Below are positions 1 to 64,000 of a DNA stretch of 64,000 nucleotides, in pieces. Where the stretch lies: the NCBI RefSeq assembly GCF_000372725.1, contig NW_005201851.1, positions 123,953 through 187,952 of the forward strand, in the 5' to 3' direction. The stretch's first letter is position 1. Each line of letters opens with the position of its first letter. The position numbers and the translations under genes were made by a program. The notes under the pieces are model-generated. The model made no database searches. It was not told the DNA's origin and saw only the letters and a list, made by a program, of their open reading frames with translations. Source of the stretch: Emiliania huxleyi CCMP1516. Its lineage: Eukaryota.

Positions 1-2620
1 GGGGAGATGCGGGGAGGTGCGGGGAAATGCGGGGAGGTGCGGGGAGATGCGGGGAGGTGCGGGGAGGTGCGGGGAGATCGCACCTCGCCCGCCTCGGGGG
101 GCGGCCTGTCCACGACGGACGGGTCGGTCTGCAGCCGCTCGGGCAGGTCGGTGGCTCGGATCTTCTCGTCAACGTCCGTCAGCATGGCCTGCGAGATATG
201 GGGGAGATGTGAGATATGGGGGAGATGGGGGGGAGGTGGGGGAGATCTGTGTCAGCATGGCCTGCGTGTGTTGTGTTGATATGAGAGATGGCGGAGAGAT
301 GGGGGAGAGATGGGGGAGATGTGGGGGAGATCTGTGTCAGCATGGCCTGCGAGATATGGGGGAGATATGAGAGATGGGGGAGAGATGGGGGAGATGTGGG
401 GGAGATCTGTGTCAGCATCGCCTGCGTGTGTTGTGTGAATATGAGAGATGTGGGAGAGATGGGGGAGATATGGGGGAGATGTGGGGAGATGTGGGGAGAT
501 CTGTGTCAGCGTCGCCTGCTTGAGCGTCTCCGGCTCGGCCAGCTGCGCCAGCCTCTCCTTGAGCCTGCCCTTGCCGCCGCCGCGCCGCGCCCGCTCCGCC
601 GCGCGCGCGCGCGCCTCCGCCCTGCGCACGCGCCGCTCCTCCTTGTCGGCCTGCTCCTCCTCGGTTAGGTCGAGGAAGTCGCCGTCCTAAGTCATTCACA
701 CCTGATCATTCTACAGGGAGCCGTTGAGTCGCATGCGTCGAGGAAGGCGCCGTCCTCTTCCGACGTCTCCTCGAGCAGCTCCGCCTCCGCCTCCACGCCG
801 GCCCCCTCCTCGCCCCCCCCCTCCTCGCCCTCCTCGACCGCACCGCCGGTGTACTCGAGCAGCTCGCGCAGCTCCGCGTCCGTGCCGAAGATGGCCTCGC
901 TCTCCTCCACCTGCTCCTCTCAACGGTCATAGTAATCATTAATTGTTCATGTGAATGGTAATGCCTCGCTCTCCTCCACCTGCTCCTCTCAACGTTCATA
1001 GTAATCATTAATTGTTCATGTGAATGGTAATGCCTCGCTCTCCCCCGCCTGCTCCGCGCGCTCGGCCGAGACGCCATCCTCGCGCCGCCGCCGGTGGAGC
1101 GCCTACTCCCATACCTCCACCCTACCCGAACCCAGCGGAGGGTTCGGGTACCGTGGGCGGTGCGGTGCGACCGCCTTGCCATGCGCGTCGACGATGAAGC
1201 CGTCGTCGTCGTCCTCGTCGCGCACCTCCTCCTCCCGCCCCCCCTCGCTGCCCTCGCCGCCGCCCTCCGCGCCGCCGCCGCCCTCGTCGTCGTCGTCGCC
1301 GCCAAAGAGCCGCGCCTGGCGCGGGGAGAGCGAGGCGAGGTCAGGGAGGGAGGGAGGGAGGGAGGGAGGGAGAGAGAGAGCGAGCGAGGGAGGGAGAGGA
1401 GGGAGGGAGGGAGGGGAGGGAGGGAGGGAGGGAGGGGAGGGAGGGAGGGCGGGCGGGCGGGCGGGCGGGCGGGCGGGAGGACAGGGCGAGAACCATGGGG
1501 GTAAGGGGGCAAGGGGAGGCGGCAGCGCTGTCTCGGAAGCGTCTCGGAAGTGTCTCGGAAGTGTCTCGGGAGTGTCTCGGAAGTGTCTCGGAAGTGTCTC
1601 GGAAGTGTCTCGGAAGTGTCTCGGGAGTGTCTCGGAAGTGTCTCGGAAGTGTCTCGGAAGTGTCTCGGAAGTGTCTCGGAAAGTTCGCCTGGATCTCGTC
1701 GGCGGTGTCTCCGACGACGGCGGCGGCGGAGGAGGCGGCGGGCTGGGGGCCTACAGTAGTTCACATTCTAGTAATAAAAAGAACAATTCCTTTACGGCGG
1801 CGGAGGAGGCGGCGGGCTGCGGACCCTTCTTGAGGCGCCCTCCGGCCGCGGTCTTCTTCGGCCGCGCGATCCCCGTGTTCTCCTGGCGAGCCGAGGGGAG
1901 AGGGGCCGGTGGGAGGGGCCGGGGGGGGGGGGGGGGGGGAAGGCTTCTTTGCCCCCCGCTGCACAGGCGCAACCCAAATGGCCAAAGGTGGGGGAAAAAG
2001 GGGAACCGGGGAAGGGGGCCGCAGGGAGGGAGTGGTGGGGCCGCCACCAAAGCGGCCTCCAAAAAGGCGGCCCGGACCGGGGGAGGCCCGGGCCAAGAAA
2101 ATGGTGGAATCCCTGCTCTGCTCTCCTCAATCAACCCCTCGTCGTCGGAATCCAACTCCACGGCCTTCCTCCCCTTGCGCGGGCCGATCTCGTCGTCCTC
2201 CTCCCTGCCCCTGTCGTCCCTGTCCTCGTCCTCGTCCTCCGTCATCACCGCCTCCTCGTCCTCCCAGTCCTTCTCTCCCTCCGCCGCCGCGCCCGACGCC
2301 GCGGGCTCGCTCGCGCCCGCGCCGCCGCCGCCGCCGTCGCCGCGCTGCGCGCCGCCGTCGCTGCTGCCGCCTGCCGCCGCCGCATTGGCAGCCGCGCCCT
2401 CAGGATCCCAGTCGTCGTCGTCGCCTGCGGCGCCGCCGCCGTCTCCGCCCCCGCCAGCCCCGCTCGAGGATGCCGCGGCCGAGGAGGCTGCGGCGCCGCC
2501 GCCGGCTGCAGCCGGCACAGGGCTCGGAGCCTGTGGAGCGGCGGGCCCGGCCTCGTCGTCCTCCTCGTCGGAGTCCACCACGACTCGCTTCATGCGCTTC
2601 CGCGCCGGCTCATCGCTCAT
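1..2620 (-). CDS. SPT6: Transcription elongation factor SPT6, 5' portion, multi-exon, continues beyond window start
   Basis: Acidic N-terminus from ATG 2620 (MSDEPARKRM...LDSDDEGLIEE), then DGFIVD and EESEAIFG. Exon 84-188 reads AMLTDVDEKIRATDLPERLQ, matching the conserved Spt6 LTDxDxEIRxTDLPERxQ motif. Region ~1770-2110 looks error-rich. Confidence 0.85.
190..510. repeat. GGGGAGAT-type 10-11 bp intronic satellite with interspersed copies of the exon junction
   Basis: Runs of gggggagat/ggggagatgt with repeated ctgtgtcagcatggcctgcg; a similar tract lies at 1-80. Confidence 0.85.
1529..1680. repeat. 11-bp satellite (GTGTCTCGGAA)n in an SPT6 intron
   Basis: Direct tandem copies visible. Confidence 0.9.
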
Positions 2621-3285
2621 CGTCAGGGGCGATGGAGCGACTCGGGAAGCGGAGCCAGCGCAGCAGCGGTCACGTTTTTTTTTATCAGGCTTGGCCCTCT
2701 CTCGCATCTCTTCACCTTCTCATTGGTTGAGTATAGGTACGAGAGGGGTGCGGCATCTCTTGCGGGTCTCGCCAGGGGCGCCTACCAACCTCGCTTGCGA
2801 GGGGCGTGTGGCATGTCTGAACGGACTCGTGAGGGGCGCCTGCCTACCTCGCTTCGTCGAAGCGGCGCTTTGTACCCACACCCACCCCGCCGCATTCGTC
2901 GCCGGCGCGCGACACGTTCCTGTCGGCCGGACTGTCCTCGCCGAGTGCGTGCCGTTGAGGCGGGACGCACTCAGGGACAGTGCCGGCGGGACGCGGCTCG
3001 AGAGGCGGCTCCCGCGGAGGCACGGCTGGCACCCGTGGCGCGGGGCTCGTCTTCGGAAAGACCAGGATCGCTCTACTGGCAAACTTCTGGCTGACACGCG
3101 CGCCCGGTCGAGCCTTCGGCGGGCGCGCTGCGGTCGCACGCCTACCCAAGTCATATGCCACGGCGTGCGATCTAGATTCAGCACACGCGCCTCTGCTCGC
3201 AACCACTCATCCAATGAACTGTCGTCACCCATGAGTGCGAGATAGGGCTGGCGGCTGGCCGCTAGCCTGTGAGGAGGGCGTCCAT

Positions 3286-3780
3286 AGACACCTCACAAGA
3301 CCCCACACACGGTCTCGTCCGTGCCTTGCGGCCGGCGACGAGATTGCTAGAGGCGGAGCAAGCCTGCTCTAGTCTCACACGTTCGCCCCTGTCGCCTGTC
3401 TGTGTTGTTGTGCTGTTGTTTGTCTCTTGGCACCTTGGAGTGCTGGGGGGGGCGACAGGGGGGACGTGGCCTGAGTGATGTGTACGCCCACTCAGGATGT
3501 GTGGCAGCCCGCTGGCTGTGTGTCTCGTGAGCTTGTTTGTGTCTGTGTGTCGCTCGTGCGTGTCGTCATCATCTGTCTTGCGTCCACCCATACCGCGTTG
3601 GTGTCCAGTCCGAGCCTGACTGTTCTTCACCTTCCTACATACATGCGTTGGTCCAGAGACACCTCACATGACCCCACACACGGTCTAGTCCGGCCTCGCG
3701 GTCGGCGGAGATTGCTAGAGGAGGAGCAAGCCTGCTCTAGCCTCGCACGTTGCTTCCTGTCGTCTGTTGTTTGTTGTTGC
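3286..3780 (+). mobile_element. Dispersed retroposon-like repeat, family A: 3' end with (TACA)n tail, followed by a partial tandem copy
   Basis: Near-identical inverted copies at 7258-7512 and 62402-62688 and a 44-bp 3' tip at 14950-14993. This copy and the tip end ttcttcaccttcc-tacatacat. Confidence 0.75.
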
Positions 3781-3986
3781 CGTGACGACGCCCATTTGCC
3801 ATTTGAAGATTGAACCGCGTTTTTCCCCGATTTTTTTGGCTGTCTCCCGAGGCACCGGTGCGCCGGCAACACAGCCAAATGCGCGAGGCGCGTGGACGCT
3901 CCTGGGCCGCGTTTGAACGGTGTGAAAACAACTCCCCACGCTTTATTACGCCAAAACAATGTCGAAAACTCCAGCTTCTCTATACC

Positions 3987-4895
3987 CTACGAAGTAGACT
4001 CAGCGTGTGGGCGTGACAAATCGCCCGCACTGCCATTGCTCAGCTGTTTGCATCCTGCGGAAAACGGTCCAATGGAGGGGCGGTGCCCTCGCAGGAGCTT
4101 TGCGTTGATGGCATACGTGCTGCCCCGAAAGCAGTTGCTCACCATGACGCTCGCGCGCGTGAACACAAAGAAGTCGACCAGCGCCTTTGTGTACCCGTGG
4201 CTGTGGCCTGCGGTGGCGGGGCGCCCTGTGTGCACCGGCAGGCCTCGCGATTGCACCACCAACGGGATGGCCTCGCGAATCTGCGCGTCCATTAGCTCGT
4301 TGTCGCTCGCCTCGAAGATTTGGGCATCATCGCCAGACTGGCGGGCGAGCTGCAGCGCGCAGTGCGCCATGTGTCGCGCGCCTCCCGCGCAGCCCTTATG
4401 ATCGCGGCTCGTCTCGTTGACAACCTCCGGCGCGAATCGCGCGTGCATGTGGCTGTCTGTCGTGCGCATGTGCAGCGCCACAGTCCTACTTTTGCGGCGC
4501 AGGATGCTGGCCACCTCCCTCTCGACCTCCGCACCTGGTTGCACGAGGGCAGAGGCGAGGCAGTGCCTGGCGACCGCAAGCTGCGGTGAGACACGGAGCG
4601 TGGTCGCATGCTGATCTGCTTGACTTGGCACTTCCTCGAGCTCAACAACGCTGGCATTGTGCGACGCCCCAAGGAGCGGCCGATGGGCCCGTTGCGCCCG
4701 GACAACGTCACCGTACGCCACCCTCGGGACACGAGTCGGCGCGGGCGCGCCGCCCCAGTAGACAAGTGCATCTAGCTGGTGCGATGGCCTCATGAAGCTG
4801 GCCACCGAGGAATAATTGGTGCTAACCCATAGCCTGCGGTTAGTCGTCACGGCGACCGCGGCGGCTCGCAACAGAGCGTTGAGGTTGTTTCCCAA
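3987..4895 (-). CDS. Fucosyltransferase-like (GT-B, NodZ/FUT8/GT23-like) protein; 5' end unclear
   Basis: Motifs GLGNNL, VALHMRTTD, IFEASDN and ALVDFFVFTRA...STY occur in the order typical of these fucosyltransferases. The upstream frame is interrupted by a stop (intron or frameshift). Confidence 0.55.
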   Translation of the reverse strand: MGNNLNALLRAAAVAVTTNRRLWVSTNYSSVASFMRPSHQLDALVYWGGAPAPTRVPRVAYGDVVRAQRAHRPLLGASHNASVVELEEVPSQADQHATTLRVSPQLAVARHCLASALVQPGAEVEREVASILRRKSRTVALHMRTTDSHMHARFAPEVVNETSRDHKGCAGGARHMAHCALQLARQSGDDAQIFEASDNELMDAQIREAIPLVVQSRGLPVHTGRPATAGHSHGYTKALVDFFVFTRASVMVSNCFRGSTYAINAKLLRGHRPSIGPFSAGCKQLSNGSAGDLSRPHAESTS

Positions 4896-7257
4896 GCCGC
4901 GCTCAGCAGGGGGTTGCGATCCATGGCCTGCAGTGATCCTGCGAACCCGTACAGCAGCCAGCCGCTATGTGGCTGAACGCGCTCCACGAGCAGCCGGAGG
5001 TGCCGCGTGCAATGAATCTTCTTCGCCATGTTGGGGCCAATGAACAAAGATGAGGTTTAAACAAAAGCCGATCGCACGAACAGAGACCGTTTCAGAGCAG
5101 CCCTCACACGCTCGACTAGGTCCAGCCCTGGGTGGCGCAGGTTGTGACATTTGGCGATTCCGCGACTTACTGGGCCCCTGAGCCGCTACCCGTGTGCGAT
5201 TTTTTGTGGCCCGGGCATGATACTGATAGTAAACGGGTCAGAACCGGCCAAACACAGGCTACAGCCCCACACACGCGCCCGCCATAGCTCCTGGAGAGCA
5301 TGCGCGAGTGACGCGCTACAAGCCGCGAGAGTGGCATCAGAGGCAGGAACGACGTGCTCTTGCTGCACCTCGCAGCTGCACCGAGTGTGCTCGCAGTGTA
5401 TGCCACGGCCACCGCCTGCGGCATTGCTCTCGTGCAGCTAGGCGACGCAGGTCCATCAGCAGGGCTCATCCAATGCGAGCGCACATTGTGCGTAGCCGCA
5501 GGCAGGTGGCAGTGCACGGCCGCACACCGGCTGTGGCGGCTCGTATGCCCCCGGCAGTGCTGCTAGTCATTAACTTGCGTATTAGGGCCGCAGCAGACTG
5601 CTGCTGTGGCAGCAGCAGCAGCAGCCTGCTGCCTGATTCAGTCAAGCCAGCGGCGCAGCGAGGCGTGCAGAATTTGCGTGGTTTTGTTCCTCCTGAGGCT
5701 GAGCGCATTCGAGCCCTTCGACCGGAGTTGGATGGTACCACGCGTCTCACTGAGACGCGGGGTACTGGCCATGGCCGGACTACGGAGCGTGAGGTGGCGA
5801 GCGGAGCGAGCGACAAAACAACGAGAAAAACACGGATCTGACGATTGTCACAGAACGTCAGATCTTGCGCCACCCAGGGCTGGACCCAGTCGCTCGCTGT
5901 CCGCACGCTCGCGCCCTGGGCCGCCGACGACCCGGTCGGGCGGGCTGAGCGGCCGCCGTGCACCATCAGGCAGGCGCGCGACCACCCACAGCACACCGCA
6001 GCCCGCCGCGCAGCCCTGCCAGCCAGCCTGCAATCTACCAATCTTCGCGCATGTGGGCCACGATGAATAAAGATGAAAAGCAAGAAAAAAGAAAACGTGC
6101 GATTCGAGTCGAAGGTGCGGTTCGCCATAGCGAGGCGTTTACCGCTCCTGCACTTGTCACGCAGGGGGGGGGGGGGGGGGCAGTGACTGGTACGTATGAC
6201 GAGACGCACTCTTTACTGGTACGTGTGGGTGACTCTTTTAATTTGATATGATTACAACTGAGTTGGTGACGAGAGAGGTGTTCATCCGATCTGTCGGACT
6301 TACGCACTCTTTACTGGTACGCCTTTGACATTACACACATACATTGCATTCAGCCATCAAGGCATCAACCAGTAACTCGCCGCCTGTACACAATCGCGCG
6401 AGGCACGAAGCGCCAAGCCGCATCGGTTAATTGCTCCTCCTGGCTCCGTGTCCTCCGACTGCTCTGCGCGTGTCGTCAGCAGCGCGCGCGAGCATGCACA
6501 TGTTGCCAGTGAGAGAGTGGCGGCGATTTGACCTCGGCTGTGAGGACCTCTGTTCTCGTGAGGACCTCTGCTGAGAGGACCTCTGCTGTGAGGACCTCTC
6601 ATCTCGCTGGAGTACGCCTAGGCGCGGCCATGACCCCTGACCCCCGTGCCGCTGCGCCATCTCGGGCTTCTGCTTTCCACCATCTCGCTGCCTGCGTCTC
6701 GCGCTGCCTCCCTCCAGCGTGCCGCTGGCGATCAGAGGAAGCTCAATAAGAGAAGGTGAAAGCAGGGTGAAAGTCAGTGTAAGGTGGTGCAAGTCGCTCT
6801 GCGCTCTCAGCATCTATTCTTTTTCTCGTTTTTGTTGGTGAAAGAAAGAAAGAAAACACACATCAAGGGGTCGAGTACCTGATCGCACCACTCGTCTACT
6901 TTCTTTATGTTTGTTGTAAAATTCTTTATGTGTTTGTTTGAAATGGGATTTCGGTTTTTGACGGAGGCGCCTAGAGCAACTTGGAAAGGGCACCAACCAC
7001 GAGACACCTTTTTGAGATAGTGTGTGTCGATGCCACACTGCTCTGACACTCGCCGCGCTCCCTCGATCATTCCTTAGCCGGTTGGTGGAGGCGGTGGACC
7101 TCTGCCGTGAGAGGACCTCCTGCTGTGAGGACCTCCGTCTGCCTGCTGAGGACCTCTGATCATGAATAGAAAGGGTCCCCTAACTCTCTCGCTGGCGCTC
7201 CCTGAACGCGTCCTGTGCTTCTTGATCGCGTCGGCGAAAAATTTTCGGCGAAATGCA

Positions 7258-7512
7258 TCAGGCTCGGACTGGACACCAACGCGGTATGGGTGGACGCGAG
7301 ACAGATGATGACGACACGCACGAACGACACACAGACACAAACAAGCTCACAAGACACACAGCCAGCTGGCTGCCACACACCCTGAGTTGGCGTATACATA
7401 ACTCAGGGCCACATTCTTCCTGTCGCCCCCCCCAGCACTCCAAGGTGCCAAGAGAAACAAACAAGGGCACAACAAACAACAGACGACAGGAAGCAACGTG
7501 CGAGGCTAGAGC
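7258..7512 (-). mobile_element. Family A repeat copy
   Basis: Reverse complement of ~3365-3620. Confidence 0.75.
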
Positions 7513-7589
7513 AGTGAGAGAGGCTTGTATCATAAGAATTCTTTTTGTCTGAGGAAGCTCGTCCAGCTTCGCTTGCCATCGCCCAAGCG

Positions 7590-9534
7590 ATGGCCTCGCT
7601 CCCCCGCATCGAGCGCACCCCAAGCACAGACACAGCCGACGAGCCCGCTCACAGCAGTGCGGAGCAAGCGTACGCCGCCCTCACCGCGGAACTGCAAAAA
7701 TCTGGCTTCGACGGTGTCGCTCTCTCCTTCTCCTCGCCACGCCCTTTGCTCCCTCCCCTCTCACTCTCGTCGCCGCTGCCTCAGTCGTCGCGCCGCTGCG
7801 AGCCGGCTGGTACAACGACTACATCCGCGAGCTCGGCCTCTCGACCGACTCGACGGCCTACCTGCAGGCGCCTCCCTCCCTCGCAGCCTGCGGATCGGCT
7901 GTGCCACTCCTCCCGCGTCTCTTCCCGCCGCGCCACAGCACTGGCCTCCCTCGGGCGTCTGCAGAGCCCACCACCGTCGCGCAGCGATTGCACAGGCGTC
8001 CGGCGAGCGGCACGCCTCGGGCGAGGAGGCGCCCTTTGCGCTCGCGCCGCTGCCCGACTTTGGGCGGTCGGGCGACGCGCTGGCGATACTCGTCGGCAAC
8101 TCGCGCGCCATGTGGCCGGCGTTCCTGCGCTGGCTCAAGGCGCAGAAGGACCCGGACGCCCTCTCCGACCCCGTCGACACCTTTGCAGCGGAGGCCATTT
8201 GCGGCGCTGTCGGCCGCTTCGCCGCCGCGTCCGCCGCAGCAGCCGGCCGAAAGGCGGCGGTGGCGCACGACAGCTTTTGGGCGTCCGACATGACGCCCAC
8301 GCGGCTGGTCGACATGAACCGCGCCGCGCGCGTCGCCGGAGTCTGCTACTTTAGCGACGCCATGTTCCTCAGCGTGCACCCGACGTTCGGCGCGTGGGTC
8401 GCGTTTCGCGCTGTCGTCGTGCTCGACCTGCCGGCAAGAGACACTGCCTAGACACTCCCTAGACACTTCCTAGACACTTCCTAGACGCTCCCTGGGCACT
8501 TTCTAGACACTTTCTAGACCTAGTCACTTCCTAGACACTTCCTAGACACTTCCTAGACACTTCCTAGACGCTTCCTAGACGCTTCCTAGACGCTTCCTAG
8601 ACGCTCCCTGGGCACTTTCTAGACACTTTCTAGACCTAGTCACTTCCTAGACACTTCCTAGACACTTCCTAGACACTTCCTAGACACTTCCTAGACACTT
8701 CCTAGACACCTCCTAGACACTTCCTAGACTCTTCCTAGACACTTCCTAGACACTTCGTAGACACTTCCTAGACACTTCCTAGACACTTCCTAGACACTTC
8801 CTAGACACTTCCTAGACACTTCCTAGACACTTCGTAGACACTTCCTAGACACTTCCTAGACACTTCCTAGACACTTCCTAGACACTTCCTAGACACTTCC
8901 TAGACACTTCCTAGACACTCCCTAGACACTCCCTAGACACTCCCTAGACACGTCCTAGACACTTCCTAGACACTCCCTAGACACGTCCTAGACACTCTTC
9001 GTGCTCGACTTGCCGGCGAGATGAACCTAGTCTGCCCGGGATCACCAGGCATCTCTCTCCTGCGGTGTTCCGAGAGAGTCCGAGATCGACCGAGATTTGG
9101 ACCGAGATTGACCGAGATTGGCCCGAGATTGACCGAGATTGGCCCGGGAGCAGGCGTCGCACCTGCGAGGCCCTCCCGCGCCGCTGCCTCCGCTGCTGAG
9201 TGACGACGAGGCGGCGGCAGCCAAGGCTGCGTTTGACGAGGCGCTGCGCTGCGTCGACATCACATTTGCTCGGAACTAGCAACGGTGCATGACACCGCGG
9301 TCCGGCTGTGACCAGGCGCTGCGTGCCTCGGCCGCGGAGGAGCTGCGTGTGGACGGCATGCCGCGGCACCTGGCGCACAAGTGGGCGGCGATGCGCGACT
9401 GCGTGCGCCGGGGGCGCGAGCACCGCTACGGCGCGCGGCAGAGCGAGTACCACTACACCAAGGACCGGTCTCTGCTCGCGGCGGAGCTGGCCAGGCTGGA
9501 GGCGGAGGAGGGGAAGCAGCGAAGCGGGCGGTGA
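7590..9534 (+). CDS. MMACHC: MMACHC/CblC-like cobalamin-processing protein, multi-exon
   Basis: Exon translations GWYND, LVGNSRAMW...DPVD, LSVHPTFGAWVAFRAVVV and HRYGARQSEYHY match CblC-family motifs (HPxFGxWxAxR; RYSxxQxxY). Confidence 0.75.
8440..8995. repeat. 11-bp satellite (TAGACACTTCC)n, intronic
   Basis: About 50 tandem copies. The same unit occurs at 20323-20458 (reverse) and within the 46-bp units at 42711-43025. Confidence 0.95.
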
Positions 9535-9550
9535 GGGTAAGGCACGCTCT

Positions 9551-11640
9551 AAATAAATAAATAAAAACGGACACCTCTCTACTCGTACTGTGAGATGGGT
9601 AAAAAGGAACAGGCCCCCGCCCTTGCGATCTCCTTTGTGCAGGGTTCTTTGTGGGTGTGGTCGGAGACTAGCCGGGGTCGTCCTCCCGATGGGGGACTAG
9701 CACTAGCCGTCTTCCACATGGTCCCTCGGGTCCCTGCTGCTCCTAATCTCTTCGTACATCCTCCTGCTGATCTCCGCAAAGTCCTGCTCCCTCCCTCGTC
9801 TCGCCCTGCGCGCGTCTGCTCCGCCTCACCGTCTTCTGCCCTGCGTCGTCTGGCGACGGGTCCCCTCCATAAAGGGTGTGGACCGTGAGTTTGAGGAAAT
9901 CGAGGGACGCGACCCACTTCGCCACAGACGGTCCCGCGCCTCGCCGCTACGTGGCCCAGTATGACAGGGACACACCCCGCACCGTCCGCTGTGTCCCCGT
10001 CTTTGTCCGGAGTGAAAAGTCCAACGCGCTCGTCGGTGACGGTGGCCCTCAACCTGCGCCGCGCTCGGCGAACCTCGACAGCGCCTTCGGCGGCATGCAT
10101 CTCTCTGCGCCTGAAGCCTGGAGAGCAGCTCCTCTGCTGCGCACACGCTCTGCACAGATGGCACAGCCTACTGTGCGGCTGCCACAGCTGTGACAGCGAT
10201 GAGCTCGCCCTCACTGGCCCTCAGTCACTTGTGCTGCGGCTTGTGTGAGCGACACTGCTCGGCGACTGCCAGCACACTGTGAGACCATGGGTGGGAGGTA
10301 AAACCACGCTACCAGCGCTTGGTCACATCGGCCCCGAGGTCAGGTCCTTCTACTCTGTTGATGACAACACTTGTCTACTCGCTGGAGCCGAGCAGGAGGG
10401 CCCGGCGCACAACCCCTGGTCAACTCACGGTCCACACCCCGTATTCGGTCGAGGTCGCCGCCCTCCTCGTGCCTCTTCACGCTTTGCAGAAGTGGTGAAC
10501 TTTAAAAAAGCATCATGTGATGCTTCTTGGGGGGGCTTGTCTGAAAAGCTCGCACATCCCTGCGGTGTCCGGTGAGCGCTGTGGTCGCCGCAGACTGGCT
10601 CCGACTTGACGGCGGTTCCTTGACGAGGCACAGGGCTTTGAGGTCGGCGTCGAGCTGCTGCAACCGAGGGTGTTCGACGCCCCACGAGAATGCGGTGAAG
10701 TAGTTAAGGAGGCACTTGGAGCCACGTTCGCTGTCGGTGATGATGCGCACAAAGTCGTAGTCGACGTGGTTAGGGCCTCCAGCTCGGGTGACGTTGCAGC
10801 TGCGAACGAACCTGGCAAAGATCTCTGGCTTGATCTTGTACTTGCCCGCCTCATATCCGGGTTCGTCGCGCATCGCATGTTCGGGTGGTGCCTTGGCCTG
10901 CGGAGTTTTGTTGATGAATTCGTCGACGACCTTTCGGCTCCGGCCGTCCGCAGGTTTGAGCGAGTTGAAGCAGTTCCATGCCTTCTTCCACTCGCGTCGG
11001 TTCGCCCAGTAGAATGCGGACCTGGTCTGTTCCTCCAGCGTCTGCGTCCGTCGCCTTGTGCAGCTTCCGTTCTCGCACAAGAGGGTCAGTCACATTCTTT
11101 GCCTTATACAGCGCGTACGGCGCAGTTATCCTTCCTTTGCTATCGAATTTAGTGATCTCGTGCCATCCCTTCTTTCTGTATTGCAATAGAACCATCGCCA
11201 TGCAGAGATTAGCGTCGCGTCGAGCGTACCGTCCGTGCTCAGCTGGTTCGCCCGTACTCGCGACCGATCCTCCGTCGTCATATTCTTGAGCAGATCCTCA
11301 GCTCCATGCTTCTTCCTCTTATATGCCGTGTCCTTCAGAGGGTACATGCGCGTATAATTGCCGTTTGACGTGTTGAAGAGCGCGTCCAGCGTCTTCTCGT
11401 ACGTGACGGGGCACGTAACAAAACACTCTCCGACATTCGTGTCCAGCCATCCTATCACGCTACCTAGCAGGACGCTCTTCACCTGCGAAACCTGGTTCGA
11501 AGTAACCGCGTCTTCGCATGGTACACACGTCTCGTGCTCTCGTCCGTCGATCCGCAAGTGTCTCCGCGAGTATGGCTCTACAACTCTCTTCTTCCAGTCG
11601 CGATCTCTCCCCGCTTCTCGTGAAACACGCATGTCTCGCG
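9551..11640 (-). mobile_element. Degenerate, internally deleted CRE-like non-LTR retrotransposon with (TTTA)n-tailed 3' end
   Basis: ORF 10502-11080 (KTPQ...FVRSCNVTRAGGPNHVDYDFVR...KALCLVK, frameshifting to PVCGDHSAHR) resembles the region preceding RT in RLE-type elements. 9551-9770 is repeated inverted at ~59860-60080 and parts recur at 15860-15972. Confidence 0.5.
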
Positions 11641-11986
11641 GGGAGGCTTCTCCGAGTGCCTTATCCCATGCAAAACACGCATGTCTCTCTCGGTTGGGAT
11701 GGGCACGTTTTTATTGCTCCGACGTAGCACTTCTCCGGGGCCCGCATCCGGCGCCAGGCACGCGCCACATAGTAAGAGCCGTAGAGAGGGATATGCGGCG
11801 TTTCGGGCGACAAACAGCGCTGCGACCGCGAAGTGGCGGTGGACTTAGACTACTACCCAACCAGTTCTCGGGACAGAGACACAATACACTCAGTTGGATC
11901 GCAGTCTTGCGCTGCCTCACATTGGGCTGATGGTGATTGCGACGTCGAACATCGATGCGGTGCTCCTTACAACCGTGCGACGCACC

Positions 11987-13075
11987 TCACCCAAGCCCGC
12001 TCCTCAGACCAGTTCGAGAAGGCTGCGCAAGCTGCGGGTCGACCGACGCCTGCGCTGCCCGCACCACCCGCGTGCGCTGCCGCTTCGCATTGACGCGCTT
12101 CTGGCGCCACAGTGTGCTGCTGCTATGCGCATTGCAGTGCGCCAGCGTGTCGCTGCCCCGCCAGTGGCGGCACTCGGACACGGGCGCGTCGCAGATGAGG
12201 CAATAGCAGTTGGGGCAAACCGCCTCGTTGCCATCGATTGGCGCCGCGACCAGCCTCTCGGCCGCATGGAAGGGGTGAAGCGGGCAGAGCGCCCGCTGGT
12301 GCGGCAAATGCTCGGGCAGCAGGCCTGTGCGGTGCAAGCAAGGGAGTGGGTAAGTGAGGATCATCTCACGTTGACTATTGACTAGTTCCGAAGCGCCTGA
12401 TGCGGCAGAGATCTGCACGTCGCCGCCTTCCAGCAACGGAGCGGCAGCGGCGGAGCTTTGAGGCGGCGGCGCCACCTCCTCCACCCCATCGTCATCGTCG
12501 CTCATCGCCCCCCCCTCCTCCTCCTCCGCCTCCGCCTCCTCCTCCTCCACCTCCACTTCCACCTCATCGTCCTCTCCCTCCCCCGCCGCCTCGCGTTGAA
12601 CGCTCGCGTCGGGCGCAGAGGGCGAGGCGTCGCTCGAGGATGACAGTGCGTCGCCGCCGCTGCCGCCGCCGCTGCTGCCGCCGCCGCCGCCTCCGCCACC
12701 AGCTCGCCTCGCACTCTGCCCCGCGTCTGTCGCTCCTCGCGCCCGCTTCTTCCTGACGGCACGCCCGCCCGCCGCCGCCGGCTCCGCCTCCCTCACCGCC
12801 CTCGCATACGCCACCGCCGCCTCCACCGCCGTGGCACAGCTGCCGAGGCTGACACTCCTCCCATTCACCATGTGCCGTGCCTCGAATCGGCCAGAGGATG
12901 AGTCCTCGCGCACGCCCCTGTAGCCGGTGGCGTTGCTGCTCGATAGGTGCAAGCGCAAGCCCTCCGCCTCCTCCTCGAGGACCTGCACGTGCCGCGGCGC
13001 CACGGCCTCCGCTGACGAAGGTTGAGCTGGAGGCTGGTACTCGCCGCCGCCGCCGCCGCCGCCGTGACTGGCCGA

Positions 13076-13126
<51 letters not shown>

Positions 13127-14095
13127 CTCGACGAGCAGGTCCCGCTTGAAGGTGAAGGAGAGGCCCTTGGAGTGGTCGCGGCGGAGCACATCCAGCCAGG
13201 CCGCCTCCCGGGGCACACGCTTCATCTTCTTCAGCTCGGGAATGCAGTTTTGATACATCCGTTTCAAATAGAGCTCAAGAAGCTTCGCCGCGGTTGTGGC
13301 ATCGGCTGCGGAGCGCCGCAGCTCGAGGTACTCGCCGGCAGCGAGCGAGGCCAGCGCAGAGTACAGCCCGCATCGATCCTGCACCCCAACGTCGGCCAGA
13401 AGCGAGCAGCACTGCAGCCCGGCAATTTTCCTGTCTTTCGCTTTCATCACCAGCCCGTACAGCTGCACCGCCATCGCCTCGGTGAGCACGACCGCCCGCG
13501 GAAAGCTCCGCGTCCGCATCGCTTCGGCGAGGAGCCGCACGTCTGCGCTGCCCGGCGCGAAGGGCGCCGCATCGGCGGAGATCCAGTCGCCTCCTCCTCG
13601 CAGCCGACCAGCCTCCTGCAGCTCGCCGACCGCCCGCGCATAGGCCACCGCCGCCTCCACCGCCGTGCCGAAACTACCGATGTAGACATCCTTGCCATCC
13701 ACCTTGCGACGCGCCTCGAAGCGGCCAGAGGGGCGGTGCTTGCACACGCCACTGTAGCCGGCGTTGCTGCGGCTCGAGAGGTGCAGGCGCAAGCCCTCAG
13801 CCTCCGTGGCCACTGTCGGAGGCTGGTACTCGCCGACCGCCCGCGCATACGCCACCGCCGCCTCTACCGCCGTGTCGAAGTAGCCGAGGCTGACACTCCT
13901 CCCATTCACCATGTGCCGTGCCTGGAAGCGGCCAGAGGCCTGCTTGCGCACGCCCCTGTAGCCGGTGTTGCCGCTGCTCGAGAGGTGCAAGCGCAAGCCC
14001 TCCGCCTCCGTCGCGACCGCTGCCCCTTGAGGCTCGGATGCCGCCCGCCCCGGCTCGGACGCCGCGAGCGCTTCGGTACGCGAAGCCAGCGGCAT
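11987..14095 (-). CDS. Multi-AP2/ERF domain protein with C-terminal Cys/His (RIN13-like) zinc-binding motif
   Basis: Three EAEGLRLHLS..GYxGV..GRFxAR..GxxxTAVEAAVAYARAV AP2 domains. C-terminal PHQRALC..HPF..CPNCYCLICD..C..W..HCNA. Confidence 0.8.
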
Positions 14096-14185
14096 CAGTT
14101 CTGTGCGCGCAGAGCCAGCCCCGCCACGGTGGCGTCGGCGACAGCCACTGATTGCGAGAGCTGTGGCTCGCGCGAGCAGATCGGT

Positions 14186-14915
14186 GAAAAGAATTTTACA
14201 ACCGGTGAAAAGAATTTTACAACAAAACTCCCTCGCACGACACTGGGCACAGGACTGGGCACGGGACTGGCTCGCACTGGCACTAACACAGGTACACCAC
14301 GGGAGCCGCCTAAGCGACTCCGGCGAGGGTGGCGAGGCACTTAGCTCCGTGCACCCGCCCACCCCCGCCACAGGCAAGCTCATTCACGACCTGCTCTGCG
14401 ATTGCCGTGTGAAGAACGACTGAGATGCGCTGCTTCTGCAGCCCCAGCCAGCTCTTGGTGGTCCAAGTCACCTCATCGAGGTACTGGGCCCGCGTCAGCT
14501 TGTTCTGTAGTACGTCCGCCGCCTTCCTGAGGATCTCACGGACCCCCTTTCCGAACCCGCCGAACGATTCGAACAGCAGCAGCTGCACTTCGACGCCCTT
14601 GTCTTCCCTGGCGTAGCGATAGTCCCCGCCGTAGGACGGTATGCGGCGGTCGCCGCCCACCACCCTGCCCCCCCTGGTATGCCAGCGCCCGGTCCCTTGC
14701 CCTCTCTCGCCCTTGCTCTTCCTCTCCCCCTCAATGCCGCCCCCCCGGTACCCTTCCCCCCCCCCCCCTCTTCTTTTCCCCCCCCCTCCCCCTCCCCCCC
14801 CCCCCCCCCTTCCCCCCCTCCCCCTCCTCGCAGTAGGGCCCATGCCCCTCAACCATGTTCCGGTAGAATGATTCAGTGTTGCCGAAAGCGACAAAAGCGC
14901 CCTTCCGACGGTGAA
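14186..14915 (-). mobile_element. Non-autonomous derivative of an RLE-type (CRE-like) non-LTR element: endonuclease C-terminus plus 3' UTR
   Basis: Encodes LLLFESFGGFG...QRISVVLH, typical of the C-terminus of restriction-like endonucleases. The second copy at 25772-26647 shares the 5' segment, ORF and 3' UTR. Confidence 0.7.
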
Positions 14916-15159
14916 AAGATTTTCGGACTAAACTCGCTCGCACAACACTCCAGTCCGAGCCTGACTGTTCTTCACCTTCCTACATACATACATACAACAC
15001 TGGGCAAACGCTACAACGGCGACAGGCAGAGCTGTGGCTGAAAAGAAGAAAAATCTCGCTGGAATAAACAAAATTAAAGACAGAGAATGCTTGTGGTCTG
15101 CTATAGACCTCGCGTCTGCCTCTTCCTCTCTACTTGACATGCTGCACGTACGAGAAGGC

Positions 15160-15430
15160 CACTGTCGGAGGCAGGTACTCGCCGACCGCCCGCGCATACG
15201 CCACCGCCGCCTCTACCGCCGTGTCGAAGGTGCCGAGGAATGCCCTCCTTCCGCCCACCCTTTGCATCGCCCGGAAGCGGCCAGAGGCCTGCTTGAACAC
15301 GCCCTTGTACCCGGTGCTGTTGCTGGAGAGGTGCAAGCGCAAGCCCTCCGCACCAGCCACTGTCGGAGGCTGGTACTCGCCGACCGCCCGCGCGTACGCC
15401 GCCGCCGCCTCCACCGCCGTGCCGAAGGGC
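15160..15430 (-). pseudogene. Truncated AP2-repeat gene fragment
   Basis: About 1.3 AP2 units closely similar to 13790-14010, lacking start and C-terminus. Confidence 0.7.
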
Positions 15431-16199
15431 CGTCTCGGGGCAGGTCCGTCTCGAATGGATAGCCCTGGGCTCGGCCGGTTGGCTCGGCTAGCACGAACGT
15501 GGGGACGTGTAACGACTCGACACGGGTGGGCGAGAGCTTGAGATAGTCTAGCCGCCTCGAGAGAGGTTGCCCTGCTTAGTGGGGCGGAACCCTGCGAACA
15601 GGTGCACCAGGGTTCTCTGAATCGTACCCTGGGCGAGCAAGGGAAGTGGTTAGGAGTCTGGGGCCCAGAGAGGATTGTCGAGATGGCATGCGAGAGCGGT
15701 GGGCGAAGGTGGCGCGGCTGGAGGTGGGCGAAGGTGGCGCGGCTGGCGGGTGGTGTCCGAGGGACGATGATGAGTTGTCAGTTGGGGCGCGAGCACGCGC
15801 GGGGTTCATACTACACAGGGTGCTGATTGTGAGCTGTGCTATGCCTGCAGGTTTTTTTTCGACTCCCTCCTCGTCTCGCCCTGCGCGTTAGCTCCGCCTC
15901 CCCGTCGTCTGCCCTGCGTCGTCTGGCGACTGGTCCTCGGTTGAGGTCGCCGCCCTCCTCGTGCCTCTTCCCATACCCAACGTTCCCTCGGCGGCCGATG
16001 CCGCGTCTGCTCCCGCGGCTCCCCGGGTCTGCCCTGCTCTCGTCTGCGCTAGTTTCTATTTATTGTCATCACCGGCGTGTCCACAGGTGTGCGCGTAAAA
16101 GATTCATTATTTTCCTCTTTCCGCGCACACACCTGTAGCACGCGCCCGATACTCCATCTCGCTCCGCGGGCCGGTGGGTCTCATGCTTCTCAACGAGAC

Positions 16200-19100
16200 A
16201 TGGCTAAAGCCGTATCCGTGCAGCGTGCGCTACGCAGCTCTATGCTCCTGGGGCGGATAAGCGGCGCCACGCAAGGCGTGGGGCAGCGGCGCCGCCTCCC
16301 CCCCGGCCGGATCGGCGGCAGCCGAGGCGCCGCCCCCCTCCGCGCCGCCTCCCTCCGCACTGCCTGCCCCCGCGACGCCGCCTGCCGCCTCGCCGACGCC
16401 CCCCCCGGCGAGGAACTCCTCGCCACCAGCCTCCGCCTGCTCCGCCGCGCGCCTCGCTAGCCGCGCAGTCACCTCGTCAAGCTGCGCCAGGGCCGCGACC
16501 CTCGCCTCCGCCGTCTCCCCCAGCGCCGCACCCGCCTCCGCAGCCGCCGCCTCCGCAGCCCCATCGGCCGCCGTCAGAGCGGCGAGGCGAGCGGCGGCGA
16601 CTTGCGGGGCGGCGGCCTGCGGGGCGGCGGCCTGCGCCGACGCCACCCCCGCCCTCGCCTCCGCCGCCGCTGCCGCCGCCGCCGCCCTCGCGCGCAAGTC
16701 CGCGACCGCAAGCCCCTCGAGGGTCGAGTCGCCCTGCCGCGCCGCCAGCAGTCCGGCGTCGGCGAGTCGCAGGCGCCTCGTTGGTAATCACGCATAGTTA
16801 GCCCTCCACACAGACTGTGCGCTCAGACGGCGTCCGGCGAGACGCAAACGCCTCTCCAGCGTCGCGCGCTCGTCGCCCGACGCGCCGACCGCCGCGCGGG
16901 CGAGGTTGTCGCGCACCCGCTGCAACCGCGCGCTCGTCATGCCCCGCCGGTTGAGCGCCTGCTCTTGGACACGAGCGAGACTCAGCAGTCACAAACCAGC
17001 TCCAGCCCGCCGTGGCACGAAGGTTGAGCGCTCCTGTGATGGCTTACGAACGCGTCACGAGTCCATCATACAGCTCGCCATGCCCGGCGGGCAATGCGCC
17101 TCGTTGAGACGCGTCCCCTCCGCGAGCAGAGCGGCCTATTCACCGCCGCGAGCGTGAAGAGACGCCGTTCACACCCTCCCCGCCCGGCCACCTGCGAGAG
17201 CAAAAGAGGCCGACACAGAAGCCGCCTCCACCGTGGCTGGCGGGGAGTCTGCCCGCCTGTTCACACCGAAGCTGTGAAGAGCCGCCGTTCACACACAAGA
17301 CTGCGTCGTGCAGCGCGGAGAGCTCGGCCGCCCCAACGCCGGCGACTCCGCGAACCGCTGCTCGGCCGCTCGCGGCGGCGGCGGCGTTGCGAACGGCGGC
17401 TGCGGCTGCGGCTGCGGCGGCTGCTGCGGCTGCTGCGGCTGCGGTGGCTGCGGCGGCTGCTGCGGCTGCTGCGGCTGCTGCTGCGGCTGCTGCTGCGGCT
17501 GCGGTGGCTGCGGCGGCTGCTGCGGCTGCTGCGGCTGCTGCTGCGGCTGCTGCTGCGGCTGCTGCTGCGGCCGCGGCGGCCGGGGCGGCAAGGGTTCCTG
17601 AGGAAGCTGGCCGTTGTCGTCGTCCCGCAAGTACTCGGCGCGAAAGTCAGCCTATGGGACAGGTCCGTGAAGGGGAGCTCCCCGAGGAGGCTCGAGCGGC
17701 TGCCCCGCGGGTACTCGGTGCGGAAGTCGGCCCAGAGCAGCAGCATGGCGACCAGCGGCGCGACGGCGAGCTCCGCGGCGAGGCGCGCCTATTCACAGCA
17801 GCTGCTGTGAAGAGGCGCCGTTCACAGCGGAGGGACGGCGAGCTCCGCGGCGAGGCGCGCCGCCGCTCGCAGCGTCAGCAGCGGGTAGAGGAGGGCACGC
17901 CCTCCGCCTCCTCCGCCTCCTCCGCCTCCTCCGCCTCCTCCGCCCCCGCCCCCTTGGCGCGCGCCGGTGCCGAGCCGGTGGCGCAGCGCGCACAAGAGGG
18001 AGACGGCGAGGGCAGAGAGGGCGAAGACGCCGAGCAGGAGCAGCGGGAGGGGGAGCGCGTCCTCCGACAGGAGCCTGTTCCTTCATTACACACCGTTCAA
18101 CAGCAGTGATGGGCGGTGCGGCACAACCGTCCGACAAGCGCCTGTCCACTCAAAACGAGCAGTCAAGAACTGGCTAACGGTGGTGCCGCACAGCATCCTC
18201 CGACAGGCGCCGCGAAGTCGCCCGCCCCACCGCCGCCAGCAGCGCACCGATGCTGCCGGGCGGCGGCGGCGCGGCGGGGTTCGCGAGCAGTGCGTGGCCG
18301 ATGTCATATGAGGCGAGCGCGCCTAGAAGTAGTCCGTCTTGATGAAGGAGTCACTCCTCGATTAGCTGTCCCCCCGAGGTCGTATGAGGCGAGCGCGCCG
18401 CCGTCGTAGAGCACGAGCGCCGTCGGCGCGGCGTCGGGGCCGGAGCCTGCCACCGCAGGCAGCAGCAGCATCGCGAGGGGCTCGGCGCCTGTGCGGATGA
18501 GACGGAAGGGGTGCATCTCGGCTGTGCCTCTCGCTGCACCTCGGCTGCCTCTCTGCTACGTTCTGCTGTCTCTCTGCTGCCTCTCTGCTGCCTCTCTGCT
18601 GCCTCTCTGCTGCCTCTCTGCTGCCTCTCTGCTGCCTCTCTGCTGCCTCTCTGCTGCCTCTCTGCTGCCTCTCGGCTGCCTCTCGGCTGCATCTCGGCTA
18701 AGCCTCGCCCGCCAGCGCCTCCACCGCCGGCAGAATCGCCGTCTGCAGCCGCCAGGAGTCTGACGCGTCGACCTCGGCGGCCGCCCCCTCCCCCTCCGCC
18801 CCGCCCCCGCCCCCCGCCCCCGCCCCCTCTCTCCCCAGACCCGCCTCCGCCTCCCTTGCGCCGCCCTCCTCCTCCGCCAGCCTCGCCTCCTCCTCCTCCT
18901 CCACCTCCGCCTCCACCTCCGCCTCCTCCGCCGCCGCCTCCTCCGCCGCCTCCGCCTCCTCCTCCGCCTCCTCCCCCCCCTCCTCCGCCTCCTCCGCCTT
19001 CTCCGCCTCCGCCGCCTCCGCCTCCTCCGCCTCTGCCTCCAGCCCGAACCACCACAGCGCCCAGCGGCGCCACCTCCTCCACGCCCGCCCCACGAGCCGA

Positions 19101-22100
19101 GCGTGCCTAACGGCAACAGCGACAAGACATCGCGATCAGCGAGCGATCAACAGCCTGCCGCCGCGAGCCGCGAGCGCCTGAGGACAATGGCGGTGATTCG
19201 TTCTCAACGATGACCCATTCACACCCGCCCCCAGCGAGCCGGCCGAGCCTAGGCGAGACGCGAGCCGCATAAAAAAAGAAAACGCGGCCGTGCCAAGCAC
19301 CACCGCGCGGGGGATTTGGGAGCGCCAAGTGGCGCCAGACGCCGCGGCACGCGCCGCCGCGCCGCCCTCCCCCCTCGCCATCGCCTCCTCGAGCGCCGCC
19401 GCCGCGGCGAACGCGGCGGAGGCGGCGGAGGCGTTGAGCGAGAGGAGGAGGACCGCGTGCGGCGAGAGCAGCAGCGCGATCTGCGGCGCGGCCCCTACAG
19501 TCATGCCCCGTCAGCCGCTCCAGCCCGGCTGCGGACTCCTCACTCTGCCGCGGTCTGCGGGGCGGCTCCGTGGGCGAGCAGCGTGAAGGAGGAGGCGGCG
19601 ACGCCTAAGGGAAGAGAGCCGTGAAACAAAGGCCGGGCGACGGCAGCGTGAAGGAGGAGGCGGCGACGCCGTCGATCTCGAGCTCGAGCATACCCATGCC
19701 TGTAGGGAAGGCTGCGAGGCGGTTCAGGGAAGGCTCCTCCTCAATCTCCAGCCCGAGCATGCCCGTGCCGGTTAGCGTGGCCACGCTGTGACCGTGCGCG
19801 ACGGCGACGTGCTCGCCTGTTCACAGCCGGCAGGTGCGAAGCGGCGCCGTTCACACCGCGCGTGTGCCTCGGCCGTATCTCGCGCGTATCTCGGCTACAT
19901 CTCGCCGTCGGCAGACCCCCCCACGAGAGGACTCGCCGCCCCCGCCGCCTCGCCCGCCGCGCCGCCTCGCGAGCGCTGCGCCGCAGTTGTCGTCACCGCG
20001 CGGAGGACCCAGCCCCGCACCTGTTCACAGCTAGAGGTGTGAAGAGACGCTGTTCACAGCCGTCGTGGAGGACCCAGCCCCGCACCGGTTCGCAAGCCGG
20101 GAGCAGGCGGCGGGCTGGCGGCAGGCACCTGCGATGGTGAGAACATGGACACCTCCAAAGGCCCAGGGTTCCACAGCTAACTGTGGACAGCGTCATCTCT
20201 TCTAACTTCTCTCGATCCTACAAAGGGCGGGGACAGTACAGTATGGGATGTCTGTTCAGCAACAGCTCAGGCCCGTGCGGCTGTCGCGTGAGGCGGTGTG
20301 CGGTTGGCACGTGCCATTGGAGGTGTCTAGGAAGTGTCTAGGAAGTGTCTAGGAAGTGTCTAGGAAGTGTCTAGGAGGTGTCTAGGAGGTGTCTAGGAGG
20401 TGTCTAGGAAGTGTCTAGGAAGTGTCTAGGAAGTGTCTAGGAAGTGTCTAGGAAGTGTCCAGGCAGGCACCATGCAGGCGGCGCCCTGGCCCCTGGAGAG
20501 AGAAGGCGGACACGCAGACCCTCATCGCCGCCTGACTAGTTCATGGAGCAACACTCACTCACTGAGCCGCGGGAGTCACCCCTCGCCTCCCCTCCCCGCC
20601 GCCGTCGCCGTCGCCGCCGCCCGCGGGCGCAAGAACTTCGCCGACGAGAACCGACGCGTCCATCCGCCGCCGCCGCCGGTCCATCTCCACGCGCGCGGTC
20701 TCGAGGCCTGTCCAGCGGCGCGGGGGGGTGAGCGCAGCAGCCCCAAGCTCCACGCCGCAGCTCCACTCTCGAGGTCTCGCCTCCTCCTCCCCGCCCTCGC
20801 CGCGCGCTTGCCTCGAGACCCCCCTCGCCGCGAAGTTTAGGTTGTTGGTGTGGTCTTGCCGTCTTTTTTTTCTGTAGCCTAAGTTACTGTGCCCGGCTTT
20901 GTCAATTTTCATTTGACGTTTGTTCTGTTTGGGGCNNNNNNNNNNNNNNNNNNNNNNNNNNNNNNNNNNNNNNNNNNNNNNNNNNNNNNNNNNNNNNNNN
21001 NNNNNNNNNNNNNNNNNNNNNNNNNNNNNNNNNNNNNNNNNNNNNNNNNNNNNNNNNNNNNNNNNNNNNNNNNNNNNNNNNNNNNNNNNNNNNNNNNNNN
21101 NNNNNNNNNNNNNNNNNNNNNNNNNNNNNNNNNNNNNNNNNNNNNNNNNNNNNNNNNNNNNNNNNNNNNNNNNNNNNNNNNNNNNNNNNNNNNNNNNNNN
21201 NNNNNNNNNNNNNNNNNNNNNNNNNNNNNNNNNNNNNNNNNNNNNNNNNNNNNNNNNNNNNNNNNNNNNNNNNNNNNNNNNNNNNNNNNNNNNNNNNNNN
21301 NNNNNNNNNNNNNNNNNNNNNNNNNNNNNNNNNNNNNNNNNNNNNNNNNNNNNNNNNNNNNNNNNNNNNNNNNNNNNNNNNNNNNNNNNNNNNNNNNNNN
21401 NNNNNNNNNNNNNNNNNNNNNNNNNNNNNNNNNNNNNNNNNNNNNNNNNNNNNNNNNNNNNNNNNNNNNNNNNNNNNNNNNNNNNNNNNNNNNNNNNNNN
21501 NNNNNNNNNNNNNNNNNNNNNNNNNNNNNNNNNNNNNNNNNNNNNNNNNNNNNNNNNNNNNNNNNNNNNNNNNNNNNNNNNNNNNNNNNNNNNNNNNNNN
21601 NNNNNNNNNNNNNNNNNNNNNNNNNNNNNNNNNNNNNNNNNNNNNNNNNNNNNNNNNNNNNNNNNNNNNNNNNNNNNNNNNNNNNNNNNNNNNNNNNNNN
21701 NNNNNNNNNNNNAAGGATTGTGAGCAGCACTCCTCGCAATAGTAGCATCTTTGGGATTGTGAGCCCTTACGCTCGCAATCCTACATCTTCTAGGACTAAG
21801 AGCAGCTCCGCTCACAATGTGACTGGTGACGCCTACGACTACTACCAGCGCGCTCACAATCCGAGCAAGCTCTAGGGTTGCGAGCAGCTTAGCTCACAAT
21901 CCTAGCAACATGCCTTCGATTTCGAGCAAAAGCGCTCGCAATCCTAGAACTTTCGCCGATTGCGAGCGACAACGCCCACAGTCCTACGACTTCTAGGATT
22001 GCGAGCGGGTCCCCTCGCAATCGGTGCGATCACTGTTTGGATTGTGAGGAGACCCTCCCGGCGCGCTCACTCACAAGCGCTCGCGGCTGGAGCGATTGGG

Positions 22101-24074
22101 AGCGCCCTCTGTGCGAGGGCTATAGCAGTCCTTGGATCTTTGGTACGATGGTGAGCGCAGCCGCTCATAGTCCTACACGGATGGAGGACACGCGCAACGG
22201 CGGCTACTGCTCCGACGACATGCAGCGCGAGCTCAGTGACCGGGGAGCCGCGCGCCAGCAGCAGGTCCTCGTGCGGCGGCGGCGCCTAAGAATCGGCACA
22301 AGTCCTCTCGCGCCATCTCGCGCCATCTCGCGCCATCTCGCGCCATCTCGCCCCATCTCGCCCCATCTCGCGCCATCTCCACCGCCGCCTCCTCGCCGCG
22401 GGCAACGCTTTGGCGCACGGCGCCTCATCTCGGCCATTCTCGCGCCCTCGGCATGGCTCGGCCTCGGAAGCATCTCGGCCAGATCTCGGCAGATCTCGGC
22501 CAGATCTCGGCTAGATCTCGGCTAGATCTCGCCGTGGCGGCCGAGGCAGCGCCAGCCGCCGCACACGGCGAGGCGTGCGGCGTGAAGATGCGGACAGCCC
22601 AATCCTCCGCCTCGCCGCGCGAGACGCGGTAGGCAGCGCCTGCCGGAGAAGAGTATGATACATACACCACAATACTTCTCCTTCTTCTTCTTCTTATATC
22701 ATTCTTATATCATTCATATGTTGCAGTGTGGTCGGCGCCGGTGAGGGATCCGTCGGCGGCGAAGGAGAGCAGCTCTCCTGCGAGTGAAGGAGACACACAC
22801 GGGTGTTATAAGACAGTCCATTAAGGTAACCTTAAGGTACGTATTAGGCGGAGGAGGAGAGCAGCTCTCCTGGCCCGGGCAGCTCGTCACTCCAGAGCAG
22901 CGACCAGCCGCCGCCACGCAAGTACGGCAAGCCGGAGGGCGCAGCGAGGGCGGCGCGCGCCTGTTGATTGGTGAGTGGCCGAGAGGAATGACCATTCAAC
23001 ACACAATTGGTGGGTGCACAGCGAAGGCGGCGCGCGCCTGTTGGTTGATGGAGTCTGTAGAGAAACAACCGTCCTCGGTATCTCGTCAGTATTGGCCATC
23101 GGCAGGCAGGCGCAGCGAGGGCGGCGCGCGCCTGATGATCACGATGTGGACAGCCGACTAACAACCGCTCAGCAGACACTGGCAGGCGGGCGCAGCGAGG
23201 GCGAGGGCTCGCGCCTCGCCCGCCAGCAGTCTCAACAGCGCCCCGTCGCCGCCCTCGCCCGCCGTCCGCAGCAGCGCGTCTCGCAGCGGCGGCCTGGAGG
23301 GCGGAGGAGCGAAGGAGGAGGCCGGACGGGCCCAGACCTGCGAACGCTGATCGTTAGGGTGGGTGTTGAGTGGTTATGGCTGGGGGCCGGCTGAGATGAG
23401 GCAGAGAGGAGCCGAGAGGAGGCAGAGAGGAGCCGAGAGGAAGCCGAGAGGAGTCGAGATGAGCCGAGAGGAGCCGAGAGGAGCCGAGAGGAGCCGAGAG
23501 GAGTCGAGATGAGCCGAGAGGAGGCCGAGAGGAGCCGAGAGGAGGCCGAGAGGAGCCGAGAGGAGACGAGAGGAGCCGAGAGGAGCCGAGCCCAGACCTC
23601 GACACGGCCGACCAGAGGCTCTGCCGCCTCCGCCCGCCCTCGCCTCGCTCCCAGGCTCCCTCGACCGCCTCCCTTCTCCGCGCGCGCCGCCGCCGCCACC
23701 CTCCGCCGCAGGAGGGTGACGGTGAGCATGTCGACTCCGCCGCAGGCCGGAGCGTGGCAGAGGGCCAAGTGTGGCGTAGCGGACGCATCGAGCGAAGAGA
23801 GGGCCGCGGCCTTGTCGTCGCGGCCGCCACCGCCACCGCCGCTGTCGTCGGCATCGCAGCTGTGCGCCGCTGGCGCTGCGTCCCGACCCTCTTCGGAAGG
23901 GCCAAGCAGCCACTCTGCGAGCAGCGGCGCCAGAGGCGGGATCGCGACGCTGTCCAGCGGAGGGTCGTGAGGCAGCCCGATGGCAATGAGTGTGGCCGGC
24001 GTGCTGACGCCGCCGAGCCACGGCAGGCAGACAACGACGATACAGAGGGCGAGGAAGAGCAGGCGGAGGATCAT
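16200..24074 (-). CDS. Large multi-exon hypothetical membrane/secreted protein; may be two genes; spans an assembly gap
   Basis: Signal-like start MILRLLFLALCIVVVCLPW at 24074 and hydrophobic exon LPLLLLGVFALSALAVSLLC near 18000. Many same-strand GT/GC-AG introns with satellites. No family recognised. Confidence 0.35.
21713..22176. repeat. Array of ~39-41 bp degenerate palindromic units (consensus TAGGATTGYGAGC-N6-GCTCRCAATCCTA)
   Basis: At least 8 consecutive units plus degenerate ones; begins at the gap edge. Confidence 0.8.
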
Positions 24075-24207
24075 CCGCGGGTCAGAGTACCGGAACCGCA
24101 AATTCTTTTCTTTGTTTTAGGTGTGTTGTTGGCAAATCAAGACACAATCTTTTCTGGGTGGGGTAGGTGCTCTACAATTGCACCGAGTTTCATTTCTTTT
24201 CCTCGCG

Positions 24208-25677
24208 ATGTCCACCCTGCCGCGCCGCCGCTCGCGCCGCCTCGCCCCCGCCTCCACCGCCGCCGCCTCTTCAGACACGCCGCCGCCCGCCCGCCTCCTC
24301 GATCTCCCCACGGACCTCCTCCTGCGCGTCCTCTCCCGCTGCGACCCCGCCGACATCGCTCGCGTCGCGGCCGTCTCGCTGCTCTTTCACGCCTCGCTTG
24401 CGGTGGAGGCCATCCGCTTGTGGGCGCAAGAGCGCGGCTTCGAGCTGCCGGCGCTGCCAGTGGGCGAGAGCTGCGCCGTGCGGTGGCTGTGTCTCGCTGC
24501 GTTGCTGCGCGAGTCCAACCCGCCGGCGAGGGCGGCAGCAGGTGAGCATCACAGCCTCTTCATTGACGGCGAGGGGCGGCTCTCGTCGTGCGGCAAGATG
24601 TCCTGGATGTCAGGGCTGCTTGGCCACGGTGAGGGTGTGGCGCAGCTCAACACGCCGACCCGCCTCCCCTCGACGTTGGGCGACGAGCGCGCCGTGAGTG
24701 TGTCGGTTGGATACAGCCACAGCCTCGCCCTCACCGCCGCCGGCAGCGTCTGGAGCTGGGGCAGTGGACACGGTGGCAAGCTGGGCCACGGAGACCAGCA
24801 GGACCGGCCGCAGCCGAAGAAGGTTGAGGCCTTTGCGGGTCGGCGCGTCGTCGCCGTGTTGGCTGGTACCGCTCACAGCCTCGCCATCACCGCCGACGGA
24901 GCCGTCTGGAGCTGGGGCTATGGCTACAATGGCAAGCTGGGCCACGGCGACGAGCAGCACCAGCTGCTGCCAAAGAAGGTCGAGGCCTTGGCGGGGCAGC
25001 GTGTCGTCGCTGTGACGGCTGGAGACCACCACAGCCTCGCCCTCACCGCCGGCGGTGCAGTGTGGAGCTGGGGCTCGGGAGCCGATGGCCAGTTAGGCCA
25101 CGGCGACCGGCAGCGCCAGCTGCTGCCAAAGAAGTTCGAGGCGTTGGCTGGCCAGCGCTTCGTCGCTGTGTCGGCCGGAGGCACCCACTGCCTTGCCCTC
25201 ACTGCCGACGGAGCCTTCTGGAGCTGGGGCTATGGAGCCTATGGCCGGCTGGGCCACGGCGACACGCAGACCCAGCTGCTGCCAAAGAAGATCGTGGCGT
25301 TCGCAGGGCGGCGCATCGTCGCTTTGTCGGCTGGAGAGCACCACAGTATCGCCCTCACCGCCGACGGCGCCGTCTGGAGCTGGGGCTATGGACGCTTTGG
25401 CCAGCTGGGCCACGGCGACCAGCAGAACCAGCTGCTGCCAAAGAAGATCGAGGCCTTTGCTGGGCGGCGCGTCGTCGCTGTGTCGGCTGGAGCCGGGTTC
25501 GGCCTCGCCCTCACCGCCGACAGCGCCGTCTTTACCTGGGGCCAGGGCGACCACGCCTGCCTAGGCCACGGAGATGACCTGTCGGACCAGCTGCTGCCCA
25601 AGAAGATCGAGGCGTGGGGCGTGGTCGCCGGGGCTGTGAGGCGAAGGGCAGGTGATCCACCGTGCCCAGGGTCGTGA
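24208..25677 (+). CDS. F-box + RCC1-repeat beta-propeller protein, paralog 1, intronless
   Basis: LLDLPTDLLLRVLSRCDPADIARVAAVS F-box-like motif followed by 7 RCC1 repeats (VSAGxxHSLALTADGAVWSWGxGxxGxLGHGD). Confidence 0.9.
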   Translation: MSTLPRRRSRRLAPASTAAASSDTPPPARLLDLPTDLLLRVLSRCDPADIARVAAVSLLFHASLAVEAIRLWAQERGFELPALPVGESCAVRWLCLAALLRESNPPARAAAGEHHSLFIDGEGRLSSCGKMSWMSGLLGHGEGVAQLNTPTRLPSTLGDERAVSVSVGYSHSLALTAAGSVWSWGSGHGGKLGHGDQQDRPQPKKVEAFAGRRVVAVLAGTAHSLAITADGAVWSWGYGYNGKLGHGDEQHQLLPKKVEALAGQRVVAVTAGDHHSLALTAGGAVWSWGSGADGQLGHGDRQRQLLPKKFEALAGQRFVAVSAGGTHCLALTADGAFWSWGYGAYGRLGHGDTQTQLLPKKIVAFAGRRIVALSAGEHHSIALTADGAVWSWGYGRFGQLGHGDQQNQLLPKKIEAFAGRRVVAVSAGAGFGLALTADSAVFTWGQGDHACLGHGDDLSDQLLPKKIEAWGVVAGAVRRRAGDPPCPGS

Positions 25678-25771
25678 GAGGGAACCTTGAGAGGGAGCTT
25701 GGTTGTAAAATTCTTATTAATTCTAATTCTTGTAAAGTTCTAATTCTTTTTTATTAAATTCTTTTAAACGC

Positions 25772-26647
25772 GGTCGGAAGGGCGCTTTTGTCGCTTTCGG
25801 CAACACTGAATCATTATTTTGAAAGCCTGANNNNNNNNNNNNNNNNNNNNNNNNNNNNNNNNNNNNNNNNNNNNNNNNNNNNNNNNNNNNNNNNNNNNNN
25901 NNNNNNNNNNNNNNNNNNNNNNNNNNNNNNGGATAAACAGAGAGGAGAACCAGAGAGTGGAGTCCGGGAGAGGAAAGGATAGAGAAGGTGAGCAGGAGAG
26001 GAAGTAGAAGAGGGAGAAGGAGCAGGTCAGGTAGGAGTAAACGTGGAGGTCTTGGAATAGAAAAGAGTGGTACATATAACCTAATCATCAAAAGGGAGGG
26101 GGGTGGAGTAGTACGTCGGGGGCGGCATGGAGGGGGAGAGGAAGAGCAAGGGCGAGAGAGGGCAAGGGACCGGGCGCTGGCATACCAGGGGGGGCAGGGT
26201 GGTGGGCGGCGACCGCCGCATACCGTCCTACGGCGGGGACTATCGCTACGCCAGGGAAGACAAGGGCGTCGAAGTGCAGCTGCTGCTGTTCGAGTCGTTC
26301 GGCGGGTTCGCGAGGGGGGTCCGTGAGATCCTCCGGAAGGCGGCGGACGTGCTACAGAACAAGCTGACGCGGGCCCAGTACCTCGATGAGGCGACTTGGA
26401 CCACCAAGAGCTGGCTGGGGCTGCAGAGGCAGCGCATCTCAGTCGTTCTTCACACGGCCATCGCAGAGCAGGTCGTGAATGAGCTTGCCTGTGGGCTGTG
26501 GCGGGGGTGGGCGGGTGCACGGAGCTAAGTGCCTCGCCACCCTCGCAGGAGTCGCTTAGGCGGCTCCCGTGGTGTACCTGTGTTAGTGCCAGTGCGCGCC
26601 AGTCCCGTGCCCAGTGTTGTGCGAGGGAGTTTCCTTGTAAAATTCTT
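25772..26647 (+). mobile_element. Second copy of the RLE-type non-autonomous element (contains an N-gap)
   Basis: ORF 26127-26528 is nearly identical to the 14310-14725 translation; same 3' UTR ending ttgtaaaattctt. Confidence 0.7.
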
Positions 26648-26910
26648 CGCCCCGCCCGCCCGCCGCGCCGCGCCACCGCCCGGTGATTATTAATTATTAA
26701 TTACTTAATTTATAAATAATAATCGCCTTACCCACCGTCGCGCCGCCTCGCCCCTTCTTGCGTCGCCCGCTCCCTCACCGCGCCGCCGTCTCCCAGCGCA
26801 AATTCTTTCTCTCTATGAAAAAGAATTCAAGGTGCCAAATCTGAGTTTGGGCCATTACAATGGCCTGGGGCAAACCGCCTCCGCAGCCGGCGGCCGCCGT
26901 CGTGCCGAGC

Positions 26911-29900
26911 ATGAGCTTATCCGACGTGCGCATCCCGCTTCGCGCCGCGCGCCGCTGCCCGCGCACTCCACACGCCGCCGCGGCCGCGCGCGCCCGCACG
27001 ACCGCCGCTCCGCTCACGCCGCTCCCGCATGTGCCTGCAGCTGCTGTCGGACGAGTGGGTGCTTCAGTGGGTGGGCGGGCTGTTCGTGCTGCAGTTTGGC
27101 TGGATGGCCCTCCTCTACGTCGTCCCGTCGCCCATGTCGTCCGATGTCGGCATGGCGGCTCACCAGCTGACGGCGGCGGTGCCGTTTGCGTACGCCGCCT
27201 ACCACGGCACGCGGCTGTGGTACTTTGACGAGCAGCACGCGGCGCTGGGCGCCGACGCGCGCGGCCGCCTCTACGCCGCCTCCGAGGACGCCTTCTCCCT
27301 CGCTCGCTTCATGTTTGGGATGCAGGTCTGCTCGAGCCCCTTCCCGCGGAACCTTCCCGGAACCTTCCCTGAGCCTTCATGTTTGGGATTCAGGTCCGCC
27401 GGCCCGCTGTAGCACTCCCGGGCCTTCCCGGAACCTTCCCGGAGCCCGCCGAGACGCCCCCGAGACGCCTCCAGCTCCCCTTCCCGAGACGGCTCCCGGC
27501 GCGGTGCCTCGCTCCGGTAGGTCTTCGACCTGTTGGTGACCCTGATCGTACCGTCGCTGCGCAAGGCGCGCACCGAGGAGGACCCCCCTTCCAAACACGG
27601 ACCCTCCCTCCCCGGGGACTCGCCCCGGAGCGATCGCAGAGCGGTCGCCTCCCGCCCGCTCCGCGCCCAACACCGGATTCCTGTGGCCAGTGTGAAGCTG
27701 TGACGGTGTGAAGCTATGAGTGCCTCGGCTGGCTCTGAGTGCGTGTGTCTCCAGCAGGCGGAGCACTTGGTCCACCACGGGATGACCCTCCACCTCATAG
27801 TACCCGAACCCATCCCCTACCCCCACGGTACCGAACCCACAGGCGGAGCACTTGGTCCACCACGGGATGACCCTCCACCTCATAGTACCCGAACCCATCC
27901 CCTACCCCCACGGTACCGAACCCACAGGCGGAGCACTTGGTCCACCACGGGATGACCCTCCTCACCGCGCTGTGTGGCCTCTCGGGCCCGCTCCTCCTCT
28001 CCCCGCGGCTGCTGTGAACGGCGTCTCCTCACACCTGCAGCTGTGAACAGGCACCCTCCAGGAGGAGGAGGGCGTCTCGCTGTGAACGGCGTCTCCTCAC
28101 ACCTCCAGCTGTGAACAGGCACCCTCCAGGAGGAGGAGGGCGTCTCGCTGTGAACGGCGTCTCTTCACACCTCCAGCTGTGAACAGGCCCGTTTCTCATG
28201 TACCAGGCGCCTCATGAGTAGTTCGGACTCAGTTCGGACTCAAAGAGCGATGGAGACAGCGCCAAAGGCCGGCCACACACGTCCCGCCCCTCCTGCGCCA
28301 GGCCGCATTCTTCTTCGGCTTCGTCGAGGTCTCGTCGCTGCCGCTCGTGTTTGTTGACCTCTTCCGCCAGTTCCCGCGGCTGCACGAGGGGTCGCCCGCA
28401 GGCACACGAGATTGCACGAGATTGCACGAGATTGCACGAGATTGCACGAGGGGTCGCCCGCAGGCACACGAGATTGCACGAGATTGCACGAGATTGCACG
28501 AGATTGCACGAGGGCTCGCCCGCAGGCACACGAGATTGCACGAGATTGCACGAGATTGCACGAGATTGCACGAGGGGTCGCCCGCAGGCACACGAGATTG
28601 CACGAGATTGCACGAGATTGCACGAGATTGCACGAGGGGTCGCCCGCAGGCACACGAGATTGCACGAGATTGCACGAGATTGCACGAGATTGCACGAGGG
28701 GTCGCCCGCAGGCACACGAGATTGCACGAGATTGCACGAGATTGCACGAGATTGCACGAGGGGTCGCCCGCAGGCACACTCGCTCACCCACTCGCACCGG
28801 GCCTCGCACTTGGAATGCCGTGCCAGCTCCTGTCGCGTAGACGTGGAGACGCGAGGGACCAGCCCGGCCCTTGCCCCACACCACCTCCACCGTGTGTGGG
28901 GAGAAGTTTACCTCACCTTACCGCCCGCAGACCACGAGACGGCCCGAACCCTAGCTCTAACCGCAACCCTGACCCCAACCCTAGCCCTAACCCTAGCTCT
29001 AACCCTAGCCCTAACCCCAAACCTAACCCTGACCCCAACCCCAACCCTAACCCTGACCGCAACCCTGACCCCAGCCCTGACCCTCGCCCGCAGGCCATTC
29101 GGTCAACGAGACGGTGCGGGTCGCCTTCGCCCTCTCGTTCCTCCTGATTCGGTGCGTCCTCCGGCCGAGAGGCAGCAGAGAGGCAGCAGAGAGGCAGCAG
29201 AGAGGCAGCAGAGAGGCAGCAGAGAGGCAGCAGAGAGGCGGCCGAGATGCAGCAGAGAGGCAGCAGAGAGGCAGCAGAGAGGCAGCAGAGAGGCAGCAGA
29301 GAGGCAGCAGAGAGGCAGCAGAGAGGCAGCAGGGAGGCAGCCGGGAGGCAGCAGGGAGGTAGCCGGGAGGTAGCCGGGAGGTAGCAGCTCGGTCGCCGCT
29401 GGCCGAGAAGCACCGGCGGTTGCTGCAGCAAGCCGAGAGCGTGCGTGCGTGGCGTGGCACGCCTCGTGCTAGGTGCAACCTCGTGCAATCTCGTGCAATC
29501 TCGTGCAATCTCTGCTAGGTGCGTCCTCTGGCCGCTGGCGGTGCTGCAGCTGCTGCGTGACCTGTACGCGGTGTGGGCGGCGGGCGAACTGGAGGGGCAG
29601 CTGCAGATGGCTACCTTCTGCGTCACCTGCTCGGCGCTCCCCGCCCACACCGCGCTCCCCGCCACCCCGCCACCGCCCCCACCGCCCCCTCCACCGCCGC
29701 CCCCACCGCCGCCCCCACTGCCGCGTTGCCGCCGCCGTGTCCGCTTCGCCCTACACGCCGCCGGCCTTTCCTCGCCGCCGCCCTCGCCGCCGCCCCTCGC
29801 CGCCGCCCCTCGCCGCTGCCAGCTCTGCTGGGGGCGAGAGAGCATTGGCCGATCGTCGGCCAACCACGGCGCGCCCTTAGGTGCTAACCTTCCTGCAGCT

Positions 29901-29979
29901 GTACTGGGGCGGCAAGATCGTGCGCGCTCTGCTGAAGATGCTCGCAGGCGACAGCAGCGGCCGCGAGAAGGAAGCGTAG
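26911..29979 (+). CDS. TLC (TRAM/LAG1/CLN8) domain membrane protein, multi-exon
   Basis: Spliced reading FMFGMQ|VFDLLV...|AEHLVHHG...EVSSLPL...VAFALSFLLIR...LQLYWGGKIV; stop at 29977-29979. Start (26911 or 27029) uncertain. Confidence 0.75.
28381..28778. repeat. Compound repeat: exon-end copy (gaggggtcgcccgcaggcacac) + (GAGATTGCAC)n, ~62-bp units
   Basis: Six to seven tandem units in a TLC-gene intron. Confidence 0.9.
28948..29085. repeat. Degenerate interstitial telomere-like (CCCTAA)n tract in an intron
   Basis: ccctaa/ccctga/ccctag hexamers. Confidence 0.75.
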
Positions 29980-30524
29980 AAGGACGCGTAGAGCAGCGCG
30001 GGCGGGCGGGCAGAGGCGGGGATCGGTTTTGGCCGTCGGCAAGGGCCGTCTGGTCGATCGACTCCCTCCGCCGTCTCCGGTTTTGTTTTGTACTCCTCCT
30101 GCGGCGTGTGCGCGTTGTGCCGCCGCTGGGCGCCGCCGCCGGCCGGTCGGAGAGTCGGGTAGGCGGCAGGTACTACTGGTAGAGGCGGAGAGTGGGTGGT
30201 CTCTTGCGTGGGTGAGCCGGGGGGGGGGGGGGGGCACGGGCAGGGGGGAGGTACAGGCTACTGCCACAGTTCACCTGTGCCGGTCTGCGCGCCCAACACC
30301 TTCAGGGCTGTCGTGTCCTCGTCGTGTGTTTCGCGTCGGCCGGTCAGTTGTGCTGTTTCGAACACAAACACCGACAAGTGCGGTCTGCCGCGAGGGCGAA
30401 ATCTGCCCTGGTGAAGAGAGCTGAGCCTGAGCGCTGAGCCTGAGGCCTGAGACCTGAGAGCTGAGTTACGGCTCTAGGCCGGTCGCTCCCCCGTCTTTGG
30501 GCCCTGTTGAGTCTCGTTCCGGAA

Positions 30525-30693
30525 AGGTCAGGCTGGTATTGCCTGGCTACGCGACCATCGAGATCGACCTGAAGCACGAGAAGGCCGCGCGGGCGACCGC
30601 GAGTCGGTGCAGGCGGCGGAGCGCTCGTAGTCGTACGTCGAGCGCACCGCGCTGAAGAATAAGGATCCCACCAAGGAGCAGCTCGCGGCTCGA
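30525..30693 (+). pseudogene. Frameshifted fragment of the ORF at 36716-37567
   Basis: Sequence cctggctacgcgaccatcgagatcgacctgaagcacgagaagg... matches the reverse complement of ~37232-37390. Confidence 0.75.
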
Positions 30694-32376
30694 GCTGCGA
30701 CGGTGTATCATTCACTTTATGCCACCGTTGCATATCCGGATGTGCAACGGTGGCATAAAGTGAATGATACACCGTCGCAAAACTGCATTCCTGGGTCGTG
30801 CGGAGATGCATCCGGTTTGGGTACTCCCTTAGTGTAGGTAAACCATAAAAGTAGGTTTGAATTCGTCCACGTAAGGCTTGGTGAGTGGTTGGGGTGGCCT
30901 CAGGCATCCCCAAGGGAGCCGCTGCGGTGCCATATAAGCAGCTTAGTGATTGTCGAGACTTTAAAGTATTCGTGTGAAGATATCGCAAACAGGACAGACG
31001 CTACTATGGTCACCAGTAAACCATAATTCGACTTTGAGGGATCATATCTCAAAAAGCCGGGAGACAGCATAGCCTTATTATTGCATATTATGCCACATAA
31101 GGTCAAACTTGACCCCACAAGCATCAAGAACCCGATGCTCCGGCTCGACTGTGCCGGCACACTGCCTCCTCGCGCCGGCTGCTAGCTAGGCCGGTCGCTC
31201 CCCCGTCTTTGGGTCCTGTTGAGTCGTTCCGGAAGTTGAAGTTGACGCATCACAAAGGACCGAAATCCAACCCTGCCAACAAAGCGAGCCCATGTGGGAC
31301 GCGAGGTCTTGCTCCACCTTCTCGGCGCTCGCGTCGCCTAACCTGAGAGCCTCGGCCGCCATGCCGGGGCACATCTTGACCGGAGCCGGTCACATGTCCA
31401 TCGTGCCCAAGGCGGGGCACGGTCGACTCGACCGCGGCCGATGGCACCGGCCCAACGGCCGACCAAGATTTTACGCCTCCGAACGCCGGGCCGGTGAGGT
31501 GGCGAGTCGGGCGACACGGAAAATCGGAGGCTGACAACGACTTTTTGAGGCCATCGGTTTGAGGTCTGCAGACATTTTCTGGATGATCTCGCATTTCCCG
31601 AGGCGTAATCGCAGTTCCAGACGGCCCAGCAGGTGGGCGCTGCAGGCGAGCCGCCTCACATCCTTCGCCCCCCCGTCGCTCACGCTGCCTCTGAAGCACC
31701 GGACCGCCCCCCCCGCGCCCAGGCGGCCTAGCTGCCGCGGGCTCCACCCACGCGGGCCACCATCAGCGCCGCCCGACGGCTCAGAACCTCTCTCTTTAGG
31801 TCCCACAAAGGCGGCGAGCGAGCGGCGAGGCAGATGAATCGAGCTCTGGACGCATGCCGCGAGAGCTGTGAGGGTCGCAGCTCGGCCTCCATCTCGCCCG
31901 GCGGTGGCGCGTCGGCTTGCCGGTTCACGGGGGTCACTGCCCCTAGGTGCCGCCTCGCCTCACCTCTATGCACCCTTCACCCTCTAGCGCCTCACCCTGC
32001 CGGTGCCGTGTGGTAGTGGCGGTGTCAGCCATGCTGGACCGGCGGCAGCGAGGACGACGGGCGTGGCTGCGGCGACAACGGCGGCTTGGCCCGTGACGGC
32101 GACGGCGCTGACGGCAGAGCAGCTGCGGCCGGCACGGGCGGGTGCGGCCGAGCAGCGCGGCGCTCACAGCAAGCGGCCGGTGTGGCGGCGGCGACGGCGC
32201 CGCGCGAGGAAGCGGTGGCGCAGCCGCGCATGACAGGTCCGGCGCGTGTCGAGCAGCGAGGTGGTGCGCCGCGCTGCCGACGCGCCCCCAGGCCGGAGGC
32301 GGCCGCCGCGTGCCGAGCCGCCGGCTGTTGGTGCTTACAGTCTGTGGCGGCGGCGCCGCCGCCGTGGAGCGAGGCA

Positions 32377-32424
<48 letters not shown>

Positions 32425-34435
32425 GATGCGGCGGCTGCACGTTGTGCCTCGAGGCGTCGCTCGTGGCGCTGGTGCGGCGCGTGGCTGGCGGACGAGGTTG
32501 CGCGCGCACGGCGCTCGAGGGTGTAGTCACGTCCCTCGGCTCTCGCCACCGCTGTCGCCGCGCGCTCCGCGTTCGTTGTCGCCGGCGCTGCCCACCTCGA
32601 GCCACTGCGGCCACTGCCGCGCGACGTTGCGCCGCGCCACGCTGGCCGTCGCTCTCTCGACGTTGTGGAGGAGGCTCTGTCCCACGTCGAGAGGAGGCGT
32701 TCCCGCGGTGATATTGACCCAGCTCTGTTGTCTCTAGGCTGCGTCGGCACGGGAGGCGCTGCGGGCGGGGAGGTGGAGCGGGCTGCGGAGCGGCAGATTA
32801 GTGGCAGTGGCGACGGGCGGGGCGGCAGCGGGCAGGGTGGCGAGTGCGACGTTGGAGAGGCGGGGCTGGGGAGGCTGGTGCCGGTGCCATTACAGGCGGT
32901 GCAGGTGCGGTGTGCTACTGTAGTGCTCGCTCACCGGAGCGAGCGCGGCGCTCGGACCGTCCTGGCAAGGGCCGCTGACCAGGACGGTCGCCAGGAGTCG
33001 GCTTGCACCGCGAGAGCGGCGAGGCGGGGGGAGAGGCCTGGTGAGGGTGTCAACGGTGGTGCGTGTGTTAGTTACAAGTTAGGGTGAGGCGGGGGGGGCG
33101 GNNNNNNNNNNNNNNNNNNNNNNNNNNNNNNNNNNNNNNNNNNNNNNNNNNNNNNNNNNNNNNNNNNNNNNNNNNNNNNNNNNNNNNNNNNNNNNNNNNN
33201 NGGGGGGGGGGGGGGGATTTCGATACTCTAAGGTGTCCTGGTGATCCTGGGTTAGTATCGTCTCTTACGAGCCCGCTCTTGATGTGTTGGAAGCGTTTTC
33301 ACAGCGAATTCACGCCGATATTGCCATACGGACGTCCCTGGCGCGCGCTCTTCAAGGCCTCGTCCTGGATTGGTGCTCGCCGGCGTGAGTTCATACAGTG
33401 CTGCGAGCTGGCCTAAGGCCGGACCTTACGACGGTCCAGCGCTGGGCAGCGTGATGGCTCCTACTCGAGGCGCGACATGAGTGTACGAGGACCTCAACGC
33501 CTCGGTTTGGCGAACCAGCATGAGGAGCGGAGCCGCTGTAGCTCCTCCCTGCAGCTTGCGCGTCGCGGTTTGGCCAACGTCCCATCCACCGCGCATACTG
33601 CGGCGGCTCTCCAGCTCAAGAAGGCTGCGCTCGACCACCACATCGCCCGAGTCAGTGGTCCAGACGCCCCGCTGAGCCTCGCGCCGCAGTGCAGCCAGTT
33701 TGCGCGGCCGTGATGCGCGAATCGAACCGGTGCGATGTTGCTCGGCACTCTAGATGGCCTGAACATGCTTGCATTCAAGTCTCGAGGTCTGCGCTTAAAC
33801 TTGAAAATTTAATAAAATGGGGTCCGACCGGCCTATGCTAGCAGGCCGTCGCGGCCCGTGGTGCACCAGAGAGAGAGGTCGACACGTTGCCCCCGCCGGC
33901 GAGTCCGCGCGGCTCAGGCCGGCCAGAAGGTGTGTGGTGACGGCACCGTGGCAGGCGTGCGGAGAAGAGCTCGCCGAACGCGAGCAGCAGATGGCCAAAG
34001 TGTACCAGCGCGAGAGCCTCGCGAGCGGGCGCAGAAGAAGCTCGCCGTGACACGATGCCGGGCGGTGGTGCTCTGGCGACTGTGCACAGTGGGCAAAGTC
34101 AGGCTGCAGCAGGGCAGCACGATGGTAGTGCCCTGCTGCAGCCTGGCCTGACATGCACAGGGCGAACAGAGACACTACTATCGTCCGGCGCTCGTCACCG
34201 AATCTGGGCCAACTTCGACCGCCGCCACAGCTCGCCACGAGCACGCAGCGACAAAATGTTGACTGTACGGAAGTTGAGGCTGGTCGAGAGGAAGAGGCTG
34301 CCGTGCGAGCCGGCAGCAGGCTGGCTCGTCGTGGACTGCAGCGGCGATTCTTATGGGTTTCTCTGTTCATACTAGCGTGGACGCTACTATGGTTTACCCA
34401 CATTAAGCAAGTTTTGGCGCGCGCTTGCGGGGTAA

Positions 34436-35527
34436 ATGACAGCACGCCTCAGCATCGAGACGCTCGTTGAGCGCGTCCGCGGCGGCACCACCACCCAGAA
34501 GAAGGATGCGGCAGACAAGCTGCGCGACCGAGCCGACGAGTGGGAGGCGATCATCCATGCTGGCGGCTTCCAGGCGCTCGTCGACCTTGCTCGCAATGGC
34601 AGCAACCGAGGGGTGGGGAGGGTGGCGGCGGCCGAAGCGCTGGAACGCCTTGCAGAGAAGGGCGCCTCCAGCACGATCGTCGAGGCTGACGGCGGCATCC
34701 AGGCGCTCGTCGACCTTACTAACGGCAGGCTGCCTCAAGCGGCCCGCGCTCTGGGCTACCTTGCAGAGAACGGCGCCGGGAGCAAGATCGTCGAGGCTGG
34801 CGGCATCGACGCGCTCGTCCACCTTGCTCGCGTCTTCACGGGGGACGGCGGTCATGACGTCGGATGGTCGGCCGCGTTGGCACTAAGCAAGCTTGCTCGC
34901 TTCGTCGAACTCGCAGAGAAGATCAAGGAGGCGGACGGCATTGGAGCGCTCGTCGCACTGGCACGCTGTGACTGGCACACGGAGAGAGAGATGGCAGCGT
35001 TGGCGCTGGGCAACCTGGCGTGCCACGGCCTCGTCTATTGCACGGCCATCAAGGAGGCCGACGGCTTCGATGCCCTGAACAGGCTTGCCGGCTATGGCGA
35101 CGGCCAAGCAAATGCGGCCGAGTACGCGCTGGGCATGATCAAGACGCACTATCTCGCCTCGGCCGACTGGGGCGCGTACCTGGCGCGCTACAACGACCTG
35201 ACCGAATGCCTCGCACTATCTCACCACGCGGCGCGCGACCACTTTATCAACCACGGCTTCAAGGAGGGCCGCGACGCTTCACCGGCAGCGTCGGATGAAT
35301 CGCAGCCGGCAAAGCGCTTGAAGGCTGAGGCGGAGGCAGAGGCTGAGGCAAATGCAGAGGCAGGGCAGTCAACCAAGCAGGACGCTGTCGGAGGGGCGTC
35401 GTCGTCCGGCGCGGGCGAGACCGATTTGGCGGAGGCGGAGGCGGAGGCGGAGCAGAAGAAGGCGGAGGCGGAGGCGAGCAGTCGTAGCATCGGCATCGGG
35501 CGCGCAGCAGATGAAGGCGAGGCTTGA
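34436..35527 (+). CDS. Armadillo-repeat protein with a C-terminal DWxxYLARYxDL...HFxxHGxxEGR motif
   Basis: About 5 ARM repeats (IVEAGGIDALVxLA...AAxALxxLA), intronless over this span. Confidence 0.8.
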   Translation: MTARLSIETLVERVRGGTTTQKKDAADKLRDRADEWEAIIHAGGFQALVDLARNGSNRGVGRVAAAEALERLAEKGASSTIVEADGGIQALVDLTNGRLPQAARALGYLAENGAGSKIVEAGGIDALVHLARVFTGDGGHDVGWSAALALSKLARFVELAEKIKEADGIGALVALARCDWHTEREMAALALGNLACHGLVYCTAIKEADGFDALNRLAGYGDGQANAAEYALGMIKTHYLASADWGAYLARYNDLTECLALSHHAARDHFINHGFKEGRDASPAASDESQPAKRLKAEAEAEAEANAEAGQSTKQDAVGGASSSGAGETDLAEAEAEAEQKKAEAEASSRSIGIGRAADEGEA

Positions 35528-36326
35528 GACGGTATATCAACTGATGCAGCAGTCCCAGCAGCTCCAGCAGCAGTCCCAGCAGCTCCAGCAGCAGTCCCAG
35601 CAGCTCCAGCAGCAGTCCCAGCAGCTCCAGCAGCAGTCCCAGCAGATCATGGAGGCGCTCAACGGTATGGCGTCAAGCAGTGTCGCTGAGGCGATGGCCG
35701 CGGCGTCAGCGTACGCCAATGCCATTGCTGCGTGCAAGGCGGTCACGGACTGCTACGCGGCGAGGTTGAGGTGCTATGCGGAGAAGGAGGAGGAGATCCT
35801 GGCCGAGAATTCCAAGCTCGAGGCCAAGCTTCGCGAGGTCGAGGATGAGCCGCCCGGCTTTGAGAAGACGAAGGAAGCGATGGAGCGGCGGGAGGCGGCG
35901 CGCAAGGAGATCAAGGAGTGGGATTGCATGACGCGAGGGAGGTATGCGAGACATTTGCGCTCGCTGCTCGGCGAGGACGCGATCGACGGCCAGGACGTCT
36001 TCCACATCATCGCCGAATCCAACGGCGGCGCCAACCACCCCGACAACTTCCTCTACGCGCTCGGCTCCACCTTCAACCGGTCGATTGGCAACAACTATGA
36101 CGACTTTAATGCCTTTCTTGCGGGCAAGGAGAAGACGGAGCGGGCCGTCCGCGCATCCATCAATTATGGCAACCGCACCTGGAAGTACGAGGCAACCAAG
36201 AACTACGACCCGATCGCGGCAGGAGGCTCAAGCTCGGACCCCGCTGACGAGGCGCGGCGGCTCTTCGAGAAGGGCCAGACGCTGATGACGGCGGCCCGCG
36301 CGGCCCGCCGTGCCGGGCAGGCATGA
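35511..36326 (+). CDS. PolyQ/coiled-coil + HNH endonuclease-like protein; probably the last exon of the ARM gene
   Basis: DVFHIIAESNGGANHPDNFLYALGSTFNRSIG fits the HNH pattern DHIxPxSxGG...NL...NxxKG. Confidence 0.65.
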   Translation: MKARLETVYQLMQQSQQLQQQSQQLQQQSQQLQQQSQQLQQQSQQIMEALNGMASSSVAEAMAAASAYANAIAACKAVTDCYAARLRCYAEKEEEILAENSKLEAKLREVEDEPPGFEKTKEAMERREAARKEIKEWDCMTRGRYARHLRSLLGEDAIDGQDVFHIIAESNGGANHPDNFLYALGSTFNRSIGNNYDDFNAFLAGKEKTERAVRASINYGNRTWKYEATKNYDPIAAGGSSSDPADEARRLFEKGQTLMTAARAARRAGQA

Positions 36327-36715
36327 GACTCTCTTCGGTGTCAATGCGCTAGCTCTTCTACAGAATCTACGCACCCTTCCGTCACTGTCATAGACAGCCC
36401 ATAGCAGTCCATACACATGCATATTTTTATCCGATCCGATCCATGTTTCTTTTTCTCCTGCTCGGGCAGGAGCCCCACGGCATTCAAAGTGCAAGCACCG
36501 GCCCGGTGCCGTGGGTGAGCAACCTGCACCCCACTCCTACTCCTATAACACAACCCCCACAGCGTGGTCGTCTACGTGTTCAGAAACACAGCGAGGCGAG
36601 GGTGAAGGGGTAGTACCCGGGGTAAGGGGCTGTGTGGGGCTATCTGTGACTACTCCATCTAGCCTGGGGGGTAGCAGGAGGGGGGGGGCAGAGGGTAAGA
36701 TATGGGTGAGGCCAG

Positions 36716-37567
36716 CTACAAGTCGGACGCCCTCCCGTCGTCGTCGGAATACTCCTCGGAGCGGTCGGCGTCCTCGTCGTCGTCCTCGGTCTGCATTGCC
36801 TCGCCAGCCGTGAACCTGAACACGGCGTCGGCCGGCGCCGAGGCGCCGGCGGCCGTCATCAGGTGCATGACCATGCGGTCGCGGCATGCCGCATCAATCT
36901 TGCCGCGCCCGGCCAGCTCGTTCGCGAGCCAGTCCGGGGCGACCGTCGTCGCCACGGTCCCCTGGGGAACTGTGGCGTACACCTTGCTGGGGCCGCGTCG
37001 ATACCCGTCGTCCCTCTCCGGGGGCAGCGAGTATTCGACTCCTATATTGGACCCGGCCTGGCTGCGCGCCTGCGCAGCTGCAGACCGCAGCCCGGCCATC
37101 ACGTACTCGATGTTCTCGCGCAGCTGCGCGCGCGGGCGCTCCGCGTTCTCGGCCTCGTTCGCGGCGCGCTCGCCAGCCTCCTTCGCCCGGCGCTCCTTCT
37201 GCCGGATCTTCTTGGCCTTGCGTGACGCGGTTCGAGCCGCAAGCTGCTCATCAGTGAGCTCCTTCTTCTTCGGCGCGGTGCGCTCGATGTACGAGCGCTC
37301 CGCCACCTTCACCGACTCGCGGTCGCCCGCGGCCTTCTCGTGCTTCAGGTCGACCTCGATGGTCGCGTAGCCAGGCCTTATCAGCCTGACACACGACGCA
37401 CCGAACAACCGTGCGACACCCACCGCGTCCTCCAGTTGCGCGCGATCGGAGCGATTCCAGGGTCCGCTGCGCATCCCCGGCAGTACGACGGTGGCCGGCG
37501 CTTGCGCGCCAGCCCCGTCCGCCACCGGGTCCGCGGCCGCGGTCCCTGTCATAGCTACGCGCGCCAT
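36716..37567 (-). CDS. Hypothetical intronless protein, probably part of a repeated/mobile element
   Basis: Open 283-codon frame with GC3-rich codons, basic coiled region and acidic tail; decayed copy at 30525-30693. Confidence 0.45.
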   Translation of the reverse strand: MARVAMTGTAAADPVADGAGAQAPATVVLPGMRSGPWNRSDRAQLEDAVGVARLFGASCVRLIRPGYATIEVDLKHEKAAGDRESVKVAERSYIERTAPKKKELTDEQLAARTASRKAKKIRQKERRAKEAGERAANEAENAERPRAQLRENIEYVMAGLRSAAAQARSQAGSNIGVEYSLPPERDDGYRRGPSKVYATVPQGTVATTVAPDWLANELAGRGKIDAACRDRMVMHLMTAAGASAPADAVFRFTAGEAMQTEDDDEDADRSEEYSDDDGRASDL

Positions 37568-37743
37568 GGATCGGCGGTTACACCTCCACGTCAGAGTGTG
37601 GTTGGTGAGAGCTTTTTGGCTATACCATAGACCGTACACCCGGACTCACAGGTGCCCCACGGCACATTCATGATCATGCATCATGTGCAAGGCGTCCACA
37701 CGATACTTTACTATCGACGATTCGATAGTTACCCCGCGACCTC

Positions 37744-39174
37744 TCAATCCCGCGACCACACCTCGATCTTCTTGGGCAGCAGCTGGTTCGACACGTCCCC
37801 TCCGTGGCCTAGGCAGCCGTAGCGGCCCTCGCCCCAGCTCCAGACAGCTCCGTCGGCGGTGGTGGCGAGATTGTACGCGAGCGCAGCAGACACAGCGACG
37901 ACGCGCTGCCCAGCAAAGGCCTCGACCTTCTTCGGCAGCAGCTGGCGCTGCCGGTCGCCGTGGCCCAGCTGGCCATCTTCGCCTAGGCCCCAGCTCCAGA
38001 CGGCGCCCTCGGCGGTGAGGGCGAGGCTGTGAAGACCTCCAGCCGCCACAGCGACGACGCGCTGGCCAGCCAAGGCCTCGATCTTCTTGGGCTGCCACTG
38101 GCGCTGCTCGTCGCCGTGGCCCAGCTTGCCAAAGGCTCCCCAGCCCCAGCTCCAGAAGGCGCCGTCGGCGGTGAGGGCGAGGCTGTAACCGCGCCCCGCC
38201 GACACAGTGACGACGTGCTGCCCTGCAAAGGCCTCGACCTTCTTCGGCAGCAGCCGGCTCTGCTGGTTTTGCTCGTCGCCGTGGCCCAGCTCGCCCAAGC
38301 CTCCACAACCCCAGCTCCAGACGGCGCCGTCGGCGGTGAGGGCGAGGATGTGGCCGCTTCCAGCCGACACAGCGACGACGCGCTGGTCAGCCAAAGCCTC
38401 GATCTTCTTCGGCAGCAGCTGGTCCTGCTCGTCGCCGTGGCCCAACTTGCCAGAGTTTCCATTGCCCCAGCTCCAGACAGCTCCGTCGGCGGTGATGGCG
38501 AGGCCGTGCATCTCTCCCGCCGACACAGCGACAACGCGCTGGCCAGCAAAGGTCTCAATCTTCTTCGGCAGCAGCTGGTCCTGAGTGTCGCCGTGGCCTA
38601 GCCGGCCAGAGCCTCCACTGCCCCAGCTCCAAACGGCGCCGCTGCCGGTGAGGGCGAGGCTGTGGAATGCTCCAACCGACACGCTCACGACGCGCTCACC
38701 GCTCAGCGTCGACGTTAGGCGGGTCGGCGTGTTGAGCCGCGTCACGCCATCGCCGTGGCCGAGTACTCCCGGCGTCCAGCTCTCAGCCGAGCCGCACGAC
38801 GAGAGCCGCCCCTGGCCGTCGATGAAGAGGCTGTGCTGAAAGCTTGCCGCCACCCTCGCCGGCGGGTTGGACTCGGACAGCAGCGCAGCGAAGCACAGCC
38901 ACCGCACGGCGCAGACCTCGCCCTCTGGCAGCGCCGGCAGCTCGAAGCCGCGCTCTTGCGCCCACAAGCGGATGGCCTCCACCGCAAGCGAGGCGTGAAA
39001 GAGCAGCGAGACGGCCGCGACGCGAGCGATGTTGGCGGGGTCGCAGCGAGAGAGGGCGCGCACGAGGAGCTCCGTGGGAAGGTCGAGGAGGCGGGCGGGC
39101 GGCGGCGTGTCTGGCGAGCGGGCGGTGGAGACGGAGGCGAGGCGGCGCGAGCGGCGGCGCGGTGGGGTGGACAT
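37744..39174 (-). CDS. F-box + RCC1-repeat protein, paralog 2
   Basis: Same N-terminal F-box-like motif and 7 RCC1 repeats, 476 aa. Confidence 0.9.
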   Translation of the reverse strand: MSTPPRRRSRRLASVSTARSPDTPPPARLLDLPTELLVRALSRCDPANIARVAAVSLLFHASLAVEAIRLWAQERGFELPALPEGEVCAVRWLCFAALLSESNPPARVAASFQHSLFIDGQGRLSSCGSAESWTPGVLGHGDGVTRLNTPTRLTSTLSGERVVSVSVGAFHSLALTGSGAVWSWGSGGSGRLGHGDTQDQLLPKKIETFAGQRVVAVSAGEMHGLAITADGAVWSWGNGNSGKLGHGDEQDQLLPKKIEALADQRVVAVSAGSGHILALTADGAVWSWGCGGLGELGHGDEQNQQSRLLPKKVEAFAGQHVVTVSAGRGYSLALTADGAFWSWGWGAFGKLGHGDEQRQWQPKKIEALAGQRVVAVAAGGLHSLALTAEGAVWSWGLGEDGQLGHGDRQRQLLPKKVEAFAGQRVVAVSAALAYNLATTADGAVWSWGEGRYGCLGHGGDVSNQLLPKKIEVWSRD

Positions 39175-39557
39175 CGCGAGAAAAAGAAAATTTGTGAGAA
39201 AAAGAATTCAAACGCGATGTCGTGCGAGAAAAAGAAATTCGCGCGGGCTCGAGAATTTACTTATCGATGCCCGCCGCCGTTCGGAACGCCGGCGTGGAGC
39301 CTTGTTCGCAGCCGGGGTCCCTGGCGCCCTTCCCCTTGAGTCTTCATGAGAGCCTCGCCTGCGCGCAACGTGCTTGATGCGTTTCGCCGTCTCGAGTCCC
39401 GAGGCCCGAGTCGCGTTGGTGAGAGCTTTTCCGCTAGTACCACGCAGCCCGACTCACACAGGCTCGGGCAGAGGTGGAGCCCCACAATTGTTAATGTGCA
39501 AAAGGGTCAAGGCCGCGTCCACACGATACCGTCCCCGCGACCTCTCAATCGGCATTG

Positions 39558-40660
39558 TCAATCCCGCGACCACACCTCGATCTTCTTGGGCAGCAGCTGG
39601 CGCGATAGGTCCTCTCCGTGGCCTAGGCAGCTGCCGTCGCCCCCGCCCCAGGCAAAGATGGCGCCGTCAGTGGTGATGGCGAGCCTTTGCTCGACTCCCA
39701 CCGACGTAGCGACGACGCGCCGCCCCGTCAACGCCTCAATCTTCTTCGGCTGCAGCTGGTTCTGCTGATCGCCGTGGCCCAACCGACCGTTGCCACCGCG
39801 GCCCCAGCTCCAGACGGCGCCGTCGGCAGTGATGGCGAGGCTGTGGGCGTCTCCAGCCGACACAGCGACGACGCGCTGGCCAGCCAAGGCCTCGATCTTC
39901 TTGGGCAGCAGCTGGTCCTGCTCGTCGCCGTGGCCCAGCTTGCCATCTTCGCCAAGGCCCCAGCTCCAGGCGGCTCCGTTGGCGGTGAGGGCGAGGCAGT
40001 GCCCGACTCCAGCCGACACTGCGACGACGCACCGACCTGCAAAGGCCTCGACCTTCTTGGGCAGCGGCTGGTCCTGCTGGTCGCCGTGGCCCAACATGCC
40101 CCAGTATCCACCGCCCCAGCTCCAGACGCTGCCGTCGGCGGTGATGGCGAGGCTGTGAAAACCTCCAGCCGACACGGCAACGACGCGCTGGCCAGCAACG
40201 GTTGCCACCTCCGTGGGCAGCAGCTGGCTCTGCTCGTCGCCATGGCCCAATCGACCAAAGCCTCCCCGGCCCCAGCTCCAGACAGCTCCGTCGGCGGTGA
40301 GGGCGAGGCTGTGCTGCCACCCAGCCGACACGGAGACGACGCGCAATTTAGCAAACCCCTCGATCTTCTTGGGTTGCCACTCGTGCAGCTCGACGCCATG
40401 GCCCAACAGGCCGTGGCGTCCACTGCCCCAGCTCCAGACAGCGCCGTCGGCGGTGAGGGCGAGGCTGTGGCCGGTTCCAACCGACACGCTCATGGCGCGC
40501 TCGCCGCCCAGCGTCGACGGGAGGCGGGTCGGCGTGTTGAGCCGCGTCACGCCCTCGCCGTGGCCGAGAAGGACTGGGTTGTAGAACGGCGAAGAAAGCA
40601 GCCCTCCTGAGAAGTATGTGCTACCCGCAATCACAAGGGCCCTCGCCGCGGCGGGCGGCC
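39558..40660 (-). pseudogene. RCC1-repeat paralog 3, 5'-truncated (no F-box)
   Basis: Open RCC1 repeats with the same C-terminus (KIEVWSRD) and 3' flank as paralog 2. The N-terminus is replaced by unrelated DNA, including a diverged RLE-element 3' UTR at ~40733-40815. Confidence 0.7.
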
Positions 40661-41188
40661 CGCGTGCAGACAGCTTGCGGCTGTTTGCGTCACCATGGTC
40701 GCCCCCGCGTGACACTTCCGTTTTTCTTTCGGTGCTAAGTGCATTGCCGCTCTTAACGGAGTCGCTTAGGCGGCTCCGGTGGTGTGCCGGTGATAGTACT
40801 AGCACGCGCCAGTTCGCACCTGTGTCGAGCCTAAGAAAACAGACACGCCAAACGAGGGATGGGACGAGGACAGGGTCCCCACCTGCACGAGCAGGATTTT
40901 GGAAGGACGATCAGGGGGACAGGTGGGGCTCTCCTGCTCCTGACAAGGGACACGACAGGCTCGCAGCGCGGTGCGCGGTGGACTCCCACATCCACTGGCG
41001 GTCTCATCTCAGTCTAGCGACCTGCCTCCAGCTTGTCGCTGGCAGTCTCTCCTACCACAGGCACACTGACACAGGGGTGGCAGGGGCGGCGGCACGAGTC
41101 TCCCACATACTATGCGGGCCTCACTAGAGGTGCGGCCTGTGCGTGTCCTCGCCCTTGAGGGGGGAGGGGAAGGGGCTGTGTGTCTGTG

Positions 41189-41191
<3 letters not shown>

Positions 41192-41277
<86 letters not shown>

Positions 41278-41292
41278 GTGCGTGTGCGTGTG
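41192..41292. repeat. (GT)n microsatellite
   Basis: Direct reading. Others: (CA)n 54175-54326, (GA)n 46621-46678, (CT)n 63653-63697. Confidence 0.95.
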
Positions 41293-42093
41293 CGAGCCGC
41301 CCTGAACGCCACGAGCGCGCCGCGAGCGCCATAGCGCCGGCGAGCGCCGTCGGACCGCCACCCAAAAGTGGAGGTACATTAGGAGCCGCAGCCGGCCTGC
41401 TCTATCAGCCCCGCAGCCGCGGTGGCGCGACCGGACCGCGGTCGCTCCAGGCGCCTTTTGGCCCCGGTTCGAATCGCGGTTGGCGCGCGCCCTCGCGGAG
41501 CGACGCGTGGCGCGCGACGCGCGCGCGTGCGCGTGCGCGCCCAGCCGAGCCCTAGGCCGTATGCCGTCTGCCGTCTGCCGTCTGCCGTCGGCCGTCGGCC
41601 GTCGGCCGTCGGCCGTCGGCCGCCGCCGCCGCCGTAGCGGCGGCGAGCGCTCGCCTTTTGCGCGACGCGCAGTGTGGACGCGCGCCGCCCAGCGCCGGAC
41701 GTGCCGGAGCCGGTCCGGCGCGCGCGCGGGCGGCCAGCGCCTGTAAACAGACAGCTGCCGCCCACACGTCGAGCCTGTCTGCTGCGGGTTTAAATTCTTT
41801 CGGCAGCACGTGTTGGCGTGACGCTGTGTGTGTCGCTCACGCTCGAGGAGCGATTCCGCTTCGGCTCCGGGCGCTTCGACGACATCAATGGCTTGTACGT
41901 GGACGACGCCGTCCCGAGCTGTACGTGAACGACTGGGCAGCGCCAGACGGCGAGGACTTTTAAAGAAAGAAAGAAAGAAAACAGACAACCCAAGGGAGGG
42001 ATGGGAGGAGACATCCTGAGCGAACTCGAGGCCGCAATTTTTCTTTCGGCAGCACGTTGGCGTGACGCTGCCGCCGGCGTTGGCAAGCCCGCG

Positions 42094-45000
42094 ATGTGGT
42101 CGCTCACGCTCGGTGCGGCGCTCGCCAACGTCGGCTGCTCCGTCTCGCTAGTGCTCGTCAACAAGGCTCCGGAAGATACAGCCCCGGCCTGACCCTTCCC
42201 GCTCCACCTCCGCCGCCATCCGCCGTCCTCCGCCGCCAGCCGCGAAGCCGTGGCACACCTCCGACCCCGCAGGCGGTCTTCTCGGCTGGCTTCAACTTCC
42301 CCATGTCGCTCACCTTCCTCCACTTTGCCTTTACCGTCGCGTTCTACCGCCTGCTCGCAGCGTGCGGCGCCTTTGAGCCTCAGTCGCTGCCGCACGCAGA
42401 GGCGTTCAAGGTTGCCGGGTTTGGCGTCGGAAGCATCGGCTTCATGAACATCTCGCTCCACCTCAACTCGGTCGGCTTCTACCAGATCACGAAGCTCGCC
42501 ATAGTGCCGTGCACGCTGCTCGCACAGGCACCTTTTTAAGCCCTCGCCAGCCGCCTCTCGGCCGCACCTCGGCCGCACCTCGGCCGCCCACCTCGACGGC
42601 CTCTCGGCTCCACCTCGCGCAGGCGCTCCTGCACGACGTGCACGCCTCGCGCCGTGTGAAGCTCTCGCTCCTCCTCCTCCTCCTCGGCCTCGCCGTCGCC
42701 ACCGTCTCGGACGTGAGACACTTCCTAGACACTTCCTAGACGCGTCCTAGACACCGTCTCGGACGTGAGACACTTCCTAGACACTTCCTAGACGCGTCCT
42801 AGACACCGTCTCGGACGTGAGACACTTCCTAGACACTTCCTAGACGCGTCCTAGACACCGTCTCGGACGTGAGACACTTCCTAGACACTTCCTAGACGCG
42901 TCCTAGACACCGTCTCGGACGTGAGACACTTCCTAGACACTTCCTAGACGCGTCCTAGACACCGTCTCGGACGTGAGACACTTCCTAGACACTTCCTAGA
43001 CGCGTCCTAGACACCGTCTCGGACGTGTGCAGCTCCCCCTAGAAGCGAGTGTGCATTCTTGCTCCTCAGCGCAATCTCGTCTTCCGCCCGCTGACGTCGG
43101 GTGTACTCAGCACGCAGGTCCAGCTCAATGCGCCCGGCCTCGTCCTCGGCTTGCTCGCCGTCGCCACCACCACAATCTTCCAGATCTGGCAAGGCTCCAA
43201 GCAAAAGGCGACACTTCCTAGACACTCCCTAGACACTTCCTAGACACCACCGTCTTCCAGATCTGGCAAGGCTCCAAGCAAACGGTGCTCGAGCTGCCTC
43301 GCCACGCCGCCGTGTCGGCCGGCTGATTCTTTCTTTTCATCCATCCGTCGTCAGTCGTAGGAGCTCGAGCTGTCCGCGACGCAGCTGCAGGCGGCCGTCG
43401 CCAGCAGTGGCGGCGTCACCTCTCCACCGCTTTGCATCGCCTCACAGCCTTTTCTTTCACAGGCGGCCGTGGCGATTTGGCAGGTGCCGCAGGCGGTCGC
43501 TCGCCCGCTTGTTCACAGCTCGAGGTGTGAAGAGACGCTGTTCACAGGTGCCGCAGGCGCTCGCGGCGGCGATTGCGCTGGAGAACCTCTGCGCAGGCCC
43601 GCCTCGCCTTGAGAGATTGCACGAGATTGCACGAGATTGCACGAGATTGCACGAGATTGCACGAGATTGCACGAGGTTGAGCAGCGATGTGTGCAGCCGC
43701 TTCAGAGGCCCGGCCATACGAACTGCTGTCTGTGGCGATGCCTCTCCCTGAGAACGCACACACCGCCTCGTGTGGTCACGCCCCGTGTATCCCGCGAGTG
43801 CGTGTGCCCCGTCGCCCGGTGCGAGGGACGTGTCACACACACACACTCACTGATGACGGACTGGCTGACTGAGAGGAGGCCGTGCTCAAGGGCTCCCCCC
43901 TGGACGAGTGTGTGATGAGTGGCTCGCGTCTTGAAGGGGCGTACGGCCTGGCTCCCTAGTACGGACGCACGTGACCCCGCCCACACCTCTGCGCAGGTTT
44001 GCCTCCCGCACTCCGCTCGGAGGAGCCAGGAGAGTGCCGGACGGCGGTCGGGTTCGCCCAGCAAGCCGCGAACGGCGGCGGCGGCGACGGGGGCGGCGGC
44101 GCGCGCACACTGGCGCTGGTGGTGCTGACCTGCTTCGTCGCCCTTGGGACGAACGTCTCCTCGTTTTGCCTCATCGGCCGCACGTCGGCAATCACCTTCC
44201 AGGTGGTCGGGCGACCTGCCTCGTATCTCCGCACGTCTCCCTCGCATCTCTCCGGAATTCTCCGCCCCCAAGGATTCGGTACTTAGGCGGCGGGGGATCT
44301 GGATTCGGTACTTTAGGTGGTCGGGCATGCCAAGACCTGCCTCGTCCTCGCGGGCGGGTTTTTGCTCTGGCCTCCCGCGGACACGTCGCACTTGCCCACG
44401 CAGCTCGTCGGCGTCTCCGTCGCCGTCCTCGGCTGCGTCCTCTATTTCTTTTTTAACCTGTGTTTCTTTTTTAGGCGTCTCGGTCGCCGTCCTCGGCTGC
44501 GTGCTCTACGGCCATCTCAAGCTGAGCGAGGCTACCGGCCGGAGAGACTTGTGCGACCGCCTCTGCCCCGCGCCGCTGCTGTGGGTCGCGACAGACCCCC
44601 CGCCGAGGTTCGAGATACAACCCGAGATACAGCCGAGATGCAGCTGGAGATACAGCCGAGATGCAGCCCGAGATACAGCCCGAGATACAGCCGAGATACA
44701 GCCCGAGATACAGCCGAGACACAGCGGGGATGCAGCCGAGATGCAGCCGATCTAGCCGAGATCCGGACGAGATCCTGCCGAGCTCCTGCCGAGCTCCTGC
44801 CGAGGCCCAGCTCGCATACAGCCGAGGTACGTACAGCCGCGGCTGCACCACCCCGTCCACACCTCCCCCCGCGAATCAGGTACGAGCCGCTGCCTGCGTC
44901 GGGGGAGCTCATCCCGGCGGCGGAGCTGTCCGCGTCGGACGCCAAGGTGGCTTAATTATTCATGATTAATTAATAGCAATCTTAGTTCATTCAGCGGACC

Positions 45001-45413
45001 TGTCCGCGTCGGACGCCAAGGTGGCTTAATTATTATGATTAATTAATAACAATCTTAGTTCATTCAGCGGACCTGTCCGCGTCGGACGCCAAGGTGGCTT
45101 AATTATTCATGATTAATTAATAGCAATCTTAGTTCATTCAGCGGACCTGTCCGCGTCGGACGCCAAGGTGGCTTAATTATTCATGATTAATTAATAGCAA
45201 TCTTAGTTCATTCAGCGGACCTGTCCGCGTCGGACGCCAAGGTGGCTTAATTATTATGATTGATTAATAGCAATCTTAGTTCATTCAGCGGACCTGTCCG
45301 CGTCGGACGCCAAGGTGGCTCTGCGGCGGCCGGGCCCGGGGGGAGGGGCTGCAGACGAGGCGGCCGACGGCGGGGGGGCGGAGGCGCGGTCCGACGAGGA
45401 GCGGCGGAGATGA
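42094..45413 (+). CDS. Nucleotide-sugar transporter (TPT/SLC35E, UXT/URGT-like), multi-exon
   Basis: NVGCSVSLVLVNK, FPMSLTFLHF, MNISLHLNSVGFYQITKLAIVP, IGRTSAITFQ|VVGHAKTCLVL. Confidence 0.9.
44927..45320. repeat. ~74-bp tandem repeat (exon end + AT-rich filler) x5, probably forming the last intron
   Basis: Unit ctgtccgcgtcggacgccaaggtggcttaattattcatgattaattaatagcaatcttagttcattcagcggac. Confidence 0.9.
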
Positions 45414-46635
45414 GGCAGAGGCTCGACGCTCTCTGTCCAACGGCCCGCGACGCACACTCCCTTTCGGCGTGGGTCTCCTCGACACGCCGGACGGGCGTCG
45501 AGACGGGCGCTCGCCGCGCCGCCCCACCGCCCCACCGGCCTCTGTCGGGCGTCCGGCACCGCCGCCCATGCTTCTCGCCGGTCTCTATGCGGGGAGGGAG
45601 GGAGCCTGACCGCACTTGGCTGCTGTGACTCTGACTGACTCTGTCCCGAGTGCTCTTCTCAATCCATTTCTATCGGCGTTCTCTGCCAGTCGCATGCGTG
45701 TTGCACCATCGAAGATGCGGCGTCGCCGTCCGGTGGACGGTCGCGTCGTTCACTTTATGTTGTTATGATTATGTTTGGACGAAAAAAGTCACAAATAAAA
45801 CGTACATCTAGAGACTCGGGTACTCGCTGTTGAGGGCTCTCTCCCAATCACTCCCAACTTTCACGACGAATGCTATCTTTGCACTTTGGGAAGCGAGGCA
45901 TGAAACGCCTGGGGGCCAGTATATTGTTTCGATTGGCGGCCCCTGACTCGTGACTGCATGTGTGTTCGTTGACATGAACGATGAAGCTAGATGCTAGGCC
46001 TACTTACCTCCGGTATGCCCCTGGCTCTGCGGGGCCTTTTGCGCGGCCCTCGCCGGCAGCGGCGGAGGAGGGTGCGCTGCAGAGCCCTCGGCGAGGTACC
46101 TAATAGACATTCATCGAGAGCAAGATAGCAGGATCCAGAGAGACACGCCCCATCAGGAGAAGGAGAGGCGAGAGCGCTCAAGGATCACTCGCGGCGCACC
46201 TCATGTTTTCGCGCGCGAGGCTGCGGCTGAAGCGGGCGCCGCTGCTGGGCGAGGGAGGCGGCTTCCCACTGCTGGAGGAGGAGGAGCTGGAGGTGTTGCT
46301 CCGCCCGACGCCTACCCGACGCGAGCTCACAATGAGGAGGGGCTGCTGGACGTGTGTTGCTCCGCGCCCCCCCCCCCTCTCTGCGCCTGTGAGAGAGTGA
46401 GAGAGGGGTGCAAGAGCTGGTTGGGCGTGTGAGAAAGGCGGCGAGGGAGGGGAGAGGAGGGGATGGGGGGGGTAGAGGGAGGGAGAGGGAGGGAGAGGGA
46501 GGGAGGGGGAGTGAGCGGAGCGGGAGGGGAGGGAGGGTGGTGTGTGACCCAGAGGGAGAGGGAGGTAGGGAGAGGGATGGAGAGGGATGGTGTGTGGGGG
46601 GGGGGGGGGGAGGGGTAGGGAGAGAGAGAGAGAGA

Positions 46636-46679
<44 letters not shown>

Positions 46680-48606
46680 ACGAGCGAGACAGTCCGCGAG
46701 AGGCAGAGTGAGGGAGCGAGCGCACCCGCGCCGCGCCGCGTCTCCGACTCGGACTCGGACTCCGACTCCTCCTTGTCCGAGACCTGCAGCCTCGTCGCCC
46801 AGTCGATGCAGCTGCCTGGTGTCCGGGAAGGGTCACATGGAGTCACATGGAGTCAGAGGGCTGGGGGGGCTGAGCGGCGAGGTCGGCGGCGAGTGCGGTG
46901 GCGAGGCAAGTGGCGGCGGGTAGGGTGGCGGCGGGAAGGATGGAGCGGGCGGGTGTTGGGGCGCAGGGCGGCGGTGGGGAGGGAGGTAGGCTGGAGTGCG
47001 ACGGGGATGCCTGCATCGGTGACGGTGGTTGCGCTGGCAGCGTGCGCGCGCGCGCGGTCGCCGAAGGAGGGGGACTCGAACTCGCGCTTGTCCTCGGAGT
47101 CGTGGGACGCACGCGAGACTGGCAGCTGCCCAGAAATTCGCCTCCGCACCGGCGCACCGCTTCCCACCGCGGCTACCGTGGCGGCAGGCCGGGTGGCGGC
47201 GGCGGCGGAGCTGCTGGCGTCGGCGTGGGTGGCGGAGCCGCCGGTGGCGGTGGCGGTGGTGGCGGCGGGATTTCCGAAGGTGTGGGCGACGGCGAGAGTA
47301 TAGGCGGGGTTGCGTTGGCCCGTGTCGGTGGGCTCACGCCTCTCGTACCAGTGGAGCGGCTGCGCCCCGTCTGCGCCCGTTGAGTCGGAGAGGACTCCCA
47401 TCAGCTCGGGCTCGGTGTTGGCCCAGCTCATGAAGCTCTCCTCCGAGTCAAACTGGACGATAGCCTGACCTGGGTACAACCTAGCCCACGCATCCTGAGC
47501 ATTCGCCAGCATCGCGGCCGAAGTGTGTAGCACAGGCCGCTCGTCGTCTCGGCGCTCGCTGCTCATGTGGTGTTGGCACAACGAGGGCTCGAGCCGCGCT
47601 TGATTGCCACACAAGTAGCAACTACGAGAGGATATTGCAATCGCTGGCAGAAGTCAGCGCTAGATTGTAGTCACACGGAGGCGGAGACGTCGAAGCACGA
47701 TGCCTGGGAGCTCTGCCAACATTCCACAATTCGAAGGTCCGGCGATCGTCGGCGATTTCGAGGGCGACGAGATCCCGAGGAGATCCCCGCCGAGATCCAG
47801 CCGAGATACACCGAGGTGATGACGAGAAAAGAACCCTGCCGACATCAAGGCAGCTCCCTTGCGTCACTACGTGCCTCCCCGAGTCTGGCGTGTGAGTGTG
47901 AGCACACACACAACCCGAGTCTCTCTCTCTCTCTCTCTCTCTGGCGTTTGTGCCCCGTTTGTGCCGCGTCCCGTGCCCCCGAGTTCATTCAGCAACGCGG
48001 GTTCGCGCAGTTTCCACAGGATCAAGCCACGCTAACCTACAGTAAGAGCGCCTGCAGGCTTGAATGCCATGGGACTCGACTCCCCGATGTCGGCTTTATC
48101 ATTTACGGCTCTAGACCGGTGGAGTCACACGAGGGTTATCCCTGACACGTATGTCATGGGTTTGCCGGGGGATCGCAAACTTGTGGGGGGTGCGGAATAC
48201 AAACACCGCTGCGCAGTGGCTTGCCCTTTCGCGCCCATTTGGAGATGCCACCAACGCGTCTGAGCGAGCCAAATGTGTGGTGGGCAGCCTCTTTCCTTTT
48301 TTGAGGGCGCCTTCGTTGTAATACAAACGGATGGTCACTTGTAGTCACACCCACACATCGCACCGCACCGCGCGCACGCCCACGCGCGCACCTTTTCTTT
48401 TTTTATCGGCTGGGCCAAGAAAGACGCCTCACTCACAGCACACAGCACACTGGCACGACAAGGGACTGACTAGGGCACACTAGCACACATTGGCACACCA
48501 AGAAAGAAGCGGATCCTCACCGCTTTGGCGGCCAAAATCATCCTGCGAAGAGTGAGCCATGGCTGGATCGACGGCGGGCTACTCGAAGGATGGCCCGATC
48601 GGGGGG

Positions 48607-49003
48607 TAGAGGCTACAGCCGCGCAAAAAAGACCGCCGCGCAACGAAGACCGCTGTCGTCGCACGCTGCTGACGCCCAGGATGACAGAATTGGCCTTCGC
48701 CAGACTGAGGACTATTGTGCGCCTTGGCGAGGCGCTTCCGGTGGTATTTTTTTAGAGCTGGTTCGGCATGCACGAGCGCGTGGGTGTGTGTGAGCACCGC
48801 GGGTCTTTTTTGCGATCCCGGGTCTTGTGCTTGTGCGTGATGCTGTGTGGCATGTGGTCGTCTGCAGTCAGTATAGACATGATAGGGGTGGACTATAGGT
48901 CCAGTAGGTCAATTGATCTCGCTTAGTCGCATCGTGGGGAGCTCATCCCGGGCCGTCGCAGGCCGCCGCGCATCGGGTCTTTTTTGCGAAGCTGTAGCCT
49001 CTA
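48607..49003. mobile_element. MITE-like element, 28-bp imperfect terminal inverted repeats bounded by TA
   Basis: tagaggctacagccgcgcaaaaaagacc (48607-48634) vs ggtcttttttgcgaagctgtagcctcta (48976-49003), 2 mismatches. Confidence 0.55.
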
Positions 49004-49029
49004 ACAGCGACGGCGATTGCGAACCCGCC

Positions 49030-50917
49030 ATGGCCCTCATGCGAACAAGCCGGGGCCCCAAGGTCAAGCTTACCCTGGAGGCCGGCCCTGGCGGCATCGT
49101 TTGTGCCACGCTGACAAAGGAGCAGCGCACGGAGGCGATCAAGAGGCCCTCGGTCAAGGAGATGGTCGAGGTGTTCGAGCCGATCTACAAGAAGGTCATG
49201 CCTTCCGCCTCCGTGGTGGCACATCCGTAGCCACCCTCTCCGTCTCCCCCCCAACGCCCCCCGTCGCCCATGCCACCCTCATAGGTGCTGCTCGATGGCC
49301 TCCTCGGAAAGAAGGTGGCGCTCTTTGCAGAGGGCCGCCGCCGCCGCGTCCCCTGCGGGCCCAGCCTGGCGCCCTACCTGAATGCGCCTTCCGACCAAGA
49401 GTTGCACTTCAAGGTGCGTTTCTGCCCCGAGGCGAAGTTCCTCGCACCCACTCGCGGCGACAAGGCTGGGCCGAATGCCGATTCGGCACCCGACAACGAT
49501 GGGTGGTACAAGAAGGGCCCCAAGGTGCGTTGCTGCGTGATGACATTCTCACCCCAACAGCCCGTTACCCCCTCCCCCGCCCCTTGCCTGCTTGCAGGAA
49601 CTGTTCACGTGGGCGGAGGCAGCGGCCTCCTCGCGCTCATCCTATCTGGATGGGCTCAAGCAGTGCTTCGAGGCCGGCCAACTTTCCTTTGCTCAATGCG
49701 TGTCGAAGGTCAAGCTGGCTGTGCAGCAGGCGCAAGTGGACAACGTCGTTGTGCCCCTGCCCAAAGACAAGGCGATTGCGAAGTCCGCCAACCGCACCCG
49801 TAAGATGCACACCCGCAGGATGCACATGCTCGGCCGCAACCGAAGCGTCGGCAAGACCGACGTCGACGGCTTTGATTCGGCCGAGTCAAGCTTTAGTGAT
49901 CGGCTCGGCCCGCTGAGCCCCGGCCTGCGCGGGTGGCGCAAGCTCGCCTTGCGGGAGGCGGCGGCCAAGGAAAAGGCTGTGTTCGAGGCCCCACGCAAGG
50001 AGATGAAGAAGGTGGAGGACATCTACTATGACGAGAAGGCTGCGGCCGAGGCCATGGCCAAGGCTGCGGCGTTACGCCTTCTTGCCTCGGCCCTTCTTGT
50101 CAAGGCGTACCGCCGGTTGAGCGTCACGCACCACCCCGACAAGGGATTCTCAAGCTCGCCGCTGTGCCCCGCGTCGTAGGTGAAGCGCAAGGCAGAGCAG
50201 GCTGCGGAGGCGGGGCGTGAAGCGAGCCAGGACGGCGCTGCCATCTCCGTCGCCTCCGAGGCCATGGCCAAGGCTGCGGCGTTACGCCTTCTTGCCTCGG
50301 CCCTTCTTGTCAAGGCGTACCGCCGGCGCCTTCTTGCCTCGGCCCTTCTTGTCAAGGCGTACCGCCGGTTGAGCGTCACGCACCACCCCGACAAGGGATT
50401 CTCAAGCTCGCCGCTGTGCCCCGCGTCGTAGGTGAAGCGCAAGGCAGAGCAGGCTGCGGAGGCGGGGCGTGAAGCGAGCCAGGACGGCGCTGCCATCTCC
50501 GTCGCCTCCGACGACGCCTCCGAGGACGCTGTCATAGAGCGGGCTCACCACCTCATTGTCCCCGCCACCGATCCAACCACTGTCTCGCAGGCCGATGCGG
50601 CGTCGCAGCCCAAGCCGCCGCTCGAGCTGTCCGTGATCGTTGTTACTTACATGAAGCCCGAAGGCAGGAAGAACGAGAAGGAGTTCTCCGTGGACCATAC
50701 GGTGAAATATGTTCTCGAGTCTTTCGGATTCACGGGCCGCGAGCACCGCTTCCTGCAAAACCACGCTTCTACCCCTCTACACACGTCTGATGATCGCCTC
50801 TCCGACTTTCTCGACCCGGGAGCCAAGATCACGCTCGACCACGGCGGACTTTCTGGTGGATGCCCCTCTTCCTCAACGGCACCCGCTGTACCCGCGGCAC
50901 TCGCGGCAATGACATGA
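49030..50917 (+). CDS. Hypothetical spliced gene or pseudogene with a duplicated partial J-domain (HPD) and a ubiquitin-like C-terminal segment
   Basis: GT-AG introns near 49195-49284 and 49525-49597; KAYRRLSVTHHPDKG occurs twice; last exon ends KITLDHGGLSGG. Confidence 0.4.
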
Positions 50918-51683
50918 ACAATTGATATTCGCCCGACTACCGTCGCCGCCGCCGCCGTCGCCTAGCCCGTCGCCACGGATCCAGCCGCCACCGTTGCCTC
51001 CCTCTCACCACTGCCTCTCTCGCCACCGCCCGCCCTCGCCGCCACCCGCCCCGCCGCCGGGGCCTCACTACCGCCTCCTCTGCGCCGTCTCCCACGCCGC
51101 CGCCGCCTGCTTCGCCCCCGCCCGCCTCGCCGTCGCCCTCGTCGCCACTGCCGCCGCCGTCGCTGTCGTCGCCAGTGCCACCGGACCGCCGCATCACCAC
51201 ATACTGGGGGGCGGCGGGGCGCGGGGGCGACTGGGTCCGCCTCGCTCCGCCCTTTTCCCGCCACGGCCCTCGTCACCAAGCTGTCAAGTCACCGCCGCCG
51301 ACCCAGCAACGCCTACCCCGGGGGCCACCGCCAGGCCAGCTGACTCCCTCACCGCCGACTCAATCGCCTCCAGCGCTAGCCCGGGGCTCCTGCCGTCATC
51401 CGCGCCGCTGCCCGGGGCTCCGCTGTCGCCCTCGCCGCTGCTAGGTAGCTTCACGCAGTCGCTGCTCCGCCCGCTCGTCGCTAGCTTCGCGCCGAGAGCC
51501 ACCGCGTGGCAGCGAAGGGATGGTTCAGGCCGCGGCGGTGCGACAGGGCGGCCGCGTTGGCGGGGGTGGACTCAGCGGTGTTGGCCAGGGATGGTGACGG
51601 CAATGGTGGCAATGTCTCAGGACACGGCAGTGGCGGTGACGGTCGGGACGGGTTCGGCTGCTGCAGCGGCGCGAAGTCGGTCG

Positions 51684-52114
51684 TTAGGGTTAGGGTTAGG
51701 GTTCGGGTTAGGGTTAGCTCAAGGTTAGGGTTAGCTTTCCGGCACTGGCCATGGCTACCGCGCGCTAGGCCATGGCCTCGGCCGTCACGGCCACACTCGA
51801 GGATGGCTCCGATCAACATGGACCATGGCTGAGCCGCCGCTCAGCCACCACGCCACATGGCCGGGCCGTACAGCCAAACGGAGGGCCATGGCTGCAGCCG
51901 ATCGCCGGCGTATGGCCTGATGGCCCAGCCATGGCCACGCCGGGCAAGCCGGCTCCGCCATGGCTAAGCCGACGATTGAGCCATCGGGCCATACACACAG
52001 GGATCGGCCGTAGCCATGGCCTCCGAGTGGCCAGATTGACACGCCCCTGCCGCGTCTCGGCCATGGCGCGGAGCATCGCCTAGCCACCCCGGCCATATGG
52101 TTCGGAGGCGCTGT
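51684..52114. repeat. (TTAGGG)n tract followed by CCATGG-rich satellite-related sequence
   Basis: ttagggttagggttaggg at ~51684-51733; 51925-52114 is a diverged copy of the 189-bp unit. Confidence 0.75.
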
Positions 52115-52214
52115 NNNNNNNNNNNNNNNNNNNNNNNNNNNNNNNNNNNNNNNNNNNNNNNNNNNNNNNNNNNNNNNNNNNNNNNNNNNNNNNNNNNNNN
52201 NNNNNNNNNNNNNN

Positions 52215-52987
52215 TGTCGGCTGGACGCTTCCACAGCCTCGCTATCTCCGCCGACGGACCCTTCTGGAGCTGGGGTGGTGGAGCCTTTGGCCAGCTGGGC
52301 CACGGCGACCAGCAGGGCCAGCTGCTTCCAAAGAAGGTCGAGGCCTTCGCTGGGCGGCGCATCGTCGCTGTGTCGGCTGGAGAGCACCACAGTATCGCCC
52401 TCACCGCCGACGGCGCCGTCTGGAGCTGGGGCTGGGGAGCCTATGGCCGGTTGGGCCACGGCGACGAGCAGGGTCAGCCGCTGCCCAAGAAGATCGAGGC
52501 CTTTGCTGGCCGGCGCATATTAGCTGTGACGGCTGGAGACGCGCACAGCCTCGCCCTCACCGCCGATGGCGCCGTCTGGAGCTGGGGCGATGGATACGGC
52601 GGCAAGCTGGGCCACGGCGACGGGCAGAACCAGCTGCTGCCCAAGAAGATCGAGGCCTTGGCTGGCCCGCGCGTCGTCGCTGTGTCGGCCGGAGGCAACC
52701 ACAACCTCGCCCTTACCGCCAACGGTAGTGTCTGGAGCTGGGGCTGGGGAGCCGGCGGCCAGTTGGGCCACGGCGACGAGCAGACGCAGCTGCTGCCCAA
52801 GAAGGTCGAGGGTTTTGCTGGCGAGCGCGTCGCCGCTGTGTCGGCTGGAGAGTACCACAGCATCGCCATCGCCGACGGCGCCGTCTTCACCTGGGGCGGG
52901 GGCGACGGCGGCTGCCTAGGCCACGGAGAGGACCTGTCGAAGCAGCTGCTGCCCAAGAAGGTCGAGGCGTGGTCGTTGGGGCCATAG
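52215..52987 (+). CDS. RCC1-repeat paralog 4, 5' end lost in a gap
   Basis: Five RCC1 repeats with the family C-terminus (GHGEDLSKQLLPKKVEAW). Confidence 0.8.
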
Positions 52988-53141
52988 CGTGTGTATGCCC
53001 GGAGACACGCTGAAAGAAAGAAATAAAGAAAGAAAACAGACACCCCAAGGGAGGATGTTTTTCTTTTTTGCTACGGCTTGCTGGTGCGCCCGTTCGTAGG
53101 AGCTATATTCCGCCGCCCCGCACATTCCTCTGGGCAGCAGC

Positions 53142-53558
53142 ATGCCCCCTCAGCCTCCCGCGCTCCTCGACGACGACGACTGGCTCGCTCCTCCGCTCGA
53201 GGCGGCGCTGGGCGAGGTCTTCTGCCGCTTCGACGCCGACGCGGATGGCGCCTGGTCGACGGCAGAGCTGCAGTCGTTTGCGCGCACGTGCAACGGCGGC
53301 GATGAGTTCGGTGAGGCGGAGCTGTCGCAGGTGGGCGAGTTCACGACGGACGGGCACGGCCGCCTCACGCGCCGCGGCTTTCTCGAGATGATGCACCTGC
53401 AGACGATGGCGCGGCCGGAGGACACTTGGGCGGACCTGCGCGCGCTCGGGTACGACTCGTCGCTCTCGCCAAAGGGCGTGCCCGGCTCGAGCGGCGCCGA
53501 GGCGGCGCCGTCGGAGAAGCCAGAGTCGGTGGCAGCGGCGCGGGGCAGTAGAAGCTGA
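53142..53558 (+). CDS. EF-hand protein; may splice on to exons at ~53740-54100
   Basis: FCRFDADADGAWSTAEL and TTDGHGRLTRRGFLEM EF-hand loops, ending DLRALGYD. Confidence 0.7.
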   Translation: MPPQPPALLDDDDWLAPPLEAALGEVFCRFDADADGAWSTAELQSFARTCNGGDEFGEAELSQVGEFTTDGHGRLTRRGFLEMMHLQTMARPEDTWADLRALGYDSSLSPKGVPGSSGAEAAPSEKPESVAAARGSRS

Positions 53559-53891
53559 CCACGTCTCTTTCCAAGTAGCACTCGTACTCCGCTGCTTCAG
53601 CAGTACGCGCAGTACGATGTGCTGCACGACACGTGTATCCACACCCCGACATTGCATTCACACCGTGGGAGCGGGACGCCCGCTCGGCCCATATCTCCCC
53701 CACATCTCCTCATAGGAGCGGGATGCCCGCCTCGCGCGCACGCTTCAGAGCGAGGCGGACGCAGAGCTGGCGGCCAAGCTTGCCGAGAGCCTGCAGGCGG
53801 CCGGCTGCTGGAGAGCGAAGGCCGCTGCTGTGAATGGCGTCTCTTCACGCTCGCGTGGCTGCCAGCAGGCGGAGCTCATCATCGAGGAGCA

Positions 53892-53941
<50 letters not shown>

Positions 53942-54691
53942 AGCTGGCGGGCGGCGGCGGAGACGGCAGGGGCAAGAAGAAGAAGGGCAAGAAGAAGGGC
54001 GGGGGGGGAGGGGGGGGCGGCGGCGTTGGCGGCGGCGTGGCCGTCCTCGACGGCGGGTCTCGAGACGGGAGGCTGGAGGCGCCCGCCCACAAGCAGGCGC
54101 CGTGTCCTTCGGAGACACAAGCCTCTCTCACAGCCACACTGGCACGGCGAGGGCGTGGACGGGCGCGCGCTACCACACACGCACACACACGCACACACAC
54201 ACACGCACGCACGCACGCACGCACACACACGCACACACACACACGCACGCACGCACGCACGCACACACACGCACACACACACACACGCACACTCACACAC
54301 ACACACACATACACACGTCACACACTCATGCGCGGGCGCGGCGCGGTCGCGAACACACTCCGGGCTCGTCCACTTTTTATCCGCCGGCGGGGCCAAAAAA
54401 AAGGCAACCCGCACTGGCGTTGAGCGGGGGCTTTTTCCTCGACGGGAACTTCTTTCTTCTCTATTTCGCTCCTTACCGTAAGGGCCGCAACCTTGGTGAG
54501 GCCACCTCGGGGGCCAATGTCGGGGGCTTTTAAGAACAACGGGTTTCCTTGGGGGGGCGTCTCTCAAAAAATGCTTGAAAAAATGCCATTGNNNNNNNNN
54601 NNNNNNNNNNNNNNNNNNNNNNNNNNNNNNNNNNNNNNNNNNNNNNNNNNNNNNNNNNNNNNNNNNNNNNNNNNNNNNNNNNNNNNNNNNN

Positions 54692-55595
54692 CCTCTCCGC
54701 CATGGCTAAGTCGATGATTGAGCCATCGGGCCATAGCCGGCGATCGGCCATAGCCATGGCCAGATTTTGCACACGCCCTCTGCCGCGCTCGGCCATGGCG
54801 CGGCGCCTAGCCATATGGTTCGGAGGCGCTGCAGCCATGGCCACGCCCGGCAAGCCGGGAGTCGCGAGACCACGCCCACACCTCTCCGCCATGGCTAAGC
54901 CGATGATTGAGCCATCGGGCCATAGCCGGCGATCGGCCATAGCCATGGCCAGATTTTGCACACGCCCTCTGCCGCGCTCGGCCATGGCGCGGCGCCTAGC
55001 CATATGGTTCGGAGGCGCTGCAGCCATGGCCACGCCCGGCAAGCCGGGAGTCGCGAGACCACGCCCACACCTCTCCGCCATGGCTAAGCCGATGATTGAG
55101 CCATCGGGCCATAGCCGGCGATCGGCCATAGCCATGGCCAGATTTTGCACACGCCCTCTGCCGCGCTCGGCCATGGCGCGGCGCCTAGCCATATGGTTCG
55201 GAGGCGCTGCAGCCATGGCCACGCCCGGCAAGCCGGGAGTCGCGAGACCACGCCCACACCTCTCCGCCATGGCTAAGCCGATGATTGAGCCATCGGGCCA
55301 TAGCCGGCGATCGGCCATAGCCATGGCCAGATTTTGCACACGCCCTCTGCCGCGCTCGGCCATGGCGCGGCGCCTAGCCATATGGTTCGGAGGCGCTGCA
55401 GCCATGGCCACGCCCGGCAAGCCGGGAGTCGCGAGACCGCGCCCACACCTCTCCGCCATGGCTAAGCCGATGATTGAGCCATCGGGCCATAGCCGGCGAT
55501 CGGCCATAGCCATGGCCAGATTTTGCACACGCCCTCTGCCGCGCTCGGCCATGCCCATGGCGCGGCACAGCGCCTAGCCCCCACGGCCATATGGT
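54692..55595. repeat. 189-bp tandem satellite rich in GCCATGGC palindromes, at least 4.6 near-identical copies
   Basis: Unit starts at 54692, 54881, 55070, 55259 and 55448. Confidence 0.95.
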
Positions 55596-55838
55596 TCGTT
55601 GCATTAGGGTTCATTAGGGTCTCAGCATATGTGGGGAGGAGACCCTCTTGAACAAAACTATTCAACTCAGCGAAAACCTTTTGGTACACGTGATGCGCGG
55701 GACACTCGTCTCGCGACCGCGCCCCGCTCCGCCCGCGGGTAAGCCGACGATCGAGCCAGCAGGCCATGCGTCGGTGACTGGTACGGAAGGAGAGAAGCGG
55801 CTAGCACAGCATAGATGCTCTTGGCAGTGAAGAAAAAA

Positions 55839-56561
55839 CTAGCAGTGCTGAACAACGGAAATCTGTGGCAACCACAGGTCTTCCGGTTCATGAGCAAACC
55901 TCACCAACACTGACGACGAGTCCTCATCAACGCGTTCAACCAGGCCGGTCTTGCCCAGAACACCCCGCACAGTAGGCCAAGGGGTTGAAGGGACGGAGTC
56001 AATCATGACCTTTAACCGTGAGAAACCTACTCTAGCGGCGGTGCACGTGACAACGTCGCCTTCGCTTGGAGCCCAGCCGCTGCTGATGTCACCGCGCTCT
56101 CCAAAAGATGCGAGTTGCTCGATCACATACTGCGCGTCACGCCTGCCATCGTCTGCCATTCGAACCAGCTGTATGTGCAACTGAAGCTGTGCAATTTGCA
56201 AATTTTCGTCACTGTTGCCAGTAAAGGCGCGAGCAAGTAGGTCGTTCATGTCGGCGCGATTGGCTGCATTGGTGGTGCTCGCTTGCAGCTTGCGACGCAA
56301 CCAATCTCTGGTGTCCATGACACTGAAGACCCTCCACTGTTGTCCGAGCCCAACCAGATGTTGCACTGTGTTTGCAATAGTGTGGAGTGGAGTCACCGAC
56401 TTGTCGGACAACAGAAGACCAGTGACCGGGCTGGTGTCGTTTGCTCTCAGCCATCGCTCGATCGCTTCACGCTCGTAGACATGACCGTCGCGGGTCATTA
56501 CTGGCTCCAAGAACAGCTGATGGGTGATAGGACAGGAAAGCTCGCGCGCGACCTGGTCCAT
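55839..56561 (-). CDS. U-box E3 ligase-like protein with a C-terminal Mind-bomb-type SH3-like repeat
   Basis: LSCPITHQLFLEPV..DGHVYEREAIERWL..TSPVT U-box; GDVV...W...LGKTGLV...VLVRF...W.P C-terminal module. Confidence 0.8.
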   Translation of the reverse strand: MDQVARELSCPITHQLFLEPVMTRDGHVYEREAIERWLRANDTSPVTGLLLSDKSVTPLHTIANTVQHLVGLGQQWRVFSVMDTRDWLRRKLQASTTNAANRADMNDLLARAFTGNSDENLQIAQLQLHIQLVRMADDGRRDAQYVIEQLASFGERGDISSGWAPSEGDVVTCTAARVGFSRLKVMIDSVPSTPWPTVRGVLGKTGLVERVDEDSSSVLVRFAHEPEDLWLPQISVVQHC

Positions 56562-56658
56562 TTCCAGTGTCTGGCTCTTTTCCGGCCCGAGCCGGCACCG
56601 TATAAGTTTTGACTGTCGTAGGTATATTGTTTTGACTGGACATAAATGAAAAACTAGA

Positions 56659-56975
56659 GAGCTACCCCTCGGCGGGTGGTGCAACGCGGTCAAGCGGCTG
56701 TTCTACCAGATGAAGGACAAGGTGCTCTCGAAGCGGCAGCACGAGGACGAGGCGAGCTGGTCGACGCGGTCGTGGCTGTCGCTGCAGGCCCAGCGCATGT
56801 CAGTCGCGCTGCAGCTCGCGGCGGCGGAAGAGATTGCGACCGAGCTCAGGCTCACCGCGGCGTCGGAGGACGCCGCCGTCGCCTAGACTCCCCTGCGTCA
56901 CTACGTGCCTCCCCGTCTTTGTAGCCTGGCGTTTGTGCCCCGTCTGTGCCGCGTCCTGTACCCTCGAGTTCATTT
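56659..56975 (+). mobile_element. 3' end of a second RLE-type non-LTR subfamily
   Basis: Encodes GGWCNAVKRLF...EDEASWSTRSWLSLQAQRMSVALQ (stop 56886), homologous to DEATWTTKSWLGLQRQRISVVLH. Its 3' UTR recurs at ~47853-47989. Confidence 0.65.
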
Positions 56976-58049
56976 TATAAAAGACGGGACTGGCGCGCAC
57001 TGGCACTAACACAGGTACACCACTAAAAAGAGAAAGCGGACAGCGAACAAGAATTTTACAACAAAAAAAGTAAAGAGCTACATACACTGGAAAAAAGAGT
57101 CCTCCTTCTGGAATCGTCAGAGCCACACATTGAAAAAGAAACACCCGGCGCAAGTCGGACGTCCCCGCTTGCGTCCCACATATGGCCGGTCAAGGCACTT
57201 TGGAGACGGGCTGTACGCGGCACACGAGCCGAGCTGGGACGAGCGCGAGTTCTGGTACGACTTTTTCACCGAGCACCCGCTGCCCCCTTACTGGCCACGC
57301 AAGTGCCTCAAGCTTGTCGGTACCGCATCGCCTCCGCCCTTGACACATCGATCGCCCCCCCCCCCCCCCCTCCCCTCCTCACCCCGGCCGTCCAACTATG
57401 CTTGTAGTTGGAGCCGCCTCCCTTTTGGGCATTGAGGGCGAGGAGGACCCCGGCGAGCAGCTCCCGGCTTGGAAGCGCGCCCGCCAGCACTTCGGCCTCG
57501 CTTACGAAGAGCGCTTCAACGCATGGGCGGCCGACGCAAGCGGCTCTGGTGATGGCCAAGAGGCCTTCTCCGACATTGCGTGGAAGGTGGCGGGCGCCAC
57601 CTTCGCTCGCCGCCGTGCGGAGATATCGACGCTCTTCAGCGGCATTCCAAGCTGGGCGGTTGAGGAGTACAGGCTGGCAGCGGGCCCGGTGGCGGCGGTG
57701 TAGAACCATCGGCCGATATGACCATCGGCCGCATGGCTGAACCATCTGTGGATTGGCCATGGCTAAAAACTGAGCTGGCTGTGGCCAAAATCTGGCAGAG
57801 ATGGCCAGACTCAGCAACTATGGCTGAACTCGAGCCTGTGTGGCCGACGAGGTGTTGTTGTGGCCATGCATGGCTGAGAGAGGTGTCCACATGGCCGAGA
57901 GGCAGCGTTGATGGCCGGATCGGAGAGGTGTGGCCGAGGCCATCGCGCCCATGGCCACAACGTGCCACCAGCCATGGCCCACGCCTCCTGTGTGTGTCTG
58001 AGCCATGGCTTTAGGGTATTATTAACACGGAAAAATTCTTTTTCTCGCG

Positions 58050-59456
58050 ATGTCTGCCCCTTCGCGCCGCTCGCGCCGCCTCGCATCCTCCGCCGCCGCC
58101 GCCGCTCTCTCGCCAGACACGCCGCCGCCCACCCGCCTCCTCGACCTCCCCACGGACCTCCTCGTGCGCGTCGTCTCTCGCTGCGACCCCGCCGACATCG
58201 CTCGCGTCGCGGCCGTCTCGCTCCTCTTCCACGCCTCGCTTGCGGTGGAGGGCATCCGCTTGTGGGCGCAAGAGCGCGGCTTCGAGCTGCCGGCGCAGCC
58301 AGAGGGCGAGGGCGCCGTGCGGTGGCTGTGCTATTCGGCGCTGCTGCGCGAGTCCAGCCCGCCGGCGAGGGCGGCGGCAGGCCAGTATCACAGCCTCTTC
58401 ATCGACGGCGAGGGGCGGCTCTCGTCGTGCGGCTCGGAGGAGCGACACCCAGCCCTGCTCGGGCACGGCGAGGGCGTGGCGCGGCTCAACACGCCGACCC
58501 TCCTCCCCTCCCCGCTGGGAGGTGAGCACGCCGTGAGCGTGTCGGCTGCAACCGGGCACAGCCTCGCCCTCGCCGCCGACGGCTCTGTCTGGAGCTGGGG
58601 CCAGGGAGGCTTTGGCCAGCTGGGCCACGGCGACGAGCGGAACCAGCTGCTGCCGAAGAAGATCGAGGCCTTTGCTGGCTACCGCGTCGTCGCTGTGTCG
58701 GCTGAATGCGTCCACAGCCTCGCCCTCACCGCTGATGGCAGCGTCTGGAGCTGGGGCTATGGAGCCCTTGGCCGGTTGGGCCACGGCGAAACGCACCAGC
58801 AGGACCAGCTGCTGCCCAAGAAGATGGAGGCCTTTGCTGGCTACCGCGTCGTCGCTGTCTCGGCTGGGTACGACCACAGCCTGGCCATCGCCGCCGACGG
58901 CTCCGTCTGGAGCTGGGGCTATGGAGGCTTTGGCCAGCTGGGCCACGGCGGCACGCACCAGCAGCTGCTGCCCAAGAAGGTCGAGGCCTTTGCTGGGCGG
59001 CGCGTCGTCGCTGTGTCGGCTGGGACCGCTCACAGCCTCGCCATCACCGCTGACGGCGCCGTCTGGAGCTGGGGCTCGGGAGGTTTTGGCAAGCTGGGCC
59101 ACGGCGACACGCACCAGCAGCTGCTGCCGAAGAAGGTCGAGGCCTTTGCTGGCCAGCGCGTCGTCGCTGTCTGGGCTGGATCAATGCATTGCCTCGCCAT
59201 CACCGCCGACGGCGCCGTCTGGAGCTGGGGCTGGGGAATGTTCGGCATGTTGGGCCACGGCGACACGCGGACCCAGCTGCTGCCCAAGAAGGTGGAGGCC
59301 TTGGCTGGCGGGCGCGTCGTTGCTGTGTCGGCTGGAGCCGAGCACAGCATCGCTCTCGCCGCCGACGGCGCCGTCTTTACGTGGGGCAAGGGCGATTGCA
59401 GCCGCCTAGGCCACGGAGAGGACATGTCGAACCAGCTGCTGCCCAAGAAGATTTAG
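58050..59456 (+). CDS. F-box + RCC1-repeat protein, paralog 5
   Basis: F-box-like motif plus 7 RCC1 repeats; a GAG>TAG change trims the last few residues relative to paralogs. Confidence 0.9.
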   Translation: MSAPSRRSRRLASSAAAAALSPDTPPPTRLLDLPTDLLVRVVSRCDPADIARVAAVSLLFHASLAVEGIRLWAQERGFELPAQPEGEGAVRWLCYSALLRESSPPARAAAGQYHSLFIDGEGRLSSCGSEERHPALLGHGEGVARLNTPTLLPSPLGGEHAVSVSAATGHSLALAADGSVWSWGQGGFGQLGHGDERNQLLPKKIEAFAGYRVVAVSAECVHSLALTADGSVWSWGYGALGRLGHGETHQQDQLLPKKMEAFAGYRVVAVSAGYDHSLAIAADGSVWSWGYGGFGQLGHGGTHQQLLPKKVEAFAGRRVVAVSAGTAHSLAITADGAVWSWGSGGFGKLGHGDTHQQLLPKKVEAFAGQRVVAVWAGSMHCLAITADGAVWSWGWGMFGMLGHGDTRTQLLPKKVEALAGGRVVAVSAGAEHSIALAADGAVFTWGKGDCSRLGHGEDMSNQLLPKKI

Positions 59457-59859
59457 TCGTGGGCGCGGGGGCACCGGGGTGGGTTCCCGACCTCGTCTCA
59501 CCCCGCTGGCTGCGAACGCGAACACCGTCATCCCAGCTGCACCCGTCCGCTCGCCTCACCGAGCGACGCGCGCCGAGCCACTTGTATCAGTACACAGTGT
59601 TGAGCTGCCTCGTGCAGGCCTGTGCTGCCGACGCGAGAGGCCGAGAGCTTGCTCTGGCTCGTGTCCCTGAAAACCCTGTCGCCTGTGCTCCGTCCGCGTC
59701 GCGGCCTCTGAGCTCCGTCGAGTCGCCCGGGCGCGCGCGGGCAGGCGCACCGAACTTACCGGAGGGTGTTTCAGACGGAGCCATTGTGCATTGAAAAGGA
59801 AATTAGTAGAGCCGTAGAGCCGTACACGTGCACCCCACCCTCATGGTCATCCCTCTCAA

Positions 59860-60135
59860 GCAGGAGGATGTACGAAGAGATTAGGAGCAGCAGGGACCCG
59901 AGGGACCATGTGGAAGACGGCTAGTGCTAGTCCCCCCGCCCGTGCGATCGGGAGGACGGACCCCGGCTATTCGCCGACCCTACCCACAAAGAACCCTGCA
60001 CAAAGGATCGCAAGGGCGGGGACCTGTTCCTTTTTACCCATCTCACAGTAGAGTGAGAGGTGTCGTTTTTTTATTTATTCAGCACGAGGTGTCGTTTTTA
60101 TTTATATTTCTCACAGTAGAGGTGTCGTTTTTTTT
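59860..60135 (+). mobile_element. 3' end of the (TTTA)n-tailed retroelement, terminus reiterated three times
   Basis: Reverse complement of 9551-9770; gaggtgtcgttttt occurs x3. Confidence 0.7.
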
Positions 60136-60344
60136 CGTCCCTCTCCCGACCACGAGGCAGCACCCGACGAGTCACGAGAGCAGGGGGGTGCCCTGGACTT
60201 GCGCGTGCGCTCGCTCTGCCCTCTCGCTCGAGTTCAGCCGCCGGGCTCTAGTTTATTCGAACTATCTTCGGTGCGCACCCCCCCCCCCCCCCCTCTAGCT
60301 GTGAACAGACAGGCGGGCGACGTGCCGAGCCGCGTGCGCGCGCT

Positions 60345-62002
60345 TCTAGGGTACGATACTTGACCCCCCCCCCTTGCGCCTCGTGTTTTTCGTGCCAAAC
60401 CAGCGCGATCTCGGCGGGGCGTCAGCGCCTCTCGGAGGGGCATCATGCGCTGCCGGGGCCGCCCGACGGCGCGGGCCTCTTGCCGATGGACCCAGCCGAG
60501 GTGCCCGACCAGTCGGAGTGGCGCTGACGCGCCGCGCGCGACCACCAGCCAGCTTTCCGGCCGGGCCGAGAACGGTGTGTCGAGAAAGTAGACACTCCAA
60601 ACAGTTGCCGAGTTTTTTGCCTCTTTTTGAGCGATGCTGCTGCACACCCAGCCCACCAGTGATACTAGAAGCACCAGATTTACCCCGTCGCGAGCTTGAC
60701 CGCGACCCCGATGACCGCCCACAGGTGGCTGACGAAGCGCCACTCATCGCTGCTTTCGCGCGCCTGCTCCACAGAGGGCTCCTGCGGCTCTCCCTCGTCG
60801 CGTGACCGCCGCCGACAGCATGTGCTCGGTCGTGCCCGCCGGCGCGGAGCTGCGCCACGTCGAATTGTTCGGCGGCTCGACCGCCGGCGCGCCCATCCTC
60901 GCCTCCTGCGCGCCTCACACCCAGTATTTTCCTCGCGCGCGGCCGACAAAGTAGGCACACGACCACCTCCCTCCCACTCACCCCCCCCCACGATGCACAG
61001 CCCGTCCACTCTCGCCGGCAAGGCGCACGGAACGCCCAATTTGGGCTGGAAATGCCGCCGCCACGGGTTGGTGGCGCCCTCGGCAGCGGGGCAGCGCCAC
61101 GCCGCGCAAACTTGCGCGACAAACTTGCGACCTCTGTCCCTCGTATTCACCCCAGATTTTGCCCTATCCAGGCTCACCCGGTACCGCGAGCGACGAGCCG
61201 CGCCAAGTTTGCTCCATTTCCGACAAGTTCATCCCGCCCGAACGCCGATCTTCGGCCGCCTGGAGGCCCAGGACGGGGCTCGGGACCGGCCAGGTGTGGA
61301 TTCTCCACGGCGCTGCGGTGTATCTGCGCGCCCATGGCGCGTTCAGGGGTGTGCCTGAGGCGTGTAGACTGCGGGGCGCCGCGATAGCGCGGCGCCGACG
61401 GTTGTGTCGCGCACTGTCACACCGTCGACACGGTCACAGTGTGTGTGCAGTGCGTCCACTCCGGCGACCGTGACGCCGTCGGTTCTCGCCTATACCAGCT
61501 AGTGTGGAGCTCTCAGTGTGGTTGCGTGTCTTACTAGTGATGCTGCACTAGGCGGCCCGTTTTTAGCAAAAAGCAGATACCACATCGCGTGTGGTCGTCG
61601 AAAAACCGCATCTTCGCCCGTCTGGGACCTCTTCGTACGGCTCCAAAAACCGCTCCTTAACGACGGCTACGCGGCCCGGCGGTCGATCTGCGCCTTCTCA
61701 GCGGTGGAGGGGATGTGGGCGGTATGTGCGTACCGCGTGGTGTTGCGACGGTTTGACGAGTGCGACTCCCAGCGTCGACTTTTCGACCCCACGGAGCCTC
61801 TGCTGCTCCGGGGGGGGGGGTCTGCAGACCACCCGGCCGAACTTCAGAGTGGCGGTGCTCCTCAAATACCGCTCAAACGCCCACGATGTTGTGGAGGGGA
61901 CATATGCTGATGATCCTGGCCCGATTGGTTCGCTCAGAAAGCTTCTGGGCGGTCGTTAAGGTTCGCTCCCCGCACACCGGCCCGGAAGTATCGTACCCTA
62001 GA
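60345..62002. mobile_element. ~1.65-kb non-autonomous TIR DNA transposon-like element
   Basis: Perfect 17-bp inverted repeat tctagggtacgatactt (60345-60361) / aagtatcgtaccctaga (61986-62002); no transposase recognised inside. Confidence 0.6.
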
Positions 62003-62401
62003 GGCTCTCGCTCGACCTCGGCAATCCGCTCTGGTTAGCGCGAGCGCCCTCTAGGCGCTAGGGGGGCGCATAGCCGTCGACTCCCCCGCTGGAGGCGGCA
62101 GCGACTGCCTGCCGGCTGCCCCGCACGTTGATCGGGAAGTTTTGCGGTGAAGACTGTCTGTGTCGGCATCGCCCTGCCTGGCCCTGGGAGCGCTGGGCCT
62201 GCGGGTCGCGGACACAGAGGTGGAGGCGCTTGACGGCGGCGGCGGGGGCACCCTGATAATGCATAGCATGCTTCTGTGGATCGATGTAGTACAGTGTGGG
62301 GACAGGACGAGGCACAGGTATGTTGCAGTGAGTGAGTATACACACACCACACGTGCTGCACGAATTCTTTTTCGGTTCACACCTGTGTCGAGCCTGTGTG
62401 C

Positions 62402-62688
62402 TGTATGTAGTAAGGTGAAGAACAGTCAGGCTCGGACTGGACACCAACGCGGTATGGGTGGACGCAAGACAGATGATGACGACACGCACGAGCGACACAC
62501 AGACACAAACAAGCTCACAAGACACACAGCCAGCGGGCTGCCACACATCCTGAGTGGGCGTACACATCACTCAGGCCACGTCCCCCCTGTCGCCCCCCCC
62601 AGCACTCCAAGGTGCCAAGAGACAAACAACAGCACAACAACACAGACAGGCGACAGGGGCGAACGTGTGAGACTAGAGCAGGCTTGCT
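62402..62688 (-). mobile_element. Family A repeat copy
   Basis: Near-identical reverse complement of ~3355-3640. Confidence 0.8.
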
Positions 62689-63651
62689 GTGAGAGAGAGA
62701 GAATTCTTGATACGAAACCACGACGACACACACCAGTCGACTCGCATCGGTTGCCTCCATGAACGGCGGAGCTATTCTCGCGCCCACACCACACCTGGCT
62801 CCAACGTGGACACGCCCATAGCTGGGGACACTACTAGGTCACGCATGGCATCACAGAAGTTTTATCTCTGGGCCCCGAAAGGCATCTCTAGCAGTGTCGT
62901 TACACATGCCCCCTCCCCTCCTGGGCGCATGCGCCTCACGTCTCGCCAGAGCATAAGCCCTTGGCGTGTGGCGAGACGAGTTTTTCGCCATCGCAGCGAG
63001 CAGCAAGCCGCCCGCCGCAAACAGCCGGAGGCATCGCCACGGCACTGGCTGCGCCGCGGTCCCGCACCCGTCGACGCAGCTCCCCCCGCGGAAGACCGCG
63101 CGTAGCAACGTCTTGACGATCGAGATGAGCGCGCTCGAGGCTCGCCCACCTACTGCCCCTGAGAGTTGGTTATGAGTGGGCTCGGCTCCCCCCCTTGGGA
63201 TCGAAGCTTCCACGACCTCACACCCAACACCACAGGTGGGATCAGAGAGAGACTCCGCACCGGACACCGCCCGGGCACAGACTCCCTACCCATCGGATCG
63301 CACAGGGCCCCCTCGGAGCAGCCCACACACAATCACGCATCGGCAGAATTAGTGCCTGAGTCAGGCAGACAGCACAGACAAGGAGAGGAGAGAGAGGAGA
63401 GAGAGAGAGAGGAGAGGGGAGAGGGTGAGGGTGTGTGCACACGTGTGGAGAGGGAGGGTGTCTGTGGTGGGCTGTAGTCGTACTACGTGGTTAAAACCAC
63501 GCGCCCCTCAGGAGCTTAAGGTAGAGTGGAGCGTCCCAGACGCCTCGGTGCCTCCCACCGGGTGAGACCATCCGGATCTGCCTGCCGCGTCCTCCGTACG
63601 CAGCAGTCCCCGCGATGGCCCACGGTCCTCCGTCGCCTGGTTGAACCCCCT

Positions 63652-63700
<49 letters not shown>

Positions 63701-63822
63701 TGCTGTGAGAGACTATGTTGTTTAAATTCTTTTTCGGCGACGGCAAGAGCCTCGGCCAGACGCGATAGCCGCCGAACGATACCCGCCGGACGATAGCCGC
63801 CGGAGCTCGTGAGCGAGCCGTC

Positions 63823-63951
63823 ATGGTTGCGAAGACGGCCAAGGAGAAGATGGCTATTCTGGTAAGAAAGGGCGGCGAGCTGGGCACCTGGGGCCAGAAG
63901 AAGCCCGGCTTCTACAGCCTCTCCATCCTGTACGACGCCGCCGAGAAGCAG
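63823..63951 (+). CDS. Probable first exon of an unknown gene running out of the window
   Basis: ATG ~95 bp after an AATTCTTT tract; MVAKTAKEKM...DAAEKQ then a CAG|GCACGC GC donor. Confidence 0.35.
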
Positions 63952-64000
63952 GCACGCCGGAGAAGAGCGACGCATAGCACCGCACCTCTCCTCTCCTCGG

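Follow-up and report, generated by a model that had tools for sequence, protein, structure and literature searches.

The window analyzed here, which is the whole stretch of 64,000 nucleotides from Emiliania huxleyi CCMP1516, contains two genes with short introns and 11 copies of a 39-base cassette, full, diverged and partial copies taken together. After removal of eight introns, the first gene possessed a 410-codon open frame over all 1231 bases, while the longest unspliced frame had 175 codons. Similarly, removal of six introns from the second gene gave a 230-codon open frame over all 694 bases. Paralogues within the window were alignable only in the RCC1 domain. The window was also rich in tandem repeats.

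Five full copies of the cassette matched the 39-base consensus with 0–3 mismatches, compared with 0.00 expected from 100 shuffles. Three of them were on the plus strand (28012-28050, 28080-28118 and 28148-28186) and two on the minus strand (20021-20059 and 43509-43547). A 17-base core with two or fewer mismatches was matched 8 times in the window, versus 0.04 times expected. Short-word BLAST identified diverged copies at 17154-17173, 17273-17293, 17806-17827 and 19817-19855 as well as partial copies at 53828-53848 and 60292-60308. The former partial copy is on the plus strand, where it matches 20 of the first 21 bases and ends with CAG when extended to 53828-53866. The latter, also on the plus strand, is a 3' fragment in which 16 of 17 bases match and which is preceded by a C run. 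The diverged copy at 19817-19856 on the minus strand is 40 bases long, ends with CAG and is directly followed by an open frame; the predicted intron that contains it has short tandem repeats in its upstream part. Every copy listed in the original prediction was present. Two of the positions given there were off by 1–2 bases, and these copies are actually located at 17136-17174 and 17789-17827.

The CTG start, the CAG end and the internal GTGAA/TTCAC dyads that had been described for the cassette can be read directly from its sequence. The fold stability of these dyads was not unusual, with z ranging from +0.38 to -1.11. The termini of the cassette are 10-base direct repeats, with CTGTGAAC(AG) at both ends. 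No terminal inverted repeats of standard form were found in the cassette, of which the inverted arm is internal. The three full copies on the plus strand form a tandem array at 28012-28186 with a period of 68, 2.6 copies and 98% matches. Its unit consists of the 39-base cassette and a 29-base spacer, and both spacers are identical and have GC at their start.

Splicing was assessed with assembled RNA contigs from four runs rather than with raw reads, and one of these runs, X2, was only guessed to be RNA. The contigs joined exons exactly across four cassette introns, three with the cassette in sense and one with the cassette reversed. In all four, the register was GY...AG and the acceptor was the terminal AG of the cassette. 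The segment spliced out began with the GC or GT that opens the upstream duplicate, ran through the cassette AG and thus comprised exactly one duplicate plus the cassette. The 75-base GC-AG introns at 17136-17210 and 17257-17331, both on the minus strand, have diverged cassettes at their 3' ends (17136-17174, with an ATAG end, and 17257-17295, respectively), and their joints, 17132>17208 and 17252>17328, were found in 4 of 4 runs. The 72-base GC-AG intron at 17789-17860 on the minus strand starts with 33–35 bases copied from the beginning of the downstream exon and then has the cassette at 17789-17827 with an ATAG end. Its repeat is exact over 28 bases and identical at 33 of 35. The joint across this intron was found in one contig of run X2, which read through the repeat, and removal of the intron preserves the 410-codon frame. 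The reversed case is the 64-base GT-AG intron at 43484-43547 in the gene on the plus strand, in which the reversed cassette at 43509-43547 with a TTCACAG end comes after 25 bases (43484-43508) that copy the beginning of the downstream exon. The repeat flanking position 43509 is exact over 12–15 bases and identical at 18 of 25 overall. The joint 43398>43545 was found in runs X7 and X2. Ten contig letters left unplaced by this joint were exactly those predicted from a 21-base micro-exon at 43463-43483, and removal of the intron preserves the 230-codon frame. In addition, a 65-base GT-AG intron is predicted at 20021-20085 on the minus strand, where a 26-base copy of the start of the downstream exon (20060-20085) precedes the cassette at 20021-20059 and the exonic copy lies at 19995-20020. 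This repeat is exact over 19–20 bases and identical at 21 of 22 at its start. In the cassette introns, the repeat accounts for the 5' half, including the donor. The claim that the cassette supplies an acceptor in either orientation was borne out by the three sense introns and the reversed one, and its opposite use at 43547 by the joint 43398>43545.

Search results with a 21-base core motif identified at least 136 copies at 121 or more loci in marine metagenomes, while no match to this motif was found in viral contigs or in collections of prokaryote genomes. For the metagenome copies listed, column conservation was 72–100% inside the 39 bases and 30–53% outside, except for one G on each side. 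The loci, numbering at least 121, shared the cassette alone, and five locus pairs overlapped otherwise. Cassette arrays with a spacing of 65–71 also recurred, with nine neighbour pairs among the loci listed. Moreover, the hairpin part was inverted in 5 of 134 copies among those listed, which is a lead toward a MITE and not a match to one.

Flanking duplications were analyzed for 98 of the copies; 38 were set aside, of which 25 had ends outside the pattern and 13 had a short flank. An exact flank repeat of at least nine bases was found in 86 of the 98. With the 99th percentile of shuffled flank pairs as the cut-off, a locus-specific duplication abutted both cassette ends in 73, and the remaining 25 had no significant abutting duplication. 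Exon-derived direct repeats, as proposed originally, are the rule among the metagenome copies listed, at a length of ~29 bases that is much above what had been implied. The lengths of these 73 duplications ranged from 20 to 39 bases with a mode of 28–29, and their median identity was 0.88. Seven were perfect, pointing to recent local events and lending indirect support to a recent mobility of the cassette. Of the 73 duplicates, 67 had G as their first base; 38 started with GC and 21 with GT (59 together), and the base before the duplicate was G in 42 of 46. The orientation of 59 of the 73 fitted sense, and at most three fitted reverse alone, which is about chance level. Reversed use of the cassette is real and rare. 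When one duplicate and the cassette were removed, the codon phase, as judged by third-position G+C, was in register at 48 of 68 loci (p = 4e-10) and at 20 of the 24 loci with a clear signal. The added length was divisible by three in just 19 of 65 loci.

The build of a downstream-exon copy plus an insert was shared by 11 of the 14 RNA-supported introns of the window, and only four of them contained this cassette. For instance, the 75-base GC-AG intron at 16777-16851 on the minus strand repeats the beginning of the downstream exon (14 of 20 matches) and has an unrelated insert of ~47 bases, and the 76-base GC-AG intron at 18323-18398 on the same strand has a repeat identical at 23 of 25 bases and an unrelated 51-base insert; both have RNA joints. 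On the plus strand, the 64-base GC-AG intron at 44411-44474, whose joint was found in run X2 only, has a repeat identical at 32 of 34 bases and an AT-rich insert of 30 bases. A 65-base GC-AG intron predicted at 19605-19669 on the minus strand also lacks the cassette and has a 28-base exact repeat and an insert of ~38 bases. The inserts of the introns without the cassette were mutually unrelated and mostly unique within the ~115 kb compared. That so many introns of the window share this build suggests that introns are gained by a common, active process.

The repeated cassette at the ends of spliced introns, each time after a copy of ~29 bases of the exon, suggests that the cassette is probably a tiny non-autonomous mobile element, an introner, which makes its own insertion a spliceable intron. 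No empty site, at which the cassette would be missing and its repeat single, was seen among the loci compared, so that its mobility is inferred. In this proposal, an enzyme would cut both strands at a G|GY...G|C site, with ~29 bases between the two nicks; joining of the cassette and filling of the gaps would then yield the duplication. The upstream duplicate would then serve as the donor and the 5' half of an intron of ~68 bases. The cassette would supply the acceptor and a putative branch site, TTCAC, located ~19 (sense) or ~32 (reverse) bases upstream of the AG. Unequal exchange between duplicates could produce tandem arrays such as that at 28012-28186. The mobile or templated filler of the original prediction is in keeping with the number of copies, their unrelated loci, their sharp 39-base borders and their locus-specific duplications. 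No autonomous partner element or enzyme was found for the cassette. The strong bias toward one orientation (59 sense and 3 reverse-only) counts against the introner, which offers no account of it.

A general repair process would also fit the unique inserts of the other introns of this build. If there were no dedicated transposition, staggered breaks in genes would be closed by fill-in and templated filler, of which the cassette would be the most copied, an origin similar to that proposed for Daphnia. Such repair is favored by the prevalence of introns that start with a downstream-exon copy, few of which have the cassette, by their unrelated and mostly unique inserts, and by the lack of inverted termini and of a partner element among our results. 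The neo-introns of Daphnia also have repeats shared by the intron end and the adjacent exon (PMC4202315). However, random capture of filler would be expected to leave ragged ends and to occur in both orientations, whereas all copies, at least 136 of them, have the same sharp 39-base borders, and one orientation with respect to the G|GY end strongly predominates. The narrow mode of 28–29 bases also differs from the 4–12 bases given in the portion of the Daphnia report compared (PMC4202315). The adjacent-exon repeat is present as in Daphnia, yet the filler here is a defined multi-copy cassette, and fillers are unique in other introns of the window. An origin by break repair is considered rather unlikely. 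The orientation bias would be explained if the cassette were a very small retroposed RNA, as under target-primed reverse transcription an asymmetric target receives its inserts in one orientation. A retroelement whose enzymes, a reverse transcriptase and an endonuclease, placed the second nick ~29 bases off would create a long duplication of fixed length, and long duplications are reportedly on record for site-specific retroelements, as in the R9 elements of rotifers. Priming might make use of the 10-base direct repeat at the termini. Nevertheless, the CAG directly abuts the duplicate without an A-rich or simple 3' tail, the two borders do not differ in sharpness and no 5' truncation series was seen, and one window copy is reversed while five of the metagenome copies listed have an inverted hairpin part, rendering retroposition quite improbable.

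The location of the cassette at intron 3' ends and its possession of TTCAC and CAG would also be expected if it were an immobile module, conserved as branch site and acceptor in a single old intron family and spread by gene or segment duplication in a genome rich in duplications and tandem repeats. This is contradicted by the flanks of the metagenome loci, which are unrelated except for the five overlapping pairs, and by the duplications, each of which matches its own downstream exon; perfect duplications also argue against it, and we regard it as very improbable. An ordinary minisatellite or low-complexity repeat unconnected to splicing would suit the 68-base array at one site and the tandem repeats of which the window is full. 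Most copies are single and dispersed, however, and the splicing of four copies at the cassette AG as well as the restoration of codon phase upon removal contradict such a repeat, whose probability is negligible.

The origin of new spliceosomal introns is a long-standing question, to which introners are the best current answer, while their insertion mechanisms are mostly unknown. If the cassette is an introner, it would rank with the smallest elements that generate introns, and its duplication would be the first of ~29 bases to become half of an intron in the parts of the introner literature compared (PMC9860276; PMC11282704; PMC12130899). On its own, an insert of 39 bases would probably be too short for splicing; the duplication brings the cassette intron to ~68 bases. 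Moreover, the duplicate pairs would provide a built-in clock for dating each intron. Among the loci listed, 38 of the 59 cassette introns with GY donors (64%) have GC donors, compared with 68% predicted from the C share of pyrimidines in the cassette loci listed and with the 56–65% reported for donors of E. huxleyi (PMC4028052). Thus, donors that are simply sampled from the duplicated coding sequence may explain the odd splice sites of E. huxleyi. A wider proposal, which we advance only tentatively, is that a haptophyte alga possesses an integration machinery, undescribed so far, that nicks ~29 bases apart and pastes DNAs of 30–50 bases, the cassette being the commonest, and that this machinery built a large share of the short introns of this alga. 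As the donors would come from duplicated G+C-rich coding sequence, this would also explain why most of its introns start with GC rather than GT.

Duplications by known DNA transposon superfamilies are several times shorter than that of the cassette. Similar to MITEs, the cassette is short, non-coding and multi-copy with target duplications at its flanks; its identity as a MITE was rejected given its lack of standard inverted termini, the duplication of ~29 bases, the lack of a partner among our search results and a size below the usual range. A SINE-like retroposon was also rejected, as the cassette has no 3' tail and both its borders are equally sharp. Cas1-Cas2 joins DNA of a fixed length of ~30–40 bases between two nicks separated by ~30 bases and thereby duplicates a repeat of about that length. 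The likeness of the cassette to this spacer integration is one of geometry only, as CRISPR is prokaryotic and uses one leader-proximal repeat, whereas the cassette occupies many eukaryotic coding sites. Nothing suggests that a Cas1-Cas2-related enzyme is behind the cassette. The neo-introns of Daphnia pulex arise at staggered double-strand breaks and are later lengthened by internal duplications (PMC4202315). Their repeats are 4–12 bases long with inserts of mostly unique origin in the portion of that report compared (PMC4202315), different from the ~29-base repeat and defined multi-copy insert of the cassette.

Introners are transposon-derived intron families of Micromonas, Aureococcus, Symbiodinium, Chrysochromulina and others (PMC9860276; PMC11282704). 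Those of E. huxleyi have already been tabulated, as unclassified families, in supplements, while the available portions of the main texts of both reports are silent on this species (PMC9860276; PMC12130899). Supplementary tables 5 and 6 of the former list 653 introners of five families in E. huxleyi CCMP1516, of which 82% are in genes; the mean length is given as 70 or 37 bases, and both GT and GC occur as donors (PMC9860276). Supplementary file 8 of the latter includes an E. huxleyi family of five copies, "Unknown", with "10bp terminal direct repeats", "co-opt 5' carry 3'" and a 70-base intron (PMC12130899). Compared by description, these tabulated introners fit the cassette, whose first 10 bases equal its last 10 in the metagenome consensus. 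The entries for their duplications and inverted repeats are "?", "N" or 2–4 bases, and the ~29-base duplication, the anatomy and the reverse use are not described in those tables. Similar to introners, the cassette is present in many near-identical copies at unrelated loci (11 in the window and at least 136 at no fewer than 121 metagenome loci), resides in introns of unrelated genes and is removed as spliceosomal introns, leaving the mRNA length unchanged, as indicated by the four introns spliced in contigs, the open frames and the codon phase at 48 of 68 loci. Similar to the introners of Symbiodinium, it carries one splice site, the 3' one, and co-opts the other from the target duplication (PMC9860276). 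Target duplications or terminal inverted repeats are present in part of the known introner families, and inverted repeats are not required of all (PMC9860276); the cassette has the duplication in 73 of 98 copies and lacks terminal inverted repeats. Published duplications are 3–9 bases long, with 3 in Micromonas, 3–5 in Amoebophrya and 4 in Symbiodinium and Chrysochromulina (PMC9860276). Different from the published introners compared, the cassette has a duplication of ~28–29 bases, beyond that range and nearly half of the intron, an element of just 39 bases, and direct rather than inverted termini. The cassette is best described as an introner-type element whose target duplication is unusually long and makes up the 5' half of an intron of ~68 bases.

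The 39-base consensus of the cassette, which starts with CTG and ends with CAG, was matched five times in the window with no more than 3 mismatches, three times on the + strand (28012–28050, 28080–28118, and 28148–28186) and twice on the − strand (20021–20059 and 43509–43547), versus none in 100 dinucleotide-preserving shuffles. Its 17-base core had 8 matches in the window versus 0.04 expected. In addition, short-word BLAST identified four diverged copies on the − strand (17136–17174, 17257–17295, 17789–17827, and 19817–19856) as well as partial cassettes on the + strand at 53828 and 60292, so that the copies named in the original prediction were all recovered. The three + strand copies form a tandem array with a period of 68 bases, in which each 39-base cassette is accompanied by a 29-base spacer. 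The predicted fold of the cassette was no better than those of shuffles, and no Rfam family was found across the whole window.

To the stretches 16000–18560 and 43030–44600, contigs assembled from RNA-Seq runs X1, X5, and X7, all from one study, and from run X2 of a second study, which is only presumed to be RNA, were aligned. On the first stretch, the joints 17132>17208 and 17252>17328 were found in contigs of all four runs, and further joints were 16773>16849, 16954>17096, 18072>18209, and 18306>18383. Sliding these joints within their ambiguity left a single GY-AG register for each, yielding six GC-AG introns, all on the − strand: 16777–16851, 16959–17099, 17136–17210, 17257–17331, 18075–18210, and 18323–18398. 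The last 39 bases of 17136–17210 and 17257–17331 are the cassette, whose final AG is the acceptor. Moreover, an X2 contig joined 17652 to 17825 with 20 letters in between that correspond to 17733–17752. By our own interpretation rather than the aligner output, and allowing for a 35-base repeat, this joint would represent splicing of both 17652–17731 and 17789–17860, the latter also ending with the AG of a cassette. Removal of the eight − strand introns produced a single frame of 410 codons across all 1231 bases, versus an unspliced maximum of 175.

The joints on the second stretch outlined a + strand gene with introns at 43208–43360, 43597–43996, 44203–44316, and 44411–44474. The two repeat copies of 44411–44474 differ at one position, where the sole contig across this intron (from X2) retains the base found in the upstream copy; variation between strains or an allele lacking the insertion could account for this. 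At the joint 43398>43545 (X7 and X2), 10 contig letters remained unplaced. A model with a 72-base intron (43391–43462), a 21-base exon (43463–43483), and a 64-base intron (43484–43547) predicts exactly 10 such letters, as 8 and 3 letters could be placed on either side. As the last 39 bases of 43484–43547 are the cassette in reverse orientation, the spliced introns include one that is terminated by a reversed copy, as had been proposed for position 43547. Removal of the six + strand introns left 230 codons open across all 694 bases. Very small exons lie between the short introns of both genes (43361–43390, 43463–43483, 17100–17135, and 17211–17256, which are 30, 21, 36, and 46 bases, respectively), suggesting dense intron invasion. 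Pfam searches with six individual host-gene exons returned nothing above threshold.

The introns supported by RNA start with a copy of the first 10–35 bases of the downstream exon. Over the first 20 bases of intron and downstream exon, the mean number of matching positions was 13.7 for the 14 RNA-supported introns and 7.4 for mismatched intron–exon pairs, and the 95th percentile of this control was exceeded by 11 of the 14. The three below this threshold were 17136–17210 (an old cassette intron with indels in its repeat), 43208–43360, and 43597–43996 (in which it is the end of the upstream exon that is repeated, at the 3′ end of the intron). GC donors were present in 12 of the 14 introns and the cassette in only 4. 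Thus, the build of a duplicate plus an insert extends to most introns examined in the window.

The 21-base core motif of the cassette matched at least 121 stretches of marine metagenomes but had no match in viral contigs or in 185,579 prokaryote genomes. These listed metagenome loci contained at least 136 cassette copies, in which column conservation was 72–100% inside the 39 bases versus 30–53% beyond them, except for a G directly on each side of the cassette (81–82%). Apart from five overlapping pairs, the listed loci had nothing else in common among themselves, and their similarity to the window was limited to the cassette and an 11-base repeat. Nine pairs of neighboring copies in these loci were 65–71 bases apart, the same arrangement as in the 68-base array of the window.

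For analysis of the flanks, 98 of the at least 136 copies were used; 25 whose ends fell outside the end pattern, mostly one-base end variants of which many still had visible repeats, and 13 with a flank shorter than 80 bases were left out. Among these listed matches, 86 of the 98 copies had an exact repeat of ≥9 bases in their flanks, and for 73 a repeat abutting both cassette ends exceeded the 99th percentile obtained with shuffled flank pairs, in agreement with the earlier claim that exon-derived repeats surround the cassette. These 73 duplications from the listed matches were 20–39 bases long with a mode of 28–29 and a median identity of 0.88, and 7 were perfect. The first base of the duplicate was G in 67 of the listed 73 (GC 38, GT 21, and GA 7), and the base before the duplicate was G in 42 of 46. 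At the 19 listed loci with both ends well defined, the duplicate ended with G in 14 and was followed by C in 13; since C and G are also the first and last bases of the cassette itself, respectively, the position of each border could be shifted outward by one base.

After one repeat and the cassette were removed, the third-position G+C phase was in register at 48 of 68 listed loci (chance one third, p = 4e-10) and at 20 of the 24 with a clear phase signal. The added length was a multiple of three at only 19 of 65 listed loci. Thus, the copies are located within coding sequence, from which they need to be removed exactly. A stop-codon test was uninformative, as 56 of 65 metagenome flanks were open when spliced and 55 and 51 were open when mis-spliced by 1 and 2 bases, respectively. 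A composition score for the coding strand, which called 24 sense, 14 opposite, and 27 unclear, was wrong on known exons and was dropped.

Of the 73 duplicates among the listed matches, 59 started with GY when read on the same strand as the cassette. Only the reverse orientation fitted for 3 of these 73 and both orientations for 13, close to the numbers expected by chance from base composition. Reverse use therefore does occur, one intron of the window having RNA support for it, but it is rare. One class of copies ('B') had been considered antisense; this was rejected, as most of them proved to be in sense orientation, with mismatches close to where the repeat begins. In 5 of 134 listed copies (L009, L016, L042, L086, and L095), the first part of the hairpin is inverted, with the 3′ end unchanged; flanking duplications are still present around them (27 bases in L009). 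Two other loci, L011 and L121, contain a longer repeat of ~375 bases, 84% alike between them, with three cassette-like pieces that include a hairpin core without the terminal AG. This repeat might point to the source of the cassette or to a longer relative.

Other repeats were also observed in the window, which is extremely rich in tandem repeats at 64% G+C. A second dispersed family of intronic inserts, found at 27755–27961 (insert 27792–27927), at positions 20–90 of metagenome locus L077, and on the reverse strand of L101 (first ~90 bases), has a C-rich unit of ~27 bases ending with ...GAACCCAC and often doubled. At 27755–27961, an 85-base unit comprising a 34-base exon-derived repeat and a 51-base insert is present in 2.4 copies at 100% identity and ends with CAG, followed by the exon copy. 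An 11-base unit forms arrays at 8439–8996, 20319–20463, 42700–43027, and 43210–43247 as well as in L016 (103–155), and contig depth over these units was enormous. At 43176–43282, three and a half such units lie within an insert of 47 bases that has an exact 30-base duplication on its flanks and that RNA contigs place inside the larger intron 43208–43360. Repeats of 156 bases (52 codons) occur in five stretches (24699–25613, 37831–38696, 39656–40487, 52215–52968, and 58539–59376); in 24699–25613, 304 codons without interruption encode an RCC1 repeat domain (six repeats; Pfam RCC1, E = 7e-90). Empty sites were sought via the RCC1 paralogues of the window and none was found, the genes aligning only within the repeat domain. 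Finally, there are interstitial telomere-like hexamer arrays at 28943–29084 (CCCTAA, ~24 units, 69% matches) and 51683–51734 (GTTAGG, ~9 units), and young tandem arrays at 54692–55553 (189-base unit, 4.6 copies, 99% matches) and 44920–45320 (74-base AT-rich unit, 5.4 copies, 97%).

The spliced introns, the sharp 39-base borders, and the locus-specific duplications uphold the original prediction of a mobile or templated filler that makes its own insertion spliceable. In the mechanism proposed, two nicks ~29 bases apart would be made at a G|GY...G|C site, the cassette would be joined in, and the gaps would be filled. The upstream duplicate would then provide the donor as well as filler that raises the intron to ~68 bases, and TTCAC of the cassette is a putative branch site, located upstream of the AG by ~19 bases in sense and ~32 in reverse orientation. 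Unequal exchange between the repeats could make the arrays grow. The sharp borders, the narrow length mode of the duplications, and the orientation bias speak for such a dedicated process and against repair of staggered breaks with templated filler DNA, which we regard as unlikely; the variety of inserts in the other introns of the same build, however, speaks for something more general, as such repair would be. Retroposition of a small RNA is even less probable. Penelope-like elements were rejected as a source of long duplications, their duplications being given as 8–10 bases (PMC3846280).

The cassette is an introner-type element and hence of a known kind. For E. huxleyi CCMP1516, supplement tables 5 and 6 of PMC9860276 list 653 elements in five families with a mean length of 70 or 37, and the supplement marks their duplications and inverted repeats '?' or 'N'. 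Supplement file 8 of PMC12130899 lists three E. huxleyi families, all unclassified or doubtful; one, with '10bp terminal direct repeats', a co-opted 5′ site, a carried 3′ site, and a 70-base intron, may be this cassette, the likeness being one of tabulated description and not of sequence. The main texts of both papers do not mention E. huxleyi. Duplications are given as 3–9 bases for introners (PMC9860276), 3–5 bases in a 2024 review (PMC11282704), and 4–12-base repeats for Daphnia neo-introns (PMC4202315). In the literature covered by the searches, no description of a ~29-base duplication, the cassette anatomy, or a link to GC donors was found; a 39-base core with a ~29-base duplication as the donor half of the intron is a geometry absent from the published sources examined. 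GC donors made up 64% of the cassette introns with GY donors at the listed metagenome loci versus 68% expected from composition, and 56–65% have been published for E. huxleyi (PMC4028052), suggesting a simple origin of the GC-AG introns of this alga. The window matches features published for this haptophyte, Emiliania (Gephyrocapsa) huxleyi: a majority of GC-AG introns, tabulated introners, and a G+C content of 64% versus ~64.5%.

Follow-up and report, generated by a model that had tools for sequence, protein, structure and literature searches.

A germline family of predicted F-box and RCC1-like propeller proteins with hypervariable blade codons in Emiliania huxleyi

Related recognition families and the five loci

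Judged by analogy of design, the closest analogue of the gene family described here is the HNWD WD40 family of Podospora anserina, whose HNWD/NWD members (het-d, het-e, and paralogs) carry conserved WD40 repeats under diversifying selection according to PMC1805685, while other fungal NLRs contain highly internally conserved WD40, ANK, or TPR repeats according to PMC4986451. The propeller repeats of HNWD-type families and of the present one are alike in being very similar within and between paralogs and in lacking positional identity, in carrying a few positively selected codons per repeat on the interaction surface (here by UVR8 homology), and in belonging to multigene families with pseudogenes. 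HNWD proteins, however, combine WD40 repeats with NACHT and a death effector, whereas those studied here combine an RCC1-like propeller with a predicted F-box in a haptophyte-type alga; eight codons vary per 52-residue blade here and four per WD repeat in HNWD; and the blade number is mostly fixed, unlike the repeat-number polymorphism of HNWD. Taken over whole blades, amino-acid identity is 72%, and for the framework alone it is 83%, both below the threshold of 85% applied to fungal NLRs (PMC4986451).

Nematodes and plants likewise possess large, lineage-specific families in which the F-box is conserved while the substrate-binding domain evolves fast, and which are proposed receptors for pathogen proteins. 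These expanded substrate-receptor families are said to evolve adaptively, reportedly from work by Thomas in 2006, and they use FBA, FTH, LRR, or kelch domains, whereas the present family uses near-identical propeller cassettes with defined variable codons. The same two-domain architecture of F-box and RCC1 repeats is found in chordate FBXO24; in the Atlas, 99% of the members of the cluster “F-box only protein 24” have RCC1 and 98% have F-box-like (feature score 0.93). FBXO24, however, is one conserved gene and is not known to form an expanded, hypervariable family. UVR8 and the HERC2 RLDs have the same seven-blade propeller and the same loops as partner-binding face, but UVR8 lacks an F-box and the family described here lacks a HECT domain. 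In Fbw7/Cdc4-type and Fbs-type proteins, an F-box and a helical linker precede a WD40 or sugar-binding domain, in place of which the present proteins have an RCC1-like propeller.

A tblastn search of the window, by which we mean the whole 64-kb stretch of DNA analysed, revealed five paralog loci (g1–g5) and no further ones. The first-pass annotation had counted five intronless paralogs, and each locus is indeed one uninterrupted ORF, but only g1, g2, and g5 are full-length. g1 (24208..25677, plus strand; 489 aa), defined by ORF, Pfam, and tblastn, has a 7-nt insertion near its 3′ end that gives an altered, longer C-terminal tail. g2 (37744..39174, minus strand; 476 aa), supported by the same three lines, is the canonical full-length copy on which alignments and models were based. 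g3 (39558..40640, minus strand; tblastn) lies in tandem to g2 and is 5′-truncated, lacking the first 128 residues; since its homology begins at g2 residue 129, it possesses neither the F-box nor the first blade. g4 (52215..52987, plus strand; Pfam, tblastn) is the 3′ part of a paralog comprising the last five blades, whose 5′ part is lost in a 100-N assembly gap at 52115-52214. g5 (58050..59456, plus strand; 468 aa; ORF, Pfam, tblastn) has its stop codon 6-7 codons ahead of the usual family end. Imperfect copies are common in the window, with a defect in each of g1, g3, g4, and g5, which weighs against the reading favoured below, and a frame change or in-frame stop was found in 21 of 80 metagenome loci, part of which may be assembly errors; chimeric metagenome contigs are also possible for a repeat family.

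By blastn boundaries and upstream alignment, homology between paralogs is confined to the CDS and a pyrimidine-rich conserved leader of ~17 nt. The alignment of nine upstream regions, three from the window and six from metagenome loci, places this leader directly 5′ of the g1 ATG (24191..24207, plus strand) and likewise before g2 (39175-39191, minus strand) and g5 (58033-58049). Nine of the ten 3′-flank pairs are unalignable, and g2 and g3 have a decayed 3′ flank in common (69% identity over 121 aligned columns; alignment score 43 vs a shuffle maximum of 31). Retroposition was rejected as the duplication mechanism because the homology ends at the stop codon and the 3′ UTR is not in common.

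Propeller fold, variable face, and N-terminal module

The RCC1-like propeller that had been recognised from the letters of the sequence is borne out by Pfam, sequence, and fold matches, which agree with one another. PF00415 matched the five loci with E values from 4e-96 to 3e-74 over 5-7 stretches, and PF25390 scored 283-468 bits in all five (cut-off 150). Tandem RCC1 repeats and a superposable fold, the two marks of an RLD seven-bladed propeller, were both found. The g2 model has a pLDDT mostly >90 over propeller residues 108-470, and Foldseek placed UVR8 first (TM 0.94), followed by the HERC2 RLD (0.87) and RCC1 (0.79-0.82); UVR8 was also the best sequence match (1.7e-94). Blade positions 11-12 vary most within the family (3.5-3.6 bits) and correspond in the alignment to the W/R of the UVR8 GWRHT motifs, as position 28 does to W302-type residues; all of these are interface residues according to PMC7455749. 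The proposal that the variable codons occupy the binding face is therefore in line with their alignment to the dimer/partner interface residues of UVR8, and both variable loops are predicted to lie on one face, a placement based on blade topology and the UVR8 alignment rather than on measured coordinates. The tryptophan triad of the GWRHT motifs and the interface arginines are not retained, and the family proteins are not UVR8 orthologues because the aligned positions are hypervariable.

The N-terminal module is, with moderate strength, predicted from sequence and modelling to be an F-box, as had also been suggested from the sequence on the strength of its motif, and Pfam matches and fold likeness both point that way. 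g1 exceeds the cut-offs with F-box-like (24.9 bits, cut-off 24.3; aa 31-63, 24298..24396, plus strand) and F-box (22.8 bits, cut-off 20.5), in addition to seven RCC1 matches, whereas the F-box-like scores of g2 (19.8 bits; aa 30-62, 38989..39087, minus strand) and g5 (23.2 bits) fall just under 24.3. Such borderline scores in single proteins would suit the alternative that the module is no working F-box and that the proteins are RCC1-like binders outside SCF ligases, with a helical domain peculiar to the family and a role, e.g., as scaffolds or GEF-like regulators, and so would the search of PDB sequences with the family N-terminal profile, in which no F-box chain was matched. Against this stand the matches of PF12937 to 23 of 23 family N-termini (best 1.2e-7) and of PF00646 to 20 of 23, at E ≤ 0.1, and the fact that Pfam F-box was found in 9 of 27 distant matches of the N-terminal profile, above cut-off in 6 of them and with up to 46.9 bits. 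Residues L32, P33, L36, and L37, which we take to correspond to the F-box core LPxELL, are invariant in the 23 N-termini and conserved at ≥90% in 52 sequences, the most distant of which have 31% identity. BurrH repeat matches of the profile in the PDB (E 0.004-0.009) were judged spurious.

Structural comparison bears on both sides of the question. In the g2 model, helices are predicted at 34-41, 46-56, and 63-74, with a linker helix at 89-102, and the N-terminal model has a pLDDT of 83. The five best rows of VIA-align were all chains of Skp1-F-box complexes (Fbs1, FBG3, FBXO31, Fbs2, and FBXL2), whose F-box and linker superpose on model residues 28-103 with Z of 6.5-5.2, a range that the tool rates as common for helical domains, and Fbw7 superposes with Z 3.8; overall, the similarity is moderate. 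Foldseek returned no match at E ≤ 0.001 for the N-terminal model, although its top three were Fbw7, and in the Atlas the N-terminus pointed no more than weakly (0.80) to F-box clusters. This weak to moderate fold similarity, together with a pN/pS of ~0.8 in the module, a value that one would not expect of a docking domain under constraint, leaves some room for a non-F-box function, but given the near-invariant core leucines and proline, the match of every N-terminus to F-box-like, and the Skp1-bound chains at the top of the structural comparison, we regard it as distinctly improbable. In the reading as an F-box, the module would dock on Skp1 and the variable propeller face would bind substrates.

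Hypervariable codons on a homogeneous scaffold

Blades b1-b6 are repeated 156-nt (52-aa) units, which TRF recovered as 156-nt arrays with 76-82% matches. Six anchors were counted in 31 of 63 proteins, and seven only in P0001 and P0002. Among the 29 blades of g1–g5, entropy exceeds 2.2 bits at positions 2, 11, 12, 28, 30, 31, 33, 39, and 41 and is ≤1.6 bits at the remaining 43, and in 70 family proteins the hypervariable set consists of positions 11, 12, 28, 30, 31, 33, 39, and 41 (2.1-3.6 bits), every position outside it being ≤1.4 bits. The distribution is bimodal in both samples, so that variation is not spread evenly over the blade but confined to eight or nine positions; the hypervariable codons sit in the loop that follows the “VSAG” strand and in the long loop after “WSWG.” The dipeptides and xGxx strings quoted by the first-pass annotation are all present in the compiled blade list, and only one of 100,000 random five-position subsets matches the summed entropy of its five positions. 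Its two variable windows both fall within the eight-codon set, but by entropy there are three windows.

The four inner blades b2-b5 are interchangeable and without positional identity. Framework identity among them is 83% in protein and ~87% in DNA, equally so in same-index, different-index, and within-gene comparisons: the distance is 0.125 for the same index between genes, 0.125 for different indices between genes, and 0.123 within a gene, or 0.132, 0.131, and 0.129 when only window genes are used. To call the framework “nearly identical in DNA” was thus an overstatement, as inner-blade codons differ at 12.5-13% of bases. Unusually long shared tracts were found in only 3 of 946 pairs, all three in the conserved C-terminus, and no gene pairs of intermediate age were found. 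We infer that the scaffold was homogenised by exchange between copies or is the product of a duplication burst.

Selection was assessed in disjoint pairwise gene comparisons that set pN of the hypervariable codons against pS of the framework. In 22 such pairs, framework pS was 0.209 and framework pN 0.092, whereas hypervariable pN reached 0.558. The resulting ratio of hypervariable pN to framework pS is 2.68 (bootstrap 2.41-2.93), with the same direction in 22/22 pairs, and 4.2 after Jukes-Cantor correction; the contrast is built on framework silent sites, and should exchange between copies have homogenised these sites, or should they be under constraint, the ratio would be no plain omega. In an independent test, positions set from the window were applied to 19 metagenome-only pairs, and the ratio was 2.91 with the five positions named earlier and 2.41 with nine positions, in 19/19 pairs. 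At those five positions pN was 0.615 against a framework pS of 0.212, in keeping with the diversifying selection that had been postulated, and a control within the codon, in which the third base is kept at codon 28, agrees.

Values of this kind could also arise by neutral drift on an old family, if the variable loops were unconstrained while the framework and its silent sites were held by purifying selection and codon bias. The loops are the least conserved part of any RCC1 repeat; the flanking DNA of the paralogs is unalignable, and therefore the copies could be old; and a hypervariable pN of 0.56-0.62 is close to saturation, so that the rate is not directly readable from it. The silent sites themselves argue against such drift. 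Synonymous codon choice depends on blade position (chi-square p <1e-70 for G, L, A, V, and S), as exemplified by glycine, which is encoded by GGA in 195 of 230 cases at position 10 and by GGC in 253 of 258 at position 35, and it is this position-specific choice that indicates unsaturated silent sites. Non-preferred position-specific codons (GGA, GCT, NNT) are kept in 75-90% of the ~230-260 blade copies. At hypervariable codon 28, the third base of NNY codons is T in 105 of 116 cases, across D, Y, S, N, F, C, and H, although bases 1-2 are randomised, whereas 1534 of 1764 NNY codons in the framework end in C, as do 107 of 117 at position 12 and 155 of 160 at position 41; neutrality predicts that T-to-C changes towards the preferred codon would be at least as frequent. 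A CpG-context effect behind the T-ending codons was ruled out because most framework codons preceding G are still C-ending. With no stop codon among 2033 hypervariable codons in addition, neutral drift seems very unlikely, and we infer instead that diversifying selection acting on point mutations keeps the variation, which it would do on a homogenised or burst-derived scaffold. Recently copied blades were sought among ~32,000 blade pairs and none was found, the closest pairs (1.5-6% framework divergence) having ~1-1.5 of 8 hypervariable residues in common against a background of 1.06; as the low-divergence tail is at chance level, blade pairs provide no rate calibration.

Extent of the family, possible partners, and significance

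At least 174 database proteins possess the N-terminal module, and Emiliania huxleyi is their only named source. Our search of the full-text literature found no description of the family, though the expansion may be mentioned in the genome paper of E. huxleyi or its supplements, and for EhV and F-box together it returned no more than a single F-box homologue named in passing. At g2/g3 and g5, poly(A) RNA reads map strand-specifically and follow gene orientation (library strandedness being uncalibrated), and reads at 99% likeness cover the unique 3′ flank of g5 at 59425-59700. These reads support expression, but they show it only in part for single loci, because they cross-map between paralogs: of the reads at g2/g3, 1035 of 1396 fall on the stretch with only part of their length, as do 169 of 180 at g5; the gene bodies are patchily covered, and in the search for g2-specific expression one bin had zero depth. 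All the variation seen is between germline paralogs in assemblies; the data thus show a germline multigene family, and a somatic diversification resembling that of antibodies or VLRs, to which the family had been likened, is without support.

Taken together, we favour, with moderate confidence, the view that these genes form a germline family of F-box and seven-bladed RCC1-like proteins in which eight codons per blade change their amino acid ~2.7 times faster than silent sites change, and that the products are predicted SCF-type substrate receptors for fast-evolving partners. Such partners would most likely be viral, parasite, or selfish-element proteins. A more far-reaching proposal, which we put forward only tentatively, is that a germline library of well over 100 SCF receptors, built from interchangeable blade cassettes with ~50 positively selected surface residues per protein, serves as a ubiquitin-based intracellular immune repertoire against giant viruses or parasites with which it co-evolves in the ocean. 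The family might instead be real and diversifying but directed at endogenous partners, in self/non-self recognition, mating-type or gamete recognition, or selfish-element conflict rather than virus defence. Allorecognition is the role of the closest evolutionary analogue, Podospora HNWD, according to PMC1805685. Moreover, a scan of viral contigs with two N-terminal peptide patterns matched 34 stretches, of which none was confirmed as a viral relative or link, and the data identify no partner. The same data, however, do not discriminate between kinds of partner. E. huxleyi lives under heavy coccolithovirus pressure, and expanded F-box families have reportedly been tied to intracellular pathogen responses in a nematode study, so that we consider purely endogenous partners rather unlikely.

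A frozen repeat framework with a few selected codons is a recurrent design of recognition repertoires, as in the repeats of fungal NLRs, and lamprey VLRs and TALE repeats are further examples. The predicted SCF-type receptors would add to this design a version that joins an RCC1 propeller to an F-box, and would do so in a marine alga of global importance, the blooms of which giant viruses bring to an end. The family also amounts to a natural “designed” library of binders, each a very stable propeller on which ~50 surface positions vary. Should its partners be viral, the family would be a candidate innate immune system of haptophytes and would offer concrete loci for the study of the arms race between marine hosts and their viruses.

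Paralogs in the window and their surroundings

Exactly five related loci were found in the window by tblastn with three full-length proteins as queries, and each contains a continuous open reading frame: g1 (24208-25677, plus strand, 489 aa), g2 (37744-39174, minus strand, 476 aa), g3 (39558-40640, minus strand), g4 (52215-52987, plus strand), and g5 (58050-59456, plus strand, 468 aa). Homology in g3 begins at residue 129 of g2, the reference for alignments and models, so that neither the F-box nor the first blade is present in g3. A gap of 100 N (52115-52214), one of the five assembly gaps in this window of about 65% GC, interrupts g4; g5 stops 6-7 codons too soon, and a 7-nt insertion gives g1 a changed tail. 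Strong Pfam matches to RCC1 or RCC1-like domains were obtained for all five loci, and F-box-like matches for the three copies with an N-terminus; only the g1 match exceeds the cut-off, those of g2 and g5 falling slightly short of it. Independently, TRF detected in each gene an array with a period of 156 nt and 76-82% matches.

Unrelated open reading frames adjoin the paralogs, which are therefore interspersed among other genes rather than arranged in a pure tandem array. No kinship to the F-box-RCC1 family was seen for those encoding an AP2-domain protein (11987-14383, minus strand), an Armadillo-repeat protein (34436-35527, plus strand), or a product whose MMACHC-like match is weak and falls below the cut-off (7525-8451, plus strand). 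Between g4 and g5 lies a frame for a U-box domain (PF04564, E 3e-11; 55839-56693, minus strand), which is another type of ubiquitin-ligase domain. The window also contains repeats. A 189-nt tandem repeat (54692-55553; 4.6 copies, 99% identity) contains CCATGG-rich frames open in both strands, and a CCATGG-rich stretch close upstream of the gap that truncates g4 (51740-52100) resembles it by eye. TTAGGG-like repeats of telomere type form an interstitial run upstream of g4 (51680-51735), related arrays of 11-nt microsatellite units (AGACACTTCCT, for example, and complements) occur at 1529-1681, 8439-8996, 20319-20463, and 42700-43027, and a long (AC)n-type microsatellite, whose translation reads "THTHTH...", lies upstream of the truncated g3 (40640-41300, minus strand).

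Hypervariable blade positions and evidence for selection on them

The first-pass annotation had pointed to two windows that change in almost every blade, the residues after VSAG and the xGxx after WSWG, which correspond to blade positions 11-12 and 28/30/31. When 29 blades of 52 residues each were cut from the five window genes, Shannon entropy was bimodal, with positions 2, 11, 12, 28, 30, 31, 33, 39, and 41 at 2.3-3.5 bits and the other 43 at 1.6 or below, and the summed entropy of those five annotated positions was matched by 1 of 100,000 random five-position subsets. The hypervariability is real and far beyond chance. As an independent check, 70 database proteins of the family were aligned and entropy was taken per column: positions 11, 12, 28, 30, and 31 gave 3.0-3.6 bits, position 41 gave 2.9, position 39 gave 2.5, and position 33 gave 2.1, with the rest at 1.4 or below; the first blade in these proteins is degenerate and has variable patches of its own. 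The protein identity of inner blades (blades 2-5) was 72%, which divides into 83% for the framework and 14% for the eight variable positions (11, 12, 28, 30, 31, 33, 39, and 41).

A metagenome scan provided 80 loci with 35-80% identity to g2, 79 of them at 62-80% and one at 35%, and a codon alignment was made of 46 genes with at least five blade anchors, from which two duplicates of the same gene were later removed. The 1035 gene pairs form a star-like pattern, all similar and with none of intermediate age, and their median values were 0.242 for framework pS (silent divergence), 0.092 for framework pN (amino acid-changing divergence), and 0.525 for hypervariable pN. Among 22 disjoint pairs, hypervariable pN was 0.558 against a framework pS of 0.209, a ratio of 2.68 (bootstrap 2.41-2.93; 4.2 after Jukes-Cantor correction), and the direction was the same in all 22. 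To guard against circularity, positions set from the window were tested on 19 metagenome-only pairs, which gave ratios of 2.91 for the five annotated positions and 2.41 for nine positions, with the same direction in 19 of 19 pairs each time.

Silent sites are unsaturated, because synonymous codon choice varies with blade position (chi-square p <1e-70 for five amino acids). Glycine is encoded by GGA at positions 10 (195/230) and 29 (185/258) and by GGC elsewhere, and alanine by GCT at positions 9 and 52 and by GCC at positions 16 and 19. The sharpest control comes from within hypervariable codon 28, which carries T as the third base in 105 of 116 NNY codons, over seven amino acids, and NNY codons end in C at position 12 (107/117), at position 41 (155/160), and in the framework (1534/1764). 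Sequence context was ruled out as the cause of the T endings since framework codons before G mostly end in C. At codon 28, therefore, repeated replacement of the first two bases contrasts with near-constancy of the mostly silent third, a pattern that fits selection for amino acid change via point mutation. Local hypermutation, cassette replacement, and neutral decay do not fit this pattern. No stop codon occurred in 2033 hypervariable codons. The excess of hypervariable pN over framework pS and the codon-28 control give good support to the diversifying selection that the first-pass annotation had proposed, here on a delimited, predicted binding face.

Propeller fold and putative F-box module

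The model of g2 is confident across the propeller, and UVR8 is its top match both by sequence (1.7e-94) and by fold (TM 0.94), followed by the RCC1-like domains of HERC2; the family is not orthologous to UVR8. In the residue alignment, blade positions 11-12 align with the W and R of the UVR8 GWRHT motifs, position 28 with the second W of the WGW motifs, and W26, which is invariant, with the buried ring tryptophans. In UVR8, the dimer interface includes W233, W285, W337, W94, W198, W250, and W302, and residues of the W300 type lie in the sheets (PMC7455749). From the topology of the blade, the first-strand loop and the long third-strand loop would share one face.

The F-box of the first-pass annotation, located here in the N-terminal module (F-box and linker), holds at moderate strength. 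Among 23 aligned N-termini, F-box-like was matched in all 23 and F-box in 20, and the core residues L32, P33, L36, and L37 (LPxELL) are invariant in these and near-invariant in 52 sequences with identity down to 31%. When 1.84 billion representatives were searched with a profile, 88 proteins were returned, and of 27 distant relatives scanned, nine had a Pfam F-box at the site of the match, six of them above the cut-off, with RCC1 repeats too in most. On a deeper alignment, the N-terminal model reached a pLDDT of 83 with helices at 34-41, 46-56, 63-74, and 89-102. Its five top matches in VIA-align were Fbs1, FBG3, FBXO31, Fbs2, and FBXL2, all chains of Skp1 complexes, with Z scores of 6.5-5.2 that are moderate for helical domains. 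Foldseek gave no matches to the model at E ≤ 0.001, its top three, which miss that threshold, being Fbw7, and a search of PDB sequences with the family profile matched no F-box. The module is thus a moderately supported, putative F-box, as judged from sequence and modeling. Across 44 genes, pS in this module (g2 codons 26-108, aligned columns) was 0.117, about half the 0.209 of the propeller framework, and its pN/pS was about 0.8.

Family evolution, transcription, and known counterparts

Nucleotide distances in the inner-blade framework were 0.125 between genes at the same blade index, 0.125 between genes at different indices, and 0.123 within a gene (0.132, 0.131, and 0.129 for the window genes alone), while blades 1 and 6 retain their own identity. 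Homology between paralogs extends from a conserved, roughly 17-nt leader right before the ATG to the stop codon, and 3′ flanks could not be aligned in 9 of 10 pairs, the sole exception being the tandem g2/g3 (69% identity over 121 columns). These facts are consistent with homogenization limited to the coding sequence in the style of concerted evolution. Long shared tracts exceeded the null of a permutation test in only 3 of 946 pairs, all three in the conserved C-terminus, and blades most alike in framework had no more variable residues in common than background; the scaffold may reflect either a burst of duplication or concerted evolution. Frame changes or in-frame stops in 21 of the 80 metagenome loci, about a quarter, suggest birth-and-death turnover or assembly error. 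In two metagenome paralogs (L036:645-720 and L053:903-960), a 20-30-nt insertion, palindromic-looking by eye, lies between the leader ATG and the usual second codon and introduces a second ATG.

A database search with the whole protein returned 3149 proteins at E ≤ 0.001, other RCC1 proteins included, and the N-terminal module alone matched 174, with RCC1 domains in all that have recorded domains. Emiliania huxleyi CCMP1516 was the sole named source, and no database protein exceeded 77% overall identity to g2. Leads from the Atlas were haptophyte F-box/RCC1 clusters and chordate FBXO24 as a protein of the same architecture. In one family protein (P0105, 719 aa), the F-box is preceded by about 270 additional N-terminal residues, which include a pair of similar repeats, each about 125 residues long.

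The family is transcribed. First mates of poly(A) RNA reads lie almost only on the coding strand of g2/g3 (minus) and g5 (plus) in a library of uncalibrated strandedness. Since most reads sit only partly on the loci (1035/1396 at g2/g3 and 169/180 at g5), they are largely derived from paralogs and do not single out expression of g2. The unique 3′ flank of g5 is covered by reads at 99% likeness, with none upstream of its ATG, and g5 or an allele of it is probably transcribed as well.

A literature search for the family, outside the genome publication of E. huxleyi and its supplementary files, returned nothing relevant. An antiviral role of the family is a conjecture, as is a somatic mechanism of diversification. 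The same evolutionary pattern is described for Podospora HNWD and other fungal NLR repeats of high internal conservation (PMC1805685; PMC4986451). Expanded F-box receptor families would be the counterpart of the biochemical role predicted here, and FBXO24 is identical in domain architecture. Unlike these systems, the present family combines the RCC1 fold, the putative F-box, and a haptophyte host, with eight variable codons in each blade and a mostly fixed number of blades.

Follow-up and report, generated by a model that had tools for sequence, protein, structure and literature searches.

A half-blade tract shared out of register by two F-box/RCC1 propeller genes of Emiliania huxleyi

Can part of a propeller blade move from one gene into a second and settle at a different position? 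The question arises in the window, the whole 64,000-nt stretch of Emiliania huxleyi CCMP1516 DNA analysed here (contig NW_005201851.1, positions 123,953 to 187,952), where an initial annotation had seen RCC1 half-blades recur at non-equivalent positions of paralogous genes and had proposed that half-blade modules recombine, by cassette shuffling or gene conversion. A eukaryotic scaffold rich in GC, the window has Emiliania huxleyi proteins as its closest named relatives.

A tblastn search with paralog B finds five paralogs, A to E, of an F-box plus seven-blade RCC1 propeller gene; the initial annotation had counted four, the fifth (E) lying outside its range. Paralog A (24208..25677, + strand) is a complete ORF of 489 amino acids, laid out as a head, unit 1, internal units 2-6 and a closing tail. 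Pfam recognizes in it seven RCC1 repeats (E 4e-96), the RCC1-like domain (E 4e-140), F-box-like (24.9 bits, cut-off 24.3) and F-box (22.8 bits, cut-off 20.5). Paralogs B (37744..39174, − strand, 476 aa, seven Pfam RCC1 repeats) and E (58050..59456, + strand, 468 aa) are complete as well; the F-box-like score of B, 19.8 bits, lies under the Pfam cut-off. Paralog C (39558..40805, − strand) has neither F-box head nor ATG start, its family homology being confined to 40595 down to 39561 and tblastn covering only residues 129-476 of B. Paralog D (52215..52987, + strand) is a 3′ part only, comprising a partial unit 2, units 3-6, the tail and five Pfam RCC1 matches. It starts at the edge of an N gap (52115-52214), which explains the missing 5′ end; tblastn finds none of it upstream of the gap in the window. 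Directly before the ATG of A (24194..24207, +), E (58036-58049, +) and B (39175-39188, −) stands a 14-nt leader, TTCTTTTYCTCGCG, also present in 26 of 80 related loci. Apart from it and two short B/C patches, the 800 nt upstream and downstream of the paralogs do not align. Judging from their domains, the five genes are predicted to encode an F-box-like head and a seven-blade RCC1 propeller, and would act as substrate receptors of SCF ubiquitin ligases.

The internal blade has 52 residues and an almost fixed scaffold, down to column-specific synonymous codons. In scaffold nucleotides, pairs of blades from one gene have an identity of 0.861 (46 pairs), those sharing a position in different genes 0.865 (46 pairs) and those at other positions 0.861 (184 pairs), with scaffold dS of 0.30, 0.32 and 0.32, respectively; hypervariable codons are 0.52 identical in all three classes alike. 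With 215 units, the corresponding identities are 0.800, 0.804 and 0.798. At the protein level there is likewise no signal of gene or position in 39 of 125 family proteins; blade-to-blade amino-acid identity in the family is about 70%, and the number of unit matches per protein is 7 in 97 of the 125, 8 in 15 and 6 in 11. Codon-bias convergence was rejected, as codon identity for Gly, Leu, Ala, Val and Ser is 0.73-0.88 within a column versus 0.29-0.49 between columns.

The blade tree is a star, with 14 of 21 inner forks below 80 support and only two starred inner branches of the 21, A5+D3 and E4+E5. Clustering by position or by gene, which the initial annotation had named as evidence against its proposal, is absent: the labels take 15 changes, against 15.2 and 15.3 in label shuffles. 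Blades of the window resemble those of the metagenome loci (0.858) as much as each other (0.853), so homogenisation specific to this genome is not supported; window and metagenome loci may come from one species complex. Linkage of common variants is gone beyond about 10 nt in 194 units of the related metagenome loci, and in the 215 units r2 beyond that distance is 0.005-0.008, against 1/n = 0.0047 for independent sites. No half-blade block structure is therefore visible, contrary to the modules that had been proposed. The vanished linkage itself is as compatible with a star-like burst plus recurrent mutation as it is with very frequent exchange.

A single tract in the window, A5/D3, is globally significant. 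Positions 25306..25387 of A and 52352..52433 of D, on the same (+) strand and 27 kb apart, agree at 81 of 82 bases, the lone mismatch being 25324/52370; the initial annotation had located this near-identity correctly to within 1 base. In A the tract is the second half of unit 5, the second-last internal blade (codons ...GRRIVALSAGEHHSIALTADGAVWSWG), and in D the second half of unit 3, the fourth-last blade, with the contig edge (52215) 138 nt away; the two copies are two blades out of register. Starting at the G of FAG, the shared stretch extends through ...GEHHSIALTADGAVWSWG, after which differing loops follow in A and D; blade positions and loops are as first described. Its exact 63-nt core has two copies only (25325-25387 and 52371-52433, both +), and any match to it arose in 0 of 100 dinucleotide shuffles. 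In the same register, the flanks are identical at 112 of 137 nt on the left and 121 of 150 on the right (81-82%).

When the polymorphic columns of the 24 internal units are permuted 2000 times in the manner of GENECONV, this run of 46 polymorphic sites has a global P of 0.004. Codon-column shuffles preserving site positions (2000 shuffles of the 21 of 24 units with exactly 52 aa each) place the longest exact run, 62, at P=0.0035, and the second-half identity of 91/96 has P=0.0017 in 3000 shuffles. Other candidates in the window are weak: A6/E4 (P=0.11) and B5/C5 (P=0.13) in the GENECONV-like test, and the second half of A2/E4 (P=0.024) in shuffles. The A5+D3 fork has 98/93 support in the blade tree; half-blade trees disagree, the two being sisters in the second-half tree (99/96) and not in the first-half tree. 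Among first halves, sharing is not in excess (the best pair, 54/60, has P=0.50). The near-identity of A5 and D3 is real and not a product of chance.

How much of a modular system does this leave? The idea of half-blade recombination retains one candidate out-of-register exchange between A and D, together with the conflict of half-blade trees, but no regular modular system. Recombination had been placed in the WSWG and QLLPKK frameworks: on its right the tract does end just past WSWG, but the left edge falls within the F-A-G codons (25305/25306), not in QLLPKK. Two recurring motifs had also been cited, and LGEDG is indeed present in B unit 6 and C unit 5, as is GDAHSLA in C unit 5 and D unit 4, but nucleotide tests of both recurrences stay at chance level (first half of B6/C5: 53/60, rank-5 P=0.07). 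In 120 database homologues, GEDG is counted 17 times, in 16 of the proteins, and GDAHS 12 times, in 12 of them, with varying blade index.

Other traces bear on the history of the family. Between A, B and E, the N-terminal heads agree at 89-91%, and their dS is 0.10-0.19. Where the amino acid is the same, codons are identical in 99/107, 91/104 and 94/99 columns of the heads for the three pairs, versus 139/178, 128/169 and 142/172 columns of in-register internal blades (Fisher p=0.0015, 0.019 and 0.0042); different constraint, rather than different history, could lie behind the lower divergence of the heads. Within the related loci, 6 of the 148 pairs formed by adjacent units of one gene share exact runs of at least 45 nt, versus 0.50% of other pairs (p=0.00013), and such runs are not enriched in same-position pairs (21/3969). 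Altogether 105 such runs are observed versus 45 ± 13 in codon-column shuffles, an about twofold excess that could partly come from the units' unequal closeness to the majority sequence, evened out by the shuffles. Scaffold differences from the family majority number 22, 15, 11, 5 and 28 in units 2-6 of paralog C, the most uneven of 37 genes tested (Poisson heterogeneity p=0.0005); among its blades, degenerate units are mixed with pristine ones. Only 4 of the 37 genes have uneven blades at p<0.05, and unit distance from the majority is near Poisson (mean 11.1, sd 3.8 versus 3.3 expected).

Could the tract be a product of assembly, with reads from A or another copy mis-recruited and an A-like patch written into the D consensus? 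The contig edge is near, D starting inside the repeat, a second N gap follows A at 25831, and the family has a great many copies: in each run, 1004 to 1799 Logan contigs match a 1.2-kb stretch at 97% or more. Unitigs of 31-98 nt are too short to link the variable EHHSIA codons to the right flank of D across a 42-nt many-copy block. However, with about 81% identity in the flanks on both sides, a single-switch chimera would not yield such a patch; each 31-mer along 52300-52469 is found exactly in four runs from four studies, and unitigs span both tract edges (52313-52357, 52345-52379, 52413-52446 and 52423-52464). The family-wide absence of positional signal is independent of this tract, and we regard an artefact as distinctly unlikely. 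We give still less credence, very little indeed, to convergence under selection, by which a half-blade that carries HSIA and has E-H as its variable residues would be functionally favoured and reached or kept twice. HSIA is frequent (46 occurrences in 41 of the 120 homologues) and GEHHS appears 5 times in 4 of these proteins, at unit indices 1-4, but the full GEHHSIA appears 0 times in the 120. Shuffles that preserve column codon frequencies match the observed run in 0.35% of trials, and protein selection cannot account for synonymous identity over 27 codons where scaffold dS elsewhere is about 0.3.

The star pattern might instead be inherited from one burst without ongoing exchange, in which one blade became five, the gene became hundreds of copies and all then diverged independently, A5/D3 being an isolated event or a chance survival. 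Weakly supported forks, the lack of linkage beyond 10 nt and near-Poisson unit distances with few uneven genes are all compatible with it. Yet a burst predicts equal synonymous divergence of heads and same-position blades, and the heads are less diverged (Fisher p=0.0015-0.019); with dS at 0.1-0.2 it would have left flanks that can still be aligned, and there are none. It also leaves unexplained the long identical runs enriched in adjacent blades and the pristine unit 5 within degenerate paralog C, and chance is ruled out for A5/D3 at P about 0.002-0.004; we consider this history unlikely. Another rival is programmed combinatorial diversification, in which blades or half-blades would be cassettes shuffled somatically or clonally into expressed genes, as in lamprey VLR assembly or in bacterial and parasite antigenic variation. 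A fixed framework does surround the hypervariable loops, the tract stops right past the conserved WSWG block, and the F-box-less C and 5′-incomplete D are imaginable as donors. The window, however, contains no silent, promoterless array of blade cassettes, tblastn with paralog B returning five gene-sized copies only; a start codon and the conserved leader are present at each of A, B and E, the N gap accounts for the absent 5′ end of D, and there is one significant tract only, with no sharing in first halves. Such a device is highly improbable here, with nothing in the window pointing to programmed or somatic shuffling of cassettes.

The explanation that we favour, and hold to be fairly probable, is a short ectopic (non-allelic) gene-conversion tract between A5 and D3, in a family evolving by blade exchange and loop diversification. 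Conversion would have copied the second half-blade, variable loop residues included, between A and D two blades out of register, and this would be the most recent exchange visible in the cluster. Over evolutionary time, gene conversion, probably joined by unequal crossing-over, would swap blades both inside a family member and from member to member, which may keep the scaffold uniform and redistribute loop variants. Selection, in turn, would diversify the loop positions, as suggested by residues differing at hypervariable positions in 75-92% of unit pairs.

Each blade has eight hypervariable positions: 1, 3, 4, 6, 12, 14, 36 and 37. In the model of paralog B, a seven-blade propeller, they map to the loop from strand 4 to strand 1 and to the turn from strand 2 to strand 3. 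Such alternate loops of a beta-meander share one face; by prediction, the eight positions cluster on a single propeller face, likely the substrate-binding one. The best sequence matches are Arabidopsis UVR8 (E 2e-94) and HERC2 (2e-83), and the best fold matches UVR8 and the RCC1-like domains of HERC2/HERC1 (solved structures 4D9S, 4DNW, 7Q40 and others; TM 0.92-0.95, rmsd 1.6 Å, 36-37% identity); against UVR8, the model has TM 0.92-0.95 and an rmsd of 1.6 Å. Positions 36/37 align with W and R of the UVR8 GWRHT motif and position 1 with the W after WG, residues that we take to lie on the dimer/partner-binding face of UVR8. Unlike the haptophyte genes, UVR8 is a photoreceptor present in single copy, lacks an F-box and has blades specific to their positions; its Trp residues correspond to variable residues in the haptophyte family, whose blades are near-copies of one another.

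Expanded F-box families with fast-evolving target-binding domains were reportedly described by Thomas in Genome Research in 2006. The nematode and plant expansions of F-box substrate receptors have such domains (PMC8120010, PMC3719486). They are described as sharing with the present family a variable protein-binding domain attached to an F-box head, a large, lineage-specific and clustered expansion, and variation in the putative substrate-binding part, but carry FBA, FTH, Kelch or LRR domains in place of an RCC1 propeller. In the literature searched for an F-box/RCC1 family, there was no RCC1 propeller whose blades are homogenised internally and exchanged out of register.

The nearest counterpart is the family of NWD/HNWD genes of Podospora anserina (het-d, het-e, het-r), whose WD40 repeats are under concerted evolution and about 85% identical in amino acids (Paoletti, Saupe & Clave 2007, PMC1805685; Dyrka et al. 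2014, PMC4986451). Both families have a beta-propeller of highly similar repeats that group neither by gene nor by position, are exchanged inside as well as between members (by inference here) and vary in number, with few hypervariable positions per repeat mapping to an interaction face (a predicted face here); in the haptophyte family, positive selection and within-species homogenisation are putative. The differences lie in the repeats (WD40 there, 52-aa RCC1 blades here, with identity of about 70%, below the fungal value), in the N-terminal domain (NACHT/HET, NLR-like, versus an F-box-like head, a ubiquitin-ligase adaptor) and in the organism, a fungus versus a haptophyte alga; a RIP-like process is not implied for the haptophyte family. 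Under the gene-conversion reading, a multigene family is evolving here in the ordinary way, through the germline, and not by a programmed diversification device: such repeat evolution is known from fungi, and would be found here in another protein family.

By motif scan, ORF listing and tblastn we located five F-box/RCC1-propeller paralogs in the window, named A to E. Three of them are complete: A (24208-25677, forward strand), B (37744-39174, reverse strand) and E (58050-59456, forward strand). Each begins with an N-terminal head of about 128 residues that carries an F-box-like motif; unit 1, which is position-specific, comes next, then five internal units of 52 residues (units 2 to 6; A5 denotes unit 5 of paralog A) and a closing tail. 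Paralog C (39558-40805, reverse strand) has neither F-box head nor ATG. Paralog D (52215-52987, forward strand) starts at the edge of an N gap in which its head is lost, and a tblastn search of the window with B found no 5′ part of D upstream. The initial annotation had counted four paralogs; E lies beyond the range it described.

The surrounding sequence has a G+C content of 63.8% over 64 kb and a low coding density. It is a gapped scaffold, interrupted by N runs in five places: 20936-21712 (777 nt) and 25831, 33102, 52115 and 54592 (100 nt apiece). The recognisable genes are eukaryotic and include an AP2-domain ORF (11990-14383, reverse strand), an Armadillo-repeat ORF (34436-35524, forward strand) and a gene for an MMACHC-like protein. 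Between D and E lies a U-box domain ORF (55842-56693, reverse strand; E 3e-11), so that another type of ubiquitin ligase is sited among the F-box/RCC1 paralogs.

All five paralogs match the Pfam RCC1 model with 246-316 bits over 5-7 stretches (cut-off 21.7), and the RCC1-like domain model with 283-468 bits (cut-off 150). Paralog A passes the Pfam cut-offs for F-box-like (24.9 vs 24.3) and F-box (22.8 vs 20.5); E and B, whose heads are 89-91% identical to that of A, score just under the F-box-like cut-off of 24.3, at 23.2 and 19.8. The predicted model of B is a seven-blade propeller with a mean pLDDT of 80.4, its propeller blocks lying mostly at 86-96. The top Foldseek matches of the model are UVR8 structures (target-normalised TM 0.92-0.95, rmsd 1.6 Å over 370 columns), followed by the RCC1-like domains of HERC2. 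The sequence search concurs, with UVR8 at E 2e-94.

Across the window and related loci, eight positions of the internal unit are hypervariable: 1, 3, 4, 6, 12, 14, 36 and 37. Each holds 12-19 residue types, and the residues there differ in 75-92% of unit pairs. In the model of B, the blade strands occupy unit positions 15-20, 29-34, 38-43 and 48-52. Strand 4 connects with the strand 1 that follows it through a long loop (positions 1-14), and strands 2 and 3 are connected by a turn at 36-37. Because alternate loops of a β-meander emerge on the same side, this topology predicts that all eight variable positions share one face of the propeller. Alignment with UVR8 pairs positions 36 and 37 with W and R of its GWRHT motif, and position 1 with the W following WG; in UVR8, these residues belong to the dimer and partner-binding face.

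The blades carry no signal of gene or position, yet column-specific codons are common to them. Maximum likelihood yields a star-shaped tree for the 24 internal units, with two of its 21 inner forks starred: A5+D3 (98/93) and E4+E5 (95/88). Position and gene each need 15 label changes on this tree, against 15.2 and 15.3 when labels are shuffled (500 shuffles). On the scaffold, meaning the blade codons outside the hypervariable positions, blade pairs within a gene (n=46) are identical at 0.861 of nucleotides with a dS of 0.30; for the same position in different genes (n=46) the values are 0.865 and 0.32, and for other positions in different genes (n=184) 0.861 and 0.32. Hypervariable codons are about 52% identical in all three classes.

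The choice of synonymous codons follows the column: GGA and GGC are used in different Gly columns, GCT and GCC likewise for Ala, and TTT serves for Phe despite the GC-rich genome. Codon identity is 0.73-0.88 within a column vs 0.29-0.49 between columns, which rules out codon-bias convergence as the cause of the likeness between blades.

One significant tract, bounded on both sides and out of register, joins two of the clustered paralogs. Positions 25306-25387 of A and 52352-52433 of D are identical at 81 of 82 sites, with edges in A at 25305/25306 and 25387/25388; the same-register flanks are identical at 112 of 137 and 121 of 150 sites. In A the tract makes up the second half of unit 5, and in D that of unit 3. 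This offset of two blades presumes the usual blade count in D; counted from the 3′ end, it holds regardless. The 63-nt core of the tract occurs exactly twice in the window and found matches in none of 100 shuffles.

Three tests place the tract beyond chance. Permutation of polymorphic columns over the 24 units gives a global P=0.004. A codon shuffle within columns that keeps site positions gives P=0.0035 for the longest run among 21 of the 24 units, B4, E3 and D6 being left out because their length is not exactly 52 aa. By codon-column shuffle, the identity of the second halves of A5 and D3 (91/96) has P=0.0017. No other tract in the window is globally significant. In half-blade trees, A5+D3 has strong support for second halves (99/96) and is missing for first halves. 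Several further units swap partners between the half trees, A2 for instance pairing with C4 and then with E4; such forks draw on 60-96 nt, and A2/E4 alone attains P=0.024. We also considered a circular swap of first halves, by which A5 would resemble D4 (50/60) and A6 would resemble D3 (53/60), and rejected it, the half-blade test not being significant.

The initial annotation had read these blades as half-blade modules recombining through WSWG and QLLPKK frameworks, with combinatorial diversity as the result. Its near-identity of A and D is borne out by all three tests (P=0.0017-0.004), and its interpretation is supported in part. The blade trees neither cluster by position nor follow the gene tree, and so do not refute it. 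The modular part of the reading exceeds the evidence: one edge of the tract lies at WSWG and the other in FAG, first halves have no excess of sharing, and a donor-cassette architecture is absent from the window. Nor do the proposed shared cassettes LGEDG (B6/C5) and GDAHSLA (C5/D4) stand as such. Both are real strings; at the nucleotide level they lack significance and fall within chance, and they recur across the wider family at various blade indices.

Divergence is unequal along the genes. Between A, B and E, heads (89-91% identical, dS 0.10-0.19) are more alike than in-register blades. Where the residue is shared, its codon is identical in 92.5%, 87.5% and 95% of head columns; for in-register blades the figures are 78%, 76% and 83% (Fisher p=0.0015, 0.019 and 0.0042). 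Outside the coding sequences, the 800-nt flanks on either side do not align, barring a 14-nt leader before the ATG and two short patches downstream of B and C. Such coding-only similarity, with divergence differing by gene part, is as exchange among coding sequences predicts, and simple segmental duplication does not predict it. Retroposition was rejected as a source of the coding-only similarity: the shared sequence does start 14 nt before the ATG, but nothing is shared past the stop codon and no poly(A) remnant is evident.

The leader, TTCTTTTYCTCGCG, is pyrimidine-rich and abuts the ATG of A (24194-24207, forward strand), E (58036-58049, forward strand) and B (39175-39188, reverse strand). 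It is also found in 26 of 80 related loci, and further partial copies lie upstream of B. Its possible roles in the family are those of a core promoter, an initiator or a translational element.

Paralog C has the most uneven blades among 37 genes tested. Its units 2 and 6 are heavily degenerate and unit 5 is nearly the majority sequence of the family, with 22, 15, 11, 5 and 28 scaffold differences from the majority in units 2 to 6 (p=0.0005). Possibly, C is a decaying copy that has been partly overwritten by conversion.

Other repeats are found nearby. A tandem repeat with a 189-nt offset (54692-55553, copies 99.3-99.7% identical) begins directly after the N gap at 54592-54691 and overlaps long ORFs on both strands. 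Three more lie at 28381-28779 (62 nt, 99%), 44920-45320 (74 nt, 98%) and 8439-8997 (83 nt, 89%), the first of which translates into low-complexity strings rich in Gly, Trp and Gln. An inverted pair of 287 nt (3357-3643 and 62402-62688, 99.3% identical) near the ends of the window possibly represents copies of an interspersed element. The copies of a second inverted pair (14210-14772 and 26090-26647; 570 nt, 92.5% identical) adjoin the AP2-domain gene and lie just past the N gap downstream of paralog A, respectively.

The family extends far beyond the window. Of 7988 scored candidates, more than 3149 are database relatives at E <= 0.001. The best share 68-76% identity and are mainly of marine metagenome origin; within the top 120, names are attached to just two, both Emiliania huxleyi CCMP1516 proteins (68-69% identity). 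We take the window to belong to a haptophyte nuclear genome. From metagenome contigs we retrieved 80 related loci, almost all of them out of two assemblies, and cut 251 internal units from 52 of their ORFs and the five window genes. Nine of 61 ORFs with non-contiguous units, 26 units not exactly 52 aa long and three duplicate assemblies were left out; 215 units were kept, 21 from the window and 194 from the loci. Among these, identity is again flat: 0.800 within a gene, 0.804 at the same position and 0.798 at other positions. Unit identity is 0.858 between window and metagenome, 0.853 within the window and 0.863 within the metagenome, whose loci may belong to the same species complex. Blades of the window thus resemble each other no more than they do metagenome blades, and this comparison gives no sign of homogenisation specific to the genome.

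At the protein level, units 2 to 5 follow one consensus in the 39 of 125 family proteins that have uniform units. Mean blade-to-blade identity is 66-72% in amino acids, and 86-87% in nucleotides for the scaffold alone. Of the 125 proteins, 97 have seven unit matches, 15 have eight, 11 have six, and one each has nine and four. These counts compare different proteins, not alleles, and some database entries are perhaps partial or misassembled. One extra full internal blade is present in homologues with eight matches (15/125), including P0001 and P0002, which suggests eight-blade variants or an expansion of the repeat in assembly.

Exact runs of at least 45 nt number 105 in this set, about twice the 45 ± 13 of codon-column shuffles, a count that 0.5% of 200 shuffles attained; part of this excess may arise because some units are closer than others to the majority sequence. 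Such runs concentrate in neighbouring blades of the same gene (6 of 148 pairs vs 0.50% elsewhere, p=0.00013), and same-position pairs are not enriched (21/3969). A megablast comparison of 55 family genes, a small fraction of the family, found no tract of at least 97% identity longer than 46 nt except in the three duplicate assemblies.

We propose that ectopic gene conversion exchanges blade segments within and between these genes, that unequal crossing-over probably contributes as well, and that selection would diversify the eight loop positions on the likely substrate-binding face of a predicted SCF adaptor. Less probably, the blades would descend from a star-like burst with recurrent mutation and no ongoing exchange. 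Linkage between common variants is at background level beyond about 10 nt, which suits such a burst as well as intense exchange, so that the decay of linkage cannot separate the two. A programmed diversification from cassettes, of the VLR, vlsE or pseudo-V type, would call for a different genomic layout: tblastn of B against the window returns five gene-sized loci and no silent arrays of partial cassettes, and the own ATG and conserved leader of three of the five loci also argue against cassettes.

With lower probability, the A/D tract could be an assembly chimera at D. The D region is partly present in 16 public runs from nine studies, each with at most half of the sampled words, and in four runs, each of a different study, exact unitigs cover 52300-52469 together with both edges of the tract. 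Logan contigs of this family are made of unitigs mostly 31-98 nt long, as the family collapses in the de Bruijn graph; a 42-nt block is common to very many copies, and unitigs cannot bridge the tract with both its flanks. The unitig data thus neither point to a chimera nor disprove one. A patch with 81% identity on both flanks is unlike the product of a single switch. Contigs from an RNA run (X11) match parts of D exactly; we do not count them as evidence of transcription. In practice, such F-box/RCC1 loci are hard to assemble.

Under ectopic conversion, the tract is an ordinary event: short conversion between clustered paralogs is textbook evolution of a multigene family. The closest described system is the NWD family of Podospora, in which WD40 repeats reportedly undergo concerted evolution within and between ten genes (PMC1805685) and four positions per repeat, on the interaction surface, are under diversifying selection (PMC4986451). 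As in that family, the haptophyte blades cluster neither by gene nor by position. The two differ in fold (RCC1, not WD40), in domain partner (F-box, not NACHT/HET) and in lineage. In addition, the haptophyte repeats are about 70% identical in amino acids and miss the threshold of about 85% set for high internal repeat conservation (PMC4986451); the likeness is therefore in the mode of evolution, not in the threshold.

Full-text searches found no description of an expanded haptophyte F-box/RCC1 family, and their matches for RCC1 with Emiliania are culture-collection strain names; supplements of the Emiliania genome paper might list the expansion. Passages of PMC4438323 and PMC3834299 hold nothing relevant to it. 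The family adds a new case to a mode of repeat evolution that is already known. One might go further and see in it a germline repertoire for recognition, comparable in an alga to the NLR repeat receptors of fungi. Out-of-register blade exchange, together with selection on the eight loop positions of each blade, would keep renewing its propeller faces, and the new faces would send proteins that evolve fast, for example those of giant viruses or other parasites, to ubiquitination. We regard this extension as speculative and rather improbable.

More interesting than the tract itself is the very large set of haptophyte F-box proteins whose blades are near-copies of each other even in their synonymous codons. 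Nearly all differences between the blades fall at eight loop positions that are predicted to lie on one face. If that face binds substrates, the family would give an ecologically dominant alga a large and fast-changing set of ubiquitin-ligase specificities. It would also extend the pattern of fungal NLRs, internally conserved repeats with a hypervariable interface, to a case in which fold, domain partner and eukaryotic lineage are all new.

What the first reader, a model, noticed from the sequence alone, without database searches (positions are those of the whole stretch)
42094..45413. Introns that begin with a copy of the downstream exon: recurring signature of intron gain by duplication
Seen in the transporter: 43391-43462 (CAG|GCGGCCGT at both ends), 43484-43547 (15-bp CAGGTGCCGCAGGCG), 44203-44316 (AGGTGGTCGGGC), 44411-44474 (~34-nt near copy) and 44947-45314 (AAG|GTGGCT array). 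The same pattern occurs in SPT6 (189-514, 911-1048), near 17762-17860, 20002-20086, 23330-23598 and in the TLC gene. Removing the intervening DNA restores conserved protein. Known: duplication of AG|GY proto-splice sites and staggered-break repair are proposed but rarely observed routes to intron gain. Inference: an active, genome-wide intron-generating process that would also explain frequent GC donors.
Basis: partly seen in the sequence, partly recalled or inferred. Interest (0 to 1): 0.78.

Follow-up and report, generated by a model that had tools for sequence, protein, structure and literature searches.

The report
Introns born from duplicated exon ends
In an Emiliania huxleyi transporter gene and its neighbours, about half of the spliced introns carry a 10-35-base copy of the adjoining exon across their splice sites. 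This likely marks them as young introns, created when short DNA was inserted into an intact exon and the target was duplicated.

Summary
The window is Emiliania huxleyi DNA. The 42094-45413 gene is an SLC35E3/TPT-type transporter with 11 introns. Transcript contigs and a 401-aa E. huxleyi protein support that model.

- **Repeats at the junctions:** of 17 canonical transcript-supported introns in at least three genes on both strands, 8 have an exact direct repeat of 10-27 nt straddling both splice junctions, and a ninth has 15/16. The window-wide chance rate is 3.4% (P about 3e-8).
- **Fossil junctions:** four introns, one of which also has such a repeat, hold a copy of the uninterrupted exon-exon junction inside them.
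- **Donor matches exon:** the donor type (GT or GC) equals the first two bases of the next exon in 15 of 17.
- **Relatives:** ORFs of other haptophytes read straight through T1 and through T5-T10, so these introns look lineage-specific. The T2 position is shared with close relatives.

The repeat can lie on either side of the junction. The inserted DNA of at least four sites is one dispersed ~42-nt hairpin element, whose ends supply the 3' splice site in both orientations.

Best reading: intron birth by insertion with a long, variable target duplication. This lies between fixed-duplication "introners" and Daphnia-type break repair. Genome-wide reach and current activity are untested.

The parts
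42094..45413 (+). SLC35E3/TPT-type sugar-phosphate transporter gene: 12 exons, 11 introns (T1-T11), CDS 1206 nt
   Evidence: Spliced model is open and gives 401 aa. It is 99% identical over exon 2 to the UniRef E. huxleyi protein P0001 (PF03151), and differs by 3 aa over the full length.
42166..42272 (+). Intron T1 (GC-AG, 107 nt); repeat is only AG|GC
   Evidence: Protein colinearity. ORFs P0002-5 of relatives read straight across this site. Retained in one X3 contig.
42528..42622 (+). Intron T2 (GC-AG, 95 nt); repeat CAGGC (10/11)
   Evidence: Joint 42524>42620 in 4 of 4 runs. Relatives' ORFs lose homology exactly here.
42713..43117 (+). Intron T3 (GT-AG, 405 nt). Holds a 52-nt x 6.3 array (42700-43027, 100% identical) whose unit is exon end + donor + insert. 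A fossil of the intron-less junction lies at 43012-43035.
   Evidence: score 15 against a control maximum of 10. The contig length arithmetic of X3 record 9 fits exons 3-7.
43208..43360 (+). Intron T4 (GC-AG, 153 nt). Compound intron: a diverged copy of the spliced exon4/exon5 junction lies at about 43255-43310.
   Evidence: Joint 43205>43359 in 4 of 4 runs. Fossil score 39.5 against 0 in 16 control introns.
43391..43462 (+). Intron T5 (GC-AG, 72 nt) flanked by CAG|GCGGCCGT (43388-43398 and 43460-43470)
   Evidence: The micro-exon 43463-43483 (AAVAIWQ) is present in P0001 and in homologues.
43484..43547 (+). Intron T6 (GT-AG, 64 nt). It consists of the repeat CAG|GTGCCGCAGGCG (43481-43495 and 43545-43559), 13 nt, then the TTCACAG hairpin element (43508-43547), which supplies the acceptor.
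   Evidence: Eight X3 contigs diverge exactly at 43547 (table 7).
43597..43996 (+). Intron T7 (GC-AG, 400 nt). The upstream exon end ACCTCTGCGCAG|G is copied at the intron end (43585-43597 and 43985-43997). Holds a (GAGATTGCAC)n array.
   Evidence: Joint with 13 shared letters in 4 of 4 runs.
44203..44316 (+). Intron T8 (GT-AG, 114 nt). It begins with a copy of exon 9's start: 12+12 nt, with a 7-nt deletion.
   Evidence: Unspliced ORF P0028 from another strain carries it.
44411..44474 (+). Intron T9 (GC-AG, 64 nt): a 35-nt copy of exon 10's start (33/35) plus a 30-nt T-rich filler that ends in the acceptor
   Evidence: Joint with 20 shared letters in 3 of 4 runs. P0026 shows a 1-nt shorter T-run in another strain.
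44608..44879 (+). Intron T10 (GT-AG, 272 nt) with an 11-mer array and a junction fossil at about 44821-44843
   Evidence: Contig pieces. The array is shorter in P0026 and P0039.
44947..45314 (+). Intron T11 (GT-AG, 368 nt): a 74-nt unit x 5.4. Each unit is a 33-nt exon-junction copy (..GCCAAG|GTGGCT) plus a 41-nt filler of 20% GC.
   Evidence: Contig pieces of X6 and X9.
9241..9315 (+). Intron h (GC-AG, 75 nt) in another gene; repeat TGAC.AG|GCGCTGCG (14/15)
   Evidence: Joint in 4 of 4 runs.
16959..17099 (-). Intron j (GC-AG, 141 nt); repeat only AG|GCGC
   Evidence: Joint in 3 of 4 runs.
17136..17210 (-). Intron k (GC-AG, 75 nt). It holds the hairpin element (17136-17175) in reverse orientation; the element end gives the acceptor GAATAG.
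   Evidence: Joint in 3 of 4 runs.
18075..18210 (-). Intron l (GC-AG, 136 nt). It begins with a copy of the next exon's start: 15/16 in register by count; 16 of 18 bases by my reading.
   Evidence: Joint in 3 of 4 runs.
18323..18398 (-). Intron m (GC-AG, 76 nt). It begins with a 16-nt exact copy of the next exon's start (24/26 extended).
   Evidence: Joint with 17 shared letters in 2 of 4 runs.
12325..12396 (-). Intron n (GC-AG, 72 nt) in the AP2-domain gene; repeat only CAG|GC
   Evidence: Joint in 1 of 4 runs.
17789..17860 (-). Predicted, untested 72-nt GC-AG intron: hairpin element (17790-17829) between two exact 28-nt copies (17762 and 17834)
   Evidence: No joint was listed.
20021..20085 (-). 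Predicted, untested 65-nt GT-AG intron: hairpin element (20021-20060, 97% identical to the T6 copy) between two exact 20-nt copies (20002 and 20067)
19605..19669 (-). Predicted, untested 65-nt GC-AG intron between two exact 28-nt copies (19578 and 19643); the filler ends in a pyrimidine tract + TAG
28011..28186 (-). Three tandem copies of the hairpin element (68-nt period)
894..1055 (-). Repeat-filler units: a ~26-32-nt GC-rich repeat plus a 27%-GC filler, 69 nt x 2. Splicing is untested.

Best explanation
These are real, spliced introns. About half of them were most likely created when a short piece of DNA was inserted into an intact exon together with a 10-35-base duplication of the target.

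**What the sequence shows.** The layout is repeat - filler - repeat. Splicing removes exactly one repeat plus the filler, so the original reading frame is restored. The donor GY always lies in, or at the edge of, the first repeat copy. The acceptor AG lies either in the second copy (repeats that contain AG|GY: T5-T8, T11, h) or at the end of the filler (T9, l, m, k).

**The inserted DNA.** At four independent sites or more, the filler is one dispersed ~42-nt element. It has a TTCACA/TGTGAA hairpin and ~10-nt terminal direct repeats. Its two ends read ..ACAG or ..ATAG outward, so it can supply a 3' splice site in either orientation while the donor comes from the duplicated target.

**Inferred.**
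- One insertion machinery cuts the target with a long, variable stagger. It carries this element as its commonest cargo and other short DNA as well.
- Only insertions that happen to be spliceable survive inside exons.
- Later slippage between the two repeat copies expands repeat+filler units into arrays (T3, T11).
- Second hits at the same AG|G site build compound introns that keep a fossil of the uninterrupted junction (T3, T4, T10).
- Because donors are copied from exonic AG|GY, a GC-rich coding sequence yields mostly GC donors.
For: **Splicing and gene model.** Contigs of five runs skip the intervals. The model gives 401 aa and is colinear with homologues.

**Repeats.** 8 of 17 canonical introns have an exact junction-straddling repeat of 10 nt or more. 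A ninth has 15/16. The null rate is 3.4% of 10,096 pseudo-introns, giving P = 3e-8. In the second, independently sampled stretch, 3 of 6 show it.

**Positions next to the splice sites.** Intron positions +3..+10 match the next exon at 79 of 136 positions against 45 expected, with no shuffle of 20,000 reaching it. The donor dinucleotide equals the exon's first two bases in 15 of 17 against 8.8 expected (p = 0.0013).

**Fossils.** Copies of the uninterrupted junction lie inside T4 (39.5 vs 0), T11 (30.5 vs 0), T3 (15 vs a maximum of 10) and T10 (11.5 vs 0).

**Element.**
- The 26-nt core occurs 5 times at 3 mismatches or fewer, against 0 expected.
- Copies are 89-97% identical.
- They sit in different repeat contexts of 15/20, 20 and 28 nt.
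- The hairpin is kept in 5 of 5 folded copies.
- Two copies lie in transcript-supported introns, T6 and k.
- Eight X3 contigs diverge exactly at the element's end.

**Lineage.** Relatives' ORFs run uninterrupted over T1 (P0002-5, contigs up to 14.1 kb), T5-T8 (P0037, 37.5-kb contig) and T8-T10 (P0033 cluster, contigs up to 10.4 kb).

**GC donors.** AGGC/(AGGC+AGGT) is 0.72 in coding ORFs, against 12/17 GC donors.

**Published catalogues.** They list short introner families in E. huxleyi: mean length 37-70 nt, target duplication unresolved, and one family with '10bp terminal direct repeats, co-opt 5' carry 3'' (supplement rows).
Against: - No presence/absence polymorphism was seen. ORFs of other strains (P0026, P0028, P0039) all carry T8-T11.
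- A duplication of variable length (10-35 nt) fits no known transposase. No autonomous partner, inverted terminal repeats or coding capacity were seen.
- The element gave 0 matches in viral contigs.
- The fillers of T5, T8, T9, h, l and m have no second copy in the 64 kb, so a mobile origin is unshown for them.
- 5 of 17 introns (T1, T2, j, k, n) show only 4-6 nt. In the 9 introns without a long simple repeat, the tests are not significant (p = 0.08-0.17).
- T1 is absent from relatives yet has no long repeat.
- P0006 loses homology exactly at T8's position, so that site may be older, or was hit twice.
- The evidence from relatives rests on ORF read-through logic, not on their DNA.
- The runs are only guessed to be RNA.
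- The sample is one window, and the main gene was chosen because it shows the pattern.
Confidence: 0.55

Rival explanations
1. Ordinary repair of staggered double-strand breaks by the host (end joining with captured filler DNA), as proposed for new Daphnia introns. No dedicated mobile element is involved. The hairpin element is just an abundant sequence that gets captured.
For: - Repeat lengths vary from 10 to 35 nt.
- Most fillers are unique in the window and differ widely in composition: GC 0.20-0.61 against 0.65 for the window.
- Extra bases (5-13 nt) lie between the element and the repeat.
- Eleven of 32 repeat-filler-repeat sites have no canonical excision within the exact repeat. This suggests a general mutational process not tied to splicing.
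Against: - The same element with the same ends recurs in at least four different repeat contexts, and its ends serve as acceptor in both orientations.
- Daphnia repeats are 4-12 bp; here they reach 35 nt.
- The unit length clusters at 64-76 nt in 17 of 27 sites that I tallied by hand. Random filler capture does not predict this.
Confidence: 0.27
2. No intron gain. The introns are old, and this repeat-prone genome later made tandem duplications that happened to span existing splice sites.
For: - The window is full of tandem arrays.
- Array units in T3 and T11 include the exon end plus the donor.
- Array length differs between strains.
- Isolated direct repeats of 11 nt or more number 147, against 14-40 in shuffles, so duplication is rife everywhere.
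Against: - A duplication across an existing acceptor would put the exon copy in the middle of the intron, flanked by duplicated intron sequence. It would not put it at the intron's first base, as seen in T5, T6, T8, T9, h, l and m.
- It cannot explain fossils of the uninterrupted junction.
- It cannot explain the absence of T1 and T5-T10 in other lineages.
Confidence: 0.08
3. Classical tandem duplication of an exon segment containing AGGT, with no foreign DNA. The intron would be a copy of the downstream start followed by a copy of the upstream end.
For: The repeats contain AG|GY in T5-T8, T11 and h. T11's repeat spans both sides of the junction.
Against: The rest of each intron is unrelated to the upstream exon (T5, T6, T8, T9, m). 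A filler is always present.
Confidence: 0.03
4. For the compound introns only (T3, T4, T10): a fragment of spliced cDNA was inserted into an older intron, for example in a failed cDNA-mediated intron loss. This rather than two hits at one site.
For: The layout 'exon end - filler A - junction copy - filler B - exon start' fits a single insertion into a pre-existing intron equally well.
Against: It does not explain the simple repeats that abut the splice sites. It needs a separate process in the same gene.
Confidence: 0.05
5. Chance similarity from GC-rich composition and the splice consensus.
For: A repeat of 3-5 nt (AGG, CAGGC) is expected from the consensus alone. Sixty per cent of pseudo-introns reach 4 nt.
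Against: P about 3e-8 for 8 of 17 at 10 nt or more. The permutation tests agree.
Confidence: 0.01

Closest known systems
New introns of Daphnia pulex made by repair of staggered double-strand breaks (PMC4202315, abstract and passages read; Li et al. 2009 recalled)
   Same: [quoted passage not shown] The inserts differ from site to site. Secondary events inside new introns and repeated use of one site are described.
   Different: Daphnia repeats are 4-12 bp; here they are 10-35 nt. Here one dispersed element recurs as the insert, and repeat+insert units expand into arrays. Daphnia gains are shown by population presence/absence, which I could not test.
Introner-like elements of dinoflagellates (Symbiodinium, Polarella; bioRxiv 10.1101/2020.10.14.339549, passages read), and of Micromonas and Aureococcus (Huff et al. 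2016, recalled)
   Same: - The element carries one splice site, and the target duplication supplies the other or both (AGGH).
- The intron's 5' end and the next exon start share the duplicated motif.
- Introns are made in both orientations.
- GC and GA donors follow from the target.
   Different: Those duplications have a fixed length per family (3-8 nt), and the elements have inverted repeats. Here the duplication is long and variable, the element is only ~42 nt with terminal direct repeats, and most inserts are not (visibly) family members.
Introner families catalogued in E. huxleyi CCMP1516 (Gozashti et al. 2022, PMC9860276, Suppl. Tables 5-6; Gozashti et al. 2025, PMC12130899, dataset sd07; supplement rows only, no Emiliania in either main text)
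   Same: Very short families (mean 37-70 nt) lying mostly in genes. One is noted as '10bp terminal direct repeats, co-opt 5' carry 3''. That fits the TTCACAG element, though no sequence was available to compare.
   Different: The target duplication is given as '?' or as 2-4 nt. Copy numbers are low (5-308). Nothing is said about 10-35-nt exon duplications, fossil junctions, arrays or GC donors.
Introns made by tandem duplication of an AGGT-containing exon segment (Rogozin model, recalled; potato RdRp case PMC4974935, abstract from a search listing)
   Same: Both splice sites derive from a duplicated AG|GY proto-splice site.
   Different: Those introns consist only of duplicated exon sequence. 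Here unrelated filler lies between the copies.

Membership tests
Introners / introner-like elements | Many near-identical copies dispersed in unrelated genes | tested here: inconclusive
   Met for the TTCACAG element: 5 core matches against 0 expected, about 8-10 copies in 64 kb, 89-97% identity. Not met for the fillers of T5, T8, T9, h, l and m. But only 64 kb could be searched.
Introners / introner-like elements | Target-site duplication of a length characteristic of the family | tested here: not met
   Duplications flanking the same element are 15 (19/20), 20 and 28 nt.
Introners / introner-like elements | Element and/or duplication supply the splice sites, and the insert is spliced out precisely | tested here: met
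   In T6 the acceptor is the element's 3' end and the donor lies in the repeat. In k the acceptor is the reverse-strand end of the element. Both have contig joints. The sites at 17789-17860 and 20021-20085 are only predicted.
Introners / introner-like elements | Descent from a known transposon (inverted repeats, transposase, autonomous copy) | not tested
   The element has terminal direct repeats, not inverted ones, and no coding capacity. No genome was available to look for a partner.
Break-repair neointrons (Daphnia type) | [quoted passage not shown] | tested here: met
   9 of 17 canonical introns.
Break-repair neointrons (Daphnia type) | Intron present in some individuals or populations and absent in others | not testable with these tools
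   No DNA runs were listed. The ORFs of other strains all carry T8-T11.
Tandem-duplication introns (AGGT model) | Intron made only of duplicated exon sequence | tested here: not met
   Fillers of 30-387 nt are unrelated to the flanking exons.
TPT / SLC35E3 transporter (the host gene) | Match to PF03151 and colinearity with family members | tested here: met
   P0001 (99% identical over exon 2) and 17 further hits carry precomputed PF03151, and the alignment is colinear. Single exons alone gave 0 Pfam hits.

The most novel reading that the evidence does not exclude
Most introns of Emiliania huxleyi, and its odd majority of GC-AG introns, are young products of one duplicative insertion process that makes 10-35-nt target duplications. 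That mechanism class fits neither fixed-duplication introners nor Daphnia-type repair. It uses a ~42-nt hairpin element as a portable 3' splice site in either orientation. If so, the world's most abundant coccolithophore is a natural system in which intron birth, array growth and decay can be read directly from sequence.
Probability: 0.35. Interest if true: 0.82.

Novelty: new variant of a known kind. Interest (0 to 1): 0.66.

Why it matters
How new spliceosomal introns arise is a long-standing question with few clear natural cases.

- **Birth marks still legible.** Roughly half the introns in a small, partly unbiased sample still carry them: long exon duplications, fossil uninterrupted junctions, and a reusable mini-element that brings the 3' splice site.
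- **A testable reason for GC donors.** About 60% of E. huxleyi donors are GC (Feldmesser et al. 2014, PMC4028052, passages read). On this reading the donor is copied from exonic AG|GY, and AGGC outnumbers AGGT 105 to 40 in coding DNA of this window.
- **Intron richness among haptophytes.** E. huxleyi is more intron-rich than other sequenced haptophytes, and the cause is called an open question (PMC8379373, passage read).
- **Possible gap in the catalogues.** Published introner catalogues list E. huxleyi only in supplements, with the target duplication unresolved. Long, variable duplications may be what their methods missed.

Tried and rejected
**Genome and reads**
- No whole genome is held for this window, so no genome-wide test was possible.
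- The look-up of sequencing runs listed no holder on record as RNA or DNA. All 14 rows are 'RNA?' guesses.
The sites at 19578, 20002, 23330 and 28011 therefore have no transcript check.
- For 17762 no joint was among the 15 of 42 rows shown.

**Joints dropped before counting**
- From: 8 long skips between RCC1 paralogues or repeats, with sides of 20-46 nt.
- From: 8 rows with sides of 21-32 nt or seen in a single run.
- After: 4 more without canonical ends (32669-32735, 51040-51101, 9550-10484, 46098-47271).

**Other collections and libraries**
- The metagenome scan with exon 8 gave one locus, L001. tblastn shows it is not a homologue.
- Viral contigs held 0 matches to the element.
- Rfam gave 0 matches in 41500-46000.
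- Pfam on single exons gave 0 hits.
- Pfam did not support the 'SPT6' label. No family reached E <= 0.001 for the minus-strand ORFs of 255-6212, and only weak unrelated hits appeared at E <= 0.5. No TLC domain was found.

**Weak or negative tests**
- Spliceability of 32 repeat-filler-repeat sites: 19 against 11 in a mirror control, Fisher p = 0.08, not decisive.
- Earlier findings of this scan held nothing on this genome or sequence.

**Literature**
- Eight searches found no paper describing exon-duplication-flanked introns in E. huxleyi.
- The genome paper (Read et al. 2013) is not held. Its supplements might describe the intronic repeats.


Full report
**What the locus is**

The window is 65% GC. 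The frame that runs from 42094 to 45413 through 12 exons gives an open 1206-nt CDS. Exon 2 is 99% identical to a 401-aa UniRef protein of Emiliania huxleyi named 'Sugar phosphate transporter domain-containing protein' (PF03151). Further hits are named SLC35E3. My spliced model is also 401 aa, differs from that protein at 3 residues, and is colinear with nine haptophyte homologues at every junction. So the organism is E. huxleyi, the gene is a TPT/SLC35E3-type transporter, and removing the proposed intervals restores a conserved protein.

**Are the introns spliced?**

- No run is on record as RNA. The 14 holders carry about 35-39% of the stretch's words.
- Their contigs skip the proposed intervals. 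Joints were listed for T2, T4, T5+T6 (with the 21-nt micro-exon left unplaced by the aligner), T7 and T9. Contig pieces bracket T8, T10 and T11.
- In X3 record 9, the 271 letters between the pieces ending at 42524 and starting at 43985 equal the summed lengths of my exons 3-7. This covers T3-T6 (my arithmetic).
- Some contigs retain introns, for example X3 over 44183-44344.
- The runs are only guessed to be RNA. Still, contigs that lack all introns at GY-AG borders, come from several studies, and agree with the protein are best read as transcripts.

**A second, unselected sample**

In the stretch 9000-18500, joints listed gave six more canonical introns: h (+) and j, k, l, m, n (-). They lie in at least two other genes. 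In all I examined 21 joints. Seventeen are canonical after sliding. Four were dropped for lack of GY-AG ends. Sixteen further listed rows were dropped earlier as repeat-driven or poorly anchored; they are listed under Tried and rejected.

**The observation**

| Intron | Exact repeat straddling both junctions | Extended |
|---|---|---|
| T5 | 11 nt | |
| T6 | 15 nt | 19/20 |
| T7 | 13 nt | |
| T8 | 12 nt | 24/24 with a 7-nt gap |
| T9 | 20 nt | 33/35 |
| T11 | 27 nt | 32/33 |
| h | 10 nt | 14/15 |
| m | 17 nt | 24/26 |
| l | (3 nt exact) | 15/16 |

- Among 10,096 pseudo-introns in the window with AG|GY..AG|G ends, 3.4% reach 10 nt. That figure includes the tandem arrays and the true introns.
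- Eight of 17 then gives P = 3e-8.
- In the second stretch alone, 2 of 6 reach 10 nt exact (P = 0.016).
- Shuffling donor/acceptor pairings gives 79 matches at positions +3..+10 against 45 expected, with no shuffle of 20,000 reaching it. At positions -3..-10 it gives 52 against 40 (p = 0.02).

- The repeat straddles the junction and can sit on either side.
- In T7 and T11 it is mainly the upstream exon's end that is copied at the intron's end.
- In T9, l, m and k the repeat starts at the donor, and the acceptor AG belongs to the filler.
- In T5-T8, T11 and h both splice sites lie inside a repeat that contains AG|GY.

Four introns contain a copy of the uninterrupted exon-exon junction.

| Intron | Score | Control (the other 16 introns) |
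|---|---|---|
| T4 | 39.5 (56 aligned columns) | 0 |
| T11 | 30.5 | 0 |
| T3 | 15 | maximum 10 |
| T10 | 11.5 (13.5 with another gap cost) | 0 |

T3 and T4 read as: exon end - filler A - [copy of exon end + copy of next exon start] - filler B - exon start. That is two repeat-filler-repeat events at one AG|G site. An alternative is a cDNA fragment dropped into an older intron. Together with the simple cases, 12 of 17 introns carry a duplication signature. T1, T2, j, k and n show only 4-6 nt.

- The fillers of T6, k, 17790 and 20022 are one element of about 42 nt. There are three tandem copies at 28011-28186 and partial copies at 17272, 19817, 53827 and 60292.
- The 26-nt core matches 5 times at 3 mismatches or fewer, against 0 expected. 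TTCACAG itself occurs 21 times against 5.8 expected.
- The element has a TTCACA/TGTGAA hairpin, kept in 5 of 5 folded copies with z-scores of -0.4 to -5.5.
- It has terminal direct repeats of about 10 nt.
- Its 3' end reads ..GTTCACAG and serves as the acceptor of T6. The reverse complement of its 5' end reads ..GTGAA(C/T)AG and serves as the acceptor of the minus-strand intron k.
- Three copies sit between exact duplications of different sequence and length: 15 (19/20), 20 and 28 nt.
- The copies at 17790 and 20022 are predicted to be minus-strand introns of 72 and 65 nt built exactly like k. This is untested.
- Eight X3 contigs match up to 43547 and then diverge, so the element's end is a boundary in other transcripts too (table 7).

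**Other fillers**

- The fillers of T5, T8, T9, h, l and m have no second copy in the window.
- Several fillers are strikingly AT-rich for this genome: T9 0.23, T11 0.20, 911-1048 0.27.
- By my hand tally, repeat plus filler measures 64-76 nt in 17 of 27 sites (range and median checked). Two E. huxleyi introner families in the 2022 catalogue have a mean length of 70.

**Age and distribution**

I could not get DNA of relatives. The metagenome scan gave only a false locus. ORFs called on contigs of other haptophytes are still informative, because they read on until a stop.

- **T1 and T2.** P0002-P0005, P0073 and P0074 are 80-84% identical, one is labelled Tisochrysis lutea, and their contigs reach 14.1 kb. 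They run straight over T1 and lose homology exactly at T2. So T1 is absent there, and the T2 position is shared.
- **T5-T8.** P0037, on a 37.5-kb contig, is continuous over model residues 173-293. T5-T8 are therefore absent.
- **T8-T10.** Fourteen of the 16 members of the P0033 cluster are ORFs of 142-165 aa, on contigs up to 10.4 kb. The four I aligned (P0033, P0059, P0060, P0061) start near residue 240 and align uninterrupted to residue 348. T8-T10 are therefore absent there.
- **Whole protein.** The P0012/P0049 cluster has ORFs of 386-417 aa covering nearly the whole protein, on contigs up to 312 kb. Some of these may come from annotation or from transcripts.
- **Against a simple picture.** P0006 loses homology exactly at T8's position, and T1 lacks a long repeat.
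- **Other E. huxleyi strains.** P0026, P0028 and P0039 carry T8-T11. They differ by a 1-nt change in T9's T-run and by shorter T10 arrays. The arrays therefore evolve fast, but no empty site was seen.

**GC donors**

- Twelve of 17 donors are GC.
- The donor dinucleotide equals the next exon's first two bases in 15 of 17. The exceptions are T4 and T7. The expectation is 8.8 (p = 0.0013).
- In the nine introns without a long simple repeat it is 7 of 9 against 4.6 expected (p = 0.08).
- In 12,288 nt of coding ORFs in the window, AGGC outnumbers AGGT 105 to 40, a share of 0.72.
- Published donor counts for E. huxleyi are 56-65% GC (PMC4028052, passages).
- This agrees with donors being copied from exonic AG|GY. 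A mutational drift from GT to GC would fit the totals as well, but not the per-intron match.

**Mechanism**

Shown:
- The layout repeat - filler - repeat.
- Exact excision of one repeat plus the filler.
- A recurring element that provides the acceptor in both orientations.
- Arrays whose unit is repeat plus filler.
- Fossil junctions.

Inferred:
- Insertion into intact exons at breaks with a long, variable stagger.
- Survival only of the spliceable events.
- Later slippage between the repeat copies.

Of 32 repeat-filler-repeat sites, 19 have a canonical excision within the exact repeat, against 11 in a mirror control (p = 0.08). The eleven without either a canonical excision or a known splice suggest that the process also acts outside exons. 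I favour an introner-like insertion machinery with the hairpin element as main cargo (0.55) over plain host break repair with captured filler (0.27). The variable duplication length fits no known transposase, and target-primed insertion is only a guess.

**Comparison with what is known**

- **Daphnia new introns** show the same exon-end copy at the opposite intron end, but it is 4-12 bp long (PMC4202315).
- **Dinoflagellate introner-like elements** take the donor, or both sites, from a fixed 3-8-nt duplication. Their introns share their first bases with the next exon (preprint).
- **E. huxleyi CCMP1516** is listed with 653 introner copies in five families, with the target duplication marked '?' or 'N' (PMC9860276, Suppl. 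Tables 5-6). It is also listed with three families in PMC12130899 sd07. One of those is noted as '10bp terminal direct repeats, co-opt 5' carry 3''. Neither main text mentions Emiliania.
- Eight literature searches found no description of long exon duplications at E. huxleyi introns. The genome paper and its supplements were not available.

I therefore rate this a new variant of a known kind.

**Verdict**

Genome-wide extent, current activity and the inserting enzyme remain open.

Noticed in passing
window 20937-21713: Assembly gap (run of N). It accounts for the apparent GC dip to 0.37 in 20001-22000.
   Followed up: yes
window 1541-1680, 8447-8965, 20320-20460, 42716-43014, 43210-43247: Arrays of one 11-mer family (CTTCCTAGACA and variants, both orientations) recur at five places. 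Two of them lie inside transporter introns. Contig depth there is about 100 times that of the gene's own contig, so the motif is probably common across transcripts.
   Followed up: partly
window 43613-43679 and 28405-28761: The 10-mer array (GAGATTGCAC)n of intron T7 recurs as six 47-nt blocks spaced 62 nt apart at 28405-28761.
   Followed up: no
window 41795-41850 vs 42041-42112: The transporter's 5' end (three blocks of 14-17 nt; the last one begins 5 bases after the start codon) is duplicated about 250 nt upstream, with about 190 nt between. It may be another repeat-filler-repeat event in the 5' UTR.
   Followed up: no
window 24121-25674(+), 37747-39207(-), 39561-40910(-), 52040-52984(+), 58026-59453(+): Five paralogous long ORFs encode RCC1 repeats, three of them with an F-box-like match at the N-terminal end. 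Contig depth over 37336-40670 is very high, and many spurious long joints link the copies.
   Followed up: partly
window 54692-55553: A tandem repeat of a 189-nt unit, about 4 copies, with long exact blocks (114-349 nt).
   Followed up: no
window 6204-6321, 22763-22872, 48800-48989, 60041-60121: Further isolated repeat-filler-repeat structures (repeat 13-20 nt, spacing 68-174 nt) with no canonical excision. They may be the same process acting outside exons.
   Followed up: partly
P0019 and P0013 (proteins): In another haptophyte lineage, the ORF has an in-frame insertion 2-3 codons after E. huxleyi's T3 site. The insertion ends with a second 'VQL', which hints at a similar duplication at nearly the same place.
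   Followed up: no
window 28947-29072: Short AACCCT-like (telomere-like) degenerate repeats.
   Followed up: no
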